From positions 3,968,001 through 4,032,000 of the forward strand of contig OZ251539.1 of NCBI GenBank assembly GCA_965243135.1: 64,000 nucleotides of DNA. The letters run 5' to 3'. Shown in pieces: positions 1-64,000 of the stretch (position 1 is its first letter; the number at the start of each line of letters is the position of its first letter). The position numbers were made by a program, and so were the translations under genes. Below the pieces are notes generated by a model. It was given only the letters and a program-made list of their open reading frames with translations, had not been told where the DNA came from and did not search any database. Origin of the DNA: Alphaproteobacteria bacterium (lineage in GTDB: Bacteria; Pseudomonadota; Alphaproteobacteria; MPNO01; UBA830).

Positions 1-1053
1 ATAGTCCAGCCGGTAGAGAGGCGCGTCCTCGTCCTGCTTCTCGTCGACGATGGTGAGGTAGCCGGTCTGGAACAAGAGCGCCTCGACAGGGATGCGGTCG
101 ACATCGATGGCCGACAGCAGCTCGTCGTCCGCGATCATGCCCTCCAAGGCGGGCGCCACGACCCGGCGCCGCGTCAGAAGGTCGGCGAGGAAGGTCGGCG
201 TGCCGCTCTGGAACCAGTACGGGCGGAACCTGCGCTTGTCGAACAGCAGCAGAATGTCGTGCGGGTTGTAGACCCTCTCCGGTCCGAGCCAGTTGTAGCC
301 GTTGTACCAGCGCCGGACCTCGTCCCGGTCCAGGCCCTCGAGTTCCGGGGCGAAGACCGCGTCCAGTTCGTCGTCCGTGTAGCCGCAGATGGCGCCGTAG
401 CGCTCGTCCAGCGTAATGTCGTTCAAGTTGTTCAGGCCCGAGAACAGGCCCGCCTGCGAGAACTTGCTCACCCCCGTCAGGAAAACGAAACGGAGCTGCT
501 CGTCGGAAGCCTTGATCACCCCGTACAGGCTGCGCAGGAAGTCGCGGTTGGCCAGCGCCAGTTCCCGGTCGCCGAGCGCATCCAGAATCGGCTTGTCGTA
601 TTCGTCCACCAGAACGACCGCCCGCCGCCCGGTGCGCTCGTGCAGGGCCTCGATCAACTCGTGGAAACGGACCGCCGTCCCGGCGGGGCCCGGTTCGAGG
701 CCGGCGCGCCTCTCCGTCGCCGCCAGTTGCCTTTCCACGGTTCCCCGAACCCCGTCCGGGGTGTCGAAATGGCCCACGCCGCTGAAATCCAGCCGCACGA
801 CCGGATGGCGCGCCGACCAGTCCCACTTGCCGTGCACGGCGAGGCCCCGGAACAGCTCCTCGCTTCCCTCGAACAGCTTCTGCAGCGTGTCCACCAGGAG
901 GCTCTTGCCGAACCGGCGCGGACGCGACAGGAAATAGTAATCGCCTCCTTCGACGAGTCTGCGCACATGGTCCGTCTTGTCGACGTAGTAGCAGTCCAGC
1001 CCCCGGATTTTCCTGAGGGAGGTCAAGCCGGTCGGAAGCATGCGTTTCGCCAT
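1..1053 (-). CDS. AAA-ATPase-like / PD-(D/E)XK nuclease family protein, copy 1 (3' end runs off the window)
   Basis: Reverse strand reads MAKRMLPTGLTSLRKIRG..YYVDKT..SRPRRFGKS (Walker A)..VVLVDEYDKP (Walker B); near-identical to copy 2 over ~1-890. Confidence 0.9.
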   Translation of the reverse strand, partial: MAKRMLPTGLTSLRKIRGLDCYYVDKTDHVRRLVEGGDYYFLSRPRRFGKSLLVDTLQKLFEGSEELFRGLAVHGKWDWSARHPVVRLDFSGVGHFDTPDGVRGTVERQLAATERRAGLEPGPAGTAVRFHELIEALHERTGRRAVVLVDEYDKPILDALGDRELALANRDFLRSLYGVIKASDEQLRFVFLTGVSKFSQAGLFSGLNNLNDITLDERYGAICGYTDDELDAVFAPELEGLDRDEVRRWYNGYNWLGPERVYNPHDILLLFDKRRFRPYWFQSGTPTFLADLLTRRRVVAPALEGMIADDELLSAIDVDRIPVEALLFQTGYLTIVDEKQDEDAPLYRLDY

Positions 1054-1059
1054 TCGCGC

Positions 1060-1088
1060 AGAGTAGGCCGCCATGCCGGAGCCGTCAA
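1060..1088 (-). promoter_or_regulatory. sigma70-type promoter, probably leaderless, of AAA copy 1
   Basis: TTGACG-N17-TACTCT-N6-ATG(1053); same geometry in copies 2, 4, 5 and 6. Confidence 0.65.
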
Positions 1089-1299
1089 GGAGGAGGCGGG
1101 GTTCGCAGGCCGAACGCCGGGCCGGAGTTCCCGCGCCGCGCGTCAGCGGCGCGTCCCGTCAAGCCGTCGGCGCGCAAGGCGGCGTCCCGGCGAAAACAAC
1201 GGCCGTCCTCAACGAGGAGCATGGCGGCCTGCCAGCGCCTTTCGCAGAAGCGCCGCCGCCTGCCGAAATGTCCAAACGGGCCGTCGGTGGTTCCCGATT
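1089..1299. repeat. Conserved inter-copy spacer of the AAA array (copy A)
   Basis: GGCGTCCCGGCGAAAACAACGGCCGTCCTCAACGAGGAGCATGGCGGCCTGC and flanks recur at ~3280 and, with substitutions, ~4990. Confidence 0.85.
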
Positions 1300-2841
1300 T
1301 CAGACGGTCTCGAATTCGAACCCGACGATGTTGCGCTCCTCCCGGCCGAACTCCACCCCGATCAGGTGGACCGGCACGCCCGGACGCCGGTACTTGTCCG
1401 CGTAGCCGCGCTCCTGCGCCAGCGCCCGCCCTTCCGGCTTCCCGTCCACGACCTTGAACTCGAACAGGTAGATGTCGCCGCCGTACAGGACCGTCAGGTT
1501 CGAGCGTCCGCGCGCCGTGCTCTCCTCCGCGCGGACCTCCATCCCCGCCGCCACGAAGTGCGAGTAGAACACGCTGGCATAGTGGCCCTCGTAGCCGGCC
1601 ATGCCCGTGTTCGCGTACCACTCGTTCGGAATGCTCGCCAGCAACGCCCGGAACTGCCGCTCGAGGCCCGCGAAGTCGTTCGTCCGCATCAGGCGGCGCA
1701 GTTCCCGGCTCTCCGCCGCGACCGCGACGTCCGGCGCCATCGCCTTCAGCAGGAGCGCGTTCAGGCTGCGCTTCACCTCCTGGTTCGGATAGTCCAGCCG
1801 GTAGAGAGGCGCGTCCTCGTCCTGCTTCTCGTCGACGATGGTCAGGTAGCCGGTCTGGAACAGCAGCGCCTCGACAGGGATGCGGTCGACATCGATGGCC
1901 GACAGCAGCTCGTCGTCCGCGATCATGCCCTCCAAGGCGGGCGCCACGACCCGGCGCCGCGTCAGAAGGTCGGCGAGAAAGGTCGGCGTGCCGCTCTGGA
2001 ACCAGTACGGGCGGAACCTGCGCTTGTCGAACAGCAGCAGGATGTCGTGCGGGTTGTAGACCCTCTCCGGTCCGAGCCAGTTGTAGCCGTTGTACCAGCG
2101 GCGGACCTCGTCCCGGTCCAGGCCCTCGAGTTCCGGGGCGAAGACCGCGTCCAGTTCCGCGTCCGTGTAGCCGCAGATGGCGCCGTAGCGCTCGTCCAGC
2201 GTGATGTCGTTCAAGTTGTTCAGGCCCGAGAACAGGCCCGCCTGCGAGAACTTGCTCACCCCCGTCAGGAAAACGAAACGGAGCTGCTCGTTGGAAGCCT
2301 TGATCACCCCGTACAGGCTGCGCAGGAAATCGCGGTTGGCCAGCGCCAGTTCCCGGTCGCCGAGCGCATCCAGAATCGGCTTGTCGTATTCGTCGACCAG
2401 AACGACCGCCCGCCGCCCGGTGCGCTCGTGCAGGGCCTCGATCAACTCGTGGAAACGGACCGCCGTCCCGGCGGGGCCCGGTTCGAGGCCGGCGCGCCTC
2501 TCCGTCGCCGCCAGTTGCCTTTCCACGGTTCCCCGAACCCCGTCCGGGGTGTCGAAACGGCCCACGCCGCTGAAATCCAGCCGCACGACCGGATGGCGCG
2601 CCGACCAGTCCCACTTGCCGTGCACGGCGAGGCCCCGGAACAGTTCCTCGCTTCCCTCGAACAGCTTCTGCAGCGTGTCCACCAGCAGGCTCTTGCCGAA
2701 CCGGCGCGGACGCGACAGGAAATAGTACTTGCCCCTCTCGACGAGGCGGCGCACATGGTCCGTCTTGTCGACGTAGTAGCAGTCCATCCCCCGGATCTCC
2801 CGCAGGGAGGAAATGCCGGTCGGAAGCATGCGTCTCGTCAT
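1300..2841 (-). CDS. AAA-ATPase-like / PD-(D/E)XK nuclease family protein, copy 2
   Basis: ORF 1300..3324 trimmed to ATG 2841 (MTRRMLPTG); RPRRFGKS, VDEYDKP, TGVSKFS, YNGY, LLFQTGYLTI, EGHY, RSNL..FEFK, ALAQ..GYADKY. Confidence 0.9.
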   Translation of the reverse strand: MTRRMLPTGISSLREIRGMDCYYVDKTDHVRRLVERGKYYFLSRPRRFGKSLLVDTLQKLFEGSEELFRGLAVHGKWDWSARHPVVRLDFSGVGRFDTPDGVRGTVERQLAATERRAGLEPGPAGTAVRFHELIEALHERTGRRAVVLVDEYDKPILDALGDRELALANRDFLRSLYGVIKASNEQLRFVFLTGVSKFSQAGLFSGLNNLNDITLDERYGAICGYTDAELDAVFAPELEGLDRDEVRRWYNGYNWLGPERVYNPHDILLLFDKRRFRPYWFQSGTPTFLADLLTRRRVVAPALEGMIADDELLSAIDVDRIPVEALLFQTGYLTIVDEKQDEDAPLYRLDYPNQEVKRSLNALLLKAMAPDVAVAAESRELRRLMRTNDFAGLERQFRALLASIPNEWYANTGMAGYEGHYASVFYSHFVAAGMEVRAEESTARGRSNLTVLYGGDIYLFEFKVVDGKPEGRALAQERGYADKYRRPGVPVHLIGVEFGREERNIVGFEFETV

Positions 2842-2847
2842 CCGAAG

Positions 2848-2876
2848 AGGGTAGGCCGCCATGCCGGAGCCGTCAA
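2848..2876 (-). promoter_or_regulatory. sigma70-type promoter, probably leaderless, of AAA copy 2
   Basis: TTGACG-N17-TACCCT-N6-ATG(2841). Confidence 0.65.
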
Positions 2877-3199
2877 GGAGGGGGAGGAGTCCGAGCCGCA
2901 TGCGCTGTTCGTAACGTCTTGAAATGCGGATAGCTTCCCGGGGTGCGGAATTTTTTTCCTCGGGTACGGAAAACTGCGAATTTTCCGCGCCGGGACCGCG
3001 ATTTTCGCAGATTCCACCCCACGGCCGGCCGGGCGCCGCCTCCCCGATTGACCGCCTGCGTCCAGGCCACGGCCCGGCTTGCACTGGGTTTGCGGCGCGG
3101 CAACACTCGCCTTTTATTCTGAAGACCGAGCACCCGCGAGGCCCTTGCGGGGCGGCGGCGGGCGGCGGGCCGACAAAAAATGGCACAGCGCAAACGGCT

Positions 3200-3398
3200 C
3201 GAGTCCGCCGGCCGAACGCCGGGCCGGAGTTCCTGCGCCGCGCCTCGGCGGCACGTCCCGCCAAGCCGTCGGCGCGCAAGGCGGCGTCCCGGCGAAAACA
3301 ACGGCCGTCCTCAACGAGGAGCATGGCGGCCTGCAGCGCGGCCTACCGGCGCCTTTCGCGGAGGCGCCGCCTGCGTCCGAACGGGACGGCTTCCGGCT
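3200..3398. repeat. Conserved inter-copy spacer (copy B)
   Basis: Homologous to 1089-1299 and 4910-5107. Confidence 0.85.
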
Positions 3399-4872
3399 TC
3401 AGACGGTCTCGAACTCGAACCCGACGATGTTGCGCTCCTCCCGGCTGAACTCGATCAGGTGGACCGGCACGCCCGGACGCCGGTACTTGTCCGCGTAGCC
3501 GCGCTCCCGAATCTGCGCCAGCGCCCGCTCTTCCGGCTTCCCGTCCGCGACCTTGAACTCGAACAGGTAGACGCCGACATCGTACAGAACCGCCAGGTCC
3601 GAGCGGCCGCGCGCCGTGCTCTCCTCGGCGCGGACGTCCATCCCCGCCGCCACGAAGTGCGAGTAGAACACTCTGGCATAGTGCGCCTCGTAGCCGGCCA
3701 TGCCCGTGTTCGCGTACCACTCGTTGCTCGCCAGGAACGCCCGGAACAGATTCTCGGGGCCTGCGAAGTCGTTCGCCCAGGCGGCGCAGATCCCGACTCT
3801 CCGCCTCGATCGGAACATCCGGCGCCATCGTCTCCAGCAGGAGCTCGTTGAGACTCCGCCTCACCTCCTGGTTCGGGTAGTCCAGCCGGTAGAGGCGCGC
3901 GTCCTCGTCTCGCTTCTCGTCGGCAATGGTCAAGTAGCCGGTCTGGAACAGAAGCGCCTCGACGGAAATGCGGTCGACGGCCGGCAGCAGCGAGTTGCCA
4001 GCGACCAGACCCTCCAAGGCCGGCGCCGCGACCCGGCGCCGCGCCAGAAGGTCTGCGTGCCGGTTCGGAACCAGTGCGCCTCGAACTCGCGAGTTCTGAA
4101 GAGAAGGAGGATGTCGAACGGGTTGTAGACCTTGTCCGCGCCGCGCCAGTTGTAGCCGTTGTACCAGCGCCGGACCTTCTCCCGATCCAGGCCCTCGAGT
4201 TCCGGGGCGAAGACCGCGTCCAGCTCCGCGTCGGTGTAGCCGCAGATGGTCGAGAATTCCGGCTCCAGCAGGTTGTTCAGGCCCGAGAACAGGCCCGCCT
4301 GCGAGAACTTGCTCACCCCCGTCAGGAAAACGAAACGGAGCTGCTCGTCGCAGTCCTTGATCATCGCGTAGAAGCCGCGCAGGAAGTTCCGGTTGGCCAT
4401 CGCCAGTTCCCGGTCGCGGAGCGCGTCCAGAATCGGCTTGTTCGTCCACCAGAACGACCGACCGCCGCCCGGTGCGCTCGTGCAGCGCAGCCGCCGGAAA
4501 CGGATCGACGCCTCGACAGGGTCGAGTTCGAGGCCGGCCAGCCGCTCCGTTTCCCCCAGCTGGTCTTCCACATCTTTCCGAACGAAGTCCGGGGTGTCGA
4601 AATTGCCGCCGCCGAAGCTGGTCCGCACGACGGCGCGCCGACCAGTCCCACCCATCGTGCACGGCGAGGCCCCGGAACAACTCCTCGCTCCCCAGCTTCT
4701 GCAGCGTGTCCACCAGGAGGGTCTTGCCGAACCGGCGCGGACGCGACAAGAAATAGTACCTGCCTCCTTCGACGAGTCTGCGCACATGGTCCGTCTTGTC
4801 GACGTAGTAGCAGTCCAGCTCCCGGATCGTCCGGAGGGAGGTCATGCCGGTCGGAAGCATGCGTTTCGCCAT
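3399..4872 (-). pseudogene. AAA-ATPase-like / PD-(D/E)XK protein, copy 3, multiply frameshifted
   Basis: Homology is split across ORFs 3343..4902, 3930..4787 and 3399..3818 by many small deletions; promoter spacer also shortened to 12 nt. Confidence 0.85.
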
Positions 4873-4909
4873 TCGCGCAGAGTAGGCCGCCATGCCCGTC
4901 AAGGAAAAG

Positions 4910-5107
4910 GCGGAGTTCGCCGAACGCCGGGCCTGGGTTCACGCGCCGCGCCTCGGCGGCGCGTCCCGTCAAGCCGTCGGCGCGCAAGGCGGCGGCCCGG
5001 CGGAAGCAACGCCCGTCCTCAACGAGAAGCATGGCGGCCTGCGACGCGGTTCGCCGGCGCCTTTCGCGGAGGCACCGCCTGCGTCCGAACGGGAACGGCT
5101 CCCAGAT
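4910..5107. repeat. Conserved inter-copy spacer (copy C)
   Basis: Homologous to 1089-1299 and 3200-3398. Confidence 0.85.
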
Positions 5108-6652
5108 TCAGACGGTCTCGAACTCGAACCTGACGATGTTGCGCTCTTCCCGGCCGAACTCCACCCCGATCAGATGGACCTGTACGCCCGGACGCCGGTA
5201 CTTGTCCGCGTAGCCGCGTTCCCGAATCTGCGCCAGCGCCCGGCCTTCCGGCTTCCCGTCCACGACCTTGAACTCGAACAGGTAGACGCCGACATCGTAC
5301 AGGACCGCAAGGTCCGAGCGGCCGCGCGCCGTGCTCTCCTCGGCGCGGACATCCATCCCCGCCGCCGCGAAGTGCGAATAGAACACGCTCGCGTAGTGCG
5401 CCTCGTAGCCAGCCATGCCCGTGTTCGCGTACCACTCGTTCGGAATGCTCGCCAGGAACGCCCGGAACAGATTCTCGAGGCCCGCGAAGTCGTTCGTCCG
5501 CATCAGGCGGCGCAGTTCCCGGCTCCCCGCCGCGACCGCGACGTCCGGCACCATCGCCTCCAGCAGGAGCGCGTTCAGGCTGCGCTTCACCTCATGGTTC
5601 GGGTAGTCCAGCCGGTAGAGGGGCGCGTCCTCGTCCTGCTTCTCGTCGACGATGGTCAGGTAGCCGGTCTGGAACAGCAGCGCCTCGACGGGAATGCGGT
5701 CGACGTCGATGGCCGACAGCAACGCGTCGTCCGCGAACATGCCCTCCAGGGCCGGCGCCGAGACCCGGCGCCGCGCCAGAAGGTCGACGAGGAAGGTCGG
5801 CGTGCCGCTCTGGAACCAGTACGGGCGGAATCTGCGCTTGTCGAACAGCAGCAGGATGTCGTGCGGATTGTAGACCCTCTCCGGTCCGAGCCAGTTGTAG
5901 CCGTTGTACCAGCGGCGGATCTCGTCCCGGTCCAGGCCCTCGAGTTCCGGGGCGAAGACCGCGTCCAGCTCCGCGTCCGTGTAGCCGCAGAGGGCGCCGT
6001 AGCGCTCGTCCAGCGTGATGTCGTTCAGGTTGTTCAGGCCCGAGAACAGGCCCGCCTGCGAGAACTTGCTCACGCCGGTAAGAAAGGCGAACCGGATATG
6101 CGCGTCGCAGTCCTTGACGACGCTGTAGAAGCCGCGCAGGAAGTCGCGGTTGGCCCGCGCCAGTTCCCGGTCGCCGAGCGCGTCCAGGATCGGCTTGTCG
6201 TACTCGTCCACCAGCACAACCGCGCGCCGCCCGGTGCGCTCGTGCAGTTCGGAGATCAGATGGTGAAGGCGGTCGGAGGCGTCCGGGTAGCCGCATTGGA
6301 CGCCGGCGCGCTTTTCGGCGGCGTCGAGCTGCATCATCGCGTTCCTGTGCAGCCGGTCGGGGTCGCCGAGACTGCCGGAACCGAAGCTGATCCGCACGAC
6401 CGGACAGCGCACCGACCAGTCCCACCCGTCGTGCACGGCGAGGCCCCGGAACAGCTCCTCGCTTCCCTCGAACAACTCCTGCAGCGTGTCCACCAGCAGG
6501 CTCTTGCCGAACCGGCGCGGACGCGACAGGAAATAGTACTTGCCCCTCTCGACGAGGCGGCGCACATGGTCCGTCTTGTCGACGTAGTAGCAGTCCATCC
6601 CCCGGATCTCCCGTAGGGAGGAAATGCCGGTCGGAAGCATGCGTCTCACCAT
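5108..6652 (-). CDS. AAA-ATPase-like / PD-(D/E)XK nuclease family protein, copy 4
   Basis: Intact ORF from MVRRMLPTG; Walker A/B; RSDL..FEFK nuclease motif. Confidence 0.92.
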   Translation of the reverse strand: MVRRMLPTGISSLREIRGMDCYYVDKTDHVRRLVERGKYYFLSRPRRFGKSLLVDTLQELFEGSEELFRGLAVHDGWDWSVRCPVVRISFGSGSLGDPDRLHRNAMMQLDAAEKRAGVQCGYPDASDRLHHLISELHERTGRRAVVLVDEYDKPILDALGDRELARANRDFLRGFYSVVKDCDAHIRFAFLTGVSKFSQAGLFSGLNNLNDITLDERYGALCGYTDAELDAVFAPELEGLDRDEIRRWYNGYNWLGPERVYNPHDILLLFDKRRFRPYWFQSGTPTFLVDLLARRRVSAPALEGMFADDALLSAIDVDRIPVEALLFQTGYLTIVDEKQDEDAPLYRLDYPNHEVKRSLNALLLEAMVPDVAVAAGSRELRRLMRTNDFAGLENLFRAFLASIPNEWYANTGMAGYEAHYASVFYSHFAAAGMDVRAEESTARGRSDLAVLYDVGVYLFEFKVVDGKPEGRALAQIRERGYADKYRRPGVQVHLIGVEFGREERNIVRFEFETV

Positions 6653-6658
6653 CCGAAG

Positions 6659-6687
6659 AGGGTAGGCCGCCATGCCGGAACCGTCAA
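6659..6687 (-). promoter_or_regulatory. sigma70-type promoter, probably leaderless, of AAA copy 4
   Basis: TTGACG-N17-TACCCT-N6-ATG(6652). Confidence 0.65.
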
Positions 6688-6703
6688 GGAGGAGCATCAT
6701 TAA

Positions 6704-6875
6704 TGTCAGTAACAGATGATATGTCCGGACGCTTCCAGACCAAGAAGGCGGCGTCGGACGGAACAGCGACAGGAACCGGGGAAGGAGGTGTCGCGCCCAT
6801 GCGCCGAGCCAGGGCGAGGCGGCGGAGATACTGGGCGTCGCACCTTCCGGCGCCGGTGTGACGAGGCGGAGGGAA
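6704..6875 (+). mobile_element. Left end and heavily deleted transposase 5' remnant of an ISNCY/IS1202-like element
   Basis: End TGTCAGTAACAGATGATATGTCCGG; RBS AAGGAGG and ATG 6799; peptide scraps SQGEAAEILGV, RTFRRRCD and EAEG resemble the transposase N-terminal HTH; matching inverted end at 62287-62311. Confidence 0.65.
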
Positions 6876-7021
6876 AGGAATTCCTCCTCCCCGAAGAGTC
6901 CGGAAATCCCCGTTTCCCGCTTCGCGAGCGACGAATCGGGAGCATCAGTCGACCCTCAGGAAGCGCTTCGTCGTCGCCGGGAAACGCGCGTTCTCGGCTT
7001 CGCCGCCAGCTCTCCGGACAA

Positions 7022-7490
7022 TCAGGCATTGGGCCTCGCTTTCATAAGCACGTGAACGGCGAATGCGCGCCGATCCTTGGCGGGCGCTTTGGAGAAACGG
7101 GTAATCGCCCTCCGCACACGCTGGATGTCTCACTTCGGACTTGCAAAAAGGGAATTCCGGGTCGTAATCCGCGAGGTGACGCCTGCGCTGCAACCAGATG
7201 AACGTTTCGGCGAAGTCCCGTATCGCGACAGGAAACTTTTGCATGACTTGGGCTCCGCACCGACTTTTTGCATGACCGTGCTCAAGGGCGCGGTATACTT
7301 GGAGCCATGCCGCTTGACTTCGTTTCGCGCCGGAGCCGCCAGTCAAGGTATTTGCACAAGTCCAAGCCAAGCAATGGAACAAGGCGTAGTACGCGGAGCT
7401 CGTGGCGCGACAAAGGTTCGTCCGCCTCGGCCTACCATGGCTTATTTCCACCAGATCGGTGGCGATCTGCAGGAGATCGTTAGGCCGCAA
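7022..7490 (-). pseudogene. HEPN-domain protein (putative toxin), frameshift near 7130
   Basis: RATSSAYYALFH and RRHLADYD motifs; the likely C-terminus DIQRVRRAITRFSKAPAKDRRAFAVHVLMKARPNA* is in a second frame ending at 7022. Confidence 0.7.
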
Positions 7491-7494
7491 AACG

Positions 7495-7767
7495 CTAATC
7501 CAAGTCTGATCGGTCGACGAACGACAGGACGGGCGAAGCTGCTACCTCCGCTTCCTCGAGCTTGGATCGGACGAAGCGGTTCAACCTGATCGTCGTGTCG
7601 GCGTCGAGCGTCCCGGGCGCACCATCGTATACGAGTCGGACCCAGAGAAACTCGTCTCCATCGCCATCCACCTCGGAACCAAGAGCCAGAACGCTCAGCG
7701 CGATGTCCGTGTCTCGAAGCGCAGACTCGATCGCGTCGCGCGCCCGCTCGACAACTTGATCCTTCAT
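7495..7767 (-). CDS. Small MNT-like (nucleotidyltransferase-fold) putative antitoxin
   Basis: 90 aa MKDQVVERA..EVDGDGDEFLWVRLVYD..PVLSFV, 4 nt upstream of the HEPN gene. Confidence 0.55.
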   Translation of the reverse strand: MKDQVVERARDAIESALRDTDIALSVLALGSEVDGDGDEFLWVRLVYDGAPGTLDADTTIRLNRFVRSKLEEAEVAASPVLSFVDRSDLD

Positions 7768-8076
7768 GGCGTCATTCCTCGCCGCGACGACGATACGCCT
7801 CCGTAGGCAGACCGCACGACGGAACGAAAGCATAGCGCACTCTTCGTCGACATGCGAAATCAACTCCTGCTTCTGCGTTGCGGCTCCACGGCACGCTCGT
7901 CCGCAAGGCGTGACGCCGGCCCGGCATCCGCACGGGACGAACGCCGCCGCGGCGCTTGCGCAAGATTCCCGGAGTTGCGGCATCCGGCGCATAGGCGGCT
8001 GACGAACGCGGCCGGGTCGGGTAAGAAGGGCGCCGCACGAGCCGCCGGGACGGCGGCGCAGGAGAGACGGAGAGAT

Positions 8077-9021
8077 ATGGCTGTCAGTCTGGGATACCTC
8101 CTCCCGACGCGGGAGCGGATCATGACGGGGACGCACGAAACTCGCGAAATCCTCGATTTGGGAGACCATGCGGAAGCGGTCGGGCTGGATTCCGTCTGGA
8201 TCGGAGATTCCCTGCTCGCCAAGCCGCGCCACGAACCGCTGGCCCTGATCGCGGCCATTGCCGGACGCACCCGGCGCGTCGGCCTTGGAACGGCCGTGCT
8301 GCTGCCCATGCTTCGCAACCCGGTGCTCCTCGCGCATCAGCTCGCCACCATCGACCGGATCGCCGAGGGCCGCTTCGTTCTCGGCGCCGGCATCGCCCGC
8401 GACACGCCGGCCATCCGCAACGAGTTCGCGGCGGCCGGGGTGCCGTTCGAAAAACGGATCGGCACGATGCTCGAAGGAATGCGCCTGTGCCGAGCGTTGT
8501 GGGCCGGCGGCGCCCCGGTCGACTGGAACGGACGCTGGACCGTCCGCGCCGCCGAACTGGCGCCGGAACCGTTCACTCCGGGCGGACCGAAGATTTGGGG
8601 CGGCGGCGGAGTCCCTGCGGCGCTCCGGCGCTGCGGCCGGAACTTCGACGGCTGGTTCCCGTCCGGACCCGGCGACGGCCGAACCTGGACCGAGGGTTGG
8701 AAACAGGTGCTGGCCGCGGCCGCCGAGGCGGGGCGCGGCCCGGCGGAGATCGTCGGCGCCGCTTACGTCACCGTCGCGGTAAACGACGATCGGACCGCGG
8801 CCGAAGCGGAACTGGACGCTTATCTCTCCGCCTATTACCTCGCTCCGGCCGAGCGAATCCGCCGGGATCAGCATTGTTTCGCCGGACCGCGAACGGCCGT
8901 CACCGCATGGCTGCGCCGCTTCGTTGAGGGCGGCGCCTCGCATCTGTGCGTGCGCTTCACCGGCTCCCGCGACCGCGAGCAGATGGAAACCCTCGCCGCC
9001 ATGCGGAACGAACTCGCCTGA
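8077..9021 (+). CDS. LLM-class flavin-dependent oxidoreductase
   Basis: AEAVGLDSVWIGDS, EPLALIAAIAGRTRRVGLGTAV, RNPVLLAHQLATID. Confidence 0.92.
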   Translation: MAVSLGYLLPTRERIMTGTHETREILDLGDHAEAVGLDSVWIGDSLLAKPRHEPLALIAAIAGRTRRVGLGTAVLLPMLRNPVLLAHQLATIDRIAEGRFVLGAGIARDTPAIRNEFAAAGVPFEKRIGTMLEGMRLCRALWAGGAPVDWNGRWTVRAAELAPEPFTPGGPKIWGGGGVPAALRRCGRNFDGWFPSGPGDGRTWTEGWKQVLAAAAEAGRGPAEIVGAAYVTVAVNDDRTAAEAELDAYLSAYYLAPAERIRRDQHCFAGPRTAVTAWLRRFVEGGASHLCVRFTGSRDREQMETLAAMRNELA

Positions 9022-10208
9022 TGGGAGGTCCTCTCGACGGCGTCCGCGTCCTCGATCTGACTTCGGTCGTGCTCGGCCCGCTGGCGACCCAGATCATGGG
9101 CGACCTCGGCGCCGACGTGATCAAGATCGAAAGTCCCGACGGGGACGCCACGCGGTTCACCGGCCCGAAACGGTCGGCCGAAATGTCGGCGTTGTTCATG
9201 GGACTCAACCGCAACAAGCGTTCGATCGTGCTCGATCTGAAGCAGGAGGCCGCCCGCGGCGCGCTCTGGAGGCTGATCGACGGCGCCGACGTCTTCCTCC
9301 ATTCGATCCGGCCGAATGCCGTCGACCGCCTCGGCTTCGGCCACGAGGCGGTCTGCGCCCGCAACGAACGCATCGTCTACGCGGCGATCCACGGTTTCCG
9401 CGCGGACGGTCCCTACGGCGGCGCGCCGGCTTACGACGACGTGATCCAAGGGCTTAGCGGCAGCGTCGATCTGATGGCGCGGCTCGTGGGCGAACCGCGT
9501 TACATGCCCACCATCATGGCCGACAAGACCTGCGGCCTCGTCGTCGCCTACGCGGTGACGGCCGCGTTGCTGGAACGCGAGCGGTCGGGATCGGGCCAGC
9601 TCGTCGAAATCCCCATGTTCGAGACGATGGTCGCGTTCAACATGGCGGACCACGCGTTCGGCCATGCGTTCGATCCGCCGGAAGGCCCGATCGGCTATAC
9701 GCGCGTGCTGGCGCCGTCCAGGCGCCCCTATCGCACGCGCGACGGCCACATATGCATGCTCGCCTACACCGACCCGCAGTGGAAACGCTTCTGGGAAGAG
9801 GCGGGACGCCCGGAATGCGCCGACGACCCCCGCTTCGGCACGCTCGCGGCCCGCGCGGACAACATCGAGGAAGTGTATCGGACCGCCGCGTCCCTCATCG
9901 CCGGACGGACCACGGACGAATGGCTCGCGGCCCTCGCCCGGCTCGAAATACCGTGCGGGCGGGTCGCGCCGCTCGACGCGCTCGCCGACGACCCCCATCT
10001 CGCGGAGATCGGCTTTTTCCGCAAGGAGACCCATCCGACGGAGGGCGGAATCACCCTCGCCGACGCCCCGGTCCGCTTCAGCCGCACGCCCGCGGCGATC
10101 CGCCGCCTGCAGCCGGGCCTCGGCGAACACGGCGCCGAAATCCTCCGCGAGGCCGGAATGGGCGACGGCGAGATCGCGGCGATGCGGGCCTCGGGCGCAA
10201 CGCGGTAA
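9021..10208 (+). CDS. CaiB/BaiF family CoA transferase
   Basis: PLDGVRVLDL..GPLATQIMGDLGADVIKIE, NRNKRSIVLDLK, LGEH. Confidence 0.95.
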   Translation: MGGPLDGVRVLDLTSVVLGPLATQIMGDLGADVIKIESPDGDATRFTGPKRSAEMSALFMGLNRNKRSIVLDLKQEAARGALWRLIDGADVFLHSIRPNAVDRLGFGHEAVCARNERIVYAAIHGFRADGPYGGAPAYDDVIQGLSGSVDLMARLVGEPRYMPTIMADKTCGLVVAYAVTAALLERERSGSGQLVEIPMFETMVAFNMADHAFGHAFDPPEGPIGYTRVLAPSRRPYRTRDGHICMLAYTDPQWKRFWEEAGRPECADDPRFGTLAARADNIEEVYRTAASLIAGRTTDEWLAALARLEIPCGRVAPLDALADDPHLAEIGFFRKETHPTEGGITLADAPVRFSRTPAAIRRLQPGLGEHGAEILREAGMGDGEIAAMRASGATR

Positions 10209-10226
10209 GGGAAAAGGAGAAAGCCG

Positions 10227-10697
10227 ATGGAAACGATGGGCGTCGGTCTTTACTGGAACGATCTCGAAGTCGGCCGGAAGTTCCGGACGCTGCGCCGGAC
10301 CATCACGGAAGCCGACATCGTGAACTTCATCGGCGTCACCGGCATGGTCGAAACCCTGTTCACCGATATGACGTTCGGCGACCACGGCGGCGGCCCGATG
10401 GGCGGTCGGGTGGTCCCGGCCGCCTGCACCTACGCCATCGTCGAGGGATTGCTCTGCCAGTCGACCATGCAGACCACCGGCCTCGCGCTTCTCGAAGTGG
10501 AGAAGAAGGTGCTCAAACCGGTATTCGCGGGCGACACGGTTCACGCCGAGGTGGAAGTCGCCGCCCTGCGCCCGACGAGCAAGGGCGGCCGCGGCGTCGT
10601 CACGACGATGAACGAGGTGCTCAACCAGAGCGGCGAGGCCGTGATCCGCTATCGCGCCGTCCGCCTCATGGCCGGCCGGCCTTCGGCGGAAGGATAG
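10227..10697 (+). CDS. MaoC family dehydratase
   Basis: RRTITEADIVNF, KPVFAGDTV, VLNQSGE. Confidence 0.9.
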   Translation: METMGVGLYWNDLEVGRKFRTLRRTITEADIVNFIGVTGMVETLFTDMTFGDHGGGPMGGRVVPAACTYAIVEGLLCQSTMQTTGLALLEVEKKVLKPVFAGDTVHAEVEVAALRPTSKGGRGVVTTMNEVLNQSGEAVIRYRAVRLMAGRPSAEG

Positions 10698-10781
10698 CGC
10701 GGAACCGCGACGCCCCGGCCGGCTTCGGCGCCGCGCGGCCGTCCGGGAGCGAGGCGGTCGCCGTCTTCTCCGCGCGCCGCG

Positions 10782-13700
10782 TCAGGACAGCGGCGCCAGC
10801 AGCGCGTCCACGTCCTCCGCGGACAACTGCCCCGTGGCATTGGTTTTCACGACGCCCCCCATCAGCGCCCGCTTGCGATCCTGCAACTCGAGGATTCTCT
10901 CCTCCACCGTGCCCATCGTAAGGAGCCTGTAGACGAAAACCGGCTTGTCCTGCCCGATCCGGTGGGCGCGGTCGGTCGCCTGCGCCTCCACCGACGGATT
11001 CCACCAGGGATCGTAATGGATCACCGTGTCGGCCGCCGTCAGGTTCAGTCCGGTGCCTCCCGCCTTGAGGCTGATCAGGAACAGGGGAACGCTTCCCGAC
11101 TGGAATTCCCGCACCACGGAAGCGCGGTCGCGGGTGTTGCCGACCAGCTTGACGAAATCGATCTCCCGCTCCCGCAAGCCGCCTTCGATCAGCTCCAGCA
11201 TGCTGGTGAACTGCGAGAACAACAGAATGCGCCGCCCTTCCTCGATGAGCTCGGGCAGCATCTCCATCAGGCGCGACAGCTTGGCGGACTGCGCGTTCCT
11301 GGCCTCGGGGCGGTTCTTGACGAGCCGCGGGTCGCAGCACACCTGCCGCAGCCGCAGCAACGCCTCGAGGATGATGATGTGGCTGCGCGCCATGCCCTTG
11401 TTCGCGATTTCGCGCCGGACCTTCTCGTGCATCGCCAGCCGAATGATTTCGTAGAGATCCCTCTGGGCCCCGCCCATCTCCACGTGCTCGACGATGTCGG
11501 TCTTGCTGGGCAGGTCGGCCGCCACGTCCTCCTTGAGGCGCCGCAGCAGGAACGGAGCGACGCGCCGCCCGAGAAACGATCTCCGCCCCGCGTCGCCATG
11601 CTTTTCGATCGGCGTGCGAAACGCCTTCCTGAACTGCCTCTCGTCGCCGAGCAGGCCGGGCATCAGGAAGTCGAACTGGGACCACAGATCGCCCAGGTGG
11701 TTCTCCATCGGCGTGCCCGTCAGCGTGACGCGGTATCTCGACTTCAGCTGCCTGGCGGTGCGGGCGATCTTGGTCCGGGAATTCTTGATCGCCTGCGCCT
11801 CGTCGAGAATCACGAGGTAGTAGGTCGTCGCCAGAAGTTCGGCCTGATCGCGCGGCAACAACGGATAGGTGGTCAGGACGACGTCGTGGCCGGCGATTTC
11901 GCCGAACCGGCCCTTGCGGTCGGCGCCGTGAAGGGTCAGGACCTTGAGGCCGGGCGCGAACCGTTCGATCTCGATCCGCCAGTTCGCCATGAGGCTGGTC
12001 GGCGCGACGATGAGGCACGGCCCGTCCATGCGGCCGGATTCCTTTTCGACCAGAATGTGGGCGATGGCTTGGATGGTCTTGCCGAGCCCCATGTCGTCGG
12101 CGAGGATCCCGCCGAACGCGAACTCCCTGAGAAACTGCAGCCAGTTCAGCCCCGCCTGCTGGTAGGGCCGCAAGGCGCCCCGGAAGGAAGCCGGCACGGG
12201 CGCTTCCGCGATGCTCCGCAAAGCGCGCAGTTTGCGCCCGGTCTCGACGAGCGACAACCCGCCGTTCCACCGGAGATCGGTCGACTCGAGTTCGCGCTCG
12301 AGATCGGCGATCTCCGCCGCCTGGCGGGCGTGAACGGGAATCCGTCCCTGGTCGTCGAGTCCGTTGACCCGAAAGAGATCGCACAGGGTGGCCAGCATCG
12401 GCCGGAGCCGCGCCATGGGAAGGGGAAGCAGCTTGCCGCTGTCCATGCTCATGTAAACGTTGCCGTCCCCCGCCCCCTCGAGGAAGGCTTCGAAGTCTTC
12501 GTCAGTCGGGAATTCGTCGAGCAGTTGCATCAGAAACGGCATGAGGTTGACCTTCTCGCCGTCGACGATCACGCCGAGAGAGAAACCGAACCAGTCGATT
12601 CCGCTCCCCTCCTCGACTTCGGCGTGCCATTCGTCCTCGACCTGCGCGATCGCCAGCGGATAGTCCTCGCTGACCTCGACGCGCCATCCTTCGGCCTCGA
12701 GTTCGGGAAGGCCGTTCTCGAAAAAGTAAAGCAGGGATCTCGTCATGTCGCCGTGGCCGTTCATGACGAGATCGCGGTTCCCGTGGAAACCCGCGCCGGG
12801 CGAACGCCGGGGGCTGACGCCCAGGTCGACGTCGCGGAGCCAGGAGCCGAGGGGCACGAAACCGAACTCGGCCAGGCGCCGGTAGGCCTCGTCCTCGAAT
12901 TTCCGGTCCCGGGAGACCACGATCAGGTCGCCGTCTTCGTGGATCGCCTTCGACAGCGCGTCGTCGCCCGGCTCGAAACGGCAATGGCCGTAATCGAAAC
13001 CGGCGCGAGCCACCGGCAAGCGGTACAGTTCCAGGTCCCAGCGGTTGGAATACATCTCGATCTCCGTCTGGGCGAGATTCAGGAACGGAACCGGGCGAAC
13101 GTCCGCTTCCCTGACGGCGGCGAACGTCTTGGGCATCGGGACGATGCCGGCGGGGAACCGCGTCTCGATTTCCCTCCGCGCCGCCGCCGCGGATTCCGGG
13201 GAGATGGGCGGCGCGTTCGCCAGTGTCGCGGCCTGCTTCGGCGGCATTCCGAGGTCCACGACGCCGCAGGAGGCGTTCTCCGCGTCGACGTACCGCAGCG
13301 GCGCCACCGGCAGGATGCAGGTAGCCGGGGGATCCGAAAGGATGCGCAGATGCTGCGCGCCCGTTTCCACGACCTCCCATTCCAGCGTCCCCTTGCGGGA
13401 CGGGCCCGGCAACAGCGGCGGGCCCTCGATTTCGCCCCAACAGCATCTGCCGGTCTGCAGGATCAGCGCCAGGATGTCGTGCCCCTCTTCGTCGTGCAGC
13501 GGATAGCCGGCGCCCGGCGGATCGTATTTCAACGCGCGGGCGCCGGCTATCCGCGAAATGATCCGGGTGTCGATCGATTTCAGATACTTCGGAACAGGTC
13601 CGCGATCGAGCGCGAAGACATCGTAATCGCGGGGCTTTCCGAGACTGTCGTCCTTTCGCAACCGGGCCGTCTTCAGCCACGCGCGAACCTCCGGCTTGCC

Positions 13701-14141
13701 GCCTGCGTCCGCGTCGAGCCGGAGAACGTAGATCATCCGGTGGCGGACGTTCGCCGCATATTCTTCGTCCGCGCCGCTCTGGACGGCTTCTTCGAGCGCG
13801 CCGACCCAGCCCAGGAAACCCGGTTCCAGAACGTCGCCCTTGATGCGCGTCTCGGGACGCGCGAGGCCCTCGATCAAAAGCGCCGCGATATGCGCGCATC
13901 CGCTTCCGGCGTGGCAGGTGCACGAACCCGAGATCCTTACGCCCCCGCGCCCGTCGTTCAGAATCCGGATGCTCTGCTCGTAGAGAAGGCCGTGATTTCC
14001 CAGCACGTTGCCGGTCAGCCTGCGTCCGTTGTCGTGGAACTCCATGTTGCGCACCTGCCGGTTGCGGTGATGCGCCCATCCCTGATCGAAGGATGCCTCC
14101 GGGAACGTCTGTCCGACATCGTTGAGTGTGTAATGCTCCAT
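10782..14141 (-). CDS. SNF2-family DEAD/DEAH helicase with N-terminal SWIM-like zinc finger
   Basis: CTCHAGSGCAH; GILADDMGLGKT, DEAQAIKN, TGTPMEN, QATDRAHRIGQ. Confidence 0.95.
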   Translation of the reverse strand: MEHYTLNDVGQTFPEASFDQGWAHHRNRQVRNMEFHDNGRRLTGNVLGNHGLLYEQSIRILNDGRGGVRISGSCTCHAGSGCAHIAALLIEGLARPETRIKGDVLEPGFLGWVGALEEAVQSGADEEYAANVRHRMIYVLRLDADAGGKPEVRAWLKTARLRKDDSLGKPRDYDVFALDRGPVPKYLKSIDTRIISRIAGARALKYDPPGAGYPLHDEEGHDILALILQTGRCCWGEIEGPPLLPGPSRKGTLEWEVVETGAQHLRILSDPPATCILPVAPLRYVDAENASCGVVDLGMPPKQAATLANAPPISPESAAAARREIETRFPAGIVPMPKTFAAVREADVRPVPFLNLAQTEIEMYSNRWDLELYRLPVARAGFDYGHCRFEPGDDALSKAIHEDGDLIVVSRDRKFEDEAYRRLAEFGFVPLGSWLRDVDLGVSPRRSPGAGFHGNRDLVMNGHGDMTRSLLYFFENGLPELEAEGWRVEVSEDYPLAIAQVEDEWHAEVEEGSGIDWFGFSLGVIVDGEKVNLMPFLMQLLDEFPTDEDFEAFLEGAGDGNVYMSMDSGKLLPLPMARLRPMLATLCDLFRVNGLDDQGRIPVHARQAAEIADLERELESTDLRWNGGLSLVETGRKLRALRSIAEAPVPASFRGALRPYQQAGLNWLQFLREFAFGGILADDMGLGKTIQAIAHILVEKESGRMDGPCLIVAPTSLMANWRIEIERFAPGLKVLTLHGADRKGRFGEIAGHDVVLTTYPLLPRDQAELLATTYYLVILDEAQAIKNSRTKIARTARQLKSRYRVTLTGTPMENHLGDLWSQFDFLMPGLLGDERQFRKAFRTPIEKHGDAGRRSFLGRRVAPFLLRRLKEDVAADLPSKTDIVEHVEMGGAQRDLYEIIRLAMHEKVRREIANKGMARSHIIILEALLRLRQVCCDPRLVKNRPEARNAQSAKLSRLMEMLPELIEEGRRILLFSQFTSMLELIEGGLREREIDFVKLVGNTRDRASVVREFQSGSVPLFLISLKAGGTGLNLTAADTVIHYDPWWNPSVEAQATDRAHRIGQDKPVFVYRLLTMGTVEERILELQDRKRALMGGVVKTNATGQLSAEDVDALLAPLS

Positions 14142-14394
14142 GGGAAACCCCTATATCTTGCGGCTCCTCCAAAGAATAACCGAATCGCCCCCCACCATAG
14201 AATGCTTTGCGGCCTTCGAAATTCCGCTTTCCCCCAGCCGAGCCCACCCTGTCCACAGAAAATTTCCGCCGCGGGCGAAAAATCTGTTGCCCTCAGCGTT
14301 TGGCGATATATGGTAGAAATGAATTTGCAATACACCGAATGTAGAAATTCCTGTCGCAAAGCGGTACAAGGCAACGACAAGAGGAGAAAAGACG

Positions 14395-14763
14395 ATGCGA
14401 TGGAGTCCCGAACGGGTGGAAACGTTGAGTCGCCTTTGGGCGGAGGGATTGACGGCGCGCGCCATCGCCGAGCGTCTGGACAACAGCGTGACGCGGAACG
14501 CGGTCATCGGCAAGGCGCACCGGCTCAACCTGCAGCGCGGCAAGATGGTTCCCCGGAAGGACCCGGAGCCGGAGCCCGTCGTCATCGACGCGAAGCTTCT
14601 CCCGCGCACTGCCGGCGTCGAACCGTGGATGTGCCGCTGGCCGATCGACGAACCCGGCAAGCACAAACTGCACATTTGCGGCAAGACGGCTCAGCCAGGC
14701 CGCCCCTATTGCGCCGAGCACTGCACCGAGGCCTACCTGTCGAGACGGCGCTCGGTGGCCTGA
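14395..14763 (+). CDS. gcrA: GcrA family cell-cycle regulator
   Basis: MRWSPERVETLSRLWAEGLTA..VTRNAVIGKAHRL; CRWPI; PYCAEH. Confidence 0.9.
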   Translation: MRWSPERVETLSRLWAEGLTARAIAERLDNSVTRNAVIGKAHRLNLQRGKMVPRKDPEPEPVVIDAKLLPRTAGVEPWMCRWPIDEPGKHKLHICGKTAQPGRPYCAEHCTEAYLSRRRSVA

Positions 14764-14815
14764 AGCGCCGCGGACGCCCTTCCCGTCGCGAAGGGCGCCG
14801 TTCCCCGGCGCGCGG

Positions 14816-15925
14816 TCAGGCGGACGCCTCTATGTGAACGTGGACCGCTTCCGGCCCGTCGACGATCTCGCGGCCGAGAACGCGAACCGCCTTGTCGGCC
14901 TCGTCCACCGGGTAGCGGTGGGTGCACAACTTCCGCAGCGCGTCACCCTTGCGGCGGATCACGTCGATCGCCTTTTCGACCGAAGACCAGCTCGACGACA
15001 GCACGCCCAGCATCGAGATTTCCTTGGTGATCAGCTTGTCGGACACGAAGCCGGGAATCGGGTTCGAGGCCTTGAGGCCGGCCACCACGACCGTGCCGCC
15101 GGGCCGGACCATTTCGACCGCCTGGACGATCGGTTCGGTCGCAAGCGCGGAAACGTCGACCACGACGTCCGCGAGCCGGCCGCCCGTCGCCTCGACCACG
15201 CGCTCCACGGGATCCTCGTCGCCGACGACGACGGTCTCGTCGGCCCCGAGCTCGCGCGCCAGGGACAGCCGGACTTCGTCCCGGGAAGTCCCCGTCACGA
15301 TGATCTTGCCGGCCCCGGCCTCGCGCGCCGCCACGACGGACAGCAGGCCGCGCTGACCGGGGCCCTCGATCACGATCGTGTCGCCCATTCCCGTTCCGGG
15401 CCGCTCCACCGCCCATCGCACTGCGTTCGACATCGGATTGAACAGGCTCATGACGTCGGTCGGCACGTCCGACGGCGCCCGGTGCAGGGTCGCGCGCGGG
15501 TGAAGATACATGTGCGTCCCGTACCCGCCCCAGAGATGCGGCGGGTTGTCGAAGCCCACGCGAAGCCCGTAACCCATCCCGTCCTTGCAGAGAACCGGGC
15601 GCCCGACCTGGCACTGGAAGCATTGTCCGCAGGGAATCGACGCCTCGACGGTCACGCGGTCGCCTTCCTTCACTCCCCAGCGCTTCGCCGCTTCCCGACC
15701 GACCTTCTCGATCCAGCCCAGAATCTCGTGCCCGGGAACCACGGGCCGGACCGACCACGGCGTGTCGTCCAGATGGCCGAGATACTGTTCCCAGTCCGTG
15801 CCGCAAAGGCCGGCGGCCTCGACCCGAAGCAGTCCGTCGTCGGAGCCGACGTCGGGAAGTTCGACCTCGCGATAATCGAAAGTGCGCGGTTCGGTGAGAA
15901 CCGCGACCCTGGCCTTGTCCGTCAT
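14816..15925 (-). CDS. Zinc-binding alcohol dehydrogenase family protein
   Basis: GLCGTD, GHE, CGQCFQC..C, GPGQRG. Confidence 0.92.
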   Translation of the reverse strand: MTDKARVAVLTEPRTFDYREVELPDVGSDDGLLRVEAAGLCGTDWEQYLGHLDDTPWSVRPVVPGHEILGWIEKVGREAAKRWGVKEGDRVTVEASIPCGQCFQCQVGRPVLCKDGMGYGLRVGFDNPPHLWGGYGTHMYLHPRATLHRAPSDVPTDVMSLFNPMSNAVRWAVERPGTGMGDTIVIEGPGQRGLLSVVAAREAGAGKIIVTGTSRDEVRLSLARELGADETVVVGDEDPVERVVEATGGRLADVVVDVSALATEPIVQAVEMVRPGGTVVVAGLKASNPIPGFVSDKLITKEISMLGVLSSSWSSVEKAIDVIRRKGDALRKLCTHRYPVDEADKAVRVLGREIVDGPEAVHVHIEASA

Positions 15926-16185
15926 CAATCTCTTCCTTTCGCCGTTTTCCGCCCAAGCCTGCCGTTCCGGCGGAGCGGACGCAATCGCGGCCCTGCCGCG
16001 CTCGGGCGGAACCGCTTCGCGGAGCGGCGGCCCGGCGCTTTCCTTCGCGCGCGGCGAACCGGCGCGAGTCCGGCCGCCCCGGACGTGCGCGACCAGCGGC
16101 GCGCCGCCGCGGCGAAGTCGGCGTTCCGCCGTTGCCGCCCCCTCGCGGCGAACTTATGATGCGCCGCGAAGGGAGATGGCTGGCC

Positions 16186-17016
16186 ATGATCGATCTCACC
16201 GGAAAAGTCGCCATCGTCACCGGCGGCGGCGGAGGCATGGGCGGCGCCATGACGTTGGCCCTCGCCGGCGCCGGCGCGGCGGTCTGCGCTGCCGACCTCG
16301 ACCCGGACGCCGTCGCGGCCGTGGCTTCGAAGGCGTCGGCGGGCCGCGTCCTGCCGGCCGCGTTCGACGTGACCGACTACGACGACTGCGCGCGGGTCGT
16401 CGAACTGGCCCGCAAGGAGCTGGGCCCGGTCGGCGTTCTGGTCAACAACGCGGGCGTCGGCATGCAGACGATCGACCCGAACTACATGAACGAACCCGCG
16501 AAATTCTGGCGCGCCGACATGGACCGCTGGCAGCGGATGATGGACGTCAACTTCAAAGGCGCGTTCATGATGGCGAAGCTGGCGGCGGAAAGCATGGTCG
16601 AACGCGGCTCCGGACGCATCGTCAACGTGACCACCAGTCTCGACACCATGATCCGGCAAAACTATTCTCCCTACGGTCAGTCGAAGGCGGCTCTGGAGGC
16701 CGCGACGTCGACCTGGGCCAAGGACCTGGAGGGCACGGGCGTCACCGTCAACGTCCTGGTTCCCGGCGGTCCGACCAATACCGGCTTCATTCCGGAGAGC
16801 GCGCCCTTCGACCGTTCGAAGCTCGTGCAGCCGGAAGTCATGGCGGCCCCCGTCGTCTGGCTCGCCTCGGATCGATCCGGCGGCGTCACCAGCTGCCGCT
16901 TCGTCGCCAACGACTGGGACTCCTCGCTCGACCCCGACGAGGCGGCGGCGGCCGTCCGCGCGCCGGCCGCATGGCCCGGCGCCGGCGCTCAGGCCGTGTG
17001 GCCGGGAGCCGCCTGA
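16186..17016 (+). CDS. SDR family oxidoreductase
   Basis: TGGGGGMG, LVNNAG, YGQSK. Confidence 0.92.
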   Translation: MIDLTGKVAIVTGGGGGMGGAMTLALAGAGAAVCAADLDPDAVAAVASKASAGRVLPAAFDVTDYDDCARVVELARKELGPVGVLVNNAGVGMQTIDPNYMNEPAKFWRADMDRWQRMMDVNFKGAFMMAKLAAESMVERGSGRIVNVTTSLDTMIRQNYSPYGQSKAALEAATSTWAKDLEGTGVTVNVLVPGGPTNTGFIPESAPFDRSKLVQPEVMAAPVVWLASDRSGGVTSCRFVANDWDSSLDPDEAAAAVRAPAAWPGAGAQAVWPGAA

Positions 17017-17799
17017 TTGGCGCTGTCGAAGGACGAACGCCGCGCCTTGCTGCTAGCGGCGACCGCGATCGCGGATCGCGCGGCGGCCCTCGTCATGGAA
17101 ATCTACGGAACCGAATTCAGCGTCCGGCGCAAGGACGACTCCTCGCCCGTGACCGAGGCGGACGAACGCGCCGAAGACCTGATCCTGCCGGCGCTTCGGG
17201 AATTGATCGACGGAGCGGCGGCGATCGGCGAGGAATCCGTCGCCCGGGGCGCGCGCCCTCCGGTCGGGAACGGCCCGTTCTGGCTGGTCGACCCGCTCGA
17301 CGGAACGAAGGAATTCGTTAGCCGAAACGGCGAATTCACCGTCAACATCGCGCTCGTCGAAAACCGCAGCCCCGTTCTCGGCGTGGTCCTCGCGCCGGCC
17401 GCCGGGGTCGGTTTCAGGGCGTGCGGAGCGGGCACCGCGGAGAAGCGCGGAACGGGAGGCGAGTGGACGCCTATCCGCGCCCGCCGGGTCCCCGCGAACG
17501 GCGCCGTCGTCGTCTCCAGCCGGTCCCACGGCGACCGCCGGCGGATCTCGGAGATGTTGCGGGGCGCCTTGATCGACCGGCACCGACTCGCAGGGAGTTC
17601 CCTCAAATTCTGCCTCGTCGCCGAGGGAACCGCCGACATCTACCCCCGCTACGGCGCGACGTCCGAATGGGACACGGGAGCCGGGCAGGCGGTCCTGAAC
17701 GCCGCCGGCGGCAGCGTGCGAACGCTGGACGGCGACGAACTCCGATACGGCAAGGCAGGTTGGAGAAATCCGGAATTCGTCGCCCGCGGGCTGGAATGA
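17017..17799 (+). CDS. cysQ: 3'(2'),5'-bisphosphate nucleotidase CysQ
   Basis: KDDSSPVTEAD, WLVDPLDGTKEF, GSSLKFC, EWDTGAG. Confidence 0.92.
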   Translation: MALSKDERRALLLAATAIADRAAALVMEIYGTEFSVRRKDDSSPVTEADERAEDLILPALRELIDGAAAIGEESVARGARPPVGNGPFWLVDPLDGTKEFVSRNGEFTVNIALVENRSPVLGVVLAPAAGVGFRACGAGTAEKRGTGGEWTPIRARRVPANGAVVVSSRSHGDRRRISEMLRGALIDRHRLAGSSLKFCLVAEGTADIYPRYGATSEWDTGAGQAVLNAAGGSVRTLDGDELRYGKAGWRNPEFVARGLE

Positions 17800-18767
17800 T
17801 CCTGCGCGCCGCGCCCGAGGTCGCGATCCGCGCCGGCGCGATGCTTCGCCGCGGCGAACCGGTCGCGTTCCCCACCGAAACCGTGTACGGGCTCGGCGCC
17901 GACGCCACGTCCGACGCTGCGGTCGCGCGCATATTCGAGATCAAGAAGCGCCCGTCCTTCAATCCCCTGATCGTTCACGTCGCCGACTTCGAAGCGGCCG
18001 CCGCGCTGGCCGATCTGAACGAAGCCGCTCGCATGCTGGCGCGGGAATTCTGGCCGGGACCGCTTTCGCTGGTCGTCCGTCGCCGCGACCGCTGCCCGGT
18101 TTCCCTGCTCGTCAGCGCGGGGCTGGACACGATCGCGATCCGCGTTCCCGGACATCCCGCGGCGCTGGCCATTCTGGCGGCGGCCGATCGGCCCGTGGCC
18201 GCCCCCAGCGCCAACGCGTCCGGAGAGGTCAGCCCCACCCGCGCGTCCCATGTCGCCGACTCGCTGGGCAAGGCCGTGCCGCTGATCGTGGACGGCGGCC
18301 CCTGTCCCGTGGGAATCGAGTCGACGGTCGTCGACTGCAGGGGCGCGGCGCCCGCGATTCTCAGACCCGGCGGAATAACGGCGGAGGAGATCGCCGCCGT
18401 GGCGGGGGAGCCCGGACGCGGCGCCGGCGGCGCGGCGGCTTCCCCCGGCTTGCTCGCGAGCCACTACGCGCCGTCTCGCCCGTTGAGGTTGAACGTTCGG
18501 TCGGTTCGACGCGGAGAAGCGCTGCTTTCCTTCGGCAGGCACGACCTCGGGAGCGGCGCGCGCGAAGAGAATCTCAGCCCCGAAGGAGATCTGCGGGAAG
18601 CGGCGGCCAATCTCTTCGCCATGCTGCGAACGCTCGATCGCCCCGAACATGCCGCCATAGCCGCGATGCCGATACCCGAGACGGGTCTCGGCGTCGCCAT
18701 CAACGACAGGCTGAGGCGAGCGGCCCGTCCGCCGGACGAGCGTTCCGGCCGCCCCCGGCCGGAATGA
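17796..18767 (+). CDS. sua5: L-threonylcarbamoyladenylate synthase (Sua5/TsaC)
   Basis: FPTETVYGLGAD, KKRPSFNPLIVH, AAPSAN, GIESTV, SPGLLASHYAP. Confidence 0.95.
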   Translation: MILRAAPEVAIRAGAMLRRGEPVAFPTETVYGLGADATSDAAVARIFEIKKRPSFNPLIVHVADFEAAAALADLNEAARMLAREFWPGPLSLVVRRRDRCPVSLLVSAGLDTIAIRVPGHPAALAILAAADRPVAAPSANASGEVSPTRASHVADSLGKAVPLIVDGGPCPVGIESTVVDCRGAAPAILRPGGITAEEIAAVAGEPGRGAGGAAASPGLLASHYAPSRPLRLNVRSVRRGEALLSFGRHDLGSGAREENLSPEGDLREAAANLFAMLRTLDRPEHAAIAAMPIPETGLGVAINDRLRRAARPPDERSGRPRPE

Positions 18768-19156
18768 CGGATTCCCCATTCCGGAGCCAAGCTCGATCTG
18801 CTGGTGGCGACCGGCGTTACGGATTCGAGACGAAGCGCCGCGCCTGACGGCCTCCATGCGTTCCGCCCTGGAGAGTCCGGATCTTGACGGGCTGGACGCC
18901 GTGCACGCCGGAACGCGCAGATGCGCAATGGCTCCCCGCGTGCGCTCGCTTCCCGTCGACCAACTGGCGGCCACGTTGCGGCCCTTGCGTGGATGAAGCC
19001 TGCGCAACCGCCGCGCTTCCCGGCGCGGCGTCCCGTCCTCCTCGGCAGGCGGCTCCCCGAGCGCGAAGCGCGTCTCGTTTCGGCGCGGGTTCCGCCCCGG
19101 ATTTTCGTCGCCGGACATTGCCCATCGCCGTCGCATGGATTAAGTCTGGCGGCGCG

Positions 19157-20605
19157 ATGACCGCCGCTGCCCACATCGATCCGCGCGTTCTCGAACGCAT
19201 CAGCGCCGTCGTCGGCGACGCCGGGATCGTCGCGGACGCTTCGGACATGGCTCCCTATCTGACGGACGAGCGCGGGCAATACACGGGCGCGACGCCGATG
19301 GTGGTTCGTCCGGCCACGGTCGCCGAGGTGTCCGAGACCGTCCGCATCTGCCACGAGACCTCGACGCCCATCGTGCCGCAAGGCGGCAACACCGGGCTGT
19401 GCGGCGCCGCGACGCCTCACGAGCACGGCGGCGAGATCCTGGTCTCCCTGACGCGCCTCGACCGCGTGCGCGAAATCGATCCGCTCAACTACACGATCAC
19501 CGTCGAGGCGGGCGTGATCCTCGCCGACGTCCAGAAGGCGGCCGAGGAGGCCGACCGTTACTTCCCGCTGAGTCTCGGCGGCGAAGGAACGGCGCGGATC
19601 GGCGGCAACCTGTCCACCAACGCGGGCGGCACCGGCGTGCTGCGCTACGGCCCCGCCCGCGACCTGTGCCTGGGCCTCGAAGCGGTGCTGCCGGACGGGC
19701 GCGTGTGGAACGGCCTGACGGGGCTCCGAAAGGACAATACGGGATACGACCTCAAGCACCTCTTCATCGGCGCGGAGGGAACGCTCGGCATCATCACCGC
19801 CGCGTGCCTGAAGCTGTTTCCCAGGGCGGCAGGCGTCCAGACCGCCTTCCTCGCGGTGCGCGACCCGTCCGCGGCGGTGGAACTTCTGGCGCGGGCGCGG
19901 CGCGCGACCGACGACCGGGTGGAAACGTTCGAATACATGGCGCGGCAGGCGCTCGATTTCGTGTTTCGCCACGTCGCCGGCGCCCGCGACCCCTTCTCCC
20001 GGCGCTACGGCCATTACCTGATGATCGAATTCGCCGCGGACGACGCGGACGGACTGCGGGAGACGACGGAAACGATGCTGGCGGCCGCTCTCGCCGACGG
20101 CATCGTTCTCGACGCCGCCCTCGCCGAAAGCGGCCGCCAGGCCGAAGATTTCCGGAAGATCCGCGAAACCATTCCCGAAGCGCAACGGCAGGAAGGCGCG
20201 AGCGTCAAGCACGACGTTTCGGTGCCGGTCTCCAGGGTGCCGGTTCTTCTGGACGAAGTCGCGGCCGAGGTCGAGGCCCTCGTGCCGGGCGTCCGCTGCT
20301 GCGCCTTCGGCCACGTCGGCGACGGCAACGTCCACTTCAACTTCAGCCGGCCGACGGACATGACCGACGCCGGATTCCTCGCGCGCGAAGCGGAAGTCCA
20401 CCGCCTCGTCTACGACCGCGCCGTCGCCATGGGCGGATCGATCAGCGCCGAGCACGGCATCGGCCGCCTTCGCCGCGACGCGCTCCGGACGTACAAGTCG
20501 CCGGTCGCGCTCGACGTCATGCGCGCGATAAAATCGGCGCTCGACCCGAAGGGAATCATGAACCCGGGCAAGGTGCTTCCGCCCGCCGCAGGAGTAGATC
20601 CGTGA
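19157..20605 (+). CDS. FAD-binding oxidoreductase (D-2-hydroxyacid dehydrogenase-like)
   Basis: PQGGNTGL, GGNLSTNAGG, LRKDNTGYDL, GHVGDGNVH, SAEHGIG. Confidence 0.93.
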   Translation: MTAAAHIDPRVLERISAVVGDAGIVADASDMAPYLTDERGQYTGATPMVVRPATVAEVSETVRICHETSTPIVPQGGNTGLCGAATPHEHGGEILVSLTRLDRVREIDPLNYTITVEAGVILADVQKAAEEADRYFPLSLGGEGTARIGGNLSTNAGGTGVLRYGPARDLCLGLEAVLPDGRVWNGLTGLRKDNTGYDLKHLFIGAEGTLGIITAACLKLFPRAAGVQTAFLAVRDPSAAVELLARARRATDDRVETFEYMARQALDFVFRHVAGARDPFSRRYGHYLMIEFAADDADGLRETTETMLAAALADGIVLDAALAESGRQAEDFRKIRETIPEAQRQEGASVKHDVSVPVSRVPVLLDEVAAEVEALVPGVRCCAFGHVGDGNVHFNFSRPTDMTDAGFLAREAEVHRLVYDRAVAMGGSISAEHGIGRLRRDALRTYKSPVALDVMRAIKSALDPKGIMNPGKVLPPAAGVDP

Positions 20606-22368
20606 CGGAATACAACGCTCCCCTCCGCGAAATGCAGTTCGTCGTCGAGGAACTCAACGGGCTTGCCGAGATCGCCGCCCTGCCCGGCCACGAAGACGCC
20701 ACCCCGGACGTCGCGCGCGCCATCTTCGAAGAGGCGGGACGGCTGGGCCGCGAAGTGCTCTCGCCGCTCAACCGCGCCGGAGACCTGGAAGGCGCGAAAC
20801 TCGAAAACGGCGTCGTCCGGACGCCGCCGGGGTTCAGGGAAGCCTATCGGGCCTACGTCGACGGCGGCTGGAACGCGCTGCAGCTCGACCGCGAGATCGG
20901 CGGCCAGGGACTGCCCATGCTCGTGGCGACGCCGGTGTTCGAGATGTGGGACGCCGCGAACCTCGCCTTCATGCTGTGCCCCGTGCTGACCATCGCCGGG
21001 GCGGAAATGCTGCAGCGCTACGGCTCCGAGGAGCAGAAGGCCGCGTGGATGCCGAAGCTCGTCACCGGCGAATGGACCGGCACCATGGTGCTGACCGAGC
21101 CCGGCGCGGGTTCGGACGTGGGCGCCATCAAGACCCGCGCCGTTCCCGACGGCGACGCCTACCGCCTCTCCGGCCAGAAGATCTTCACGACCTGGGGCGA
21201 TCATGACTTCACCGAGAACATCGTGCACATGGTCCTGGCGCGGACGCCCGGCGCGCCGCCGGGAACGCGCGGCATTTCGCTCTTCATCGTCCCCAAGTTC
21301 CTCGTCGGCGACGACGGCGCGCCCGGCCGCCGCAACGACCTGCGGCCGGTCTCGCTCGAGCGCAAGCTCGGAATACACGGAAGCCCGACCTGCGTGATGC
21401 AGTTCGGCGAGAACGAGGGCGCGGTCGGCTACCTCGTGGGCGAGGAATGCCGCGGCATGGAGTACATGTTCGCGATGATGAACAACGCCCGCCTCGCGGT
21501 CGGCCGGGAGGGCGTCGGCATCGCCGAGCGGGCCTACCAGCAGGCGGCGGCCTACGCCCGGGAAAGAGTCCAGGGCCGCGACGCGGCGAACCCGGGCGCC
21601 GGCGACGTCGCGATCGTCCGCCATCCCGACGTGCGGCGGAACCTCATGACCATGCGCGCCCTGACCGAGGCCGGACGCGCCCTGGGCTGCTACGTCGCGG
21701 CGCGGCAGGACTTCGCCCGCAGGCATCCGGATCCGGAAGCCCGCGCCCGCGCCCGCGAACGGGTCGAACTCCTCGTCCCGGTCGTCAAGGCCTGGTCGAC
21801 GGATTGCGGCGTCGAGGCCGCGTCTCTCGGAGTCCAGATCCACGGCGGCGCGGGCTTCATCGAAGAGACGGGCGCCGCTCAGCACTATCGCGACAGCCGC
21901 ATCACGCCGATCTACGAAGGCACGAACGGCATCCAGGCGATCGACCTGCTGTCGCGCAAGATCATGCGCGACGGGGGCGCGGCGCTCGGCCGGCTGCTGG
22001 ACGAGATGCGGGCGACCGAAATCTCCGAACCGGACATCGCCGACGGGTTCCGCAAGGCGCTTGCCTCCTTCCGGGCCGCCGCGGACCGGTTGCTCGCGAC
22101 GGAAGAGTTCGGCGAGACCCTGGCCGGAGCGACGCCCTGCCTCAGGGCTCTGGGCTTCCTGACCGGCGGCTGGCTGATGGCGAGGTCGGCCGAAATCTCC
22201 GCCCGGGCGCTCGCGGACGGACCTGGCGACGACGCGCCGTTCTATCGCGCGAAGTCCGCGACCGCGCGTTTCTACGCCAACAATCTTCTGCCCCAGGTCG
22301 AAGCCAACGCCAAGGCGGCCGCCTCCGGTTCGGCCGACGTCATGGCGCTGGCGGACGAAGCGTTCTGA
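20602..22368 (+). CDS. Acyl-CoA dehydrogenase (long, DmdC-like subfamily)
   Basis: GTMVLTEPGAGSD, GQKIFTT, KLGIHGSPT, QIHGGAGF, IYEGTNGIQA. Confidence 0.93.
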   Translation: MTEYNAPLREMQFVVEELNGLAEIAALPGHEDATPDVARAIFEEAGRLGREVLSPLNRAGDLEGAKLENGVVRTPPGFREAYRAYVDGGWNALQLDREIGGQGLPMLVATPVFEMWDAANLAFMLCPVLTIAGAEMLQRYGSEEQKAAWMPKLVTGEWTGTMVLTEPGAGSDVGAIKTRAVPDGDAYRLSGQKIFTTWGDHDFTENIVHMVLARTPGAPPGTRGISLFIVPKFLVGDDGAPGRRNDLRPVSLERKLGIHGSPTCVMQFGENEGAVGYLVGEECRGMEYMFAMMNNARLAVGREGVGIAERAYQQAAAYARERVQGRDAANPGAGDVAIVRHPDVRRNLMTMRALTEAGRALGCYVAARQDFARRHPDPEARARARERVELLVPVVKAWSTDCGVEAASLGVQIHGGAGFIEETGAAQHYRDSRITPIYEGTNGIQAIDLLSRKIMRDGGAALGRLLDEMRATEISEPDIADGFRKALASFRAAADRLLATEEFGETLAGATPCLRALGFLTGGWLMARSAEISARALADGPGDDAPFYRAKSATARFYANNLLPQVEANAKAAASGSADVMALADEAF

Positions 22369-22439
22369 CGCCTCTTGCGGACGACCGGCGAAGGGGGCAT
22401 AAGCCTTGCGCCGCCGCGCCTTTCCGGGAGAGCCCGCCA

Positions 22440-22877
22440 ATGAACGAAACCGCCTCCGGCCTGGCTTTCGCCGAGGCGCGCGAGGAGCCGCGCCGCGCCG
22501 CGCCGCGGGACTACCTGATCCGGAAGGACGGCCGAACCTACGCGGCGGCGCACGTTCTCGCGGACTTCTGGGGCGCTTCCGGGCTGGACGAAACGGGAGC
22601 CGTTGAAGTCCTCCTGCGCGGCGCCGCGGAGGCCGCCGGCGCCACCGTGCTGCAGGTCCATGCGCACGAGTTCGGCGGCGAAGGAGGCGTGTCGGGCGTG
22701 GCCATCCTCGCGGAAAGCCATATCAGCGTCCACACCTGGCCGGAAATCGACTACGCCGCGTTCGACGTCTTCATGTGCGGCGATTGCCGGCCCGACCTGG
22801 CCGTCGCCTTCCTTGACCGGCGGCTGCGTCCGCGGCGCGTCGACATTCGGGAGCATTGCCGCGGGCTCGTGAAGTGA
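22440..22877 (+). CDS. speD: S-adenosylmethionine decarboxylase proenzyme
   Basis: GVSGVAILAESHISVHTWPE..DVFMCG. Confidence 0.93.
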   Translation: MNETASGLAFAEAREEPRRAAPRDYLIRKDGRTYAAAHVLADFWGASGLDETGAVEVLLRGAAEAAGATVLQVHAHEFGGEGGVSGVAILAESHISVHTWPEIDYAAFDVFMCGDCRPDLAVAFLDRRLRPRRVDIREHCRGLVK

Positions 22878-23728
22878 CTCCGGCCGGCTGGTTCTCGGAA
22901 ACCCTTTACCCGGATTGCCAGCAACGCTTCGCGATGACGCGCGTGCTGCTCGAATCCCGAACCGACATGCAGGACATCCTCATCTTCGAGAATCCGACCT
23001 TCGGCCGGGTGCTCGTGCTCGACGGCATCGTCCAGACCACCGACCGCGACGAGTTCTGCTACCACGAGATGCTGGCCCACGTTCCGATCCTCGCGCACGG
23101 CGCGGCGAAGAACGTGCTGATCGTCGGCGGCGGCGACGGCGGCGCGCTCCGCGAGGTGCTCAGGCACCGCGCGGTGGAACGCGCGACGATGGTGGAAATC
23201 GACGGCGGGGTGATCGACGCCTGCCGCGAGTACCTGCCGGGCCTGAGCGCCGGGGCGTTCGACGACCCTCGCGCCGAGCTCGTCGTCGCGAACGGCCTGC
23301 AGTTCGTCAAGGAAACCGACGAACGCTTCGACGTGGTGATCGTCGACTCGACGGATCCCGTCGGCCCCTCGCTGCCCCTGTTCTCCAACGCGTTCTATCG
23401 CGATTGCAGCGCGGCGATGACCCCCGACGGCGTCGTCGTCTGCCAGACCGGGGTCAGTTTCGCGCAGGAAAACGAGGCGAAGGACACCTACCGCCGCCTG
23501 GGCCGCGCGTTCGAGGACGCCTCGCTGTACATCACCCACGTGCCGACCTACGGCTTCGGCTACATGATGCTGGGCTGGGGCGCGAACAGCGTCCGGCCGC
23601 GCGCGACCGGCGCGGAGACGATCCGCCGGCGTTTCGCGGAGTCCGGCATCGAAACCCGCTACTACACCCCCGGCATTCATTCGAGCTGCTTCGAAATGCC
23701 CGCCTACATGCAGATTCTCAAGAGCTGA
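22874..23728 (+). CDS. speE: Polyamine aminopropyltransferase (spermidine synthase)
   Basis: LDGIVQTT..DEFCYHEM, IVGGGDGG, DSTDPVGP. Confidence 0.95.
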   Translation: MTPAGWFSETLYPDCQQRFAMTRVLLESRTDMQDILIFENPTFGRVLVLDGIVQTTDRDEFCYHEMLAHVPILAHGAAKNVLIVGGGDGGALREVLRHRAVERATMVEIDGGVIDACREYLPGLSAGAFDDPRAELVVANGLQFVKETDERFDVVIVDSTDPVGPSLPLFSNAFYRDCSAAMTPDGVVVCQTGVSFAQENEAKDTYRRLGRAFEDASLYITHVPTYGFGYMMLGWGANSVRPRATGAETIRRRFAESGIETRYYTPGIHSSCFEMPAYMQILKS

Positions 23729-23742
23729 CGGCCGGCCGCCCC

Positions 23743-25251
23743 CTACGAATCGCCCGCCGCTTCCGCGGCGCGCTCCCGCAGCTCGCGGCGATCGATTTTG
23801 TTGGTGCCGGACAGCGGCAGGGATTCGACGAAGAAAACGCGCCGCGGATGCGCGTAGGCCGGCCCGTTGTCCAGCGCGTAGCGCTTGACTGCATCCTCGT
23901 CGAGTTCCGCGCCGCCGCGCGGCACGATCCAGGCGTAGGGAACGTGGGCCTTCAACCGGTTGGGCGCGGGCACGACCGCCGCCTGCATGACGTCCGCGTG
24001 CCGTTCGAGCATCGCCTCGACCTCGCCGGGGTACACGTTCTCTCCGGCGCAAACGAACATGTCGTCGGCGCGCCCCACGAAGTAATGCCATCCGTCGGCG
24101 TCGCGGCGGAGGATGTCGCCGGTGTTCAGCCAGCCGTCCTTCCCGAGAACCTTCGCGGTCTCTTCGGGAAGGTTGTGATATCCCTTCATCACGCCCGGGC
24201 TCCGGACATGGAGCACTCCCTGGTCGCCGCCGCCCGAGAGCGCGGTCTCGACGCCGTCGATCGGGAAGCCGACCGACGTCCTCGGGCGCGGCAGGCCGTC
24301 CGGATGACTCCACGAGAACAGGATGGGGCCGCCCTCGGTGATGCCGTAGTTGAGGTTGAGCCCGGCGTCCGGGAAACGCAGGGCGAGCGAATCGAGCAGG
24401 CTGCCGGACGCCGGCGCCGACCCCATGGAGCAGTTGCGCACCGACGAGAGATCGGTCCGGTCCAGAAGCGACTCCTCCTGCAGGGCGAGCGCGTACATGG
24501 TGGGCACGCCCGTCAGCATGGTGAGGCGGTAGCGTTCGATCGCCCGGACGTAGGCTTGCGGATCGAACCGCGAGAACAGCACGACCCGGCCCCCCGCCGC
24601 CAGCGCGGACTTGACCGCGAGCAGCGCGTTCTTGTGGTAGAGCGGAGCGGCGACGGCCGAGCAGTCGTCGGCGCGGATGTCGCGGCTTTCGACGATCCTG
24701 GCGATCATCCACACTTGGCCCGCGTGGTCGAGCAGGACTCCCTTGGGCCGGCCGGTCGACCCCGACGTGTAGGGCTGTTCGGCGATGTCGTCCGCGCCGG
24801 GAAAGAAGGACGGGTACGGTTCGCCCGAACGGACCTTGAACCGTTCGAAGGGATCGCCGCCGCCCCCGAATGCGACGGTGCGCACGCCGTCCGGAACCCG
24901 CCGCGCCTGATCCGGATCGGCGAACGCGATCTTGATTCCCGCGTCGCGGACGATGTAGGCGACCGTTTCGTCGGGCAGCTTGACGTTGATCATGACCGGC
25001 ACGCAGCCCGCCCGCATCGCGCCGAACAGAACTTCGAGAAACTCCACGCGGTTGAGGGCGAGAATGCCGACCCGCTCGCCCGGCGCCGTCCCCGCGACCA
25101 GCAACCCGTTGGCGACCGCGTCGCAAGCGGCGTCGAAGTCGCGGTAACCGAATTCCCTGGGGCGTTCCGGTTCGCGGAGGTCGACGATCGCGACGCGATC
25201 GGAGGCGGCGTGCGGCCGGAAGACGTCCCCGAGGTTTCCGGTGTCCTCCAT
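23743..25251 (-). CDS. Acyl-CoA synthetase (AMP-binding)
   Basis: YTSGSTGRPKG, YGITE, TGD, GRADDM..GENVYP. Confidence 0.92.
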   Translation of the reverse strand: MEDTGNLGDVFRPHAASDRVAIVDLREPERPREFGYRDFDAACDAVANGLLVAGTAPGERVGILALNRVEFLEVLFGAMRAGCVPVMINVKLPDETVAYIVRDAGIKIAFADPDQARRVPDGVRTVAFGGGGDPFERFKVRSGEPYPSFFPGADDIAEQPYTSGSTGRPKGVLLDHAGQVWMIARIVESRDIRADDCSAVAAPLYHKNALLAVKSALAAGGRVVLFSRFDPQAYVRAIERYRLTMLTGVPTMYALALQEESLLDRTDLSSVRNCSMGSAPASGSLLDSLALRFPDAGLNLNYGITEGGPILFSWSHPDGLPRPRTSVGFPIDGVETALSGGGDQGVLHVRSPGVMKGYHNLPEETAKVLGKDGWLNTGDILRRDADGWHYFVGRADDMFVCAGENVYPGEVEAMLERHADVMQAAVVPAPNRLKAHVPYAWIVPRGGAELDEDAVKRYALDNGPAYAHPRRVFFVESLPLSGTNKIDRRELRERAAEAAGDS

Positions 25252-25276
25252 GGCGGTTCTGTCCTCCGGCGCCGCG

Positions 25277-26299
25277 TCAGGGCGTGATCACGATCTTCCC
25301 GATCACTTCGCGGTCGCGCAGGCGCCGCACGCCCTCCGCGGTCCGCTCAAGCGGCAGCACCGTGTCGATCACCGGGCTCAATTCGCCGCGGGAGATCAAC
25401 TTCATCAACGTTTCGAGATCTTCGACGGTCCAGGAGTTCGAGCCGAGTATTTTCAGTTCGAAGGTCCAGACGTAGCGCAGGTCCTCGGCGGGGTCGTAGC
25501 CGGCCGTCGCGCCGCAGGTCAGGATCTTGCCGCCGCGGCGGGTGGCCTTGAGGGACGGCACCCAGGTGTCGCCGCCCGTGAAATTGATCGTCACGTCGAC
25601 GCCGCCCTCGAACCGCCGGCGGTGCGGCTTTCCGTAAAGCCCGTAGATCGTCTTCTCGAAATCCTCGTACCCGATCACGTGATCGGCGCCCCACGCCTCG
25701 AGAGCCGACAGTTTTTCGGGACTCGAGCCGGCCGCGACCACTTCGCAGCCCATCATCTTGGCGAGCAGCACGCAACAGGAGCCGACTCCGCCCGACGCGC
25801 CGAGAACGAGAACCTTTTCGCCCCCCTGCATGCCGCCGTTGGCGACCATCATCCGGTGCGCCGTGCCGTAGGCGACCGGCAACGCCGCCGCCTGCTCGTA
25901 AGAGCACCCGTCGGGTATCCGGATCAGGCGGGTCGCGTCGACCGCGCACAATTCGGCCGTGCCGCCGTCGAGCATCTCGCCCATCAGCCCCTTCTCGGGA
26001 GCGATCGGGTCGAGCGGATTGACGAGCGCGCGGTCGCCCGGCGCCCAGCCATCGACTCCTTCGCCGATCTCGAGGATCTCGCCCGCGATATCGAGGCCGA
26101 TGACGATCGGCAACGGCACCTTGATCCCCGGCATGCCTTTGGTGGTGAAGACGTCGTGATAGTTGAGCGAGGTCGCCCTGACGCGCAAGACGACCTGGCC
26201 CGCGCCGCGCGCCGGATCCCTGTAATCGGCGTGGTAGACCAGATTGTCGATATCGCCGTGTTCGTGCAGGACGACTGCGCGCACCTCGTTCTCCCTCAT
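25277..26299 (-). CDS. MDR-family zinc-binding dehydrogenase / quinone oxidoreductase
   Basis: SLNYHD, GLDIAGEI, PVAYGTA, GASGGVG, CGATAG. Confidence 0.9.
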   Translation of the reverse strand: MRENEVRAVVLHEHGDIDNLVYHADYRDPARGAGQVVLRVRATSLNYHDVFTTKGMPGIKVPLPIVIGLDIAGEILEIGEGVDGWAPGDRALVNPLDPIAPEKGLMGEMLDGGTAELCAVDATRLIRIPDGCSYEQAAALPVAYGTAHRMMVANGGMQGGEKVLVLGASGGVGSCCVLLAKMMGCEVVAAGSSPEKLSALEAWGADHVIGYEDFEKTIYGLYGKPHRRRFEGGVDVTINFTGGDTWVPSLKATRRGGKILTCGATAGYDPAEDLRYVWTFELKILGSNSWTVEDLETLMKLISRGELSPVIDTVLPLERTAEGVRRLRDREVIGKIVITP

Positions 26300-26465
26300 G
26301 CCGGGGGCGGACCCCCTCCCGCGGGTCAGGGAATAGCGCGCCGCGGCCTGCGCCGTCAAGCCGGGCGCGTGGAACCGGTCCGCCGACGGCGCGGATTTTC
26401 CGGGAGCGCCCGGCGACCCTATACTGTCGTCGGCGGTTTGCCGGAATATTGGAAGATCGTTCCGG

Positions 26466-26924
26466 ATGGATGCGACAGACCGGAAAATCCTTCGCCTCCT
26501 GCAGGAAGACGCGACGCTTCCGGTGACGGAAATCGCGCTGCGCGTCGGCCTGTCCGCGACGCCTTGCTGGCGGCGCATCCGGAAACTGGAGGAGTCCGGC
26601 GTCATTCGCGCGCGGGTGGCGCTTCTCGACGCCGAGAAACTGAACGCCGGCGTCACGGTCTTCGTGTCCATCAGGACCGACAGGCACGACGCGGCCTGGT
26701 ACGAGCGTTTTTCGGAGGTCGTCACGGAGTTTCCCGAAGTCGTCGAATTCTACCGCATGTCCGGAGACATCGATTACCTGCTCCGCGTCGTCGTGCCGGA
26801 CATCGCCGCCTATGACCGCTTCTACCGTCGCCTGATCGAAAAGGTCGAGATCTACGACGTGTCTTCCTCCTTCTCGATGGAGCAGATCAAATTCACGACG
26901 GCGCTGCCGCTGGACTACGGCTGA
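26466..26924 (+). CDS. Lrp/AsnC family transcriptional regulator (DecR-like)
   Basis: DRKILRLLQEDA..VGLSATPCWRRI; FYRMSGDIDYLL. Confidence 0.95.
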   Translation: MDATDRKILRLLQEDATLPVTEIALRVGLSATPCWRRIRKLEESGVIRARVALLDAEKLNAGVTVFVSIRTDRHDAAWYERFSEVVTEFPEVVEFYRMSGDIDYLLRVVVPDIAAYDRFYRRLIEKVEIYDVSSSFSMEQIKFTTALPLDYG

Positions 26925-27006
26925 CGTCCGGCGCGCGCCGTCGCCCCCGCGCCCATCCCGCCGTCCTTTCGCCGCCGCTCGGGAAACCGGCGGTTCCGGC
27001 CGGCCC

Positions 27007-27558
27007 TCACGCCGTTCCGTCGACGATCGCCCCGCCCCGCCGACGGGAGGCGACGCGGCGGGCCAGTTCGCGAACGTGGGGATCGTCTCCGCCCATGTCC
27101 CGCAGCGCGCGGGCGAGCTCGACGACGTATTCGACGTTGGTCCCCGAAGGTCCGGCGGACCGGCGTATCTGCGCGGCGATCTCGTCCGCGCCGGCCTCGC
27201 CCAGCCAGTTGGGGTTGCCGGGCGTCGCGACGTAGACGAAGCCGTCGACGGATCCGCCGCCGGGAAAGGAAATGCGAACCTCGCGCAAAGCGTAGCCTCC
27301 CTTTTCCCGACGGTCGAGCCGGGCGATCGCCTCTTCGCGCTCGACCGTCCGGTAGGCGCGCCCCCAGCAAACGGCGCCGGGCTCGGCGATCAAGGTGACG
27401 ACGCGGCCCGGCGCGCCCGGAACGCCGCGATGATCGGTCGATCCCTGCCAGAAACGGCGCGTCCAGCCCGAAACGGTCGCCGTCCGCGCTTCCGAATGCG
27501 GAAAATCCGGCCTCCAGATAATGGAGCCGTACCCGAATACCCAGACGCCCTCCGTCAC
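27007..27558 (-). CDS. chaC: ChaC-family gamma-glutamylcyclotransferase
   Basis: WVFGYGSIIW, QGSTDHRG..PGRVVTL, LDRREKGGY, GPSGTNVEY. Confidence 0.9.
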   Translation of the reverse strand: MTEGVWVFGYGSIIWRPDFPHSEARTATVSGWTRRFWQGSTDHRGVPGAPGRVVTLIAEPGAVCWGRAYRTVEREEAIARLDRREKGGYALREVRISFPGGGSVDGFVYVATPGNPNWLGEAGADEIAAQIRRSAGPSGTNVEYVVELARALRDMGGDDPHVRELARRVASRRRGGAIVDGTA

Positions 27559-28478
27559 GAGGCAGGAAAAGGATCGGCGCCGCCGGCATGCAGAACGAAC
27601 GCCGCCCCCGCGCCCGCGTCGGGACGGACGACGATCCGGGCCGGCTGGTTCGCGAGCAGGGGAACGCCGCGCCCGGCGAGATAGGAACGGGTAGCGTCGA
27701 GATCGGCGCTGCGGATCGAAACCGCCGCGATGAACGGCATGCTCGGCGGGCTGACGCCGGGCAGGATCGCGCGGCACGCTTCCGCGTCGCAGAACCGGAG
27801 TTCTCCGCGATCCAGTTCGAGTCGATGGCGCTTCCCGTCGCGGATCGCCGGCCGGCCGGCGAAACGGGCGTACCTCGCCGCCGCCTCGACCGGGTCCGGG
27901 CTGCAAATCAACGCCCCCGACAGCATGTCGAGCGCATTGTCCCTGGCGGTCACGGAAGGCTGCCAGACGACGTCCGGCGTGTCCTGGGTGAGCATCTGAA
28001 CGCGCCCTTCCGGCATCCGGCCGCCGGGCAGGCGTATCACGGAAAACGCCGCGACGGCGTCGCCTCCGCCGTCGAGCGGCATCTTGCGGCGAAGCGCGAC
28101 CGGCGGCGCGGGATCGAAGCCCGCCTCGCGCAGCCGCCGGACCGCGACGTCCGCGTCGGCGACGGAGAAGGCGATCAGGTGGAGGCCGGCATACCGCGAC
28201 AGCGCGTCCTCCATCTGGCGAGCGAGCGACGAGTCGACGCCCGGCACGCGGACCAGAACCTCGAGGTAGCCGCGCGCGATCATGGCGCAGCGATTGGCGC
28301 TGCCGGAGGGGCCGCGGCTTCCGTCGGGCCGTTCGTTTTCGTGAACGGTCAGCGGCGTCATGGGAAACCCGAGACGCTCGAAATCGGCGGCCGCCGCGTC
28401 CATGTCGGGCGCGAACCATCCGACGTGGTCGAGAAAAATCTGGTCGCCGGTCGGCGTCTGGGCTTCAAGGCCCGTCAT
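27555..28478 (-). CDS. VOC/glyoxalase-like family protein
   Basis: LDHVGWF..LGFPMTP..H..GSANRC..GYLE. Confidence 0.8.
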   Translation of the reverse strand: MTGLEAQTPTGDQIFLDHVGWFAPDMDAAAADFERLGFPMTPLTVHENERPDGSRGPSGSANRCAMIARGYLEVLVRVPGVDSSLARQMEDALSRYAGLHLIAFSVADADVAVRRLREAGFDPAPPVALRRKMPLDGGGDAVAAFSVIRLPGGRMPEGRVQMLTQDTPDVVWQPSVTARDNALDMLSGALICSPDPVEAAARYARFAGRPAIRDGKRHRLELDRGELRFCDAEACRAILPGVSPPSMPFIAAVSIRSADLDATRSYLAGRGVPLLANQPARIVVRPDAGAGAAFVLHAGGADPFPAS

Positions 28479-28619
28479 GACGCGCCGCCGTCGCGGCTCC
28501 CTGCCCTTCGGCCGCGCGGCCGCCGGGAAAGGGGCCGCAAGGGCTTCTTTCGGGAAAGCGCGACGGCACGACGCTCGACGAAAATTTTCCGACGGAACCG
28601 GTTCGCCGCGAGGCCGCGC

Positions 28620-29585
28620 CTACGCCCAGACCTCCTCCCAGGTGCCCTGGGTGGCGGCCTTGGAGTATTCGGTGGCCCGGTTTTCGAAGAAGTTGGTGTG
28701 CTCCATTCCGTTCAGCATTTCGTCCATCCATGGCAGCGGATTGCCCTCGAGGTGGTACATCGGCTGAAGTCCGAGCTGCGACAGCCGCCGGTCGGCAATG
28801 TAACGGATGTATCGCTTGACCTCGTCCGCGCGGAGGCCTTCGACTCCGCCCATCTCGAAGGCGAGATCGATGAACGCGTCCTCGTGCGTGACCATCTCCG
28901 AACAGATCATATGGAGCGACCGGCGCAAGTCCTTGGTCCAGATTTCCGGGTTTTCGGAAACGAACGTGCGGAACAGCTTGACGATCGATTCGGTGTGCAG
29001 GGATTCGTCGCGCACCGACCAGGAAACGATCTGGCCCATGCCCTTCATCTTGTTGAACCGCGGAAAATTCATGAGGATCGCGAAGCTGGCGAACAGTTGC
29101 AGGCCCTCGGTGAACCCGCCGAAGACGGCCAAGGTCCGCGCGATGTTCTCTTTGGTGTCGACGTCGAACTTCTGCAGGTAGTCGAACTTGTCCTTCATTT
29201 CCCTGTAATGGAAAAAAGCGCGGTATTCGGTTTCGGGCATGCCGATGGTGTCGAGCAAATGCGAATAGGCCGCGATGTGAACCGTTTCCATGTTCGAGAA
29301 GGCGGAAAGCATCATCTGCACTTCGGTGGGCTGGAAGACGCGCGCGTACCGCTTCATGTAGCAGTTGTTCACCTCGATGTCCGACTGCGTAAAGAACCGG
29401 AAGATCTGCGTCAGCAGGTTGCGCTCCTCGTTGGTGAGCTTGGCGTGCCAATCCTTCACGTCGTCGGCGAGGGGAACTTCCTGCGGCAGCCAGTGAACCC
29501 GCTGTTGCGTCAGCCAGGCGTCGTAGGCCCAAGGGTAGCGGAACGGCTTGTAGACCGGGTTCGCGTCCAATAACGACATCTTCAC
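28620..29585 (-). CDS. nrdB: Ribonucleotide-diphosphate reductase subunit beta (class I)
   Basis: FFTQSD, METVHIAAY (radical Tyr), EGLQLFASF, RDESLH, NFFENRATEY. Confidence 0.96.
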   Translation of the reverse strand: MKMSLLDANPVYKPFRYPWAYDAWLTQQRVHWLPQEVPLADDVKDWHAKLTNEERNLLTQIFRFFTQSDIEVNNCYMKRYARVFQPTEVQMMLSAFSNMETVHIAAYSHLLDTIGMPETEYRAFFHYREMKDKFDYLQKFDVDTKENIARTLAVFGGFTEGLQLFASFAILMNFPRFNKMKGMGQIVSWSVRDESLHTESIVKLFRTFVSENPEIWTKDLRRSLHMICSEMVTHEDAFIDLAFEMGGVEGLRADEVKRYIRYIADRRLSQLGLQPMYHLEGNPLPWMDEMLNGMEHTNFFENRATEYSKAATQGTWEEVWA

Positions 29586-29615
29586 TCCTTCAATGCTTCG
29601 CCGGAGAAAGCCGTC

Positions 29616-31502
29616 CTATTGACAGCTCAGGCATTCCTCGTAATCGCCGAGAACCATCGGCGAGTCCGCAGGCGGATCCGCGGGCGGGACCTCGGACGCC
29701 TCGTCCGGGGTCGCGGCAATGGCGGTCGCGCCCGTGACGGACGCCGATTCATGGCTTTCCGCCCGCGCGATCGAGAGCGACCGGCAGTAATAGAGCGACT
29801 TGACGCCCTTTTCCCAGGCGCGCCAGTGGACCTCGTGCAGCGTCTTCTTGTGCACGTCGGGCGGCAGGAACAGGTTCAGCGATTGCGACTGGCAGACATA
29901 CCTCGCACGGTCCCCGGCGTGGTCGACCAGCCATCGCTGGTCGATCTCGAAGGCGGTCTTGAACACGTCCTTCTCGTCGGAGGAAAGAAAATCCAGATGC
30001 TGGACAGATCCGTTGTTGACCGTGATCGACGACCAGACGTCGTCGTCGTTCCGGCCCTTTTCGGCGAGCAGCTTCCCGAGAAGCTTGTTGCGCACGGTGA
30101 ACGAGCCGGACAGCGTGTTCTGCTTGTACACGTTGGCCGCGTTCGGTTCGATGCCGGGCGACGAGCCGCCGCAGATGATGGAGATCGACGCGGTGGGCGC
30201 GATCGCAAGCTTGTTGGAAAAGCGCTCCTTCATCCCGTACTCGGCGGCATCCAGGCAGGCGCCGCGCTCTTCGGCGAGCGTTCGGGAAGCGCGGTCCGCC
30301 CGTTCCCTGATGTGACGGAACATCTTCCGGTTCCACACCTTGGCCATCACCGATTCCAAAGGAACGAACTGACTCTGCAGAAACGAATGGAACCCCATCA
30401 CTCCGAGCCCGACCGACCGTTCCCGCCGGGCGGAATACGTCGCCCGCGCCATGGTTGCGGGCGCGCGTTCGATGAAGTCGTCGAGAACGTTGTCGAGAAA
30501 GCGCATCACGTCCTCGACGAAGCGGGGATGATCCTGCCACTCGAGAAAGTACTCGAGGTTGAGCGACGACAGGCAGCAGACCGCCGTGCGCTCCTGGCCG
30601 TCCTTGTCGATGCCGGTCGGCAGCGTGATCTCGCTGCAAAGGTTGGACATCTTCACGTCCAACCCGCCGAGCTTGTGATGTTCGGGCCTCGCACGGTTCA
30701 CGTGATCGATGTAGATGAAGTACGGCTCGCCGGTCTCTATGCGGGCCGACAGCATCCGCGCCCACAGGCCGCGCGCGGCGATCTTGCGGATGACCGAGCC
30801 GTCCTTCGGGCTGCGGAGCGCCCATTCCTCGCCGTTCGCCACGGAGCGCATGAAATCGTCGGTGATGACGACGCCGTGGTGCAGGTTGAGCGCCTTGCGG
30901 TTGGGGTCGCCGCCCGTGGTGCGGCGGAGCTCGATGAATTCCTCGATCTCGGGATGGTCGACCCGGACGTAGATGGCGGCCGAGCCGCGCCGCAGCGACC
31001 CCTGCGAGATGGCGAGCGTCAGCGAGTCCATCACCCGGATGAAGGGGATGATTCCGGAGGTCTTGCCGTTCACGCCGACGCGCTCGCCGATCGAACGAAG
31101 GTTCCCCCAGTAGGATCCTATGCCGCCTCCGAGCGCGGCCAGCCAGACGTTTTCGTTCCAGAGATCGACGATGCCGTCGAGGCTGTCGGAAGCCTCGTTG
31201 AGGAAACACGAGATCGGCAGGCCGCGGTCGGTGCCGCCGTTCGACAGCACCGGCGTCGAAGGCATGAACCAAAGCTTCGACATGTAGTCGTACAGTCTCT
31301 GCGCGTGTTCGGAATCGTCCGCGAAGTGGCATGCGACGCGGGCGAACAGGTCCTGAAACTCCTCGCCGGCCAGCAGGTAGCGATCGGCCAGCGTCGCTTT
31401 GCCGAATTCGGTGAGGTTCCTGTCGCGACCGCGATCGATGCGTATCGCGGTTCCCTCCTTCCACTGGAAGAGATCGTGTTCCGTCTGCACCAAATCAAGC
31501 AT
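29616..31502 (-). CDS. nrdA: Ribonucleotide-diphosphate reductase subunit alpha (short, no obvious ATP-cone)
   Basis: TPVLSNGG..PISCF, SNLCSEI, APTASIS, KSLYYCRS, C-terminal CLSCQ. Confidence 0.96.
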   Translation of the reverse strand: MLDLVQTEHDLFQWKEGTAIRIDRGRDRNLTEFGKATLADRYLLAGEEFQDLFARVACHFADDSEHAQRLYDYMSKLWFMPSTPVLSNGGTDRGLPISCFLNEASDSLDGIVDLWNENVWLAALGGGIGSYWGNLRSIGERVGVNGKTSGIIPFIRVMDSLTLAISQGSLRRGSAAIYVRVDHPEIEEFIELRRTTGGDPNRKALNLHHGVVITDDFMRSVANGEEWALRSPKDGSVIRKIAARGLWARMLSARIETGEPYFIYIDHVNRARPEHHKLGGLDVKMSNLCSEITLPTGIDKDGQERTAVCCLSSLNLEYFLEWQDHPRFVEDVMRFLDNVLDDFIERAPATMARATYSARRERSVGLGVMGFHSFLQSQFVPLESVMAKVWNRKMFRHIRERADRASRTLAEERGACLDAAEYGMKERFSNKLAIAPTASISIICGGSSPGIEPNAANVYKQNTLSGSFTVRNKLLGKLLAEKGRNDDDVWSSITVNNGSVQHLDFLSSDEKDVFKTAFEIDQRWLVDHAGDRARYVCQSQSLNLFLPPDVHKKTLHEVHWRAWEKGVKSLYYCRSLSIARAESHESASVTGATAIAATPDEASEVPPADPPADSPMVLGDYEECLSCQ

Positions 31503-31624
31503 AGTCACCCTCCCGGTAGCGGGCTCGCCCGCATTTCGCCGGTCTCCCGGCCGACCGCCGGAAACCAGCCCGCCCCGCCAGCGAGGCCGCCTCTCGCGCC
31601 TCATGAAGCGCTGTAGGAATACTG

Positions 31625-31671
31625 CAACCAGATGTTGGGTTCGTCAATAGGCATTGCACTAGATAGGGACG
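31625..31671. promoter_or_regulatory. Tandem NrdR boxes upstream of nrdA
   Basis: CAACCAGATGTTGGGT (31625) and GCACTAGATAGGGACG (31656), 31 bp apart, resemble the consensus acaCwAtATaTwGtgt. Confidence 0.7.
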
Positions 31672-31771
31672 GCTCTATCCATCACGCAAATTTCTTGGAA
31701 AACTGCCGTTTGGCGTAGGTTCGGCGAGTCCGCCGCGAATTTACCTCGCCGGAAATCGCTAACCGATTCGC

Positions 31772-32248
31772 CTATTCCGGGCGCTCTCGAAGAAAGCGTT
31801 CGAACGCCCCGAGAGTTTCTTCCGAGACGTGGTGCTCGATGCCTTCGGCGTCGGCGCGCGCGGCCGGCTCGCTGACGCCGATCGCCTCCAGAAACGCGAC
31901 GACGAGTTGATGCCGCCGCCGCGACGCCTCGGCGATGCGCCGCCCCTCTTCGGAAAGGAAGATGGCCCGGTAAGGCTCCGTTTCGATCCAGCCGGCCTCC
32001 TTCAGCCGGGCCACCATCCGGGCCACCGTCGGGTTGGTGACGCCCAGCCGCCTGGCGATGTCGACGGATCGCGCCTCGCCCGTGGAATCGATCAAGTCGG
32101 CGATCAGCTCGACGTAGTCCTCCATCACCTCCGTTTGCCGCGCTTCGCGAACCTGCCGGTGGTGATCCGCCTGGGTGTGGGGTTCGGGCAGAACCGGAGC
32201 GATCGGCGGACGCCGGTCGGCGGGGTTGATCCTGAGCTTTCCCGGCAT
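31772..32248 (-). CDS. mntR: Manganese-binding transcriptional regulator MntR
   Basis: EDYVELIADL..GEARSVDIARRLGV; RRRH; DAEGIEHHVS. Confidence 0.92.
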   Translation of the reverse strand: MPGKLRINPADRRPPIAPVLPEPHTQADHHRQVREARQTEVMEDYVELIADLIDSTGEARSVDIARRLGVTNPTVARMVARLKEAGWIETEPYRAIFLSEEGRRIAEASRRRHQLVVAFLEAIGVSEPAARADAEGIEHHVSEETLGAFERFLRERPE

Positions 32249-32268
32249 GCCGCAGGCGGCCCGGCGCC

Positions 32269-32892
32269 CTACGGCGTCCCGCGCCCGGGAGACAGCGAGC
32301 ACCGGCCCCTGTCCGGGTTGGGCTCGACCGTTCGACCGAGACGCTCCGCCAGATCGTCGGCGCCGCCGACATAGGAGCCGTCAAGCCAGATCTGGGGAAC
32401 CGTCACCGGGGTTTTCGAACCGATCAGCGGTTTCACCCGTCCGAGCATCTCGTAGAGCGCCCGCGGCTCCCGAACGACATCGTGATACTTGTAATCGAAA
32501 CCGGCTTCGTCGAGGTAGCCTTTGGCGCGCACGCAATGGGGGCAGGTCGCCTTTCCGAACAGATGGTCGCCGCGGATGGACGCGCGGCCGACATGCGCTT
32601 CGATCACCGCTTCGGTCAACAGGCCGCGGTTGAGCGCGTGACCCTGGCTGACCACCTTGCCCTCGACCATGACGATCGGCGCGTGCCAGCCGCCGGCCCG
32701 CAACGGGCGCCACCATTCGGAGAGCCATTCCCGGGTGTCGAGTTCGACCGGGATGCCTTCGAGCTCGCGCGCGAAGGCGTCGTTGAGGACGTCGGTCGTC
32801 AGCGAGCACTCGCCGCACGGGATTTTCACGCTGAAGGGCCCCCAACGCCCGGCCCAGCGATAAAGGGTTACCCTGACCGAACCGTCCGGCAT
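32269..32892 (-). CDS. Two-domain glutaredoxin-like protein
   Basis: N-terminal CGEC thioredoxin-like module and C-terminal CPHC..TVPQIW..YVGGAD glutaredoxin. Confidence 0.85.
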   Translation of the reverse strand: MPDGSVRVTLYRWAGRWGPFSVKIPCGECSLTTDVLNDAFARELEGIPVELDTREWLSEWWRPLRAGGWHAPIVMVEGKVVSQGHALNRGLLTEAVIEAHVGRASIRGDHLFGKATCPHCVRAKGYLDEAGFDYKYHDVVREPRALYEMLGRVKPLIGSKTPVTVPQIWLDGSYVGGADDLAERLGRTVEPNPDRGRCSLSPGRGTP

Positions 32893-33222
32893 GCGTTCCG
32901 TGTCTCCTGTCGCGGCGCGTTCCGCTCCAACCTGCGGGCCGCTCGAAGGCTGGAATTCCTCTGGAATACTGCAATTCCGCTCCGAAGCCAACAATATATC
33001 CGCGGGACGCCGCGCCGACATCGCCCAAGCCGCCCGAACTCCGGGCCCCGTCGGCGCGCAGGCAGGCCGTCCAGTGCCGAAAGTCCGGCTGGCGGGCTAT
33101 ACTTGCTTCTTCAGCCGCGCGACCGGCCGTTCCATCGATGCCGTCCAAGGAGTTTGGTTTTCCGGGAAACCGGCGACGGCGAAGGCGGCGCGAAGACGGG
33201 ACGGATTTTGGAAATCTGCGTC

Positions 33223-35892
33223 ATGAGGCCGCCGTACACCATCACGCCGAACATTCTTTCACGCGTCGAGCAAGTCGGCGAAGCGATCGGCAGAGCGGAA
33301 GCCGCAGGGATTTCGCAAGACTCGCACACGCGGCGAAGCAATCGAATTCGCGCGATTCGCGGTTCGCTGGCCATCGAAGGCAATATCCTCAGCGAGGAGC
33401 AGGTCGCGACGATTCTCGACGGCAAACCCGTCGCCGCTCCGCTCAAAGACATTCAGGGGGTGCAGTTCTATTTTTGTAAAATCCTGTTTCGTTCCGGAAA
33501 AAGGATTCCCGCCGTCAGGCCGCGACGGCGGGCCCGGTTTTCGTTTGCGGCATGCGTTCCGGTCATCGCCCGCCACGCGGCGTCGAAGCGGCCCGACACC
33601 GCCCTGAAGGTAAGGACGTTCTGACCGCCCTCAAGGCTCCAGCGCTGGCCCGCCCGTTTCATGCGCTGGTTGACCAGCACCTTGTTGGCGGCCTCCACGA
33701 CGCCCGACCCGACCGGGTAGCCCTTGGCCTTGAGGCTGGCGTAGTGCATGCGGCCCCTGTTCTTGCGGAAGAATGCGAGCTCGCGGTCAAGAATCTTGAG
33801 CGCCGGCCGCCCTGCTGCGGAGATCGCCCGGACGACCTTGTCGACGCCCTTTTCGTCGTCGCGCAGGACGGCACGGTATCTGTCGTACCAGTCGGTTGCG
33901 ACCGCGTGGTCGGCAACCTCAGCGAGGTGTTCGCATGCATGGAAGAAGTCGATCGCCCGTTCGTCGGGCTGAAGCTCCTCAAGAAACGTCCAGTTGTCGG
34001 GCGCGGCGTCGGCGACGGCGACCAGCGGCAGGTCGGGCCGCGCTTTCCGGACATGGGCGACCTCGGCGGCGAGCTGCTCCTTCAGCGTCGCCTTGCCGGC
34101 TTCCGGCATGCGCGCAAGGCTCACCGTTCTCAGGCGATTGCCGTCCGCATCGTGGAAGCTGACGGTTCCGCAGGACGCCTCGCGCCAGCACGCTTCCCTG
34201 TCCCCGTCGGGGCGAAGCGGAACCATGACGCCATCGAGCGAGACGGTGCAGGAAGCCGCTTCCTCCGGCACCGTTTCCGCTTCGCGAATGGCGTCCCTGG
34301 CTGTGCTCTCCTTCTCGTTCCAGCGCTCGCCCGCCCTCGTCAACAGACGCGCAACTCAACGACGGGTTCATGCCTCCCAGCTGTTTGAGGATTTTGGCCC
34401 CGTCCGCCGGCGTGCAGTGGCACAGGAGCATAAGTGCGCCGTGCGCCGCCCGTGAGGTACTTGTCGAACAGGCCCAGGCTTTCATCGACCGGCGAGAACG
34501 ACGGGCTTCCCGGCGACCGGTACAGCGGACGCAAGAACTTGACCGGACCGAACAACGTGTGAATGGTTTGTCGCCTCGGTGGACCGGTAGAAGACCCGGC
34601 CGTGGACCGGGCCGACGTTCTCGTCCCGGTCCTCGACATGCTTCACCGCGCGACCGAGCCCCCCGCTCGTGCAGCCCGATTTCGAAATCGGCAAACGCCT
34701 CGGGACCCTCTCGTTCGGCCCCTTCGCCGAGGAAAGCCGCGAAGGACTGGAACGCTTCGGCGGCCTCGCCCCCTTTCCCGAGGAAGGCCGCGAACGTCTG
34801 CAACGCTTCGGCGGCTTCCCGAGAGAAAGTCGAAAGATCTATGGACAAGCCGGTCGAAAGCTGCGATACTGACATGGGAATGCTCCTGATGTTGTGGTTG
34901 AGCACCAACATTATGCCGCATCTTGCGGCTTGGAGCATTCTTTTTTCGTCCTCCGGCCCCGTTGTCGTGACAAAATCCGCGCCCGGAACGGCGTTTTGTC
35001 ACGAAATCGCTGATTTCGGCCTTGAAGCGCCGCGGCCCAAACCCGAATAATTATTGAAAATCAACGCACTGCAGGTTTTTCTATTTTACAATTCTAGACC
35101 TGCACCCCATTCAGGAAGTCCGCAACGCGATACGAACCTACGACCGGGAATGGGATCCCGGCAGCGAGGACGACCTTTTGCGCGCCCACCGGATTCTGAT
35201 GGAAGGATTGCTGGATGCGCCCGAAACGTATCGCCGTACGAACGTCACCGTCGCCGGAGGAGGCACGGTTCACCACATCGGGCCGCCTCCTGGGCGCGTC
35301 CCGGAACTCATGGCCAACCTGTTCGCGTGGCTGAACGGCACGGACGAGCATCCGCTGATCGCCAGCTCCGTCTTCCACTACGAGTTCGAGTTCATCCATC
35401 CGTTCGAGGACGGCAACGGGAGGATAGGACGACTGTGGCAAACCCTGATTTTGACCCGCTGGAAACGGCTGTTCGCTCATGTTCCCGTGGAAAGCCTGAG
35501 TTCATGCCCATCAGAACGAATACTACGAAGCTATCAGGCGGAGTTCCGCAAACGGCGAAAGCGCGCCGTTCATCGCGTTCATGCTGGATATCATTCTGCA
35601 GACGCTCCGGATCCCTCCGTCGCAGGCAGGCGACCAAGAAAGCGATCAGGTAGCGCGATTGCTCGCCGTCTTGCGCAAGGGTCCGAAAACGGCGGCGGAA
35701 CTCATGGCGGCGATGGGATTGTCCCATCGTCCCTCATTTCGCAGAAACTACGTTCGGCCGGCGATATCCGCGGGCCTCGTAAGCATGACACGCCCGGAAT
35801 CTCCTACCGCGAAGAACCAGCGATATCGAATTACCGAGCGCGGGAAGAAGGAAGAAAGGCGCCGAAAACGAAAAGCGAATTCCGGCCACTGA
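33223..35892 (+). pseudogene. Fic family protein, interrupted by an IS and frameshifted
   Basis: MRPPYTITP..SLAIEGN..PLKDIQ | IS | IQEVRNA..HPFEDGNGRIGR..SPTAKNQRY. Confidence 0.9.
33457..35108 (-). mobile_element. ISKra4/ISLre2-like (UPF0236, Mutator-type DDE) insertion sequence with decayed transposase
   Basis: TIRs GGGGTGCAGTTCTATTTTTGTAAAAT / GGGGTGCAGGTCTAGAATTGTAAAAT; 6-bp TSD ATTCAG (33451, 35109); motifs DGVMVP, DFFHACEHL, GSGVVEAANK..RMKRAGQRWS; frameshifted. Confidence 0.9.
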
Positions 35893-36516
35893 AGATCGAC
35901 CCGACTTCACAATCGGAGGAAAACCCCGAAAATTGGCATGGACAACACAGGGGGCTCGACAGGAGCGATTCGCGAACAGCGGCTTCAGGAAGATCCGCGC
36001 GATACCGCCCCACGCCGCCCCGCAATCATGCCGTTCCTGCGTAATTCTCTTTCCCTGCGACGGGAATCTGCGGCGGCGCGGAGCGACAATCCCGTCAAGC
36101 CGGCGAAGTCGTGCCTCTGGCCGGTCTGAGCGCAACGCTGGAGCGCTTCGAGGCAGGGCAATGACCCGTGAAGCCGCAATGCCCGTCATGGCGGCTTGCC
36201 GCCCGGACCTGGTGCGTTCGACCGGACATTCTCCGGCGGGCCCGCATTCACGCCGTGGACAGCCGACCCGAGAAACGGATTTCACGTACGGTCGAGGAAC
36301 GCGGGATTTCGCTCCGTCATCCGCAAAATATTTTACGCCGCGGACGCCAAGAAACGCGACGTCGCGCCAAGCAGGAGAATATCCGAGCTTTACCGGCTGC
36401 CGCCCTTTCCTGCGGATTTCTCCGAAAGCCGCGGCAGCCAGATTAGACTGGAAAGGCCGATATGGGAAACTGCGGAAGCATTCGCTTCAACGAGGGAAAA
36501 AACAGGAGGATAACCG

Positions 36517-37065
36517 ATGCCGAACTACCAAGGAGAACTGGACGGGCTGTGCGGCGTGTACGCCATCGTCAATGCATATGAAATCTGCCTTTCCGATCTT
36601 GCGAACAATCCTGAAAAGAAACTGGACCGGATATTTCGGACTGCCTGCCGGGCGTTGGAAAGGAAAGCATGGCCGGAAACGCTGTGGCAGGGGACGAGCT
36701 TTGGCGAGATGCGGCGGATGATCTCCAAATGCGAAAAACGCATGAAGTATCGGAGTTTCGTCATAACCCCGAAGTATCCATTTCTGAAGAAACCTCCGCG
36801 CAACACCAAGGAATACTGGAAAAGGTTTACAAATGAATTCTGCAAGAACGGATTTTGCTGCGCCATCATCGGCGTAGAGAAGCCCGCCGCCCATTGGGTC
36901 GTCGTGGAACCCACGATCGGAGGCGACATCCTGTTTTCCGACTCAGGCGGTCCAGACTCGAAGCAAGTATACAGGATGGACGCGCAATCGATACGCGGGG
37001 GAAAGGGAGGAGAAATCAAAGTTAACCTTCAGGAAGTCATAATCTTTAGAAGAATCTTTGAATAG
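36517..37065 (+). CDS. Hypothetical protein, possible papain-fold cysteine peptidase
   Basis: RBS AGGAGG; lower GC; QGELDGLCGVYAIVN..HWVV..DSG suggests a Q/C/H/D catalytic set. Confidence 0.55.
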   Translation: MPNYQGELDGLCGVYAIVNAYEICLSDLANNPEKKLDRIFRTACRALERKAWPETLWQGTSFGEMRRMISKCEKRMKYRSFVITPKYPFLKKPPRNTKEYWKRFTNEFCKNGFCCAIIGVEKPAAHWVVVEPTIGGDILFSDSGGPDSKQVYRMDAQSIRGGKGGEIKVNLQEVIIFRRIFE

Positions 37066-37212
37066 TTCGGAGACGTTTCGGGACCGCTCTGAGGCCTGGA
37101 TCTCGATGTCTTTCAAAAAAACTGTGCGTCTGGTAAAAGGCGCGGCGAACGAGCGGCTAGCGCTTCAATTTTCGCAAACGCCCGATCCATGAGTTAGAAA
37201 GGGGAAACGCAA

Positions 37213-37707
37213 ATGAAAAAACCTATCGAGAATTGCTACTGGGTCGTCCCCGGCAAATTGCTTGCCGGGGAATATCCAGGCGCTATAGACGAGGCGGCGG
37301 CCAGAGAAAAGGTGGCGAAACTGACCGACGCGGGTGTCGCAGCGTTCATTGATCTGACCGAGGAGTGCGAATTGGCGCCTTACGCAGCCTGGACGGGCCA
37401 AGCCGAACATCTGCGCTTTGGCATTCCGGACGTCAGCATCCCGTCGTCGAGCGAGCGAACCGCCGCGACGCTGGACGCCATCGACGAACGCATGAAAGCC
37501 GGAAAACTTGTCTATGTCCATTGTTGGGGCGGCGTCGGCCGCACGGGCCTCATTATCGGCTGCTGGCTCGCCCGGCACTGCGGTTCGGGAAGCGAGGCGT
37601 TGAAACGGGTCGCCGAATTGTGGAAAACCTGCCCGAAGTCGAAGCGAATTCCGAAATCGCCTGAAACGCCGGATCAGAAGGATTACGTCCGCAACTGGCG
37701 AATTTGA
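37213..37707 (+). CDS. Protein-tyrosine/dual-specificity phosphatase family protein
   Basis: YWVVPGKLLAGEYP; P-loop HCWGGVGRTG; SPETPDQ. Confidence 0.9.
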   Translation: MKKPIENCYWVVPGKLLAGEYPGAIDEAAAREKVAKLTDAGVAAFIDLTEECELAPYAAWTGQAEHLRFGIPDVSIPSSSERTAATLDAIDERMKAGKLVYVHCWGGVGRTGLIIGCWLARHCGSGSEALKRVAELWKTCPKSKRIPKSPETPDQKDYVRNWRI

Positions 37708-37953
37708 CGACGCTGCGATGGCTCCTGTCGCGGCCGGACCTCGGCGTGAGCGACGCCATCGCAGCAGCAGTGGCCAATGCAGGCACCCGATCGACGCGCT
37801 GTGTGGAACTTCCCGGACCCCTGACCTGACGCGGAGCCCTGACTGCCGTCAGGATGTCATGGCCTCACGCCCCCCAACACAGCGAAGCGCCGGATTGGTT
37901 CGATGCGTTGCGATACGCTACGCTGAAGCGCTCGCAAAATCCGGACAAGAGGG

Positions 37954-38886
37954 ATGACGATAGCGCAGCAGGCCCGTTACCGCGGGTGCATGATGGGGCT
38001 CGCCGCAGGCGACGCGGTTGGAACGACGGTGGAATTCAAGCCGCCGGGAGCCTTCGAACCCGTCACCGACATGGTGGGCGGAGGGCCGTTCAATCTTGAT
38101 CCCGGCGAATGGACGGACGACACCTCGATGGCCCTCTGCCTGGCCGAAAGCCTGATCGAATGCGGCGGCTTCAATCCGAGGGATCAGATGGACCGCTATG
38201 TCCGCTGGCGGCGGGAAGGCTACCTGAGCAGCAACGGCGTGTGTTTCGATATCGGCAATACCGTCCGCGCAGCTCTCAACCGTTACGAAAATACCGGGGA
38301 TCCCTTCGCAGGTTCCACCGACCCCGACTCCGCTGGCAACGGCAGCCTCATGCGGCTGGCGCCCGTTCCTCTGTTTTTCGCGCCCGACCCGGAAGAGGCT
38401 ATCCGCATGAGCGGAGAAAGCTCCCGAACGACGCACGGAGCGCAAACCTGCGTTGACGCCTGCCGTTATTTCGCCGGGCTGATCGTGGGCGCGCTGCAGG
38501 GCGCCGACAAAGAGGAATTGCTGTCGGCGCACTATTCGCCCGTCAAGGAAATGTGGAGTACGGATCCGCTATGCCGACAAATCGACGAGGTCGCGAGCGG
38601 TTCCTTCCAAAGCAAAGAGCCGCCGGATATCGCCGGAACCGGGTATGTCGTGCAATCGCTGGAGGCAGCTCTCTGGGCGTTTTCCAAGGCGGACAACTTC
38701 GAGGAGGGTTGTCTGCTTGCCGTCAATCTGGGCGACGATGCGGACACGACGGGCGCCATCTACGGGCAGATCGCCGGAGCGTATTTCGGGATAGACGGAA
38801 TTCCGCTGGGCTGGCGCGAACGCATCGTACTTGACGACACCATAGTCCGTTTCGCTGACGCCCTGCTGTCGCGCGGAAAGGTCTAA
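37954..38886 (+). CDS. ADP-ribosylglycohydrolase (DraG/ARH family)
   Basis: [38 protein letters not shown]. Confidence 0.95.
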
Positions 38887-39549
38887 CCTCGCGGAGCCGA
38901 TTGAGACGGTCCAGACTGCAACGGGAAGCGGATAGCCTGTTACAGCTTGTAATCTCCTGAATGCCTCGTGAACCAGTCACCGATTAAAATCGTGTTTCGC
39001 CGCGTCCAGAAATCGCCGCCCGAGGATCGCGTCAACGGCAGGCCGTTCCGCCTTCTTTCCCGCCGGATCCATTGCCTGCGCCGCCAGTAATTCGACGATA
39101 TTCGGACGACGTTGCGCCGGAAGCGTTTCCGTACCGCAGGAAAGGACCGGTCTCCACTGCGGCGCGGTCCAGCAAAAATGGCGTTCCTGCGGGACTGCGC
39201 CGGAGACGCGGATGCCGTCCGGCTCATTTCGATGCAGCGAGAGGCGACGCCGTCGTTTTCGGCGCTTCGGCATCGTGCGAGGTCAGGGTCCTGCCTGTCC
39301 TTCGGCAGCGCCGCCAAGCCAAGAACACATCGTCGTCCGAACTGCGTAGTGGCGCGGCGCAGGCTGGAGGCCGACCTGCATCATGCGGCCGATCCGTTCC
39401 GTCTCCCGGCGAGCGGTCTCGAAGTCGGAGCCCCCATGTCGCGAGAAACGGCAAGAGCGAACGCCGGGACGGCGGCGTCGCCGAAACCGGCTCCGTCCGC
39501 ATTCGCCGCACGAACGCCGGATGGAACGCTCCACCCGGCAAAACAGACC

Positions 39550-40413
39550 TCAGCCGTACCGCTTCTCGAACTCGACGACGTCGCCGAAACCCATCAGGTC
39601 ATTGAATTCGCTGAACGGGAACAAGCCGATTTCCCCGGCTTCCCCGTCGTTCCGAAGCGAGCCGTAGACGGAGGTCAGGGCCTCGCAGGCGGCGAGGAAG
39701 CCGGCCGCCGGGAAAATCGCGATCCGGTAGCCAAGCTCAGCGAGTTCGGCGGCCGTCATCAACGGCGTGGCGCCGCCTTGAACCATGTTCGCCAGAAGCG
39801 CCACGTCTCCGCCGAACCGGCGGACGATGTCCCGCATTTCGTCCGCGTCCGCGGGCGCCTCGCAGAACAGAATGTCGGCGCCGGCCTCGACATACAGCTC
39901 GGCGCGCCGCATCGCCTCGTCGCGGCCGACCGCGCGGCGCGCATCGGTGCGGGCGATGATCAGCGTGTCGCCCGACAGGCGGCTGTCGAGCGCCACCTTG
40001 ATCTTGACGACCATGTCCTCCGCCGGAACCAACCGCTGGCCGGACAGATGGCCGCATTTCTTGGGAAAATCCTGGTCCTCGATCTGAATGGCGGCAACGC
40101 CCGCCATCTCGTACCCGCGCACGGTCTCCCGCACGTTCACCGGACCGCCGTAGCCGGTGTCGGCGTCGGCGATCAGGGGAGTCGCGGTGCCGCCGGCGAT
40201 GCGCCCCGCGCGCGCCACCATGTCCGTGTAGGTCGCGATGCCGGCGTCCGGCAATCCGAGATGCGACGCGACCGTGCCGGATCCCGTCATGTAGAGGGCG
40301 CGAAACCCCATGCGGTCGGCGATCTTCGCCGAAATCATGTCGAATACCCCGGGCGCCGTGACGAAATCGCTCCCGTTTCTGATCGTGTCGGCGAGAGTGG
40401 AACCTGCGGTCAA
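39550..40413 (-). CDS. Isocitrate lyase/PEP mutase family protein
   Basis: DADTGYG, IEDQDFPKKCGH, ARTD. Confidence 0.92.
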   Translation of the reverse strand: MTAGSTLADTIRNGSDFVTAPGVFDMISAKIADRMGFRALYMTGSGTVASHLGLPDAGIATYTDMVARAGRIAGGTATPLIADADTGYGGPVNVRETVRGYEMAGVAAIQIEDQDFPKKCGHLSGQRLVPAEDMVVKIKVALDSRLSGDTLIIARTDARRAVGRDEAMRRAELYVEAGADILFCEAPADADEMRDIVRRFGGDVALLANMVQGGATPLMTAAELAELGYRIAIFPAAGFLAACEALTSVYGSLRNDGEAGEIGLFPFSEFNDLMGFGDVVEFEKRYG

Positions 40414-41708
40414 TGTTGCCTCCCGGGCCGTGCGGCCCTCTCCTGCAATACTTGGTGAATGTCCGCCGCGCGGGCGATCAGAGCCGCGTCGTCGCCCTGC
40501 CGCGAGACGAGCTGCACGCCGACCGGCATGCCTGCGGGGCCGCGCGACGTCGGCAAGGCGACGGCCGGGCCATGCATCAGAGTCCAGATCCGGTTGAAGG
40601 ACGATACCGAAACGCTCTCGAGATCGGCGGGGGCCTCGCCGGCGGCGGACGGCGTCAGCAACACCGGAAACCTTTCGTAGATATCGCCCATCGCCGTTCG
40701 CGCCGTCGCCGCGACGGCCAGCGCGTCTTCGTATTCGGCCTCCGTCCAGGCCGACTCGCCGATCGCCCGAAGCCAGTGATTCATCGTATCCATGCGCTCC
40801 CGGAATTCGCGAGCGAGCGCTCTCTTGCCTTCGTAATTCGAAACGACCCGGAACGCTCTTTCGACCGCGTCGAAAGCGAACGGCAAATCCGCGTCCGCGA
40901 CCTCGTAGCCCGCCGCGGCAAGCGCCGCGGCGGCGTCCTCGACCGCTTCCTTCGCGCACGGCTCCGCCTCTTCCCAGGCGGCGGTGCGGCAGACGCCGAC
41001 CCGCGGCCGGGATGCGGAGGCCCGGACGCCCGTAAGGGCGCCGTGAACGAGGGCGATATCGGCAACCGACCGTGCGAAGAAACCCAGCGTGTCGAGAGCG
41101 GGCTTCAACGCCCTGATGCCGCCGCGATCGAGCCCGTCGAGACTCGCCTTGTAGCCGACGACGCCGCAGAAGGCCGCGGGAAGTATCACCGAGCCGCCCG
41201 TCTGGGTGCCGTTGGCCAACGGCGCCATGAAATCCGCCACCGCCGCGGCGGAACCGCTCGACGAAACGCCCGGGGTTCGGGCGGCGTCGCGCGGGTTGCG
41301 AACGCCCGCGGGAACGGGACTGGCGAACTCGGTCGTCGCGGTCTTGCCGAGAACGACGGCGCCCGCCGCCCTCAGCGCGGCGACGCAGGCGGAATCCGCC
41401 GCCGGGCGATGATCCCGATAGATGACCGAACCGTATTCGGTCGGCATGTCGAAAGTGTCCAGCACGTCCTTCACGCCGACCGGAACGCCGTGCAGCGGGC
41501 CCGCCGGTCCGGACGCGTCTCTGGAGCGCGCCTGCGCGAGCGCCTGGTCCGGATCGACGAAGCGCCAGGCCCCCAATTGCCCGTCGCGCGCTTCGATGCG
41601 CGCGAGACAGTCCGAGACCAGCGCCTCCGACGTGATCGCGCCGGAAGCGATCCGCGTCGCCGCTTCCGTCGCCGTGAGGCGATTGAGTCCGTCGCCGTGA
41701 AACTCCAA
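40410..41708 (-). CDS. Amidase (start approximate)
   Basis: GPLHGVPVGVKD, TPGVSSSGSAAAVA, GTQTGGSVILPAAFCG. Confidence 0.9.
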   Translation of the reverse strand: MEFHGDGLNRLTATEAATRIASGAITSEALVSDCLARIEARDGQLGAWRFVDPDQALAQARSRDASGPAGPLHGVPVGVKDVLDTFDMPTEYGSVIYRDHRPAADSACVAALRAAGAVVLGKTATTEFASPVPAGVRNPRDAARTPGVSSSGSAAAVADFMAPLANGTQTGGSVILPAAFCGVVGYKASLDGLDRGGIRALKPALDTLGFFARSVADIALVHGALTGVRASASRPRVGVCRTAAWEEAEPCAKEAVEDAAAALAAAGYEVADADLPFAFDAVERAFRVVSNYEGKRALAREFRERMDTMNHWLRAIGESAWTEAEYEDALAVAATARTAMGDIYERFPVLLTPSAAGEAPADLESVSVSSFNRIWTLMHGPAVALPTSRGPAGMPVGVQLVSRQGDDAALIARAADIHQVLQERAARPGRQH

Positions 41709-41781
41709 AATCCGGCTCCTCCGCGCCTTCGCTCCGAACCGTCGGCGCCGCCTTGACGGTCCGCCGTCGCCGGGGCCGCGT

Positions 41782-43371
41782 CTATCCGTCCGACGACGCC
41801 CGGAGCTTGAACCGCTGGATCTTTCCGGTCGCCGTCTTGGGCAATTCCTCGACGAAACGAAACCAGCGCGGGTACTTGTACCGTGCAAGCCCCGACTTGC
41901 AATGTTCGAGCAGTTCGGCTTCGAGCTCGGCGCTGGCGGTGCCGTGGTCCTTGAGAACGACGTGCGCTTCGGGCTTCACCAAGCCGTCGTCGTCCTCGCG
42001 TCCGACGACGCCGGCTTCGAGGACGCCGGGATGATCGATCAGGCGGGACTCGATCTCGATCGGAGAGCACCAGATGCCGCCTACCTTGATCATGTCGTCG
42101 GACCGGCCGCAATACACGTAGTATCCGTCCTCGTCCTGCATGTAGGTGTCGCCGGTGTTCAGCCAGTCGTCGCCCAGCATCGTGGACGCGGTGCGCTCGG
42201 GTTGGTTCCAGTAGTGCGCGGCGACCGACTCTCCCTGCACCCAGAGGCGGCCGATCCCGCCCGGCGGCGCGTCGGCGCCGGCCTCGTCGACGATGCGCGC
42301 CCGGTAGCCGGGTATCACCTTGCCGCTCGTGCCCGGCCGAATGTCCGCCTGCGTGTTGGAGATGAAGATGTGAGTCGCTTCGGTCGAGCCGATTCCGTCG
42401 ATGAGGGGCAGCCCCACCTTCTCCTTCCACCGATGGAAGATGGGGGCCGGCAACGCTTCCCCCGCCGAAATGCACAGGCGCAGGCTGGAGAGGTCGGGCG
42501 TCGATTCCTCCAGCGCCCGGCATTGGGCGGCGTACAGCGTCGGCACCCCGAAATAGATCGTGGGACGGAAGGTTTCGATGATCCGGAACGTCATCTCCGG
42601 AGTCGGGCGCTCGTCCGACAGCACGGCGCAGGCGCCGTAGGCCAGAGGAAAGTTCATCGAGTTGGCGAGTCCGTAGGCGAAAAACAGCTTTGCGGCCGAG
42701 AACACGACGTCGTCCTCGGTCAGGCCGAGCACGTTTTCGGAATACAGGACGGAGTTGACGAGCAAATCGCGCTGCCGATGCACGGTGCCCTTGGGCCTGC
42801 CGGTCGAGCCGGAGGAGTAGAGCCAGAAGCATTCCTCCATGGCCGTCGACGGAAACGGCGACAGCGTCGGCGAAGCCGCCGCAAGGCGTTCCGCGACGCT
42901 CCCGGGTCCCTCCGTCCGGGCGACGAAGTCGGGCTTGCGCCGCGCCCCGGCCAGCGCCGCCTCGACCTCCTCCGCGAATTCGGGCGAATAGACCAGGGCC
43001 GCGCAGCCGGAATCCTCGATCATGTACCGGTAATCGACGGCGCGCAGCAACGTGTTGACCGGTATCGGCACGATGCCCGCCCTTATGGCGCCGTAGAACA
43101 GGTAGACGAATTCAGGGCAGTCCTTGACGATCATGACCATGCGCCCGCGCCGCCGGACGCCGGACGCCAGCAGCGCGTTGCCGCACTTTTTCACTCGCTC
43201 GGCGAGCGCGGCATAGGTGATGCGCTCCCCGTCCGCGACGTATGCGAGGCGGCTTCCCCGCCCCTCGTCGAGATGGCGGTCGATCATGTGAACCGACACG
43301 TTGAACGAATCCGCGAAGGAGAAGACCGGCGCTTCGCCATCGCGGTCGATCGCGACCGTGTTGGGTACCAT
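41782..43371 (-). CDS. Benzoate-CoA ligase family protein
   Basis: FWLYSSGSTGRPKG, AKLFFAYGL, DGIGSTE, LPKTATGKIQR; downstream of boxB. Confidence 0.93.
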   Translation of the reverse strand: MVPNTVAIDRDGEAPVFSFADSFNVSVHMIDRHLDEGRGSRLAYVADGERITYAALAERVKKCGNALLASGVRRRGRMVMIVKDCPEFVYLFYGAIRAGIVPIPVNTLLRAVDYRYMIEDSGCAALVYSPEFAEEVEAALAGARRKPDFVARTEGPGSVAERLAAASPTLSPFPSTAMEECFWLYSSGSTGRPKGTVHRQRDLLVNSVLYSENVLGLTEDDVVFSAAKLFFAYGLANSMNFPLAYGACAVLSDERPTPEMTFRIIETFRPTIYFGVPTLYAAQCRALEESTPDLSSLRLCISAGEALPAPIFHRWKEKVGLPLIDGIGSTEATHIFISNTQADIRPGTSGKVIPGYRARIVDEAGADAPPGGIGRLWVQGESVAAHYWNQPERTASTMLGDDWLNTGDTYMQDEDGYYVYCGRSDDMIKVGGIWCSPIEIESRLIDHPGVLEAGVVGREDDDGLVKPEAHVVLKDHGTASAELEAELLEHCKSGLARYKYPRWFRFVEELPKTATGKIQRFKLRASSDG

Positions 43372-43471
43372 CACTCCGCTCCCGAAAAGCCCGCCCGTCC
43401 TGTTTAGCGGTCTTCGGAACGTTCGTCCACCGCCCCGGGTTCGCCGGTTCGGCGGAGCGAACGGCGGAGGG

Positions 43472-44899
43472 TCAGTTGAATTTCACGTATTCGAAATTGA
43501 ACGGATGGCCATGGATGCCGCGAGCCGGCGGCGCGATCCAGCCGGCGATGCGGCCCGGTTCGTAGCACGGCTTCATCAACGACCTGACGAACTCCTTGTC
43601 CCGTTCGGTCGGCAGCCAGTCCGCGACCCGGCGCTTCCACTCGTCCTCGCCGACGGGGTTTCCCTCGGGCGACACCCGGGCATCGGCAAAATGACCGATG
43701 GCGCGATGGAAGCCGCGATGCGGCAACCGGAAGCGAAAGTCGCCGCCGTGCTTCTCGATCACCTTGTTCCACCGGTTGAGGCCGCGCTGACAGTCGTCGA
43801 TGTAGTCCTGGCGCAGCTTTTCGTTGACCGCGAGCAGGGACGGATGTTCGCGCTCCGCGATCTTGCCGTCCTCCAACGCGAGCACGGGATAGGTCGAATC
43901 GACCAGCCGGTGGTCGTCGTCGATCTTCTCTTCGTGAAAGCGTCCCTTGAGGCTTTGCGTGAAGTAGTTCGCCGCGTTGGTCGAGAGTTCCTGGCCGAAC
44001 AGATCCAGCGAAATCGAGAAATGGAAGTTTATCCATCGCTGCATGGTCGGCAGATCGATCGCGCCGGCCGCCCGCACCCGTTCGGGATCGTCGGTTCCGA
44101 TCTCGTCCATTACCTCGCAGCTGCGCTTGACGATGCGCATGACGCCCGATTCGCCGACGAACATGTGATGCGCCTCTTCGGTCAGCATGAACTTGCAGGT
44201 GCGCGCAAGCGGGTCGAACGCCGACTCGGCGAGGGAGGCGAGTTGGTACTTGCCGTCGCGATCGGTGAAGAACGCGAACATGAACATGGTCAGCCAATCG
44301 GGCGTCGCCTCGTTGAACGCGCCGAGAATGCGCGGGCGGTCCGCGTCGCCCGAATGGCGCTCGAGCATCGCCTCCGCCTCCTCGCGGCCGTCGCGCCCGA
44401 AATGCGCGTGCAGCAGGTACACCATCGCCCACAGGTGGCGGCCTTCCTCGACGTTGATCTGAAACAGGTTTCGCAGGTCGTAGAGCGAAGGCGCGGTGAG
44501 GCCCAGAAGCCGTTGCTGCTCCACCGAAGCGGGCTCCGTATCCCCCTGGGTGACGATGAGGCGGCGCAAGCTGGCGCGGTACTCGCCCGGAACCTCCAGC
44601 CATACCGGTTCGCCCATGTGGTCGCCGAACGGGATCTTGCGATCGGGAACCGGATCGGCGAGGAAGATCCCCCATCGGTATTCGGGCATCTTCACGTAGT
44701 CGAAATGCGCCCAACCGTCGGAGCTGACGTCGACCGCGGTGCGGAGAAAGACGTCGTAGCCCTGCGAACCTTCCGGACCGAGTTCGTCCCACCATGACAG
44801 ATAGTTCGGAAGCCACGATTCGAGGGCGCGCTGCAACCGCCGGTTCTCGCCGAGATCGACGTTGTTGGGGATGCGCTCGTTGTAGCTGATCGACGACAT
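43472..44899 (-). CDS. boxB: Benzoyl-CoA 2,3-epoxidase subunit BoxB
   Basis: IPNNVDL, QGDTEPASVEQ, NVEEGRH, LTEEAHH diiron motifs. Confidence 0.96.
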   Translation of the reverse strand: MSSISYNERIPNNVDLGENRRLQRALESWLPNYLSWWDELGPEGSQGYDVFLRTAVDVSSDGWAHFDYVKMPEYRWGIFLADPVPDRKIPFGDHMGEPVWLEVPGEYRASLRRLIVTQGDTEPASVEQQRLLGLTAPSLYDLRNLFQINVEEGRHLWAMVYLLHAHFGRDGREEAEAMLERHSGDADRPRILGAFNEATPDWLTMFMFAFFTDRDGKYQLASLAESAFDPLARTCKFMLTEEAHHMFVGESGVMRIVKRSCEVMDEIGTDDPERVRAAGAIDLPTMQRWINFHFSISLDLFGQELSTNAANYFTQSLKGRFHEEKIDDDHRLVDSTYPVLALEDGKIAEREHPSLLAVNEKLRQDYIDDCQRGLNRWNKVIEKHGGDFRFRLPHRGFHRAIGHFADARVSPEGNPVGEDEWKRRVADWLPTERDKEFVRSLMKPCYEPGRIAGWIAPPARGIHGHPFNFEYVKFN

Positions 44900-44924
44900 G
44901 TTTCTTTCTCCCTGCCTGCGGGTT

Positions 44925-46598
44925 TCAGACGCGTTCCCTGTCGAAGCCCGCCTTTTTGCCCGTTCCGTAGACCTTGAGGGCCCCTTCTTCGCCGACGGCG
45001 TTGGGCCGCTGGAAAATCCAGTTCTGCCACGCCGAGAGCCGGCCGAATATCTTGGTTTCCAGCGTCTCGGGCCCCGCGAACCGCAGACTCGCCTCCATGC
45101 CCGTCAGCGCGTCGGGCGAAAAGCTCGCACGCTCCTCGACGGCGATCCGCACCTCGTCCTCCCAGTCGATGTCGTCGGGAATGAAGGTGACGAGACCCAA
45201 CTCCTCGGCCGCGGCGGCCTCCAGTTTCTCGCCGATCCTCGGTTCCGCGCGCCCGGCCGCGTCCGGGTCCCCGAAAAACCGGTGCGCCATCCGCGTAAGT
45301 CCGTTCGGCATGGTCAGCGGGCCAAAGTTCATGCCCGTCAGGACCACCGTCGCGGCAGGCTGGTTCGACCCCTCGAAGACGCCGTCCAGCATGTAGGACC
45401 GGTCGGCGGCGAGCGCGAGTTCGAGAAGGGTGCCGGTAAAGCAGCTGCCAGGCTCGATCAGGGCGATGACGGATCGCGCGGACACGTCGATGCGCTTGAA
45501 GACCCGCTTCAGAAAAAGCGTGGTCTCGCGCACCAGCCAGTGGCCGGCGTTCTCCAGCAGCGCCCGGTCGGCGGCCTCGACGGCCGCGGAGTCGCCGACG
45601 GTGCGGAAAACCCAGGTTCCGATCCGCCTTTCGTTGGCCCGCAGTTCCAGGATCGCATCGTCGAGTTCGCGGGCGAGAGCCAGAGGCCAGAACCCGGCGC
45701 CCTGCGCCTCGATCGCGGCGGCGTCGGCGGGCGGGGCGGCGGCCGGCGCCGCGACCGTGACGACGGCGGTGGCGGTTTTCCTGTCTATTTCTACGGTCAT
45801 GTGGTCGTACGCGATGCGGTCCGGTTCGATCGTCCGGCGCAGCGGGGTCAGCGCGACGCCTTTCGCGTCTTCGGGCCTGTCGGTCCGCGCGGCGAACTCC
45901 GCGGCGCGGGCGGCGACGGTTTCGTCGAACGCGGAACGCTGCACGATTTCGTCGACCAGATTCCAGTCGACCGCTCGCGCTCCGCGCACGCCTTCCGAGG
46001 TAGTGCAGAAGAAATCCGCCCGGTCGCGGCGCACCTTCCGCTTGTCGACCAGCCGCGTAAGCCCCCCGGTTCCCGGCAGCACCGCCAGCAAAGGCAGTTC
46101 CGGAAGCGACACGGTGGAAGATCCGTCGTCGATCAGCATGATGCGGTCGCACGCGAGCGCCAGTTCGTATCCGCCCCCGGCGCACGCGCCGTTCACGGCG
46201 GCGACGAACCTGATCCCGGAGTGTTCGCTGGCGTCCTCGATGCCGTTTCGCGTTTCGTTGGTGAACTTGCAGAAATTGACCTTGTGGGCGTGGGAGGATT
46301 GCGAGAGCATGCGGATGTTCGCTCCGGCGCAGAACACCCTCGGCTTGTCCGAGGTGAGGATCACCGCCCCGACGCCGGGATGTTCGAAGCGCAGCCGCTG
46401 AAGGGCGTCGTGCAGTTCGATGTCGACGCCGAGATCGTAGGAATTGAGCTTGAGTTCGTAACCGGGCGCGAGCGTCGCCTGTTCGTCGACGTCCAGCGCC
46501 AGCCGCGCGACGCGGCCGTCGACGCTCAGCTTCCAGTGACGATACTCGTCCGGCGCAGTCCTGAAATCGATGCGCCCTTCCGTCCGTTCTTGCGCCAT
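44925..46598 (-). CDS. boxC: 2,3-epoxybenzoyl-CoA dihydrolase BoxC
   Basis: YELKLNSYDLGVDIEL, KVNFCKFTNETR, FGRLSAWQNWIFQRPNA. Confidence 0.96.
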   Translation of the reverse strand: MAQERTEGRIDFRTAPDEYRHWKLSVDGRVARLALDVDEQATLAPGYELKLNSYDLGVDIELHDALQRLRFEHPGVGAVILTSDKPRVFCAGANIRMLSQSSHAHKVNFCKFTNETRNGIEDASEHSGIRFVAAVNGACAGGGYELALACDRIMLIDDGSSTVSLPELPLLAVLPGTGGLTRLVDKRKVRRDRADFFCTTSEGVRGARAVDWNLVDEIVQRSAFDETVAARAAEFAARTDRPEDAKGVALTPLRRTIEPDRIAYDHMTVEIDRKTATAVVTVAAPAAAPPADAAAIEAQGAGFWPLALARELDDAILELRANERRIGTWVFRTVGDSAAVEAADRALLENAGHWLVRETTLFLKRVFKRIDVSARSVIALIEPGSCFTGTLLELALAADRSYMLDGVFEGSNQPAATVVLTGMNFGPLTMPNGLTRMAHRFFGDPDAAGRAEPRIGEKLEAAAAEELGLVTFIPDDIDWEDEVRIAVEERASFSPDALTGMEASLRFAGPETLETKIFGRLSAWQNWIFQRPNAVGEEGALKVYGTGKKAGFDRERV

Positions 46599-46622
46599 CG
46601 CGCCCTCCGGAATCCGTCTCTT

Positions 46623-46672
46623 CCCGCCCCCGTTTAACATACTATGCGGATAGTATGTTAAACGGGGGCGGG
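46623..46672. repeat. Perfect 23-bp inverted repeat in the boxC/dctP divergent region
   Basis: CCCGCCCCCGTTTAACATACTAT-GCGG-ATAGTATGTTAAACGGGGGCGGG. Confidence 0.9.
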
Positions 46673-46823
46673 TTTCAAGCGGCGTTCGACCGCGGCCGCA
46701 AAAAAATTCCGCGCTGCCGCCTGCGGACGCCAGGCGGGCGCGGGTCTCCGGCCGACCTTGCCTGCCGCCGGCAGGCCGCCTACCATGACGCGATCGGCGT
46801 CCACCCGCGCGGAGGAGAACTTC

Positions 46824-47825
46824 ATGAAACCACTGCTCGCCGCACTGTCCCTCGCTGCCGTCCTCGCCGCCGCTTCCGCATCGGCAGAGACCAAGCTGCT
46901 CTTCAACCGCTTCGTGCCTCTCAAGCATCCTTTCAACGTCGGCATGTTCGAGCCGTGGGCGAAGGACGTGGAGAGCGCCACCAAGGGCCGCGTGAAGGTC
47001 GAGTTCAGCACGGCGTCGCTCGCGCCCCCGCCGAAGCAGTGGAACATGGTCTCGAAGGGCCTCGCGGACGTCGCCATGCTCGCCAACATCTTCGAGCGCA
47101 ACCGCCTCAAACTGCCGCCCATGGCGCAGCTGCCCTTCCTCGGCGAGAAGGCCGAGGCCCGCGGCGTCGCCCTGTGGCGCACCCACGAGAAGCACTTCGC
47201 GACCGCCAACGAATACAAGGGCATGAAGCTGCTTGGGCTGTGGGTCCTTTCCGGCGCGAATTTCTATCACGGACGCAAGCCCATCCGCTCTCTGGCGGAT
47301 CTCAAGAACGAGAAGATGTGGGTCATCGCCGGCATGCCCAACCGCATGATGAGCGACCTCGGCGCGGTGGTCGTCTCGGTGCCCGGCGTCAAGATGTTCA
47401 ACGTCGTCTCGAAGGGCATCGTAAACGGCACGGTCACCTCGACCTACACGCTGATGGCCTTCAAGACCATGCCCTACATCAAGCATGTAACCCTCGTCCC
47501 CGAGGGTCTCCACGCGGTGACCTTCTCGCTGCTGATGAACGAGAAGAAATGGAAAGGCATGCCCCAGGCCGACAAGGACGCGATCATGTCCGTCTCCGGC
47601 GAGCGGGTCGCGCGGAACGCGGGCCGCAAGACCGACCAGCTCGACGCCGCGATCCAGAAGGCCGCGATCAACGAGGACATCGCGTTCGAGACGGCGAGCC
47701 CCGCCTTCGTCAAGGAGATGAAGTCCGTCGTCGCGCGCTTCACCGACGAGTGGCTCGCCGCGGCAAATTCCCGCGGCGTCGACGGCGAGGCCGCTCTGGC
47801 CTACTTCCGGTCGCAGTCGAAATAG
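46824..47825 (+). CDS. dctP: TRAP transporter substrate-binding protein DctP
   Basis: Signal peptide; PWAKDVESATKGRVKVE; PIRSLADLK; LLMNEKKW. Confidence 0.9.
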   Translation: MKPLLAALSLAAVLAAASASAETKLLFNRFVPLKHPFNVGMFEPWAKDVESATKGRVKVEFSTASLAPPPKQWNMVSKGLADVAMLANIFERNRLKLPPMAQLPFLGEKAEARGVALWRTHEKHFATANEYKGMKLLGLWVLSGANFYHGRKPIRSLADLKNEKMWVIAGMPNRMMSDLGAVVVSVPGVKMFNVVSKGIVNGTVTSTYTLMAFKTMPYIKHVTLVPEGLHAVTFSLLMNEKKWKGMPQADKDAIMSVSGERVARNAGRKTDQLDAAIQKAAINEDIAFETASPAFVKEMKSVVARFTDEWLAAANSRGVDGEAALAYFRSQSK

Positions 47826-47853
47826 GCGGTCCCGCGACCGGCCCGGCCTCCCG

Positions 47854-48330
47854 GTGACGCGGGGTCTGCGCCGCGCCCTGCCGGCGACGGTCGCGGTCGC
47901 CTTCGTCGGCATGGCCGTCCTGACCTTCGCGGACGTGATCGGCCGTTATTTCCTCAATGCGCCGATCCCCGGCGCGTTCGAGATCGTCGGCCTCGTGCTC
48001 GGGTTCGCGACGATGGGCGCGCTTCCGCTCGTGACCTTCCGGGAGCGCCACATCACGGTCGATCTGCTCGACGGCGCATTCCGCGGCAAGCTGCGCCGGG
48101 CGCGCCGGACGGCGGTGCGGCTCGGGACCGCCGCGGCGACGGCCTTCATGGCGGAGCGGCTGCTCGCCGCCGCCGCGGACGAGTGGGCAAGCGACTTCGT
48201 GACCGAGAATCTCGGCATCACCCGTGCGCCGCTCCTCTTCCTCATGGCCGCTCTTTGCGCCGTCACGGCGGCCGGAATGCTGATCGCCGCGGTCCGCGGC
48301 AGGCCGCCGGGAGACCCCGACGCGTGCTGA
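47854..48330 (+). CDS. dctQ: TRAP transporter small permease DctQ
   Basis: DVIGRYFLNAPIPGAFE..HITVDLL. Confidence 0.88.
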   Translation: MTRGLRRALPATVAVAFVGMAVLTFADVIGRYFLNAPIPGAFEIVGLVLGFATMGALPLVTFRERHITVDLLDGAFRGKLRRARRTAVRLGTAAATAFMAERLLAAAADEWASDFVTENLGITRAPLLFLMAALCAVTAAGMLIAAVRGRPPGDPDAC

Positions 48331-49613
48331 CCGCGCTCGCGGGCTTCCTCGGGCTGATGGCCGTCGCCCTTATCGGCTTTCCGCTCGGGCTGTGCATGCT
48401 CGCGACCGGGTTCGTCGGCGTCGGCCTGCTGCGCGGCTGGGAGCCGGCCCTCGAGACGGTGAGCCAACAGATCGTCGACGTGACGCTCAACACCAACTTC
48501 GCCGTCCTTCCCATGTTCCTGCTGATGGGCGCGTTCGTCTACCGGGCCGCGCTCTCGGACGACCTCTACGAATGCGCCAACGCCTGGCTCGGGCATTTCA
48601 AGGGCGGGCTCGCGATGGCCACCGTCGCCGCCTGCGGGGGCTTCTCGGCGGTCTCCGGCTCGTCGGCGGCGACGGCCGCGACCATGGCCAAGGTGGCCGT
48701 GCCGTCCATGCGGAAGTTCGCCTACTCGGACAGTCTCGCCGCCGGGACGGTCGCCGCGGGCGGCACCATGGGATTCCTCATTCCGCCCAGCGCGGCGCTG
48801 ATCGTCTACGGCATCCTCACCGAGGAATCCATCGCCGACCTCTTCATCGCGGGAATCGCGCCGGGCGTCCTTACGGTCCTCGTCTACATCCTCGTGATCG
48901 CCATCCTCGCCCGGCTGCGTCCCGGAGACTGCCCGCCCGGCGAGCGGACCAGCTGGGCCGAGCGCTGGCGGACGCTGTACAGGGTCTGGGCGGTGATCGC
49001 CCTGTTCCTGCTGATCCTGGGCGGCATTTCCTTCGGCATGTTCACGCCCAACGAGGCGGGCGGCATCGGCGCGATAGGCGCGCTCGCCTTCGCCGTCGGC
49101 CGCGGACGCATGTCGTGGCGGATCATGTACGAGGCGATCCTCGAGGCCGCGCATACGACGGCGATGATCTTCGTCATCATCATCGGCGCGCTCGTGCTCA
49201 ACAACTTCGTGATCCTGTCTGGACTGTCCGCCGGCGTCGTCGCCTGGGTCGAAACGCTCGCCCTGCCTCCCGCCGCCGTCATCCTGATCATCCTCGGCTT
49301 CTACATCGTCCTCGGCACGGTCATCGAGGGGCTCGCGATGATCTTCCTGACGGTTCCCGTCTTCGTGCCGGTGGTCGAAGGGCTCGGCTTCGACCTCGTC
49401 TGGTTCGGCATCGTGATGGTGATGGTGGTGGAGATCAGCCTGATCACGCCGCCGATCGGACTCAACGTATTCGTGCTGAAATCCATGCTTCCCGACGTCC
49501 CGCTGTCGCGGATATTCCGGGGCATCGTTCCCTTCTTCGCGGCCGACGTCGCGCGGCTGCTGTTGGTCGTCTTCGTCCCCGGCATCGCCCTGTTCCTCCC
49601 GTCGGTCCTGTAG
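48324..49613 (+). CDS. dctM: TRAP transporter large permease DctM
   Basis: GGLAMAT..SGSSAATAA, GFLIPPS, LITPPIGLN. Confidence 0.93.
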   Translation: MLTALAGFLGLMAVALIGFPLGLCMLATGFVGVGLLRGWEPALETVSQQIVDVTLNTNFAVLPMFLLMGAFVYRAALSDDLYECANAWLGHFKGGLAMATVAACGGFSAVSGSSAATAATMAKVAVPSMRKFAYSDSLAAGTVAAGGTMGFLIPPSAALIVYGILTEESIADLFIAGIAPGVLTVLVYILVIAILARLRPGDCPPGERTSWAERWRTLYRVWAVIALFLLILGGISFGMFTPNEAGGIGAIGALAFAVGRGRMSWRIMYEAILEAAHTTAMIFVIIIGALVLNNFVILSGLSAGVVAWVETLALPPAAVILIILGFYIVLGTVIEGLAMIFLTVPVFVPVVEGLGFDLVWFGIVMVMVVEISLITPPIGLNVFVLKSMLPDVPLSRIFRGIVPFFAADVARLLLVVFVPGIALFLPSVL

Positions 49614-49662
49614 CGCCGCGGACGGACGCTTCCTCCTGCGCCGGAAGCCCCGCGCGAATCGT

Positions 49663-49915
49663 TCTTCCCCGGCGACGGAAGCGCCGGAAAGCAACCCGCC
49701 CGGTCACGAGCGCGACGACTTCGCCGGCGCTCCCGCAACGTCGCTACGCCGCCAAGAGCGGGCCTCTTCGCCACGTTCCGCCAGCCGCCGACGCTTCGCT
49801 CCGAAGGGCGTTGTCGAGGTCGCCGGCGCGACAGCGCGGCTCGCGAACGGGCATTCGCGACCGGCCGTCCGAGAAAACCGCGCGGGTTTCGCCCGGCCCG
49901 CGCGAACCGACACAG
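49663..49915 (+). repeat. Diverged ~250-bp direct repeat (copy 1) flanking the Slam locus
   Basis: Shares CTTCCCCGGCG, CACGAGCGCGACGA, GTCGAGGTCGCCG and CGCGAACCGAC blocks, in order, with 55054-55310. Confidence 0.65.
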
Positions 49916-49990
49916 GCCCGCCGCGCCCGGGGCGAGAGGAGAACGGAGGCGGCGGTTTTCCGGGGACGGGCGGCGGCCCGGCGCCGCGCT

Positions 49991-52900
49991 TCAGAATTGG
50001 CGGACGAGACGCAATTCGGCGCGATTGCGGTCGTAGTGATAAAGCTGCGCGTTGGATTTTCGGACCTCGTTCGCCAGAACGAGCTGCGGGCTGAAGCCCC
50101 ATACGGTAAACGCCCGGTTGAAGGCCGAGACGCTCAAGACGCCGACCCGATCTCTTCGGGACGCCCCGTCCGGAGTGAACGGCCACCAGCGGCCCCGGTA
50201 TTCCGTCCTCCGCAATTCGGCGTTCCCGCCGAACGTGAAGCCGAACGGAACCGCGACGGCGACGCCGGCCCGCGCCCAACGCGAAGAATTGCGCCATACC
50301 GGCGAAGCCGGACGCTCGCGGGCGTAGCCCTGCCCTGTGAACACAAACAAGGCTCTGGACAGAGACAATCGATTCGCGTATTCACCAAGACGCCATGGAT
50401 ACGCAGAATCTTGTCAAGCAACGCCTGAGCACGCCTGAGGCATTGCAGCGGGTCGGCGGATTACTGTCTGCCGAACCGCAACTTTCGCGAGCCGAACTCA
50501 GCCGCAGGGTTTGTCACGAGTTCGGCTTTTTCGATGCCCGCGGGCGTCCGCAGATCAGTAGTTGCAACGCGGCTCTTGGCGTTCTCGCGACGGACGGACG
50601 GATTGCTCTGCCGCCACCGCGAGGAAGCGGAGGCCGCCGGGTGCGCCGCAACCCGGAACCGGTGCCGCCCGCGGTAGACGTTCCCGAACGGGTGGATCTC
50701 ATCGAGGAGCTACAGTTGGTCCCGGTGCAGAACCCTGCACAGAGCGCAATCTGGAACGAATTGATGATCACGGAACACCCCCTCGGCAAGGCGGTGCTGG
50801 TTGGTTATCAGTGCCGTTATCTCGTGGGTTCGTCCCATGGCTGGCTCGGCGCGGTGGGTTTTGCCGCCTCGGCGCGGCGCCTGGCGGCGCGCGACAACTG
50901 GATCGGCTGGGACGACAAGACGCGGGAGCGGCGCCTTCACCGCATCGTCGGGCTGAACCGCTTTCTGATCCGGCCCGGCGTCGAGTGCCGCAATCTCGCG
51001 TCACAGGTGTTGAGCATGTCGCTGACGACGATGGCGCAGGACTTCGAGGAACGCTACGGCCATCGCCCCTGGTTGGTGGAGACCTTTGTCGACCCGGCGC
51101 ATCACCTAGGGATCTCGCTCCGCGCGGCGAACTGGACGCATGTGGGCGCAACTCGCGGACGCGGCCGGCAGGACCGGAAAGGACTGGCGGCCGAGTCCAT
51201 GAAAGAGATATACATGTACGAGCTCGAACCGGGTTGCCGGGCAACGCTGAGCGCCCGGCCGGCCCTCCCGGTGCCGGTCGGCGAAGGGCTGTCGCGCGAG
51301 TGCTGGGCCGAGAACGAGTTCGGAGGTGCGCCGTTGGGAGACAAGCGTCTGGCGAAGCGCCTGGTCGACAGTGCCCATGCCCAGGCGGAGGCACCGCACG
51401 CTCCCTTCTCGGTAGCGGCGGGCGGAAACATGGCGGCAGTGACGGGGTTTTACCGCCTGCCGTCCGCGAGACGAGCCGGGGGCGGTCACGCCGGAAAACA
51501 TCCTGACGCCGCACAAGGAGCGCACGCTCGGGCGAATGCAGACACGGGATACGGTTCTGTGCCTTCAGGACGGCACCGACCTGAACTTCGCCACGCGTGC
51601 GCAGTGCGACGACCTGGGCGTAATTGGGCACAACCAGACCAGCGCCAAGACCGCCGGACTTCATCTGCACACGACGATGGCGGTGGATGACGCCGGCTTG
51701 CCGCTGGGTCTGCTGAAGCTCGAGTTCGACGCGCCTCGGCCGGGCAAGGACAAGCTGCCGGAAGAACGCAAGTCGGCACGGTGGCTTCGAGGGCTGCGCG
51801 AATGCGCCGAGGCGGCCCGGCGGCTCGAAGGTACGCAACTGGTCAGCGTGATGGACCGGGAAGCGGACTTCTTCGAAATGTTCGCCGAGCAGCGGCGTCT
51901 CGGCAATATCGACATTCTGGTGCGCGCCAAGCACAGCCGGAAGTTGTCGAAAACGGAGAAGCTGTTCGACAGCGTCCGCGCCGCGCCGGTTCAAGGGCAC
52001 CGGAAACTTACGGTCTCGCGCCTGAGCCAACGGCCCAAGGTCAGCAAACGCAAGGCGACGAACGGGCGCAAGGAACGCGTCGCCGACATGGAGATTCGGA
52101 CCGTCTCTCTGCCGCCGACGTCGGGCGGAACCGCGCCGCTTCCCGTTCAGGTCGTTCACATCAGCGAGCCGAAGCCGCCGGAAGGGGCCAAACCGGTCGA
52201 ATGGTTCCTGCTTACCACGGTCGCCGTTTCGTCCGTCGAAGACGCCATGCGGGTCGTGGGTTGGTACGCCCTGAGATGGCGCATCGAAGACTGGCATCGC
52301 ACGCTGAAGTCCGGGTGCAAGGTCGAAGAAACGGGCCACCGCACCGCAGCGCGCCTCGAACGCGTGATTGCGATCAACGCAGTCATCGCATGGCGCGTCA
52401 TGCTGATGGCGCTGCTGGCGCGCGAGACGCCGGACGTCCCCGCCGGGCTCATGTTCTCGGACATGGAACTGCTCGTCATCGAAGACTACGCGACGAAACT
52501 GCCGAGAACGCCGAAGCCGAGGACGCTCAAAGAAGCGGTGCTGATCGTCGCCATCATGGCCGGCTACCGCAACCGCAAGCACGACCCGCCGCCCGGCCAT
52601 CAGAAAATCTGGCAGGGTTATTCCTATCTCTCCGGCTATTGTCAGGCATACGAGGATCTGGCGGAAATCAAGAAATCGGGACGATCGCATCCCCTGCTCA
52701 GTCCAGAAGGGGATTTGTGATGACAGGGCAGGCGTAGCCGGCCTCCATGTCGATCCGCAAAGTCTGCGTCGCGCGCCAGACGGCGACGAGCGCAGCGTCC
52801 ATGATCGGCCCGTCGAACCGCCGGTCGTCCCGCCGATGCTCGCGTCGATGCCAGGATGCCTGCGCCCGCACCGTCCATCGCCGGTCGAGGCGGCGCTTGA

Positions 52901-53762
52901 CTTCGAGCCGCGCTCCAAGCGCGCGGCTGTGCGGCGTTCCCGCAAACCAGCGGCGGCCGCTGGCCAAGAGGCTGGCCTCGGTTTCTTCGTCCGCCAACCA
53001 GCGCGGACCGAGGTGTCCCGACAGGTAGGTGCGGTCGAACCCGCTCCCTGCGTACTCCCGACGGGCGACGTCCGCGCCGACGCGCAACCGCAGCCGGGAG
53101 TTGAGCGGGTGCTGGTATTCTCCGCCGCCCCAGACGACGATTCCCGTCCCGGAACGCTTTTCCTGCGGCGCGTCCAAGCGGAACGGCAGTCCGCCGATGT
53201 AGAGGATCCGCGCGCCCGAAACCGCGTTGACGTTGCTGTCCGGCGCCAGCGCGGCCCCGAAATAACCTCGCGCCCGGCGGCGCGCCCTGATCTCGTTGAG
53301 GAAACGGCGAACGTTGGCCGCCACCGCGGGCGGCGGCTCTCCGGCCAGAACGCGCTCGAAATGGGTCCGCGAAAGATCGTCATCCCCGAGCAGGAAAAAC
53401 GCTCGCGCCAGTTCGAGGCGAACGCGCGTCAAGGCCGGTCGATCGACCAGAATGGCGCGCAGGGCAGCGACGGCTTCGCGAAGCAAGGCGGCCCGGTCCG
53501 GGGTTCCGGCCCGTTCGGCCGCCCCGATCGCCGCCAGGCCGACGAGGAACAGCACGTCGGTCCTGTCCGGGTGGTTCGGCGCGAGCGGACGAAGGGCGGC
53601 GAGCGCTTCGTCGAAGCGGCCGCTTTCGACCATCGCCCTCGCGGCCCTGACCCGGGGATCCGACGACAGATGCGACCGATCAGGCGCGCCGACGGCCGAG
53701 GCGTGCGACAGGAAAACGGCAAGAAGAGCGCAGGCCGCTCGCGTCCATGCCTTCGTCGCCAC
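49991..53762 (-). pseudogene. Slam-like (TPR + DUF560 beta-barrel) surface lipoprotein assembly modifier, split by an IS4 element
   Basis: Signal peptide; RVRLELARAFF TPR; APDSNVN; ..MEAGYA|IS|RER..SNAQLYHYDRNRAELRLVRQF with terminal Phe. Confidence 0.85.
50330..52731 (+). mobile_element. IS4-family (IS50/Tn5-like) element whose transposase has an N-terminal DUF4338-like domain; frameshift near 51460
   Basis: TIRs CTGCCCTGTGAACACAAA / CTGCCCTGTCATCACAAA; TSD (G)GCGTAGCC; LGDKRL, QDGT, DREAD, YALRWRIEDWHRTLKSGC; N-terminal NRFLIRP..NLAS..VETFVD. Confidence 0.92.
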
Positions 53763-53770
53763 GCGCAACC

Positions 53771-54772
53771 CTATTGTTCGTCCTGCCGATCCGCGCTGAA
53801 GGCGCCGACGAGACTGCCTGTCGCTCCGTCGGCGCCCGTCGCCGCGCCGAACGTGCCGGCGACGGAGGAGGGAGCGCCGGTCCCGCCGCCGAAGAACTGG
53901 CCGCCCCATCGGCCGTCATAAGTTCGACCATCGAAACTCATGCTGGTAGAGCCAGTGAAAAATCCGCCTTCCGCACTCCCGATTTCCGTCGAATTCAGAG
54001 TCAAGGTTGCGTCGAGACGGCTGGACGACGTAACGACGTTGCTGACCTCTCCGGAAATCGATCCCAAGTCGGTCTCGTCCCCGAAATCCGCCGTCAGAGA
54101 GACGTCGGCGCCGAAGGGCCCCGCTTCGCCTCCGCCAGGGTCGTCGGCGTAATACACGCCAAACGCTCGTCCGCCATAGGTCGCGCTATCCGTCAAAGCC
54201 GCCAGATTTTCCTGGGGAAAGGGATTGCCGCCGTCCGCAAACGCTCCGAATTCGTAGTCTTCGATCTCCTCGCTGTTCGGGACAAAAGCCCATACGCCGG
54301 CGGCCAGCCAATCCGTGGTCCCCTCTGCGGGCTCTCGCGCGAAGGCGACGACGATCCTTTGCCCGCCCGTCTCCTGACTGACCAGTCCGATGCCGCCTTC
54401 AGGCACGTCGTTCGATCGCTGGGCGCTGGCGGAAGCGACTGTCCAGCCCGCCGTCCCGTCGGCATCCTGCGTAATCGTAAAATCGTTCTCATTGAACGCG
54501 ACGCTGACATGATCGACGGTCACATTGTCGCTATCGACATTCGAGGATTGCGTGACGCTGCCAAGCCTCGGAACGCTCCTTGCGGCAACGACGGCCGTCG
54601 CCGGCCTGCTGTCGGCAACCACTTGGGTCAGCGAGCGCGACGCCGACGGCGGCTGCGGCATTGTCGATGGCTGCGGCCCCGCCGCAGGCGTCCCGGAGCC
54701 GGAGGAACCGCCGCAACCGACAAGCGGCAGCGCGAGCGCCAAGAACGCCAAGCTCGTAGCTCTGAAGACCAT
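53771..54772 (-). CDS. Transferrin-binding-protein (TbpB barrel)-like surface lipoprotein, probable Slam cargo
   Basis: Lipobox LVGC and G/S/P linker; WLAAGVW, ATYGGRAFG, LTADF, GRWGGQFFG..VAGTFG..LVGAF. Confidence 0.8.
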   Translation of the reverse strand: MVFRATSLAFLALALPLVGCGGSSGSGTPAAGPQPSTMPQPPSASRSLTQVVADSRPATAVVAARSVPRLGSVTQSSNVDSDNVTVDHVSVAFNENDFTITQDADGTAGWTVASASAQRSNDVPEGGIGLVSQETGGQRIVVAFAREPAEGTTDWLAAGVWAFVPNSEEIEDYEFGAFADGGNPFPQENLAALTDSATYGGRAFGVYYADDPGGGEAGPFGADVSLTADFGDETDLGSISGEVSNVVTSSSRLDATLTLNSTEIGSAEGGFFTGSTSMSFDGRTYDGRWGGQFFGGGTGAPSSVAGTFGAATGADGATGSLVGAFSADRQDEQ

Positions 54773-55053
54773 GATTCGTACTCCCCTCGTTGAACGGATC
54801 GAACATATATAAGGACGTTACCTAAATCGTCAATGTTTTTTCGAGCGACGCTTCGTCCGTTTTCGGCTTCGTCGCCGCAAGGATTGGCGCCCGCGCCGCC
54901 GAGCAGGCGCCGTCTCCTGAATCGATAGTCTCGCGAGATAAACGCCCGCCCGGACGCCTGGAGGCTCGCTCGCCAACGCCGCCGTCTCTCCGGCGCGACC
55001 CTCGGGAGAGCCGAATTTTGCAGGCGGGCACGGTTCCGCGATCCTGCACCGGC

Positions 55054-55310
55054 CTTCCCCGGCGGCAAAGAAGCGACCCGGGCTGCCCCGCCACGAGCGC
55101 GACGAACTCGGCGTCCGGCCGGGGCAACCTCGCAAGGAGCCGGTTTTCTCGCCACGCTCCGCCGGTCGCTTGCGTTTCGTCCTGCAGGGCATCGTCGAGG
55201 TCGCCGACGCGGCGGCGCGCCTCGCGACCGGAAATCCCCGACCGCCGGAAAGCCGAGCGGGTTTCGTCCGGCTCCGGACGACGCCCTCGCCCGACACGCG
55301 AACCGACGCA
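55054..55310 (+). repeat. Diverged ~250-bp direct repeat (copy 2)
   Basis: Homologous to 49663-49915. Confidence 0.65.
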
Positions 55311-55964
55311 ACCGCCGGCCGTGGAGAAACGCCCGCCGGCCGCCCGACACGGCAGTTCACGAAGCCTTCGTCCGGAGCGGAAATCGCCGCAACCGACTTT
55401 GCCCTTCTCCTCGACCGGCGGTTCGCTTCCGGAAAATTCGCCGGCAACGGCCGCCTTGAGCGGAGCCGCGACGAACAACAGCCGCCGATAACGCGAGCCG
55501 CGCGCGGCCGACAAAGGCCGTCCGCCGGGCCTCAAGGGTGCAACAGCGGCCGCAGGAACGCTCCGCTCGGCACCGGTTTCGGGACCACGGCGCTCCGCCT
55601 GCAGACGTTGTCGCCGAAGAGCGGGCGGGTTTGCCGGGACCGGTCCAGGAGGCGAAACTCGAGAGGGCGAGAAAATCCATTTCAGCAGGGAAAATTTCCG
55701 CGGAACGGCGGCCTCTCGCCCGTCGTCGGCGCAACGCGAGTTGAGCCATTGCCCCGGGCGCGGCAAACCGCCGTTTTCTCCGCCTCCGCCCGGTCGCCGC
55801 CCCTGCGGCGAACGGCCGCGCCGGGCGAAAGCCCGGCGAAGGGGACGCGCCATGGGCCGGAGAGAAAACGTCGACGCCGGAAAAGAACTCCGGGAAGGAA
55901 GACGCGCGCCGGACGCCCCGTCCGCCGACGGAAGTTGCCGCCGCGCGGCGCGACCGCCCTCTCC

Positions 55965-55993
55965 TTGACGGCTCCGGCATGGCTGCCTACCCT
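55965..55993 (+). promoter_or_regulatory. sigma70-type promoter, probably leaderless, of AAA copy 5
   Basis: TTGACG-N17-TACCCT-N6-ATG(56000). Confidence 0.65.
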
Positions 55994-55999
55994 CGCCGA

Positions 56000-57535
56000 A
56001 TGGTGAAACGCATGCTTCCGACCGGCATGACCTCTCTCCGCAAAATCCGGACGAGGGATTGCTACTATGTCGACAAGACGGACCATGTGCGCCGTCTCGT
56101 CGAAGGGGGCGATTACTATTTCCTGTCGCGTCCGCGCCGGTTCGGCAAGACCCTCCTGGTGGACACGCTGCAAGAGCTGTTCGAGGGAAACGAGGAGTTG
56201 TTCCGGGGCCTCGCCGTCCACGGCAGGTGGGACTGGTCGGCGCGCCATCCGGTCGTGCGGCTCAGCTTCGGCGGGCGCAATTTCGTCGTCCCGGACCGCG
56301 TTCGAAAAGATGTGGAGGACCAGCTGGGCGAGACGGAGCGGCTGGCCGGCCTCGAACCAGGCGCTGGCGAGGCGGCGGTCCGTTTCCGGCGCCTGATAAG
56401 GACGCTGCACGAGCGCACCGGGCAGCGGGCGGTCGTGCTGGTGGACGAGTACGACAAGCCGATTCTGGACGCGCTCGGCGACCGGGAACTGGCGCTGGCC
56501 AACCGCGGCCTCCTGCGCGATCTGTACGGGGTGCTCAAGGACTGCGACGAGCATCTCCGTTTCGTTTTCCTGACGGGCGTGAGCAAGTTCTCGCATGCGG
56601 GCCTGTTCTCGGGCCTGAACAACCTGATCGACATCACGCTGGAACCGGAGTTCTCGGACATCTGCGGCTGCACGGACGCGGAACTGGACGCGGTCTTCGC
56701 CCCGGAACTCGAGGGCCTGGACCGGGACGAGGTCCGCCGCTGGTACAACGGCTACAACTGGCGCGGGCCGGAGAGGGTCTACAACCCGTTCGGCCTGCTG
56801 CTGCTGTTTCGGCGGCGCGAGTTCCGCCCGTACTGGTTCCAGAGCGGCACGCCGACCTTCCTGGTCGAGACGCTGGCGCGCCGCGACCTGCCCACCCCGG
56901 ATCTGGACGGCATGACCGGCAGCGAGAGCCTGCTTTCGTCCGTCGACGTGGACAATATCTCGATCGAGGCGCTTCTGTTCCAGACCGGCTACCTCACCAT
57001 CGCGGGCGAGGAGGACGGGCGCTACAGGCTGGACTACCCGAACCTCGAGGTGCGCCAGAGCCTGGGAGAGGCCCTGCTGGGAGAACTGCTCCCGGCCGAG
57101 GCGCGCAAGAAGACGGAGCGCCTACAGCTGAGCGAGCTTCTGGAGGCGAACGACTTCGAGCGCCTCGGGACCCTGTTCCGCGGCGTCTTCGCCGCCATCC
57201 CGCACCAGTGGTACGCGAATAGTCCGGTCGCAAAGTACGAGGCCCATTACGCGAGCGTCATCCATAGCTGCTTCCTGATGGAGGGCTTCGAGCCGGTGGC
57301 CGAGGACAGCGGCAGCCTGGGGCGCGCCGACATGGCGATCCGCGCCGGCGGGCGCGTCTACCTGTTCGAGTTCAAGGTGGTGGAGCGCGGGCGGGAGGGG
57401 ATCGCGCTCGCGCAGTTGCGGGAGAAGGGCTACGCGGACAAGTACCGCCATCTCGGGCGTTCGGTGCACCTGATCGGGGTGGAGTTCAGCCGCGAGGAGC
57501 GCAACGTCGTCGGGTTCGATTGCGAGGCCGCCTGA
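56000..57535 (+). CDS. AAA-ATPase-like / PD-(D/E)XK nuclease family protein, copy 5 (divergent C-terminal half)
   Basis: RPRRFGKT, VDEYDKP, EAHY, GRADM..FEFK. Confidence 0.92.
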   Translation: MVKRMLPTGMTSLRKIRTRDCYYVDKTDHVRRLVEGGDYYFLSRPRRFGKTLLVDTLQELFEGNEELFRGLAVHGRWDWSARHPVVRLSFGGRNFVVPDRVRKDVEDQLGETERLAGLEPGAGEAAVRFRRLIRTLHERTGQRAVVLVDEYDKPILDALGDRELALANRGLLRDLYGVLKDCDEHLRFVFLTGVSKFSHAGLFSGLNNLIDITLEPEFSDICGCTDAELDAVFAPELEGLDRDEVRRWYNGYNWRGPERVYNPFGLLLLFRRREFRPYWFQSGTPTFLVETLARRDLPTPDLDGMTGSESLLSSVDVDNISIEALLFQTGYLTIAGEEDGRYRLDYPNLEVRQSLGEALLGELLPAEARKKTERLQLSELLEANDFERLGTLFRGVFAAIPHQWYANSPVAKYEAHYASVIHSCFLMEGFEPVAEDSGSLGRADMAIRAGGRVYLFEFKVVERGREGIALAQLREKGYADKYRHLGRSVHLIGVEFSREERNVVGFDCEAA

Positions 57536-57556
57536 AGCCGGGAGAGTTCGACGTTC

Positions 57557-57692
57557 CGGGTGCAGATCTATTCTGTAAAATCCTGTTTTGTTCCGGAAAA
57601 AGGATTCCGGTGCCAGGCGACGTCCGGCGCCCGATTTTCATTTGCAGCCTGCGCTTCGGTCATCGCTTGCCATGCGGCACCGAAGCGGCCCG
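57557..57692 (-). mobile_element. Terminal remnant of an IS related to 33457-35108
   Basis: GGGTGCAGATCTATTCTGTAAAATCCTGTTTTGTTCCGGAAAAAGGATTCC... is homologous to 33458-33595. Confidence 0.8.
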
Positions 57693-57941
57693 CCGCGCCA
57701 ACCTCTTCCGGCGGGCGATACGTCCGCGCGACACGGGTCGGCATGGAAGACTGCCTGCCTCTCCCGTCGCCGCAGAACCGAATCGACCATTCCCGGGCGG
57801 CGCAAGGGCGGAACAGCGGCGTCGCGTCGCGAACGACCCGCGCCCCGCATGGCGAGCGAAGGAGCGCAAGCTGCGGCGGGCATAATCTTGTTTGCAGTCC
57901 GACAGTTGCCCATATTCACACGAGCAAACAGGAGAAACCCG

Positions 57942-59750
57942 ATGACACAAGACCAACGCGCGCGCCGCGCAACGGCGCGCGTTTCCCTTGCGGCCCTCCT
58001 CGTCGCCCTTGCAACGCCGGGATGGGCGCAACTTCGGGAGCTGCCGGCCAGCGCGGCTTACGGCAATTACGCGGTCGGGGCCGCGACCGGCTTCGCCGTC
58101 GACCGACGGCAGCGTTTCGATCCCTGGAACACCGCCTACGCCGGCCCCGAATACCGCGCCATGCTGCGTCGCGTGGAAGCGGCGGGCCAGAGGCGCACCG
58201 TCGTGTTTCAATTGTGGTACCCGGCGGAACCGAACGCTTCCGCAAGACGCCTCGACGGGCCGCGCTCAACCTACCCGGCGGCGAGCGGCCGGCGCGCCAA
58301 CTATTTCGACTTCTTCTTCCAGGACGGCTCCATGGCCCCGCAGCTCGGCGCGGCGGCGCAGGTCGTCCTGCCCCAATACGTGCACCTTCGCGGCGGCGGC
58401 ACCCTCGCCGAGTCCGACGGCTCGGCGTTCGCCGAGATCGGCCAGCGAATCCTCAACGCCCCCCGGGGCGCGTGGCAGGACGCACGGGCCGCCGAAGGCA
58501 GGTTTCCGGTCGTTCTCCTCGCGCACGGCCTCGCCGGAAGCCACGCGATGTGGAGTTCGCTCGGCGAATTTCTCGCCTCGCACGGCTACATCGTCGCGGC
58601 GCCCACCTTCGTTTCGGACGGCGGACTGCCGCTCGCGTTTCACGACGAGGATTCGGCCTTCGCGAAGCAGGCGACGCCGGAAGAGCTGAAGAAGGCTTAC
58701 GAGCTGCTTCTCGGCGAAATCAAGGTGGTTCCCTATTTTTATCGGCTGACGTTCGGACAGGAAGGCCGCGGGTTCGCGCCGCCCGAAGGCTTCGACCCCG
58801 CGACCGCGAAAGTCGTTCCCGGCGGCGTGGAACGCGCCACGGCCATGATGCGCAATCTGTTCCGCCAGCGCGTATCGGACGCGGCGCTGGTGCTGCACGC
58901 CGTCCGCCTGCTCGGCCTCGCCCCCGACGCCTGCAGAACCGCGCTCGTCGCGATAGGATCGACCAGCGCCGCCCGCAATCTTTGCGGCCTGCTGACGGAC
59001 CGCGTCGACGGAGCGCGCGCAGGCGTCGCCGGGCATTCCCTCGGGTCGATGACGGCGCAGCTCGCCGCGAATCACGTTCCCGGCGTACAAGCGGCCATGG
59101 GCCTCAACAACGCGCCGCCCTTCAGCTGGACGCCGGAAGAAATGTTCGGCGCCGGCGAGGCGCGCGACGGCGGCCTGCCCGCAGGCAGCCGCAAGCCCGT
59201 GCTGATCATGATCGGGGACGAAGACGACTTCGTGCAGCGGGTGTTCATCAGTCTGTTCCAGTCGGCGGTCGCGGCGGCGGGAGGCTCGCCTGAAACAGCC
59301 TTTCCGCTGGCGCCCGAGCGCGCAGCGCCGGACCGGATCGAGAATCCCCAGCCGGTCGCGCTCAGCGCCTGGCGGCGCGCCTTGTCAGACCGGATGCTGG
59401 TGATCGTGCGCGATACCGATCACTTCACGATCGCCGAAGACTTCGCGCGTCTGTTTCCCTGGCCGAGGTTCCGGCGCGGCGAACTGCCGTTCGGCCCGAG
59501 TCCCGAGCGAACCCGCAAGCCCACCGGACCTCGCGCTTTCGGGCCGCCCGAGCCCGGAGAGCGCTACACCCAGCTCGGATGGACATCCGCAGGCGACGCC
59601 GGAGACGTGTATCTGCCCCATGTCGTGCGCGACTGGTACGCGAAGAACTGGTTCGACTGGCACCTGAAGGAAGACCGCGAAGCCCGCGCCCGGTTGCGGG
59701 ATCCAGACCCGTTCGGCGCCGTCACCGCGGTGCGGCGAGAACTGCGATAG
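57942..59750 (+). CDS. Secreted alpha/beta-hydrolase (PAF-acetylhydrolase-like)
   Basis: Signal peptide (..PGWA-Q); QLWYP, FPVVLLAHG..LASHGYIVAA, GHSLG nucleophile motif. Confidence 0.75.
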   Translation: MTQDQRARRATARVSLAALLVALATPGWAQLRELPASAAYGNYAVGAATGFAVDRRQRFDPWNTAYAGPEYRAMLRRVEAAGQRRTVVFQLWYPAEPNASARRLDGPRSTYPAASGRRANYFDFFFQDGSMAPQLGAAAQVVLPQYVHLRGGGTLAESDGSAFAEIGQRILNAPRGAWQDARAAEGRFPVVLLAHGLAGSHAMWSSLGEFLASHGYIVAAPTFVSDGGLPLAFHDEDSAFAKQATPEELKKAYELLLGEIKVVPYFYRLTFGQEGRGFAPPEGFDPATAKVVPGGVERATAMMRNLFRQRVSDAALVLHAVRLLGLAPDACRTALVAIGSTSAARNLCGLLTDRVDGARAGVAGHSLGSMTAQLAANHVPGVQAAMGLNNAPPFSWTPEEMFGAGEARDGGLPAGSRKPVLIMIGDEDDFVQRVFISLFQSAVAAAGGSPETAFPLAPERAAPDRIENPQPVALSAWRRALSDRMLVIVRDTDHFTIAEDFARLFPWPRFRRGELPFGPSPERTRKPTGPRAFGPPEPGERYTQLGWTSAGDAGDVYLPHVVRDWYAKNWFDWHLKEDREARARLRDPDPFGAVTAVRRELR

Positions 59751-59759
59751 CGCCGAGAA

Positions 59760-59785
59760 CGGCGGCGGGGCGCGCCCCGCCGCCG
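59760..59785. terminator. GC-rich hairpin after the hydrolase gene
   Basis: Palindrome CGGCGGCGGGGCGCGCCCCGCCGCCG; no U-tract. Confidence 0.4.
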
Positions 59786-60049
59786 GCGGCTCAGCCGCCG
59801 CGGAAGATGGAAAGAGCCATGCGCCGCGCGTGCGCCGGCAGATGTTCGTCGTAGCCTTTCCGGTCGGAATACTTGGGCAGCTTCGGTTCGCGTTCCCACT
59901 TCTTCAGGCTTCCGAACACGTTGTCGGCAAGCTGCTTCACCTTCGGCGCCGCTGCCGTCTCGCCGATCTCGCGCCGCCGCCGCCTCGCGGGCAGCGCTTG
60001 GCAATGACCGCGCCATTCTTGAATTCGCCCTGGCGGACACGCCTCCTCC

Positions 60050-60078
60050 TTGACGGTTCCGACGCGGCTGCCTACTCT
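60050..60078 (+). promoter_or_regulatory. sigma70-type promoter, probably leaderless, of AAA copy 6
   Basis: TTGACG-N17-TACTCT-N6-ATG(60085). Confidence 0.65.
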
Positions 60079-60084
60079 CGCCGA

Positions 60085-61620
60085 ATGGCGAAACGCATGC
60101 TCGGCTTTTCCTCCCTCCGGGAGATCCGGGGGATGGACTGCTACTACGTCGACAAGACGGACCATGCGCGCCGCCTCGTCGAGAGGGGCAAGTACTATTT
60201 CCTGTCGCGTCCGCGCCGGTTCGGCAAGAGCCTGCTGGTGGACACACTGCAGGAGTTGTTCGAAGGAAGCGAGGAGCTGTTCCGGGGCCTCGCCGTGCAC
60301 GGCGGGTGGGACTGGTCGGCGCGCCATCCGGTCGTGCGGCTGGATTTCAGCAGAGGGGGCGATTTCCGCGCCCCGGACGGGGTTCGCGTCTCCGTGGAAA
60401 GGCAACTGGCGGCGGCGGAAAGGCGCGCCGGCCTCGAACCGTGCCTCGTCGAAGCGTCGGTTCGTTTCTGGGAATTGATCGAGGCCCTGCACGAGCGCAC
60501 CGGGCGGCGCGTGGTCGTGCTGGTCGACGAATACGACAAGCCGATCCTGGACGCGCTCGGCGACCGGGAACTGGCACTGGCCAACCGCGACTTCCTGCGC
60601 AGCTTGTACGGGGTGATCAAGGCCTGCGACAGGCAGCTGCGTTTCGTTTTCCTGACGGGGGTGAGCAAATTCTCGCAGGCGGGCCTGTTCTCGGGCCTGA
60701 ACAACCTGATCGACGTCACGCTGGAGCCGGAGTTCTCGGACATCTGCGGCTACACGGACGCGGAACTGGACGCGGTCTTCGCCCCGGAACTCGAGGGCCT
60801 GGATCGGGACGAGATCCGCCGCTGGTACAACGGCTACAACTGGCGAGGCGCGGAGAAACTCTACAACCCGTACGATGTCCTGCTGCTTTTCCGGCGCCGC
60901 GAGTTCGAGGAGCACTGGTTCCGGACCGGCACGCCGACCTTCCTCGCCGACCTTCTGTCGCGGCGCGGGGTCGCGGCACCGGACCTGGAGGGCATGATCG
61001 CGGACGACGAGCTGCTCTCGACCTTCGACGTCGACGACATCTCGACCGAGGCGCTTTTGTTCCAGACCGGCTATCTGACCATCGTCGGCGAGGAGATGGA
61101 CGACGACGTGCGCCTCTACCGGCTGGACTACCCGAACCAGGAGGTGAGGCGCAGCCTGAACGCGCTCCTGCTGGAGGCGATGGCGCCGGACGTCGCGACC
61201 GCGGCGGAGAGCCAGGAGTTGCGCCGCCTGATGCGCGCGAACGACTTCGCGGGCCTCAAGCGGCAGTTCCGGGCATTGCTGGCGAGCATCCCCAACGAGT
61301 GGTACGCGAACACGGGCCTGGCGGGGGCACACTACGCGAGCGTGCTCTATTCGCACTTCGCGGCGGCGGGGATGGACGTCCGCGCGGAGGAGAGCACGGC
61401 ACGCGGCCGCTCGGACCTGACGGTCCTGTACGGCGGCGGCGTCTACCTGTTCGAGTTCAAGGTCGCGGACGGGAAGCCGCAAGGCCGGGCGCTGGCGCAG
61501 ATCCGGGAGCGCGGCTACGCGGACAAGTACCGGCGTCCGGGCGTGCCGGTCCATCTGATCGGGGTGGAGTTCGGCCGCGAAGAGCGCAACATCGTCGGGT
61601 TCGAGTTCGAGACCGCCTGA
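60085..61620 (+). CDS. AAA-ATPase-like / PD-(D/E)XK nuclease family protein, copy 6 (two small in-frame deletions)
   Basis: Walker A/B intact, RSDL..FEFK; lacks PT near the N-terminus and YE before AHY. Confidence 0.88.
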   Translation: MAKRMLGFSSLREIRGMDCYYVDKTDHARRLVERGKYYFLSRPRRFGKSLLVDTLQELFEGSEELFRGLAVHGGWDWSARHPVVRLDFSRGGDFRAPDGVRVSVERQLAAAERRAGLEPCLVEASVRFWELIEALHERTGRRVVVLVDEYDKPILDALGDRELALANRDFLRSLYGVIKACDRQLRFVFLTGVSKFSQAGLFSGLNNLIDVTLEPEFSDICGYTDAELDAVFAPELEGLDRDEIRRWYNGYNWRGAEKLYNPYDVLLLFRRREFEEHWFRTGTPTFLADLLSRRGVAAPDLEGMIADDELLSTFDVDDISTEALLFQTGYLTIVGEEMDDDVRLYRLDYPNQEVRRSLNALLLEAMAPDVATAAESQELRRLMRANDFAGLKRQFRALLASIPNEWYANTGLAGAHYASVLYSHFAAAGMDVRAEESTARGRSDLTVLYGGGVYLFEFKVADGKPQGRALAQIRERGYADKYRRPGVPVHLIGVEFGREERNIVGFEFETA

Positions 61621-62078
61621 AGCCGGGAGCCATCCCGTTCGGACATTTCGGCGAGCGGCGCCCCCGCGAAAGGCGACGGCCGCCACTGTCGCTTTCCGGA
61701 GCCGGAACCCCGCGGTTCCGGGCACCGCGGCCGGGCGGCGATGCCAGCCATGCACCGCGTCTGGCGGGTCGCGCGCCTGGACGCCGAAATCGGCCTCCGG
61801 CTCGACGCCGCGACCGTGGGCCGTTTGCGGCACCGACAGCCGCTCGCTCACCAACAATCTCCCGCACCGGAGTGCGGGCGGCCGGGGCGCCGCGCAGCGG
61901 CTTTCGGCTTGCGCACCCGAAGGCGCGACGTTCGCACTTGCGCACGGCGACCGTGTCGGGCTGGTCGGCGCGAACGGCGGAACCGGCCGCCGCCTTCGAC
62001 GAAGCGCAAGCCGGGCCCGCGACGCAGGCGGCGGCCTTTCGCGGAGGCGGCTGTCGAAATGTCCGAACGGAAAACCGT

Positions 62079-62256
62079 TCAGGCGGCCTCGCAACCCGAC
62101 GACGTTGCGCTCTTCGCGGCTGAACTCCACCAAGTGGACCGAACGACGCCGGTACTTGTCCGCGTAGCCCATCTCCCGCAGCTGCGCGAGCGCGACCCCC
62201 TCCCGCCCGCGCTCCACCACCTTGAACTCGAACAGGTAGACGCGCCCGCCGGCGGC
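62079..62256 (-). pseudogene. C-terminal fragment of an AAA/PD-(D/E)XK gene (copy 7, copy-5 type)
   Basis: AGGRVYLFEFKVVERGREGVALAQLREMGYADKY..EFSREERNVVG. Confidence 0.85.
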
Positions 62257-62259
62257 AAG

Positions 62260-62311
62260 GTGGACACAGATCATTTGGTACATGGACCGGACATATCATC
62301 CGTTACTGACA
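62260..62311 (+). mobile_element. Right end of an ISNCY/IS1202-like element
   Basis: GGACACAGATCATTTGGTACATGGACCGGACATATCATCCGTTACTGACA; last 25 nt are a 24/25 inverted match to 6704-6728. Confidence 0.65.
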
Positions 62312-62327
62312 GGCCGGCGTCCGGAGC

Positions 62328-62356
62328 TTGCCGGAAGGCGCGACCGAACCTATACT
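62328..62356 (+). promoter_or_regulatory. sigma70 promoter of dksA
   Basis: TTGCCG-N17-TATACT. Confidence 0.55.
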
Positions 62357-62388
62357 TCGCGCCCCGTTTGCAGACCCGTTCGGCCCAT

Positions 62389-62805
62389 ATGACCCTGACA
62401 GTCCCGCCCGATTATCGGCCTTCGGAAGACGAACCGTTCATGAACGAGGCCATGCTGGAATATTTCCGGCGCAAACTGGTCTCCTGGCGGGAGGAACTGT
62501 TGCGCGAGACCGACGCGACGCTGCAACAGCTTCAGGGCGAATACGCGAGGGAAGCCGACATTTCGGATCGCGCCTCCGCCGAAACCGGCCGCTCGGTCGA
62601 GTTGCGGGCGCGAAACCGCGCCCGCAAGCTGATCGTCAAGATCGACGCGGCGCTGCGGCGCATCGAGGACGGCACCTACGGCTATTGCGAGGAAACCGGA
62701 GAGGCGATCGGGGTGCGGCGCCTCGAGGCGCGTCCGGTAGCGATGCTCAGCCTCGAAGCGCAGGAACGTCACGAACGGCTGGAAAAGACGCGGCGCGACG
62801 ACTGA
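62389..62805 (+). CDS. dksA: RNA polymerase-binding protein DksA
   Basis: YRPSEDEPFMN..YFRRKL; DISDRA; GTYGYCEETGEAI..RLEARP. Confidence 0.95.
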   Translation: MTLTVPPDYRPSEDEPFMNEAMLEYFRRKLVSWREELLRETDATLQQLQGEYAREADISDRASAETGRSVELRARNRARKLIVKIDAALRRIEDGTYGYCEETGEAIGVRRLEARPVAMLSLEAQERHERLEKTRRDD

Positions 62806-63690
62806 GCAGGCGGGCCGGAGTTCCGTCGACCATGCCGTCGCGACCGCGCCGGCGCCGCCGAAAAGCATGGCTCCGAGGCCGCGAAGCCGTTCTTCGGACG
62901 GCCAACTCCGCGGCGGACGGAACGCAAAACTCAAGAATTGCGGCGATCGTCAATGCAAGCGCACGCAAAGCACCGCAAGCGCCCGCTCGCGACAGCTGGA
63001 TCATTTCTCAAGATAGATTTCCGACTGCGGCGTCCGTTCCTCCTCAACGGCTCGATCAGGAGAAGCCGACCGCGGCGGGTCGGAAATGCGGCGGCGAACG
63101 AACCCTGCGAAATTCGTTCGCGCCGCCGGCTCCCGGAAACGTTTCTGAATCAGGTTGCCGGGGTCGAGTTTCTCCCCGGCCCGCCTCAAGCGCCGCGTTG
63201 CCTTTCTCGGGACAGAGCGACGGAACGGTTCCCTCCGGAAATCGTTGCCGCGTTGGGGTTGCCGTTGCAGGGTCGGTGCTTCACTGCTGCAGTCGGCTCG
63301 ACCGCCGATCCTGACCGTGCGCATGGACGAACAGAACCGGCAGACGGATGACCGGTTCCGACTGATGACCGGCCAGACAGCCACGCATTTCCAGAGTCCG
63401 AGCGGCGCGCGTCAAGGGCAAGCTCTCCCTGATATTTTCCCAGGCCGGAGCCAACCGTCGGCCCAGGCGGCGGAATAGCGCGCCCGGCCGGGCCTCGCGA
63501 AGCCGCCCCGCTCGCGGGCCGGTCCGTTCCTCACGGCAGAGATTCCCGCTTGCCGCGCTTCGGAGCCAGGGAGCAAGGCCCCGAGACTCGCTCTGAGTTC
63601 ACCGCCGTAGCGCAAAGCGGGACGGCACGGACTTCACGCCGTCGCGGCGGAGCGGTCGGCGAAATAATGGCGCAGAACGAACCGTAGGGG

Positions 63691-63719
63691 TTGCGACACG
63701 CGGGACGTTCCAATAGAAT
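63691..63719 (+). promoter_or_regulatory. sigma70 promoter of tRNA-Ala
   Basis: TTGCGA-N17-TAGAAT. Confidence 0.55.
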
Positions 63720-63730
63720 TGCCGACGGTC

Positions 63731-63806
<76 letters not shown>

Positions 63807-63859
63807 GTTTCGCCAAGGGGCCGGCGCGACCCGCGCCGGCCCCGCACGACGCCGAGATC

Positions 63860-64000
63860 GTGAACGGCGCCTCTCGGGGGCGGCCGAACGGCGATCCCGG
63901 GCTTTCGGCCGCGCTGAACGACCTCGTCGCCGCCAACCGGATTCTCGCTCGCGAGGGCGTCGTCGACGGGTTCGGACACGTAAGCGTTCGGCATCCGACG
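63860..64000 (+). CDS. Class II aldolase/adducin family protein (5' partial)
   Basis: DLVAANRILAREGVVDGFGHVSVRHP. Confidence 0.8.
   Translation, partial: MNGASRGRPNGDPGLSAALNDLVAANRILAREGVVDGFGHVSVRHPT

Follow-up and report, generated by a model that had tools for sequence, protein, structure and literature searches.

Segmental gene conversion among many paralogs recombines variable segments in plant NLR clusters and in the pilE/pilS and vlsE systems, and in each of these, as in the family described here, conserved stretches flank the recombined variable segments. The cassette systems pilE/pilS and vlsE comprise silent donors and one expression site, and their products are surface antigens. 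Nearer in composition is the DUF1703 family of Cardinium hertigii cCpun, a reduced endosymbiont, whose members share the PF09820 plus PF08011 architecture and underwent a lineage-specific expansion after likely horizontal transfer, and whose recombination among paralogs was shown with RDP4 and PHI (Siozios et al. 2019, PMC6387759). Expansion of DUF1703 paralogs accompanied by recombination is, in that instance, already published. The same source gives only 9.8% of species as having at least 10 copies, and larger cases may be listed in it. The two Walker motifs, A and B, of DUF1703 proteins were earlier described as atypical and their N-terminal region tied to PF01637 (Knizewski 2007, PMC1913061).

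The window analysed here, a stretch of 64,000 nucleotides of alphaproteobacterial DNA, contains copies of DUF1703 genes pairing the Pfam domains AAA-ATPase_like (PF09820) and PDDEXK_9 (PF08011). PF09820 matches four of four in-frame window proteins at 188-204 bits (E 1e-55 to 2e-60; cut-off 26.1), and PF08011 matches the C-terminus of copies 4, 5 and 6 at 58-72 bits (E 8e-16 to 6e-20; cut-off 25.5), as scored on these three full-length proteins, copy 1 being cut by the window edge. The original prediction counted seven paralogs in this stretch, and all seven places hold (Table 1), with five intact copies; copy 3 is dead and copy 7 is only a fragment. Copy 1 is complete and intact at the genome level and belongs to C-terminal lineage 2. 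The alternative motifs assigned beforehand to copies 1, 2, 4, 5 and 6 are all readable in their translations, namely the N-terminal TSLR/EGG.YYF or SSLREIRGM/ERGKYYF, four versions of the segment after VVR, and the pairs DERYGA and EPEFS, RPYWFQSG and E.HWFRTG, and ENLFRAFL and RQFRALL; those claimed for copy 3 fall in shifted frames. The genes surrounding the window copies are housekeeping and metabolic, with no defence island.

Table 1. Coordinates of the DUF1703 copies and associated features within the window
Feature	Position	Strand	Remarks
Copy 1, DUF1703 gene	1..1053	-	N-terminal 351 codons inside the window; window start cuts the rest
Conserved upstream motif and ATG, copy 1	1051..1088	-	TTGACG, 17 nt, TACTCT, 6 nt, ATG
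Copy 2, intact, 513 aa	1300..2841	-	
Short conversion tract, first 40 codons of copy 2	2713..2832	-	Identity to copy 4
Conserved upstream motif and ATG, copy 2	2839..2876	-	
Copy 3, pseudogene	~3343..4880	-	Ten deletions, 5-13 nt each
Copy 4, intact, 514 aa	5108..6652	-	Source of the structure model
Conserved upstream motif and ATG, copy 4	6650..6687	-	
Conserved upstream motif and ATG, copy 5	55965..56002	+	
Copy 5, intact, 511 aa	56000..57535	+	C-terminal lineage 1
Conserved upstream motif and ATG, copy 6	60050..60087	+	
Copy 6, intact, 511 aa	60085..61620	+	C-terminal lineage 2
Copy 7, C-terminal nuclease fragment only, ~50-60 codons	62098..62256	-	

These copies belong to a family that occupies 3.6% of the genome. 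A first look gave 198 PF09820 candidates, and the tblastn catalogue resolves 166 loci (221,950 bp), comprising 98 full-length copies in one piece, 28 broken copies and 40 fragments, and distributed over 83 places, 49 of them with a single locus and 34 with an array of 2-12 copies. The 98 full-length copies have a median identity of 71%, and the nearest neighbour of a copy lies at 80-98% amino acid identity (median 91.9%). The cCpun family, by comparison, has 25 paralogs with a mean amino acid identity of 39% (PMC6387759) in a reduced endosymbiont, whereas the genome considered here is free-standing and 6.1 Mb in size. Catalytic features are well kept: Walker A (RPRRFGKS) is present in all 98 full-length copies, Walker B (DEYD) in 96, the two exceptions being a divergent pair, the nuclease E-x-K in 96 and G[RK]xD in 92, and residues D443, E456 and K458 are near-invariant among 99 diverse relatives. 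DUF1703 as a whole is very large, with 17,353 clusters at 50% identity matching it at E <= 0.001. A search of 41 genomes found PF09820 in 5 of them, and within the genus the match counts were 0, 1, 9 and 23, the 9 being half-matches of ~5 copies.

A 38-nt upstream motif, with the ATG 6 nt downstream of TACTCT, is common to 85 of the 98 full-length copies, and its start is the only sharp border that the copies share. The motif is promoter-like and would give a leaderless start, with a poor -10 box (3 of 6 positions); a simple sigma-70 scan of positions 1-7200 called no promoter. Outside the gene, the distance at which flank homology to distant copies stops varies without steps on either side, between 0 and at least 500 nt, and no transposable-element ends (terminal repeats or target duplication) could be defined among the copies. 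The sole candidate inverted repeat, judged by eye, measures 9-11 nt in GC-rich DNA. A transposable element or insertion sequence was rejected as an explanation, there being neither defined ends nor near-identical copies. Cassette-type antigenic variation was likewise rejected: promoterless silent donors feeding one expression site are not the pattern where most full-length copies each have an upstream motif and a start codon, and the products are predicted to be cytoplasmic enzymes rather than surface antigens.

The mosaicism of the family was assessed across the genome for 96 intact copies. By their C-terminal half these fall into three lineages, and aa 281-503 form a single linked block (r 0.7-0.9), whereas the ATPase half is made up of small blocks assorting almost independently of the three lineages. 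A four-gamete PHI-type statistic of 0.411, against 0.532 +/- 0.005 under permutation, was reached by none of 1000 permutations, and site incompatibility rises from 0.35 at <10 nt to 0.60 at >480 nt. Mutual information between block A classes and C-terminal lineage is 0.276 (0.195 +/- 0.034 when shuffled) and between blocks A and B1 0.111 (0.153 when shuffled); the block alleles are close to linkage equilibrium. In contrast to the cCpun case, exchange is here resolved into modules near equilibrium with respect to three C-terminal lineages. Imposing the trees of blocks A and B on the C-block data costs 1476-5317 lnL units, where trees built from elsewhere in the C block cost 397-1261; since the AU test rejects even the trees from within this linked block, the discrimination lies solely in how large the likelihood loss is, and not in the p-values. 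Inferred switch points cluster in conserved stretches adjoining the variable blocks (nt 121-270, 541-600 and 811-840).

Individual window copies illustrate the process. Beyond aa 40, copy 2 shares 97-100% identity with copy 1, but over aa 1-40 it is 98-100% identical to copy 4 at the nucleotide level and only 87-88% to copy 1. The best genome-wide donor of copy 4 switches approximately every 150 nt. Copy 5 shows 53-75% nucleotide identity to copies 1, 4 and 6 in nine of the ten twenty-codon windows of aa 281-480, the exception being aa 321-340 at 80-82%. The mosaic statistics recur in a sister species (G004, 19 copies), where the PHI-type statistic is 0.29 against 0.447 +/- 0.005 (0 of 1000 permutations). 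Gene conversion at conserved stretches as the agent that shuffles the family modules is supported by the independent blocks, the placement of the switch points and the tract in copy 2, in agreement with the original prediction; its further claim, that alleles of the variable blocks assort independently, is very nearly true across the genome. The evolution of the family combines duplication, decay and pervasive short-tract gene conversion, exchange taking place where copies remain alike, and three diverged C-terminal lineages consequently carry small ATPase-half modules in reshuffled combinations. Ordinary homologous recombination would suffice for this shuffling, and dedicated diversifying machinery would be unnecessary.

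The main module, block A (aa 81-140), lies in the interval that separates Walker A from Walker B, occurs in 14 allele classes and is modelled as a β-strand and helical hairpin. Estimated by simple pairwise counting, with recombination left out of account, dN/dS is 0.12-0.34 in 20-codon windows with conserved motifs, the catalytic ones among them, but reaches 0.55-0.84 in block A and 1.26 at aa 361-380, so that it is raised in the variable blocks; dS in the N-terminal half outside block A is 0.16-0.28. The most variable regions of the sister species are again aa 101-140 and aa 361-380. With around a hundred live paralogs whose modules are recombined almost at random, the genome presents an unusually good natural experiment on DUF1703, which pinpoints both the varying parts (the hairpin between Walker A and Walker B, and aa 361-380) and the parts that never vary.

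In the structure model of copy 4 (pLDDT 94.2), an ATPase of Arch_ATPase/STAND/Orc-like fold that includes a winged-helix region precedes a PD-(D/E)XK nuclease. The best structural matches to residues 1-357 are the archaeal Arch_ATPase proteins PAB2304 (2qen) and SSO1545 (2fna) (Z 16.1, 279 aligned residues, rmsd 3.6-3.9, 10-14% sequence identity), whose chains measure ~350 residues and match just the ATPase/winged-helix part of the model. These score above the STAND/NLR switches, which share the nucleotide-binding, helical and winged-helix core and align to residues 7-366 (CED-4, Z 13.3; plant NRC4, Z 13.2; Apaf-1, Z 13.0; bacterial Avs3, Z 11.5). Avs proteins also bear nuclease effectors. The family copies differ from these switches in having no C-terminal repeat sensor and in carrying the nuclease at the C-terminus rather than the N-terminus; Pfam finds no repeat families (TPR, LRR or WD40) in the window proteins, and the chain ends at the nuclease. 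At most, the model suggests that a family protein would work like the STAND/NLR switches, without being a member. Repeat modules appear only in longer fused relatives from other organisms, in which the whole DUF1703 module is joined to TIR, Metallophos, NACHT, nSTAND1, TPR arrays, LRR-Roc-COR-TIR or NB-ARC-like regions. The C-terminal domain finds its best match in the nuclease domains of Wolbachia CidB/CinB (7fiv_B; Z 12.5, rmsd 2.7 over 143 residues of model 299-510, sequence identity 14-16%), which differ in lacking an ATPase and in carrying their nuclease domains in tandem; the core motif, too, differs according to Siozios et al. (2019, PMC6387759).

Taken as a whole, the best explanation, to which we give about an even chance, is that the shuffled family serves as an NLR-like repertoire of ATPase-nucleases that broadens recognition; an immune-type (sensor-nuclease) role for this repertoire is plausible, although only something we infer. 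Each protein would be a self-contained NLR-like switch, its variable surfaces reading a ligand from an invading element, upon which ATP-dependent assembly would allow the nuclease to cut DNA, and the shuffled repertoire would widen the range of recognition. In favour of such a role count the STAND/Orc-like fold joined to a CidB-like nuclease, the fusions of relatives to NACHT, nSTAND1, TPR, LRR-Roc-COR-TIR and Metallophos, and the raised dN/dS of the variable blocks. Against it count the absence of any PADLOC-DB 2.0 family at E <= 0.01 (copies 4 and 5) and of any NCBIfam match, the housekeeping surroundings, the 68 of 166 loci that are broken or partial, the lack of a repeat sensor domain, a block A dN/dS below 1, and an upstream motif with a poor -10 box where no sigma-70 promoter is called; DUF1703 is, moreover, also expanded in symbionts living inside cells, for which low phage pressure is assumed (PMC6387759). 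The shuffled blocks, the repetition of the pattern in the sister species and the NACHT/TPR/LRR/TIR fusions make an NLR-like sensing role directly testable and, if true, it would give bacteria a counterpart of the plant NLR clusters, which are likewise expanded and shuffled by conversion.

Several other accounts of the family must be set beside this one. An ATPase-nuclease gene that spreads for its own sake, in the manner of a homing endonuclease or an addiction system and with mosaicism as a by-product, would explain the scatter over so many places amid housekeeping genes, the high share of decayed loci, a copy number ranging within the genus from 0 to ~166, the upstream motif that each copy carries for itself (85 of 98 full-length) and the occurrence of relatives on plasmids (51 of 72,556 records) and on 27 metagenomic records labelled as phage. 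Such a family is nonetheless unlikely, as its ends are undefined, with flank homology stopping anywhere along a continuous range, the only candidate inverted repeat is a short by-eye call in GC-rich DNA, near-identical copies are absent (98% amino acid identity at most), unlike a recent transposition burst, and catalytic motifs are retained in nearly all full-length copies. We consider it improbable, too, that the pattern reflects neutral concerted evolution of proteins with an ordinary DNA-processing role or none, in which ectopic conversion inevitably yields mosaics and the blocks are the least-constrained loops. The restriction of exchange to high identity, with switch points peaking in conserved stretches, is what identity-dependent recombination predicts, the block A dN/dS lies below 1, and the low dS of the remaining N-terminal half is consistent with homogenisation; yet ~14 deeply diverged block A classes persist near equilibrium across lineages, the identical two regions are hypervariable in the independent expansion of the sister species, and ~97 copies retain open frames and catalytic motifs.

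Export of the nucleases as effectors acting on a host or on competitors, as proposed for the cCpun proteins, which are predicted to be secreted (PMC6387759), is very improbable here. Sponge metagenome-labelled runs (X5) contain DNA of this bacterium, making a host-associated life possible, but the ATPase core lies at the very start of the protein, where the 4-5 residues ahead of the family-wide LP.G would leave no room for a signal peptide, and both the ATP-switch plus nuclease architecture and the NLR-type fusions point to an intracellular role. The chance that collapsed or mis-polished repeats created the chimeras and small deletions is slight in the extreme, even though the family is highly repetitive and short-read contigs fall over it into pieces of 60-690 nt, none covering a whole gene: array-specific spacers and pieces of copy 3 recur with zero differences in contigs of runs X1 and X6, from two studies, spacer pieces recur in X5 with 0 or 1 difference, the mosaic statistics recur in the separate sister genome, and the deletions measure 5-6 nt, whereas the homopolymer errors that long reads typically carry are of 1 nt.

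A separate lead, toward a mutational or genome-defence process, is provided by the decayed copies. Dead DUF1703 copies are full of small deletions, exactly 5 or 6 nt long and with a tendency to begin at AT, a signature accounting for 114 of 139 deletions and returning to recurrent hot spots, with a single copy holding as many as 15 deletions of 5-7 nt (17 of all sizes). Copies of group II introns and of Tn5-like transposases bear such 5-6-nt deletions too. A link to gene-conversion breakpoints was tested and none was found, and no description of a matching process could be located. It is possible, if rather doubtful, that an undescribed activity of this genome, and probably of the genus, excises exactly 5 or 6 bp from repeated DNA, preferentially at AT. 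Such an activity might serve as a genome defence directed at repeats, akin in spirit to RIP in fungi; alternatively, a cut-and-rejoin or repair pathway of some other kind may have left the signature. Within the window, copy 3 has lost 71 nt relative to its nearest intact paralog through deletions at 4692, 4631, 4487, 4440, 4267, 4046, 3973, 3777, 3724 and 3455, and at four of these ten sites the contigs of X1 and X6 run through without a gap. Live copies carry in-frame 6-bp scars as well, those of the window being the two missing codons (IR) of copy 2 near 1413, where 6-nt deletions recur, and the two 6-nt losses of copy 6, near 60102 and near 61327.

The paralogs of the window belong to DUF1703, the two-domain family (PF09820, AAA-ATPase_like, followed by PF08011, PDDEXK_9) of Knizewski et al. 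(2007; PMC1913061), with Pfam scores for both domains far exceeding the cut-offs. The original prediction counted seven mosaic ATPase-nuclease copies, and reading frames together with tblastn place a copy at each of the seven positions (see table), of which copy 3 is dead, bearing 10 deletions of 5-13 nt each relative to its nearest intact paralog, and copy 7 is a mere stub. The motifs assigned to copies 1, 2, 4, 5 and 6 are all legible in the translations. The window has a GC content of 67%, and the source genome is resolved as a single contig of 6.10 Mb. The genes surrounding the copies are ordinary and encode GcrA, a pointer to an alphaproteobacterium, ribonucleotide reductase, DksA, spermidine synthase and CoA-ligases. 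A large SNF2-family helicase of 1122 aa with a long N-terminal region lacking a Pfam match adjoins GcrA. Elsewhere in the window, a segment of lower GC (58-62%) encodes a Fic-like C-terminal domain, a DSP-PTPase (PTP-SAK/polymorphic-toxin-type phosphatase) and an ADP-ribosylglycohydrolase, along with several ORFs without a Pfam match, and may be a small foreign island.

Positions of the DUF1703 copies and other features (window coordinates unless a kb position, the locus L001 or contig C1 of the source genome, G000, is named)
Feature	Position	Strand	Basis or remark
Copy 1	1-1053	-	reading frames and tblastn; cut by window edge, whole in genome
Copy 2	1300-2841	-	reading frames and tblastn
Copy 3	~3343-4880	-	dead copy
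Copy 4	5108-6652	-	reading frames and tblastn
Copy 5	56000-57535	+	reading frames and tblastn
Copy 6	60085-61620	+	reading frames and tblastn
Copy 7	62098-62256	-	fragment, ~50-60 codons
Intron-bearing copy	L001 1231-2072 = G000:C1:1150730-1151571		Rfam
Other intron-bearing loci	near 1934-1936, 2665-2670, 2889-2891, 3618-3620, 4119-4121 kb
Divergent tandem pair	G000:C1:1565071-1568752	-
SNF2-family helicase	10782-14150	-
Segment of lower GC	34000-39000
Transposase-like ORF	50341-52720	+
Segment identical in G002 and G003	63730-63808		~79 nt

A whole-genome tblastn search with copy 4 as the query returned 166 DUF1703 loci, comprised of 98 full-length copies in one alignment, 28 full-length but broken copies and 40 fragments, which total 221,950 bp or 3.6% of the genome. 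The ORFs of intact copies were taken from the tblastn frames, as GC-rich DNA otherwise gives spurious long frames. The loci occupy 83 places, namely 49 singletons and 34 arrays of 2-12 copies each, with 27 of the 34 arrays on the same strand throughout. Pairwise amino acid identity is bimodal, at 60-75% between lineages and 80-95% within them, and reaches a maximum of 98%. The 98 include one copy frameshifted at its C-terminus and two that make up a divergent tandem pair, 41-45% identical to all other copies, with an upstream region and Walker B motif unlike theirs; this pair looks like a separate lineage, either older or separately acquired.

Mapping of the copy borders by BLAST of units with their flanks revealed that homology between copies starts sharply ~45 nt before the start codon. 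At this point lies the motif TTGAC[GCA]-N16-18-TA[CT][CT][CG]T, found in 85 of the 98 full-length copies and always with the ATG 6 nt after it, which resembles a promoter that would yield a leaderless mRNA, albeit one with a weak -10 box; no promoter was called in window positions 1-7200 by a simple sigma-70 scan. Beyond the gene, homology to distant copies stops at varying distances, between 0 and at least 500 nt, and the copies hence have no transposon-like ends. Terminal inverted repeats were also considered and dropped, as the 5' border matches the post-stop sequence over only 9-11 nt when compared by eye without shuffles. At the DNA level, flanking genes match those of same-genus genomes at ~73% or not at all, too little for synteny to be used. 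A short segment near the end of the window, presumably a tRNA gene, is 100% identical in two of these genomes (G002 and G003) despite diverged flanks.

The original prediction also held that the copies recombine, to be checked with a PHI test, and this was borne out across the genome by a four-gamete version of that statistic. The alignment comprised 96 intact copies, excluding the divergent pair, with 503 of 689 codons left after removal of columns with at least 10% gaps. Calculated on 366 informative biallelic sites, each paired with neighbours up to 20 sites away, the statistic was 0.411 compared to 0.532 ± 0.005 when permuted, with 0/1000 permutations as low, and site incompatibility climbs from 0.35 (<10 nt) to 0.60 (>480 nt). 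Painting of 120-nt windows by cluster resolves three C-terminal lineages of 50, 33 and 11 copies and two singletons, and N-terminal window alleles recur across all three lineages. Correlation of distance matrices in 20-codon windows shows aa 281-503 to be one linked block (r 0.7-0.9), while the ATPase half consists of small blocks uncorrelated with aa 281-503 and with one another. One of these, block A (aa 81-140), falls into 14 classes that are close to linkage equilibrium in their associations: block A and the C-terminal lineage share a mutual information of 0.276 (shuffled, 0.195 ± 0.034), and block A and block B1 (aa 201-220) one of 0.111 (shuffled, 0.153). AU tests rejected every foreign tree, and because rejection extended to trees from within the linked C block, the magnitude of the likelihood loss served as the sole evidence; the loss in lnL was 397-1261 with trees from within the C block compared to 1476-5317 with block A and B trees.

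The mosaic structure can be read from individual copies. Copy 2 matches copy 4 over aa 1-40 (98-100% nt identity, compared to 87-88% with copy 1) and copy 1 from aa 41 onwards (97-100% nt), yet agreement between copies 2 and 4 drops to 60-68% in block A. The best genome-wide donor of copies 4, 5 and 6 switches approximately every 150 nt at an identity of 93-99%. A Viterbi copying model in which a switch costs 6 mismatches reconstructs each copy with 0-5 switches (mean 2.5), and these fall in 215 distinct intervals with peaks at nt 121-270, 541-600 and 811-840, which are conserved stretches beside variable blocks. The N-terminal half retains long near-identical stretches, with a nucleotide distance of 0.06-0.12, and the distance between C-terminal halves across lineages is 0.22-0.30. 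Ordinary identity-dependent gene conversion would be the simplest mechanism, and the family is very probably mosaic through gene conversion. Recombining DUF1703 paralogs are already known, Siozios et al. (2019; PMC6387759) having described 25 in Cardinium and given 9.8% as the share of species with at least 10 copies; the present family stands out as very large and unusually well resolved. A literature search on sponge symbionts and DUF1703 found nothing beyond the Cardinium paper.

The family is patchy in related bacteria. PF09820 is present in 5 of 41 genomes searched, the source genome included; within the genus, the other genomes have 0, 1, 9 and 23 matches compared to the 166 tblastn loci here, the 9 being half-matches of ~5 copies, and one genome of the same order also has 9. 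The sister species (G004) carries 19 intact copies, ~59% identical to copy 4, which are nearer to each other than to any copy of the source genome in every block, and thus the two expansions are either independent or fully homogenised. The PHI-type statistic in the sister species is 0.29 versus 0.447 ± 0.005 (0/1000 as low), and diversity is at its maximum at aa 101-140 and 361-380.

Nearly all full-length copies retain the catalytic motifs: all 98 have Walker A, and DEYD and ExK are each found in 96. The 20-codon windows with conserved motifs, catalytic ones included, have a dN/dS of 0.12-0.34 by pairwise Nei-Gojobori estimates, which are crude in that they ignore recombination; the values for block A are 0.55-0.84, and that for aa 361-380 is 1.26. 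Copy 4 was modelled with AlphaFold2 using 98 diverse relatives, at a pLDDT of 94.2 and a pTM of 0.92; a sequence search of the PDB found no relative (best E 0.41). For residues 1-357 of the model, the best matches are PAB2304 and SSO1545, archaeal proteins of the Arch_ATPase type (Z 16.1), followed by the STAND cores of CED-4, NRC4 and Apaf-1 (Z ~13) and further by Orc2 (Z 12.7), BrxC (11.6) and Avs3 (11.5), while the C-terminal domain matches the PD-(D/E)XK nuclease of CidB (Z 12.5, rmsd 2.7). Block A is built of a strand (81-85) and two helices (94-112 and 121-136), with a loop before each helix, and the Walker B strand (140-145) follows shortly after. A helical insert at a similar position contacts DNA in ATPases of the Orc1/Cdc6 type. 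A survey of 24 longer proteins from other organisms (E ≤ 1e-20) found whole-DUF1703 fusions to TIR_2, to Metallophos, to NACHT with pentapeptide repeats, to Metallophos with NACHT and FGE-sulfatase, to nSTAND1/AAA_16, to TPR arrays and to LRR-Roc-COR-TIR, partners that are typical of NLR-like conflict proteins. DUF1703 relatives also occur in 51 plasmid records and 27 metagenomic records labelled as phage.

The immune repertoire of the original prediction, here an NLR-like collection of sensor-nucleases, is a possible but tentative reading of the family. In its favour are the protein fold and nuclease, the fusions, expansions that are patchy and lineage-specific, and the recurrence of two hypervariable regions. 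Speaking against it are the lack of a match in defence databases (PADLOC, searched with copies 4 and 5, and NCBIfam returned none), the housekeeping context, the 41% of loci that are dead or partial, and the absence of sensor repeats. The rivals to a sensor-nuclease repertoire are that DUF1703 is a selfish gene, that its copies undergo neutral concerted evolution, that they are secreted effectors, or that the pattern is an assembly artefact. With respect to the last, contigs of sequencing runs from two studies cover four of the copy 3 deletions without a gap, and hence these deletions are not assembly errors; the contigs of four short-read runs span no whole gene.

The broken copies are not decaying via ordinary small indels. 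Across the 28 broken copies, comparison with the nearest intact paralog of each gives 139 deletions, 46 of exactly 5 nt and 68 of exactly 6 nt with only eight of 1 nt, and only 22 insertions; in the heaviest-hit copy, deletions of 5-7 nt make up 15 of the 17. The same sites are struck in copies of different lineages, sometimes with other sizes or offsets (for example at cds ~239, 442, 458, 586, 933, 1140, 1198, 1221, 1236, 1250, 1460 and 1500), a recurrence that points to hot spots hit more than once. In another genome of the genus (G002, loci L025-L028), the four DUF1703 copies retrieved are all frameshifted at ~aa 100, the commonest hot spot (cds ~239). The GC content is 55% in deleted segments and 68% in the flanks; AT is 4-fold enriched in the deleted segments (43 of 71 unique events; 10.6 expected), with 38 of the 71 placeable as starting with AT on one strand. 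This dinucleotide is a preference and not the whole rule: as sole determinant it was dropped, since only 7.9% of AT sites in the partners of dead copies are touched, compared to 1.4-3.7% for other dinucleotides. Slippage was likewise set aside, microhomology being 0-1 nt in 55 of the 71 unique events.

Intact copies display 56 gaps of six nt compared to 2, 1 and 1 of 4, 5 and 7 nt, many of them at or near dead-copy deletion sites and 16 of the 56 anchored at AT (controls, 84/1000). In the window, such in-frame losses occur in copy 2 near 1413 and in copy 6 near 60102 and 61327. The signature extends to other repeats. The three other genomic copies of the Tn5-like transposase of the window have 27 five-nt and 15 six-nt deletions, and other repeats genome-wide have 84 five-nt and 46 six-nt deletions versus 24 four-nt and 9 seven-nt ones, where 85 of the 130 five- and six-nt deletions can be placed as starting with AT on one strand (nearby controls, 61/650). 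The transposase-like ORF of the window contains a DruA-like region and Tnp_DNA_bind, with a second ORF lacking a Pfam match. The signature may stem either from a process directed at repeats or from the indel pattern that neutral DNA of this lineage has in general, and a literature search showed no description of a 5/6-bp deletion signature in bacterial repeats among 15 of its 20 matches. Two further ideas were rejected. The idea that the hot spots are cut sites from which gene conversion starts was dropped because they show no association with its breakpoints (circular-shift p = 0.71; Spearman -0.08), and NucS-type mismatch cutting with Ku end-joining was dropped as a source of the 5-nt deletions, there being no Ku match and no clear NucS, with NucS_C matches limited to one partial at 33.8 bits and one weaker.

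Six DUF1703 copies carry a group II intron at their conserved LLFQTGYLT site, with Rfam scores of 77 bits for D1-D4 (group-II-D1D4-4) and 51 bits for domains 5-6 (Intron_gpII). In locus L001 it spans ~840 nt, too short to leave room for a reverse-transcriptase ORF. The genome has approximately 20 more intron-related pieces elsewhere, and copies of the intron bear the same deletion spectrum as the DUF1703 genes (23 deletions of 5 nt and 25 of 6 nt). Because the six copies have one identity profile in common, repeated homing and duplication of one copy that already held the intron are equally likely.
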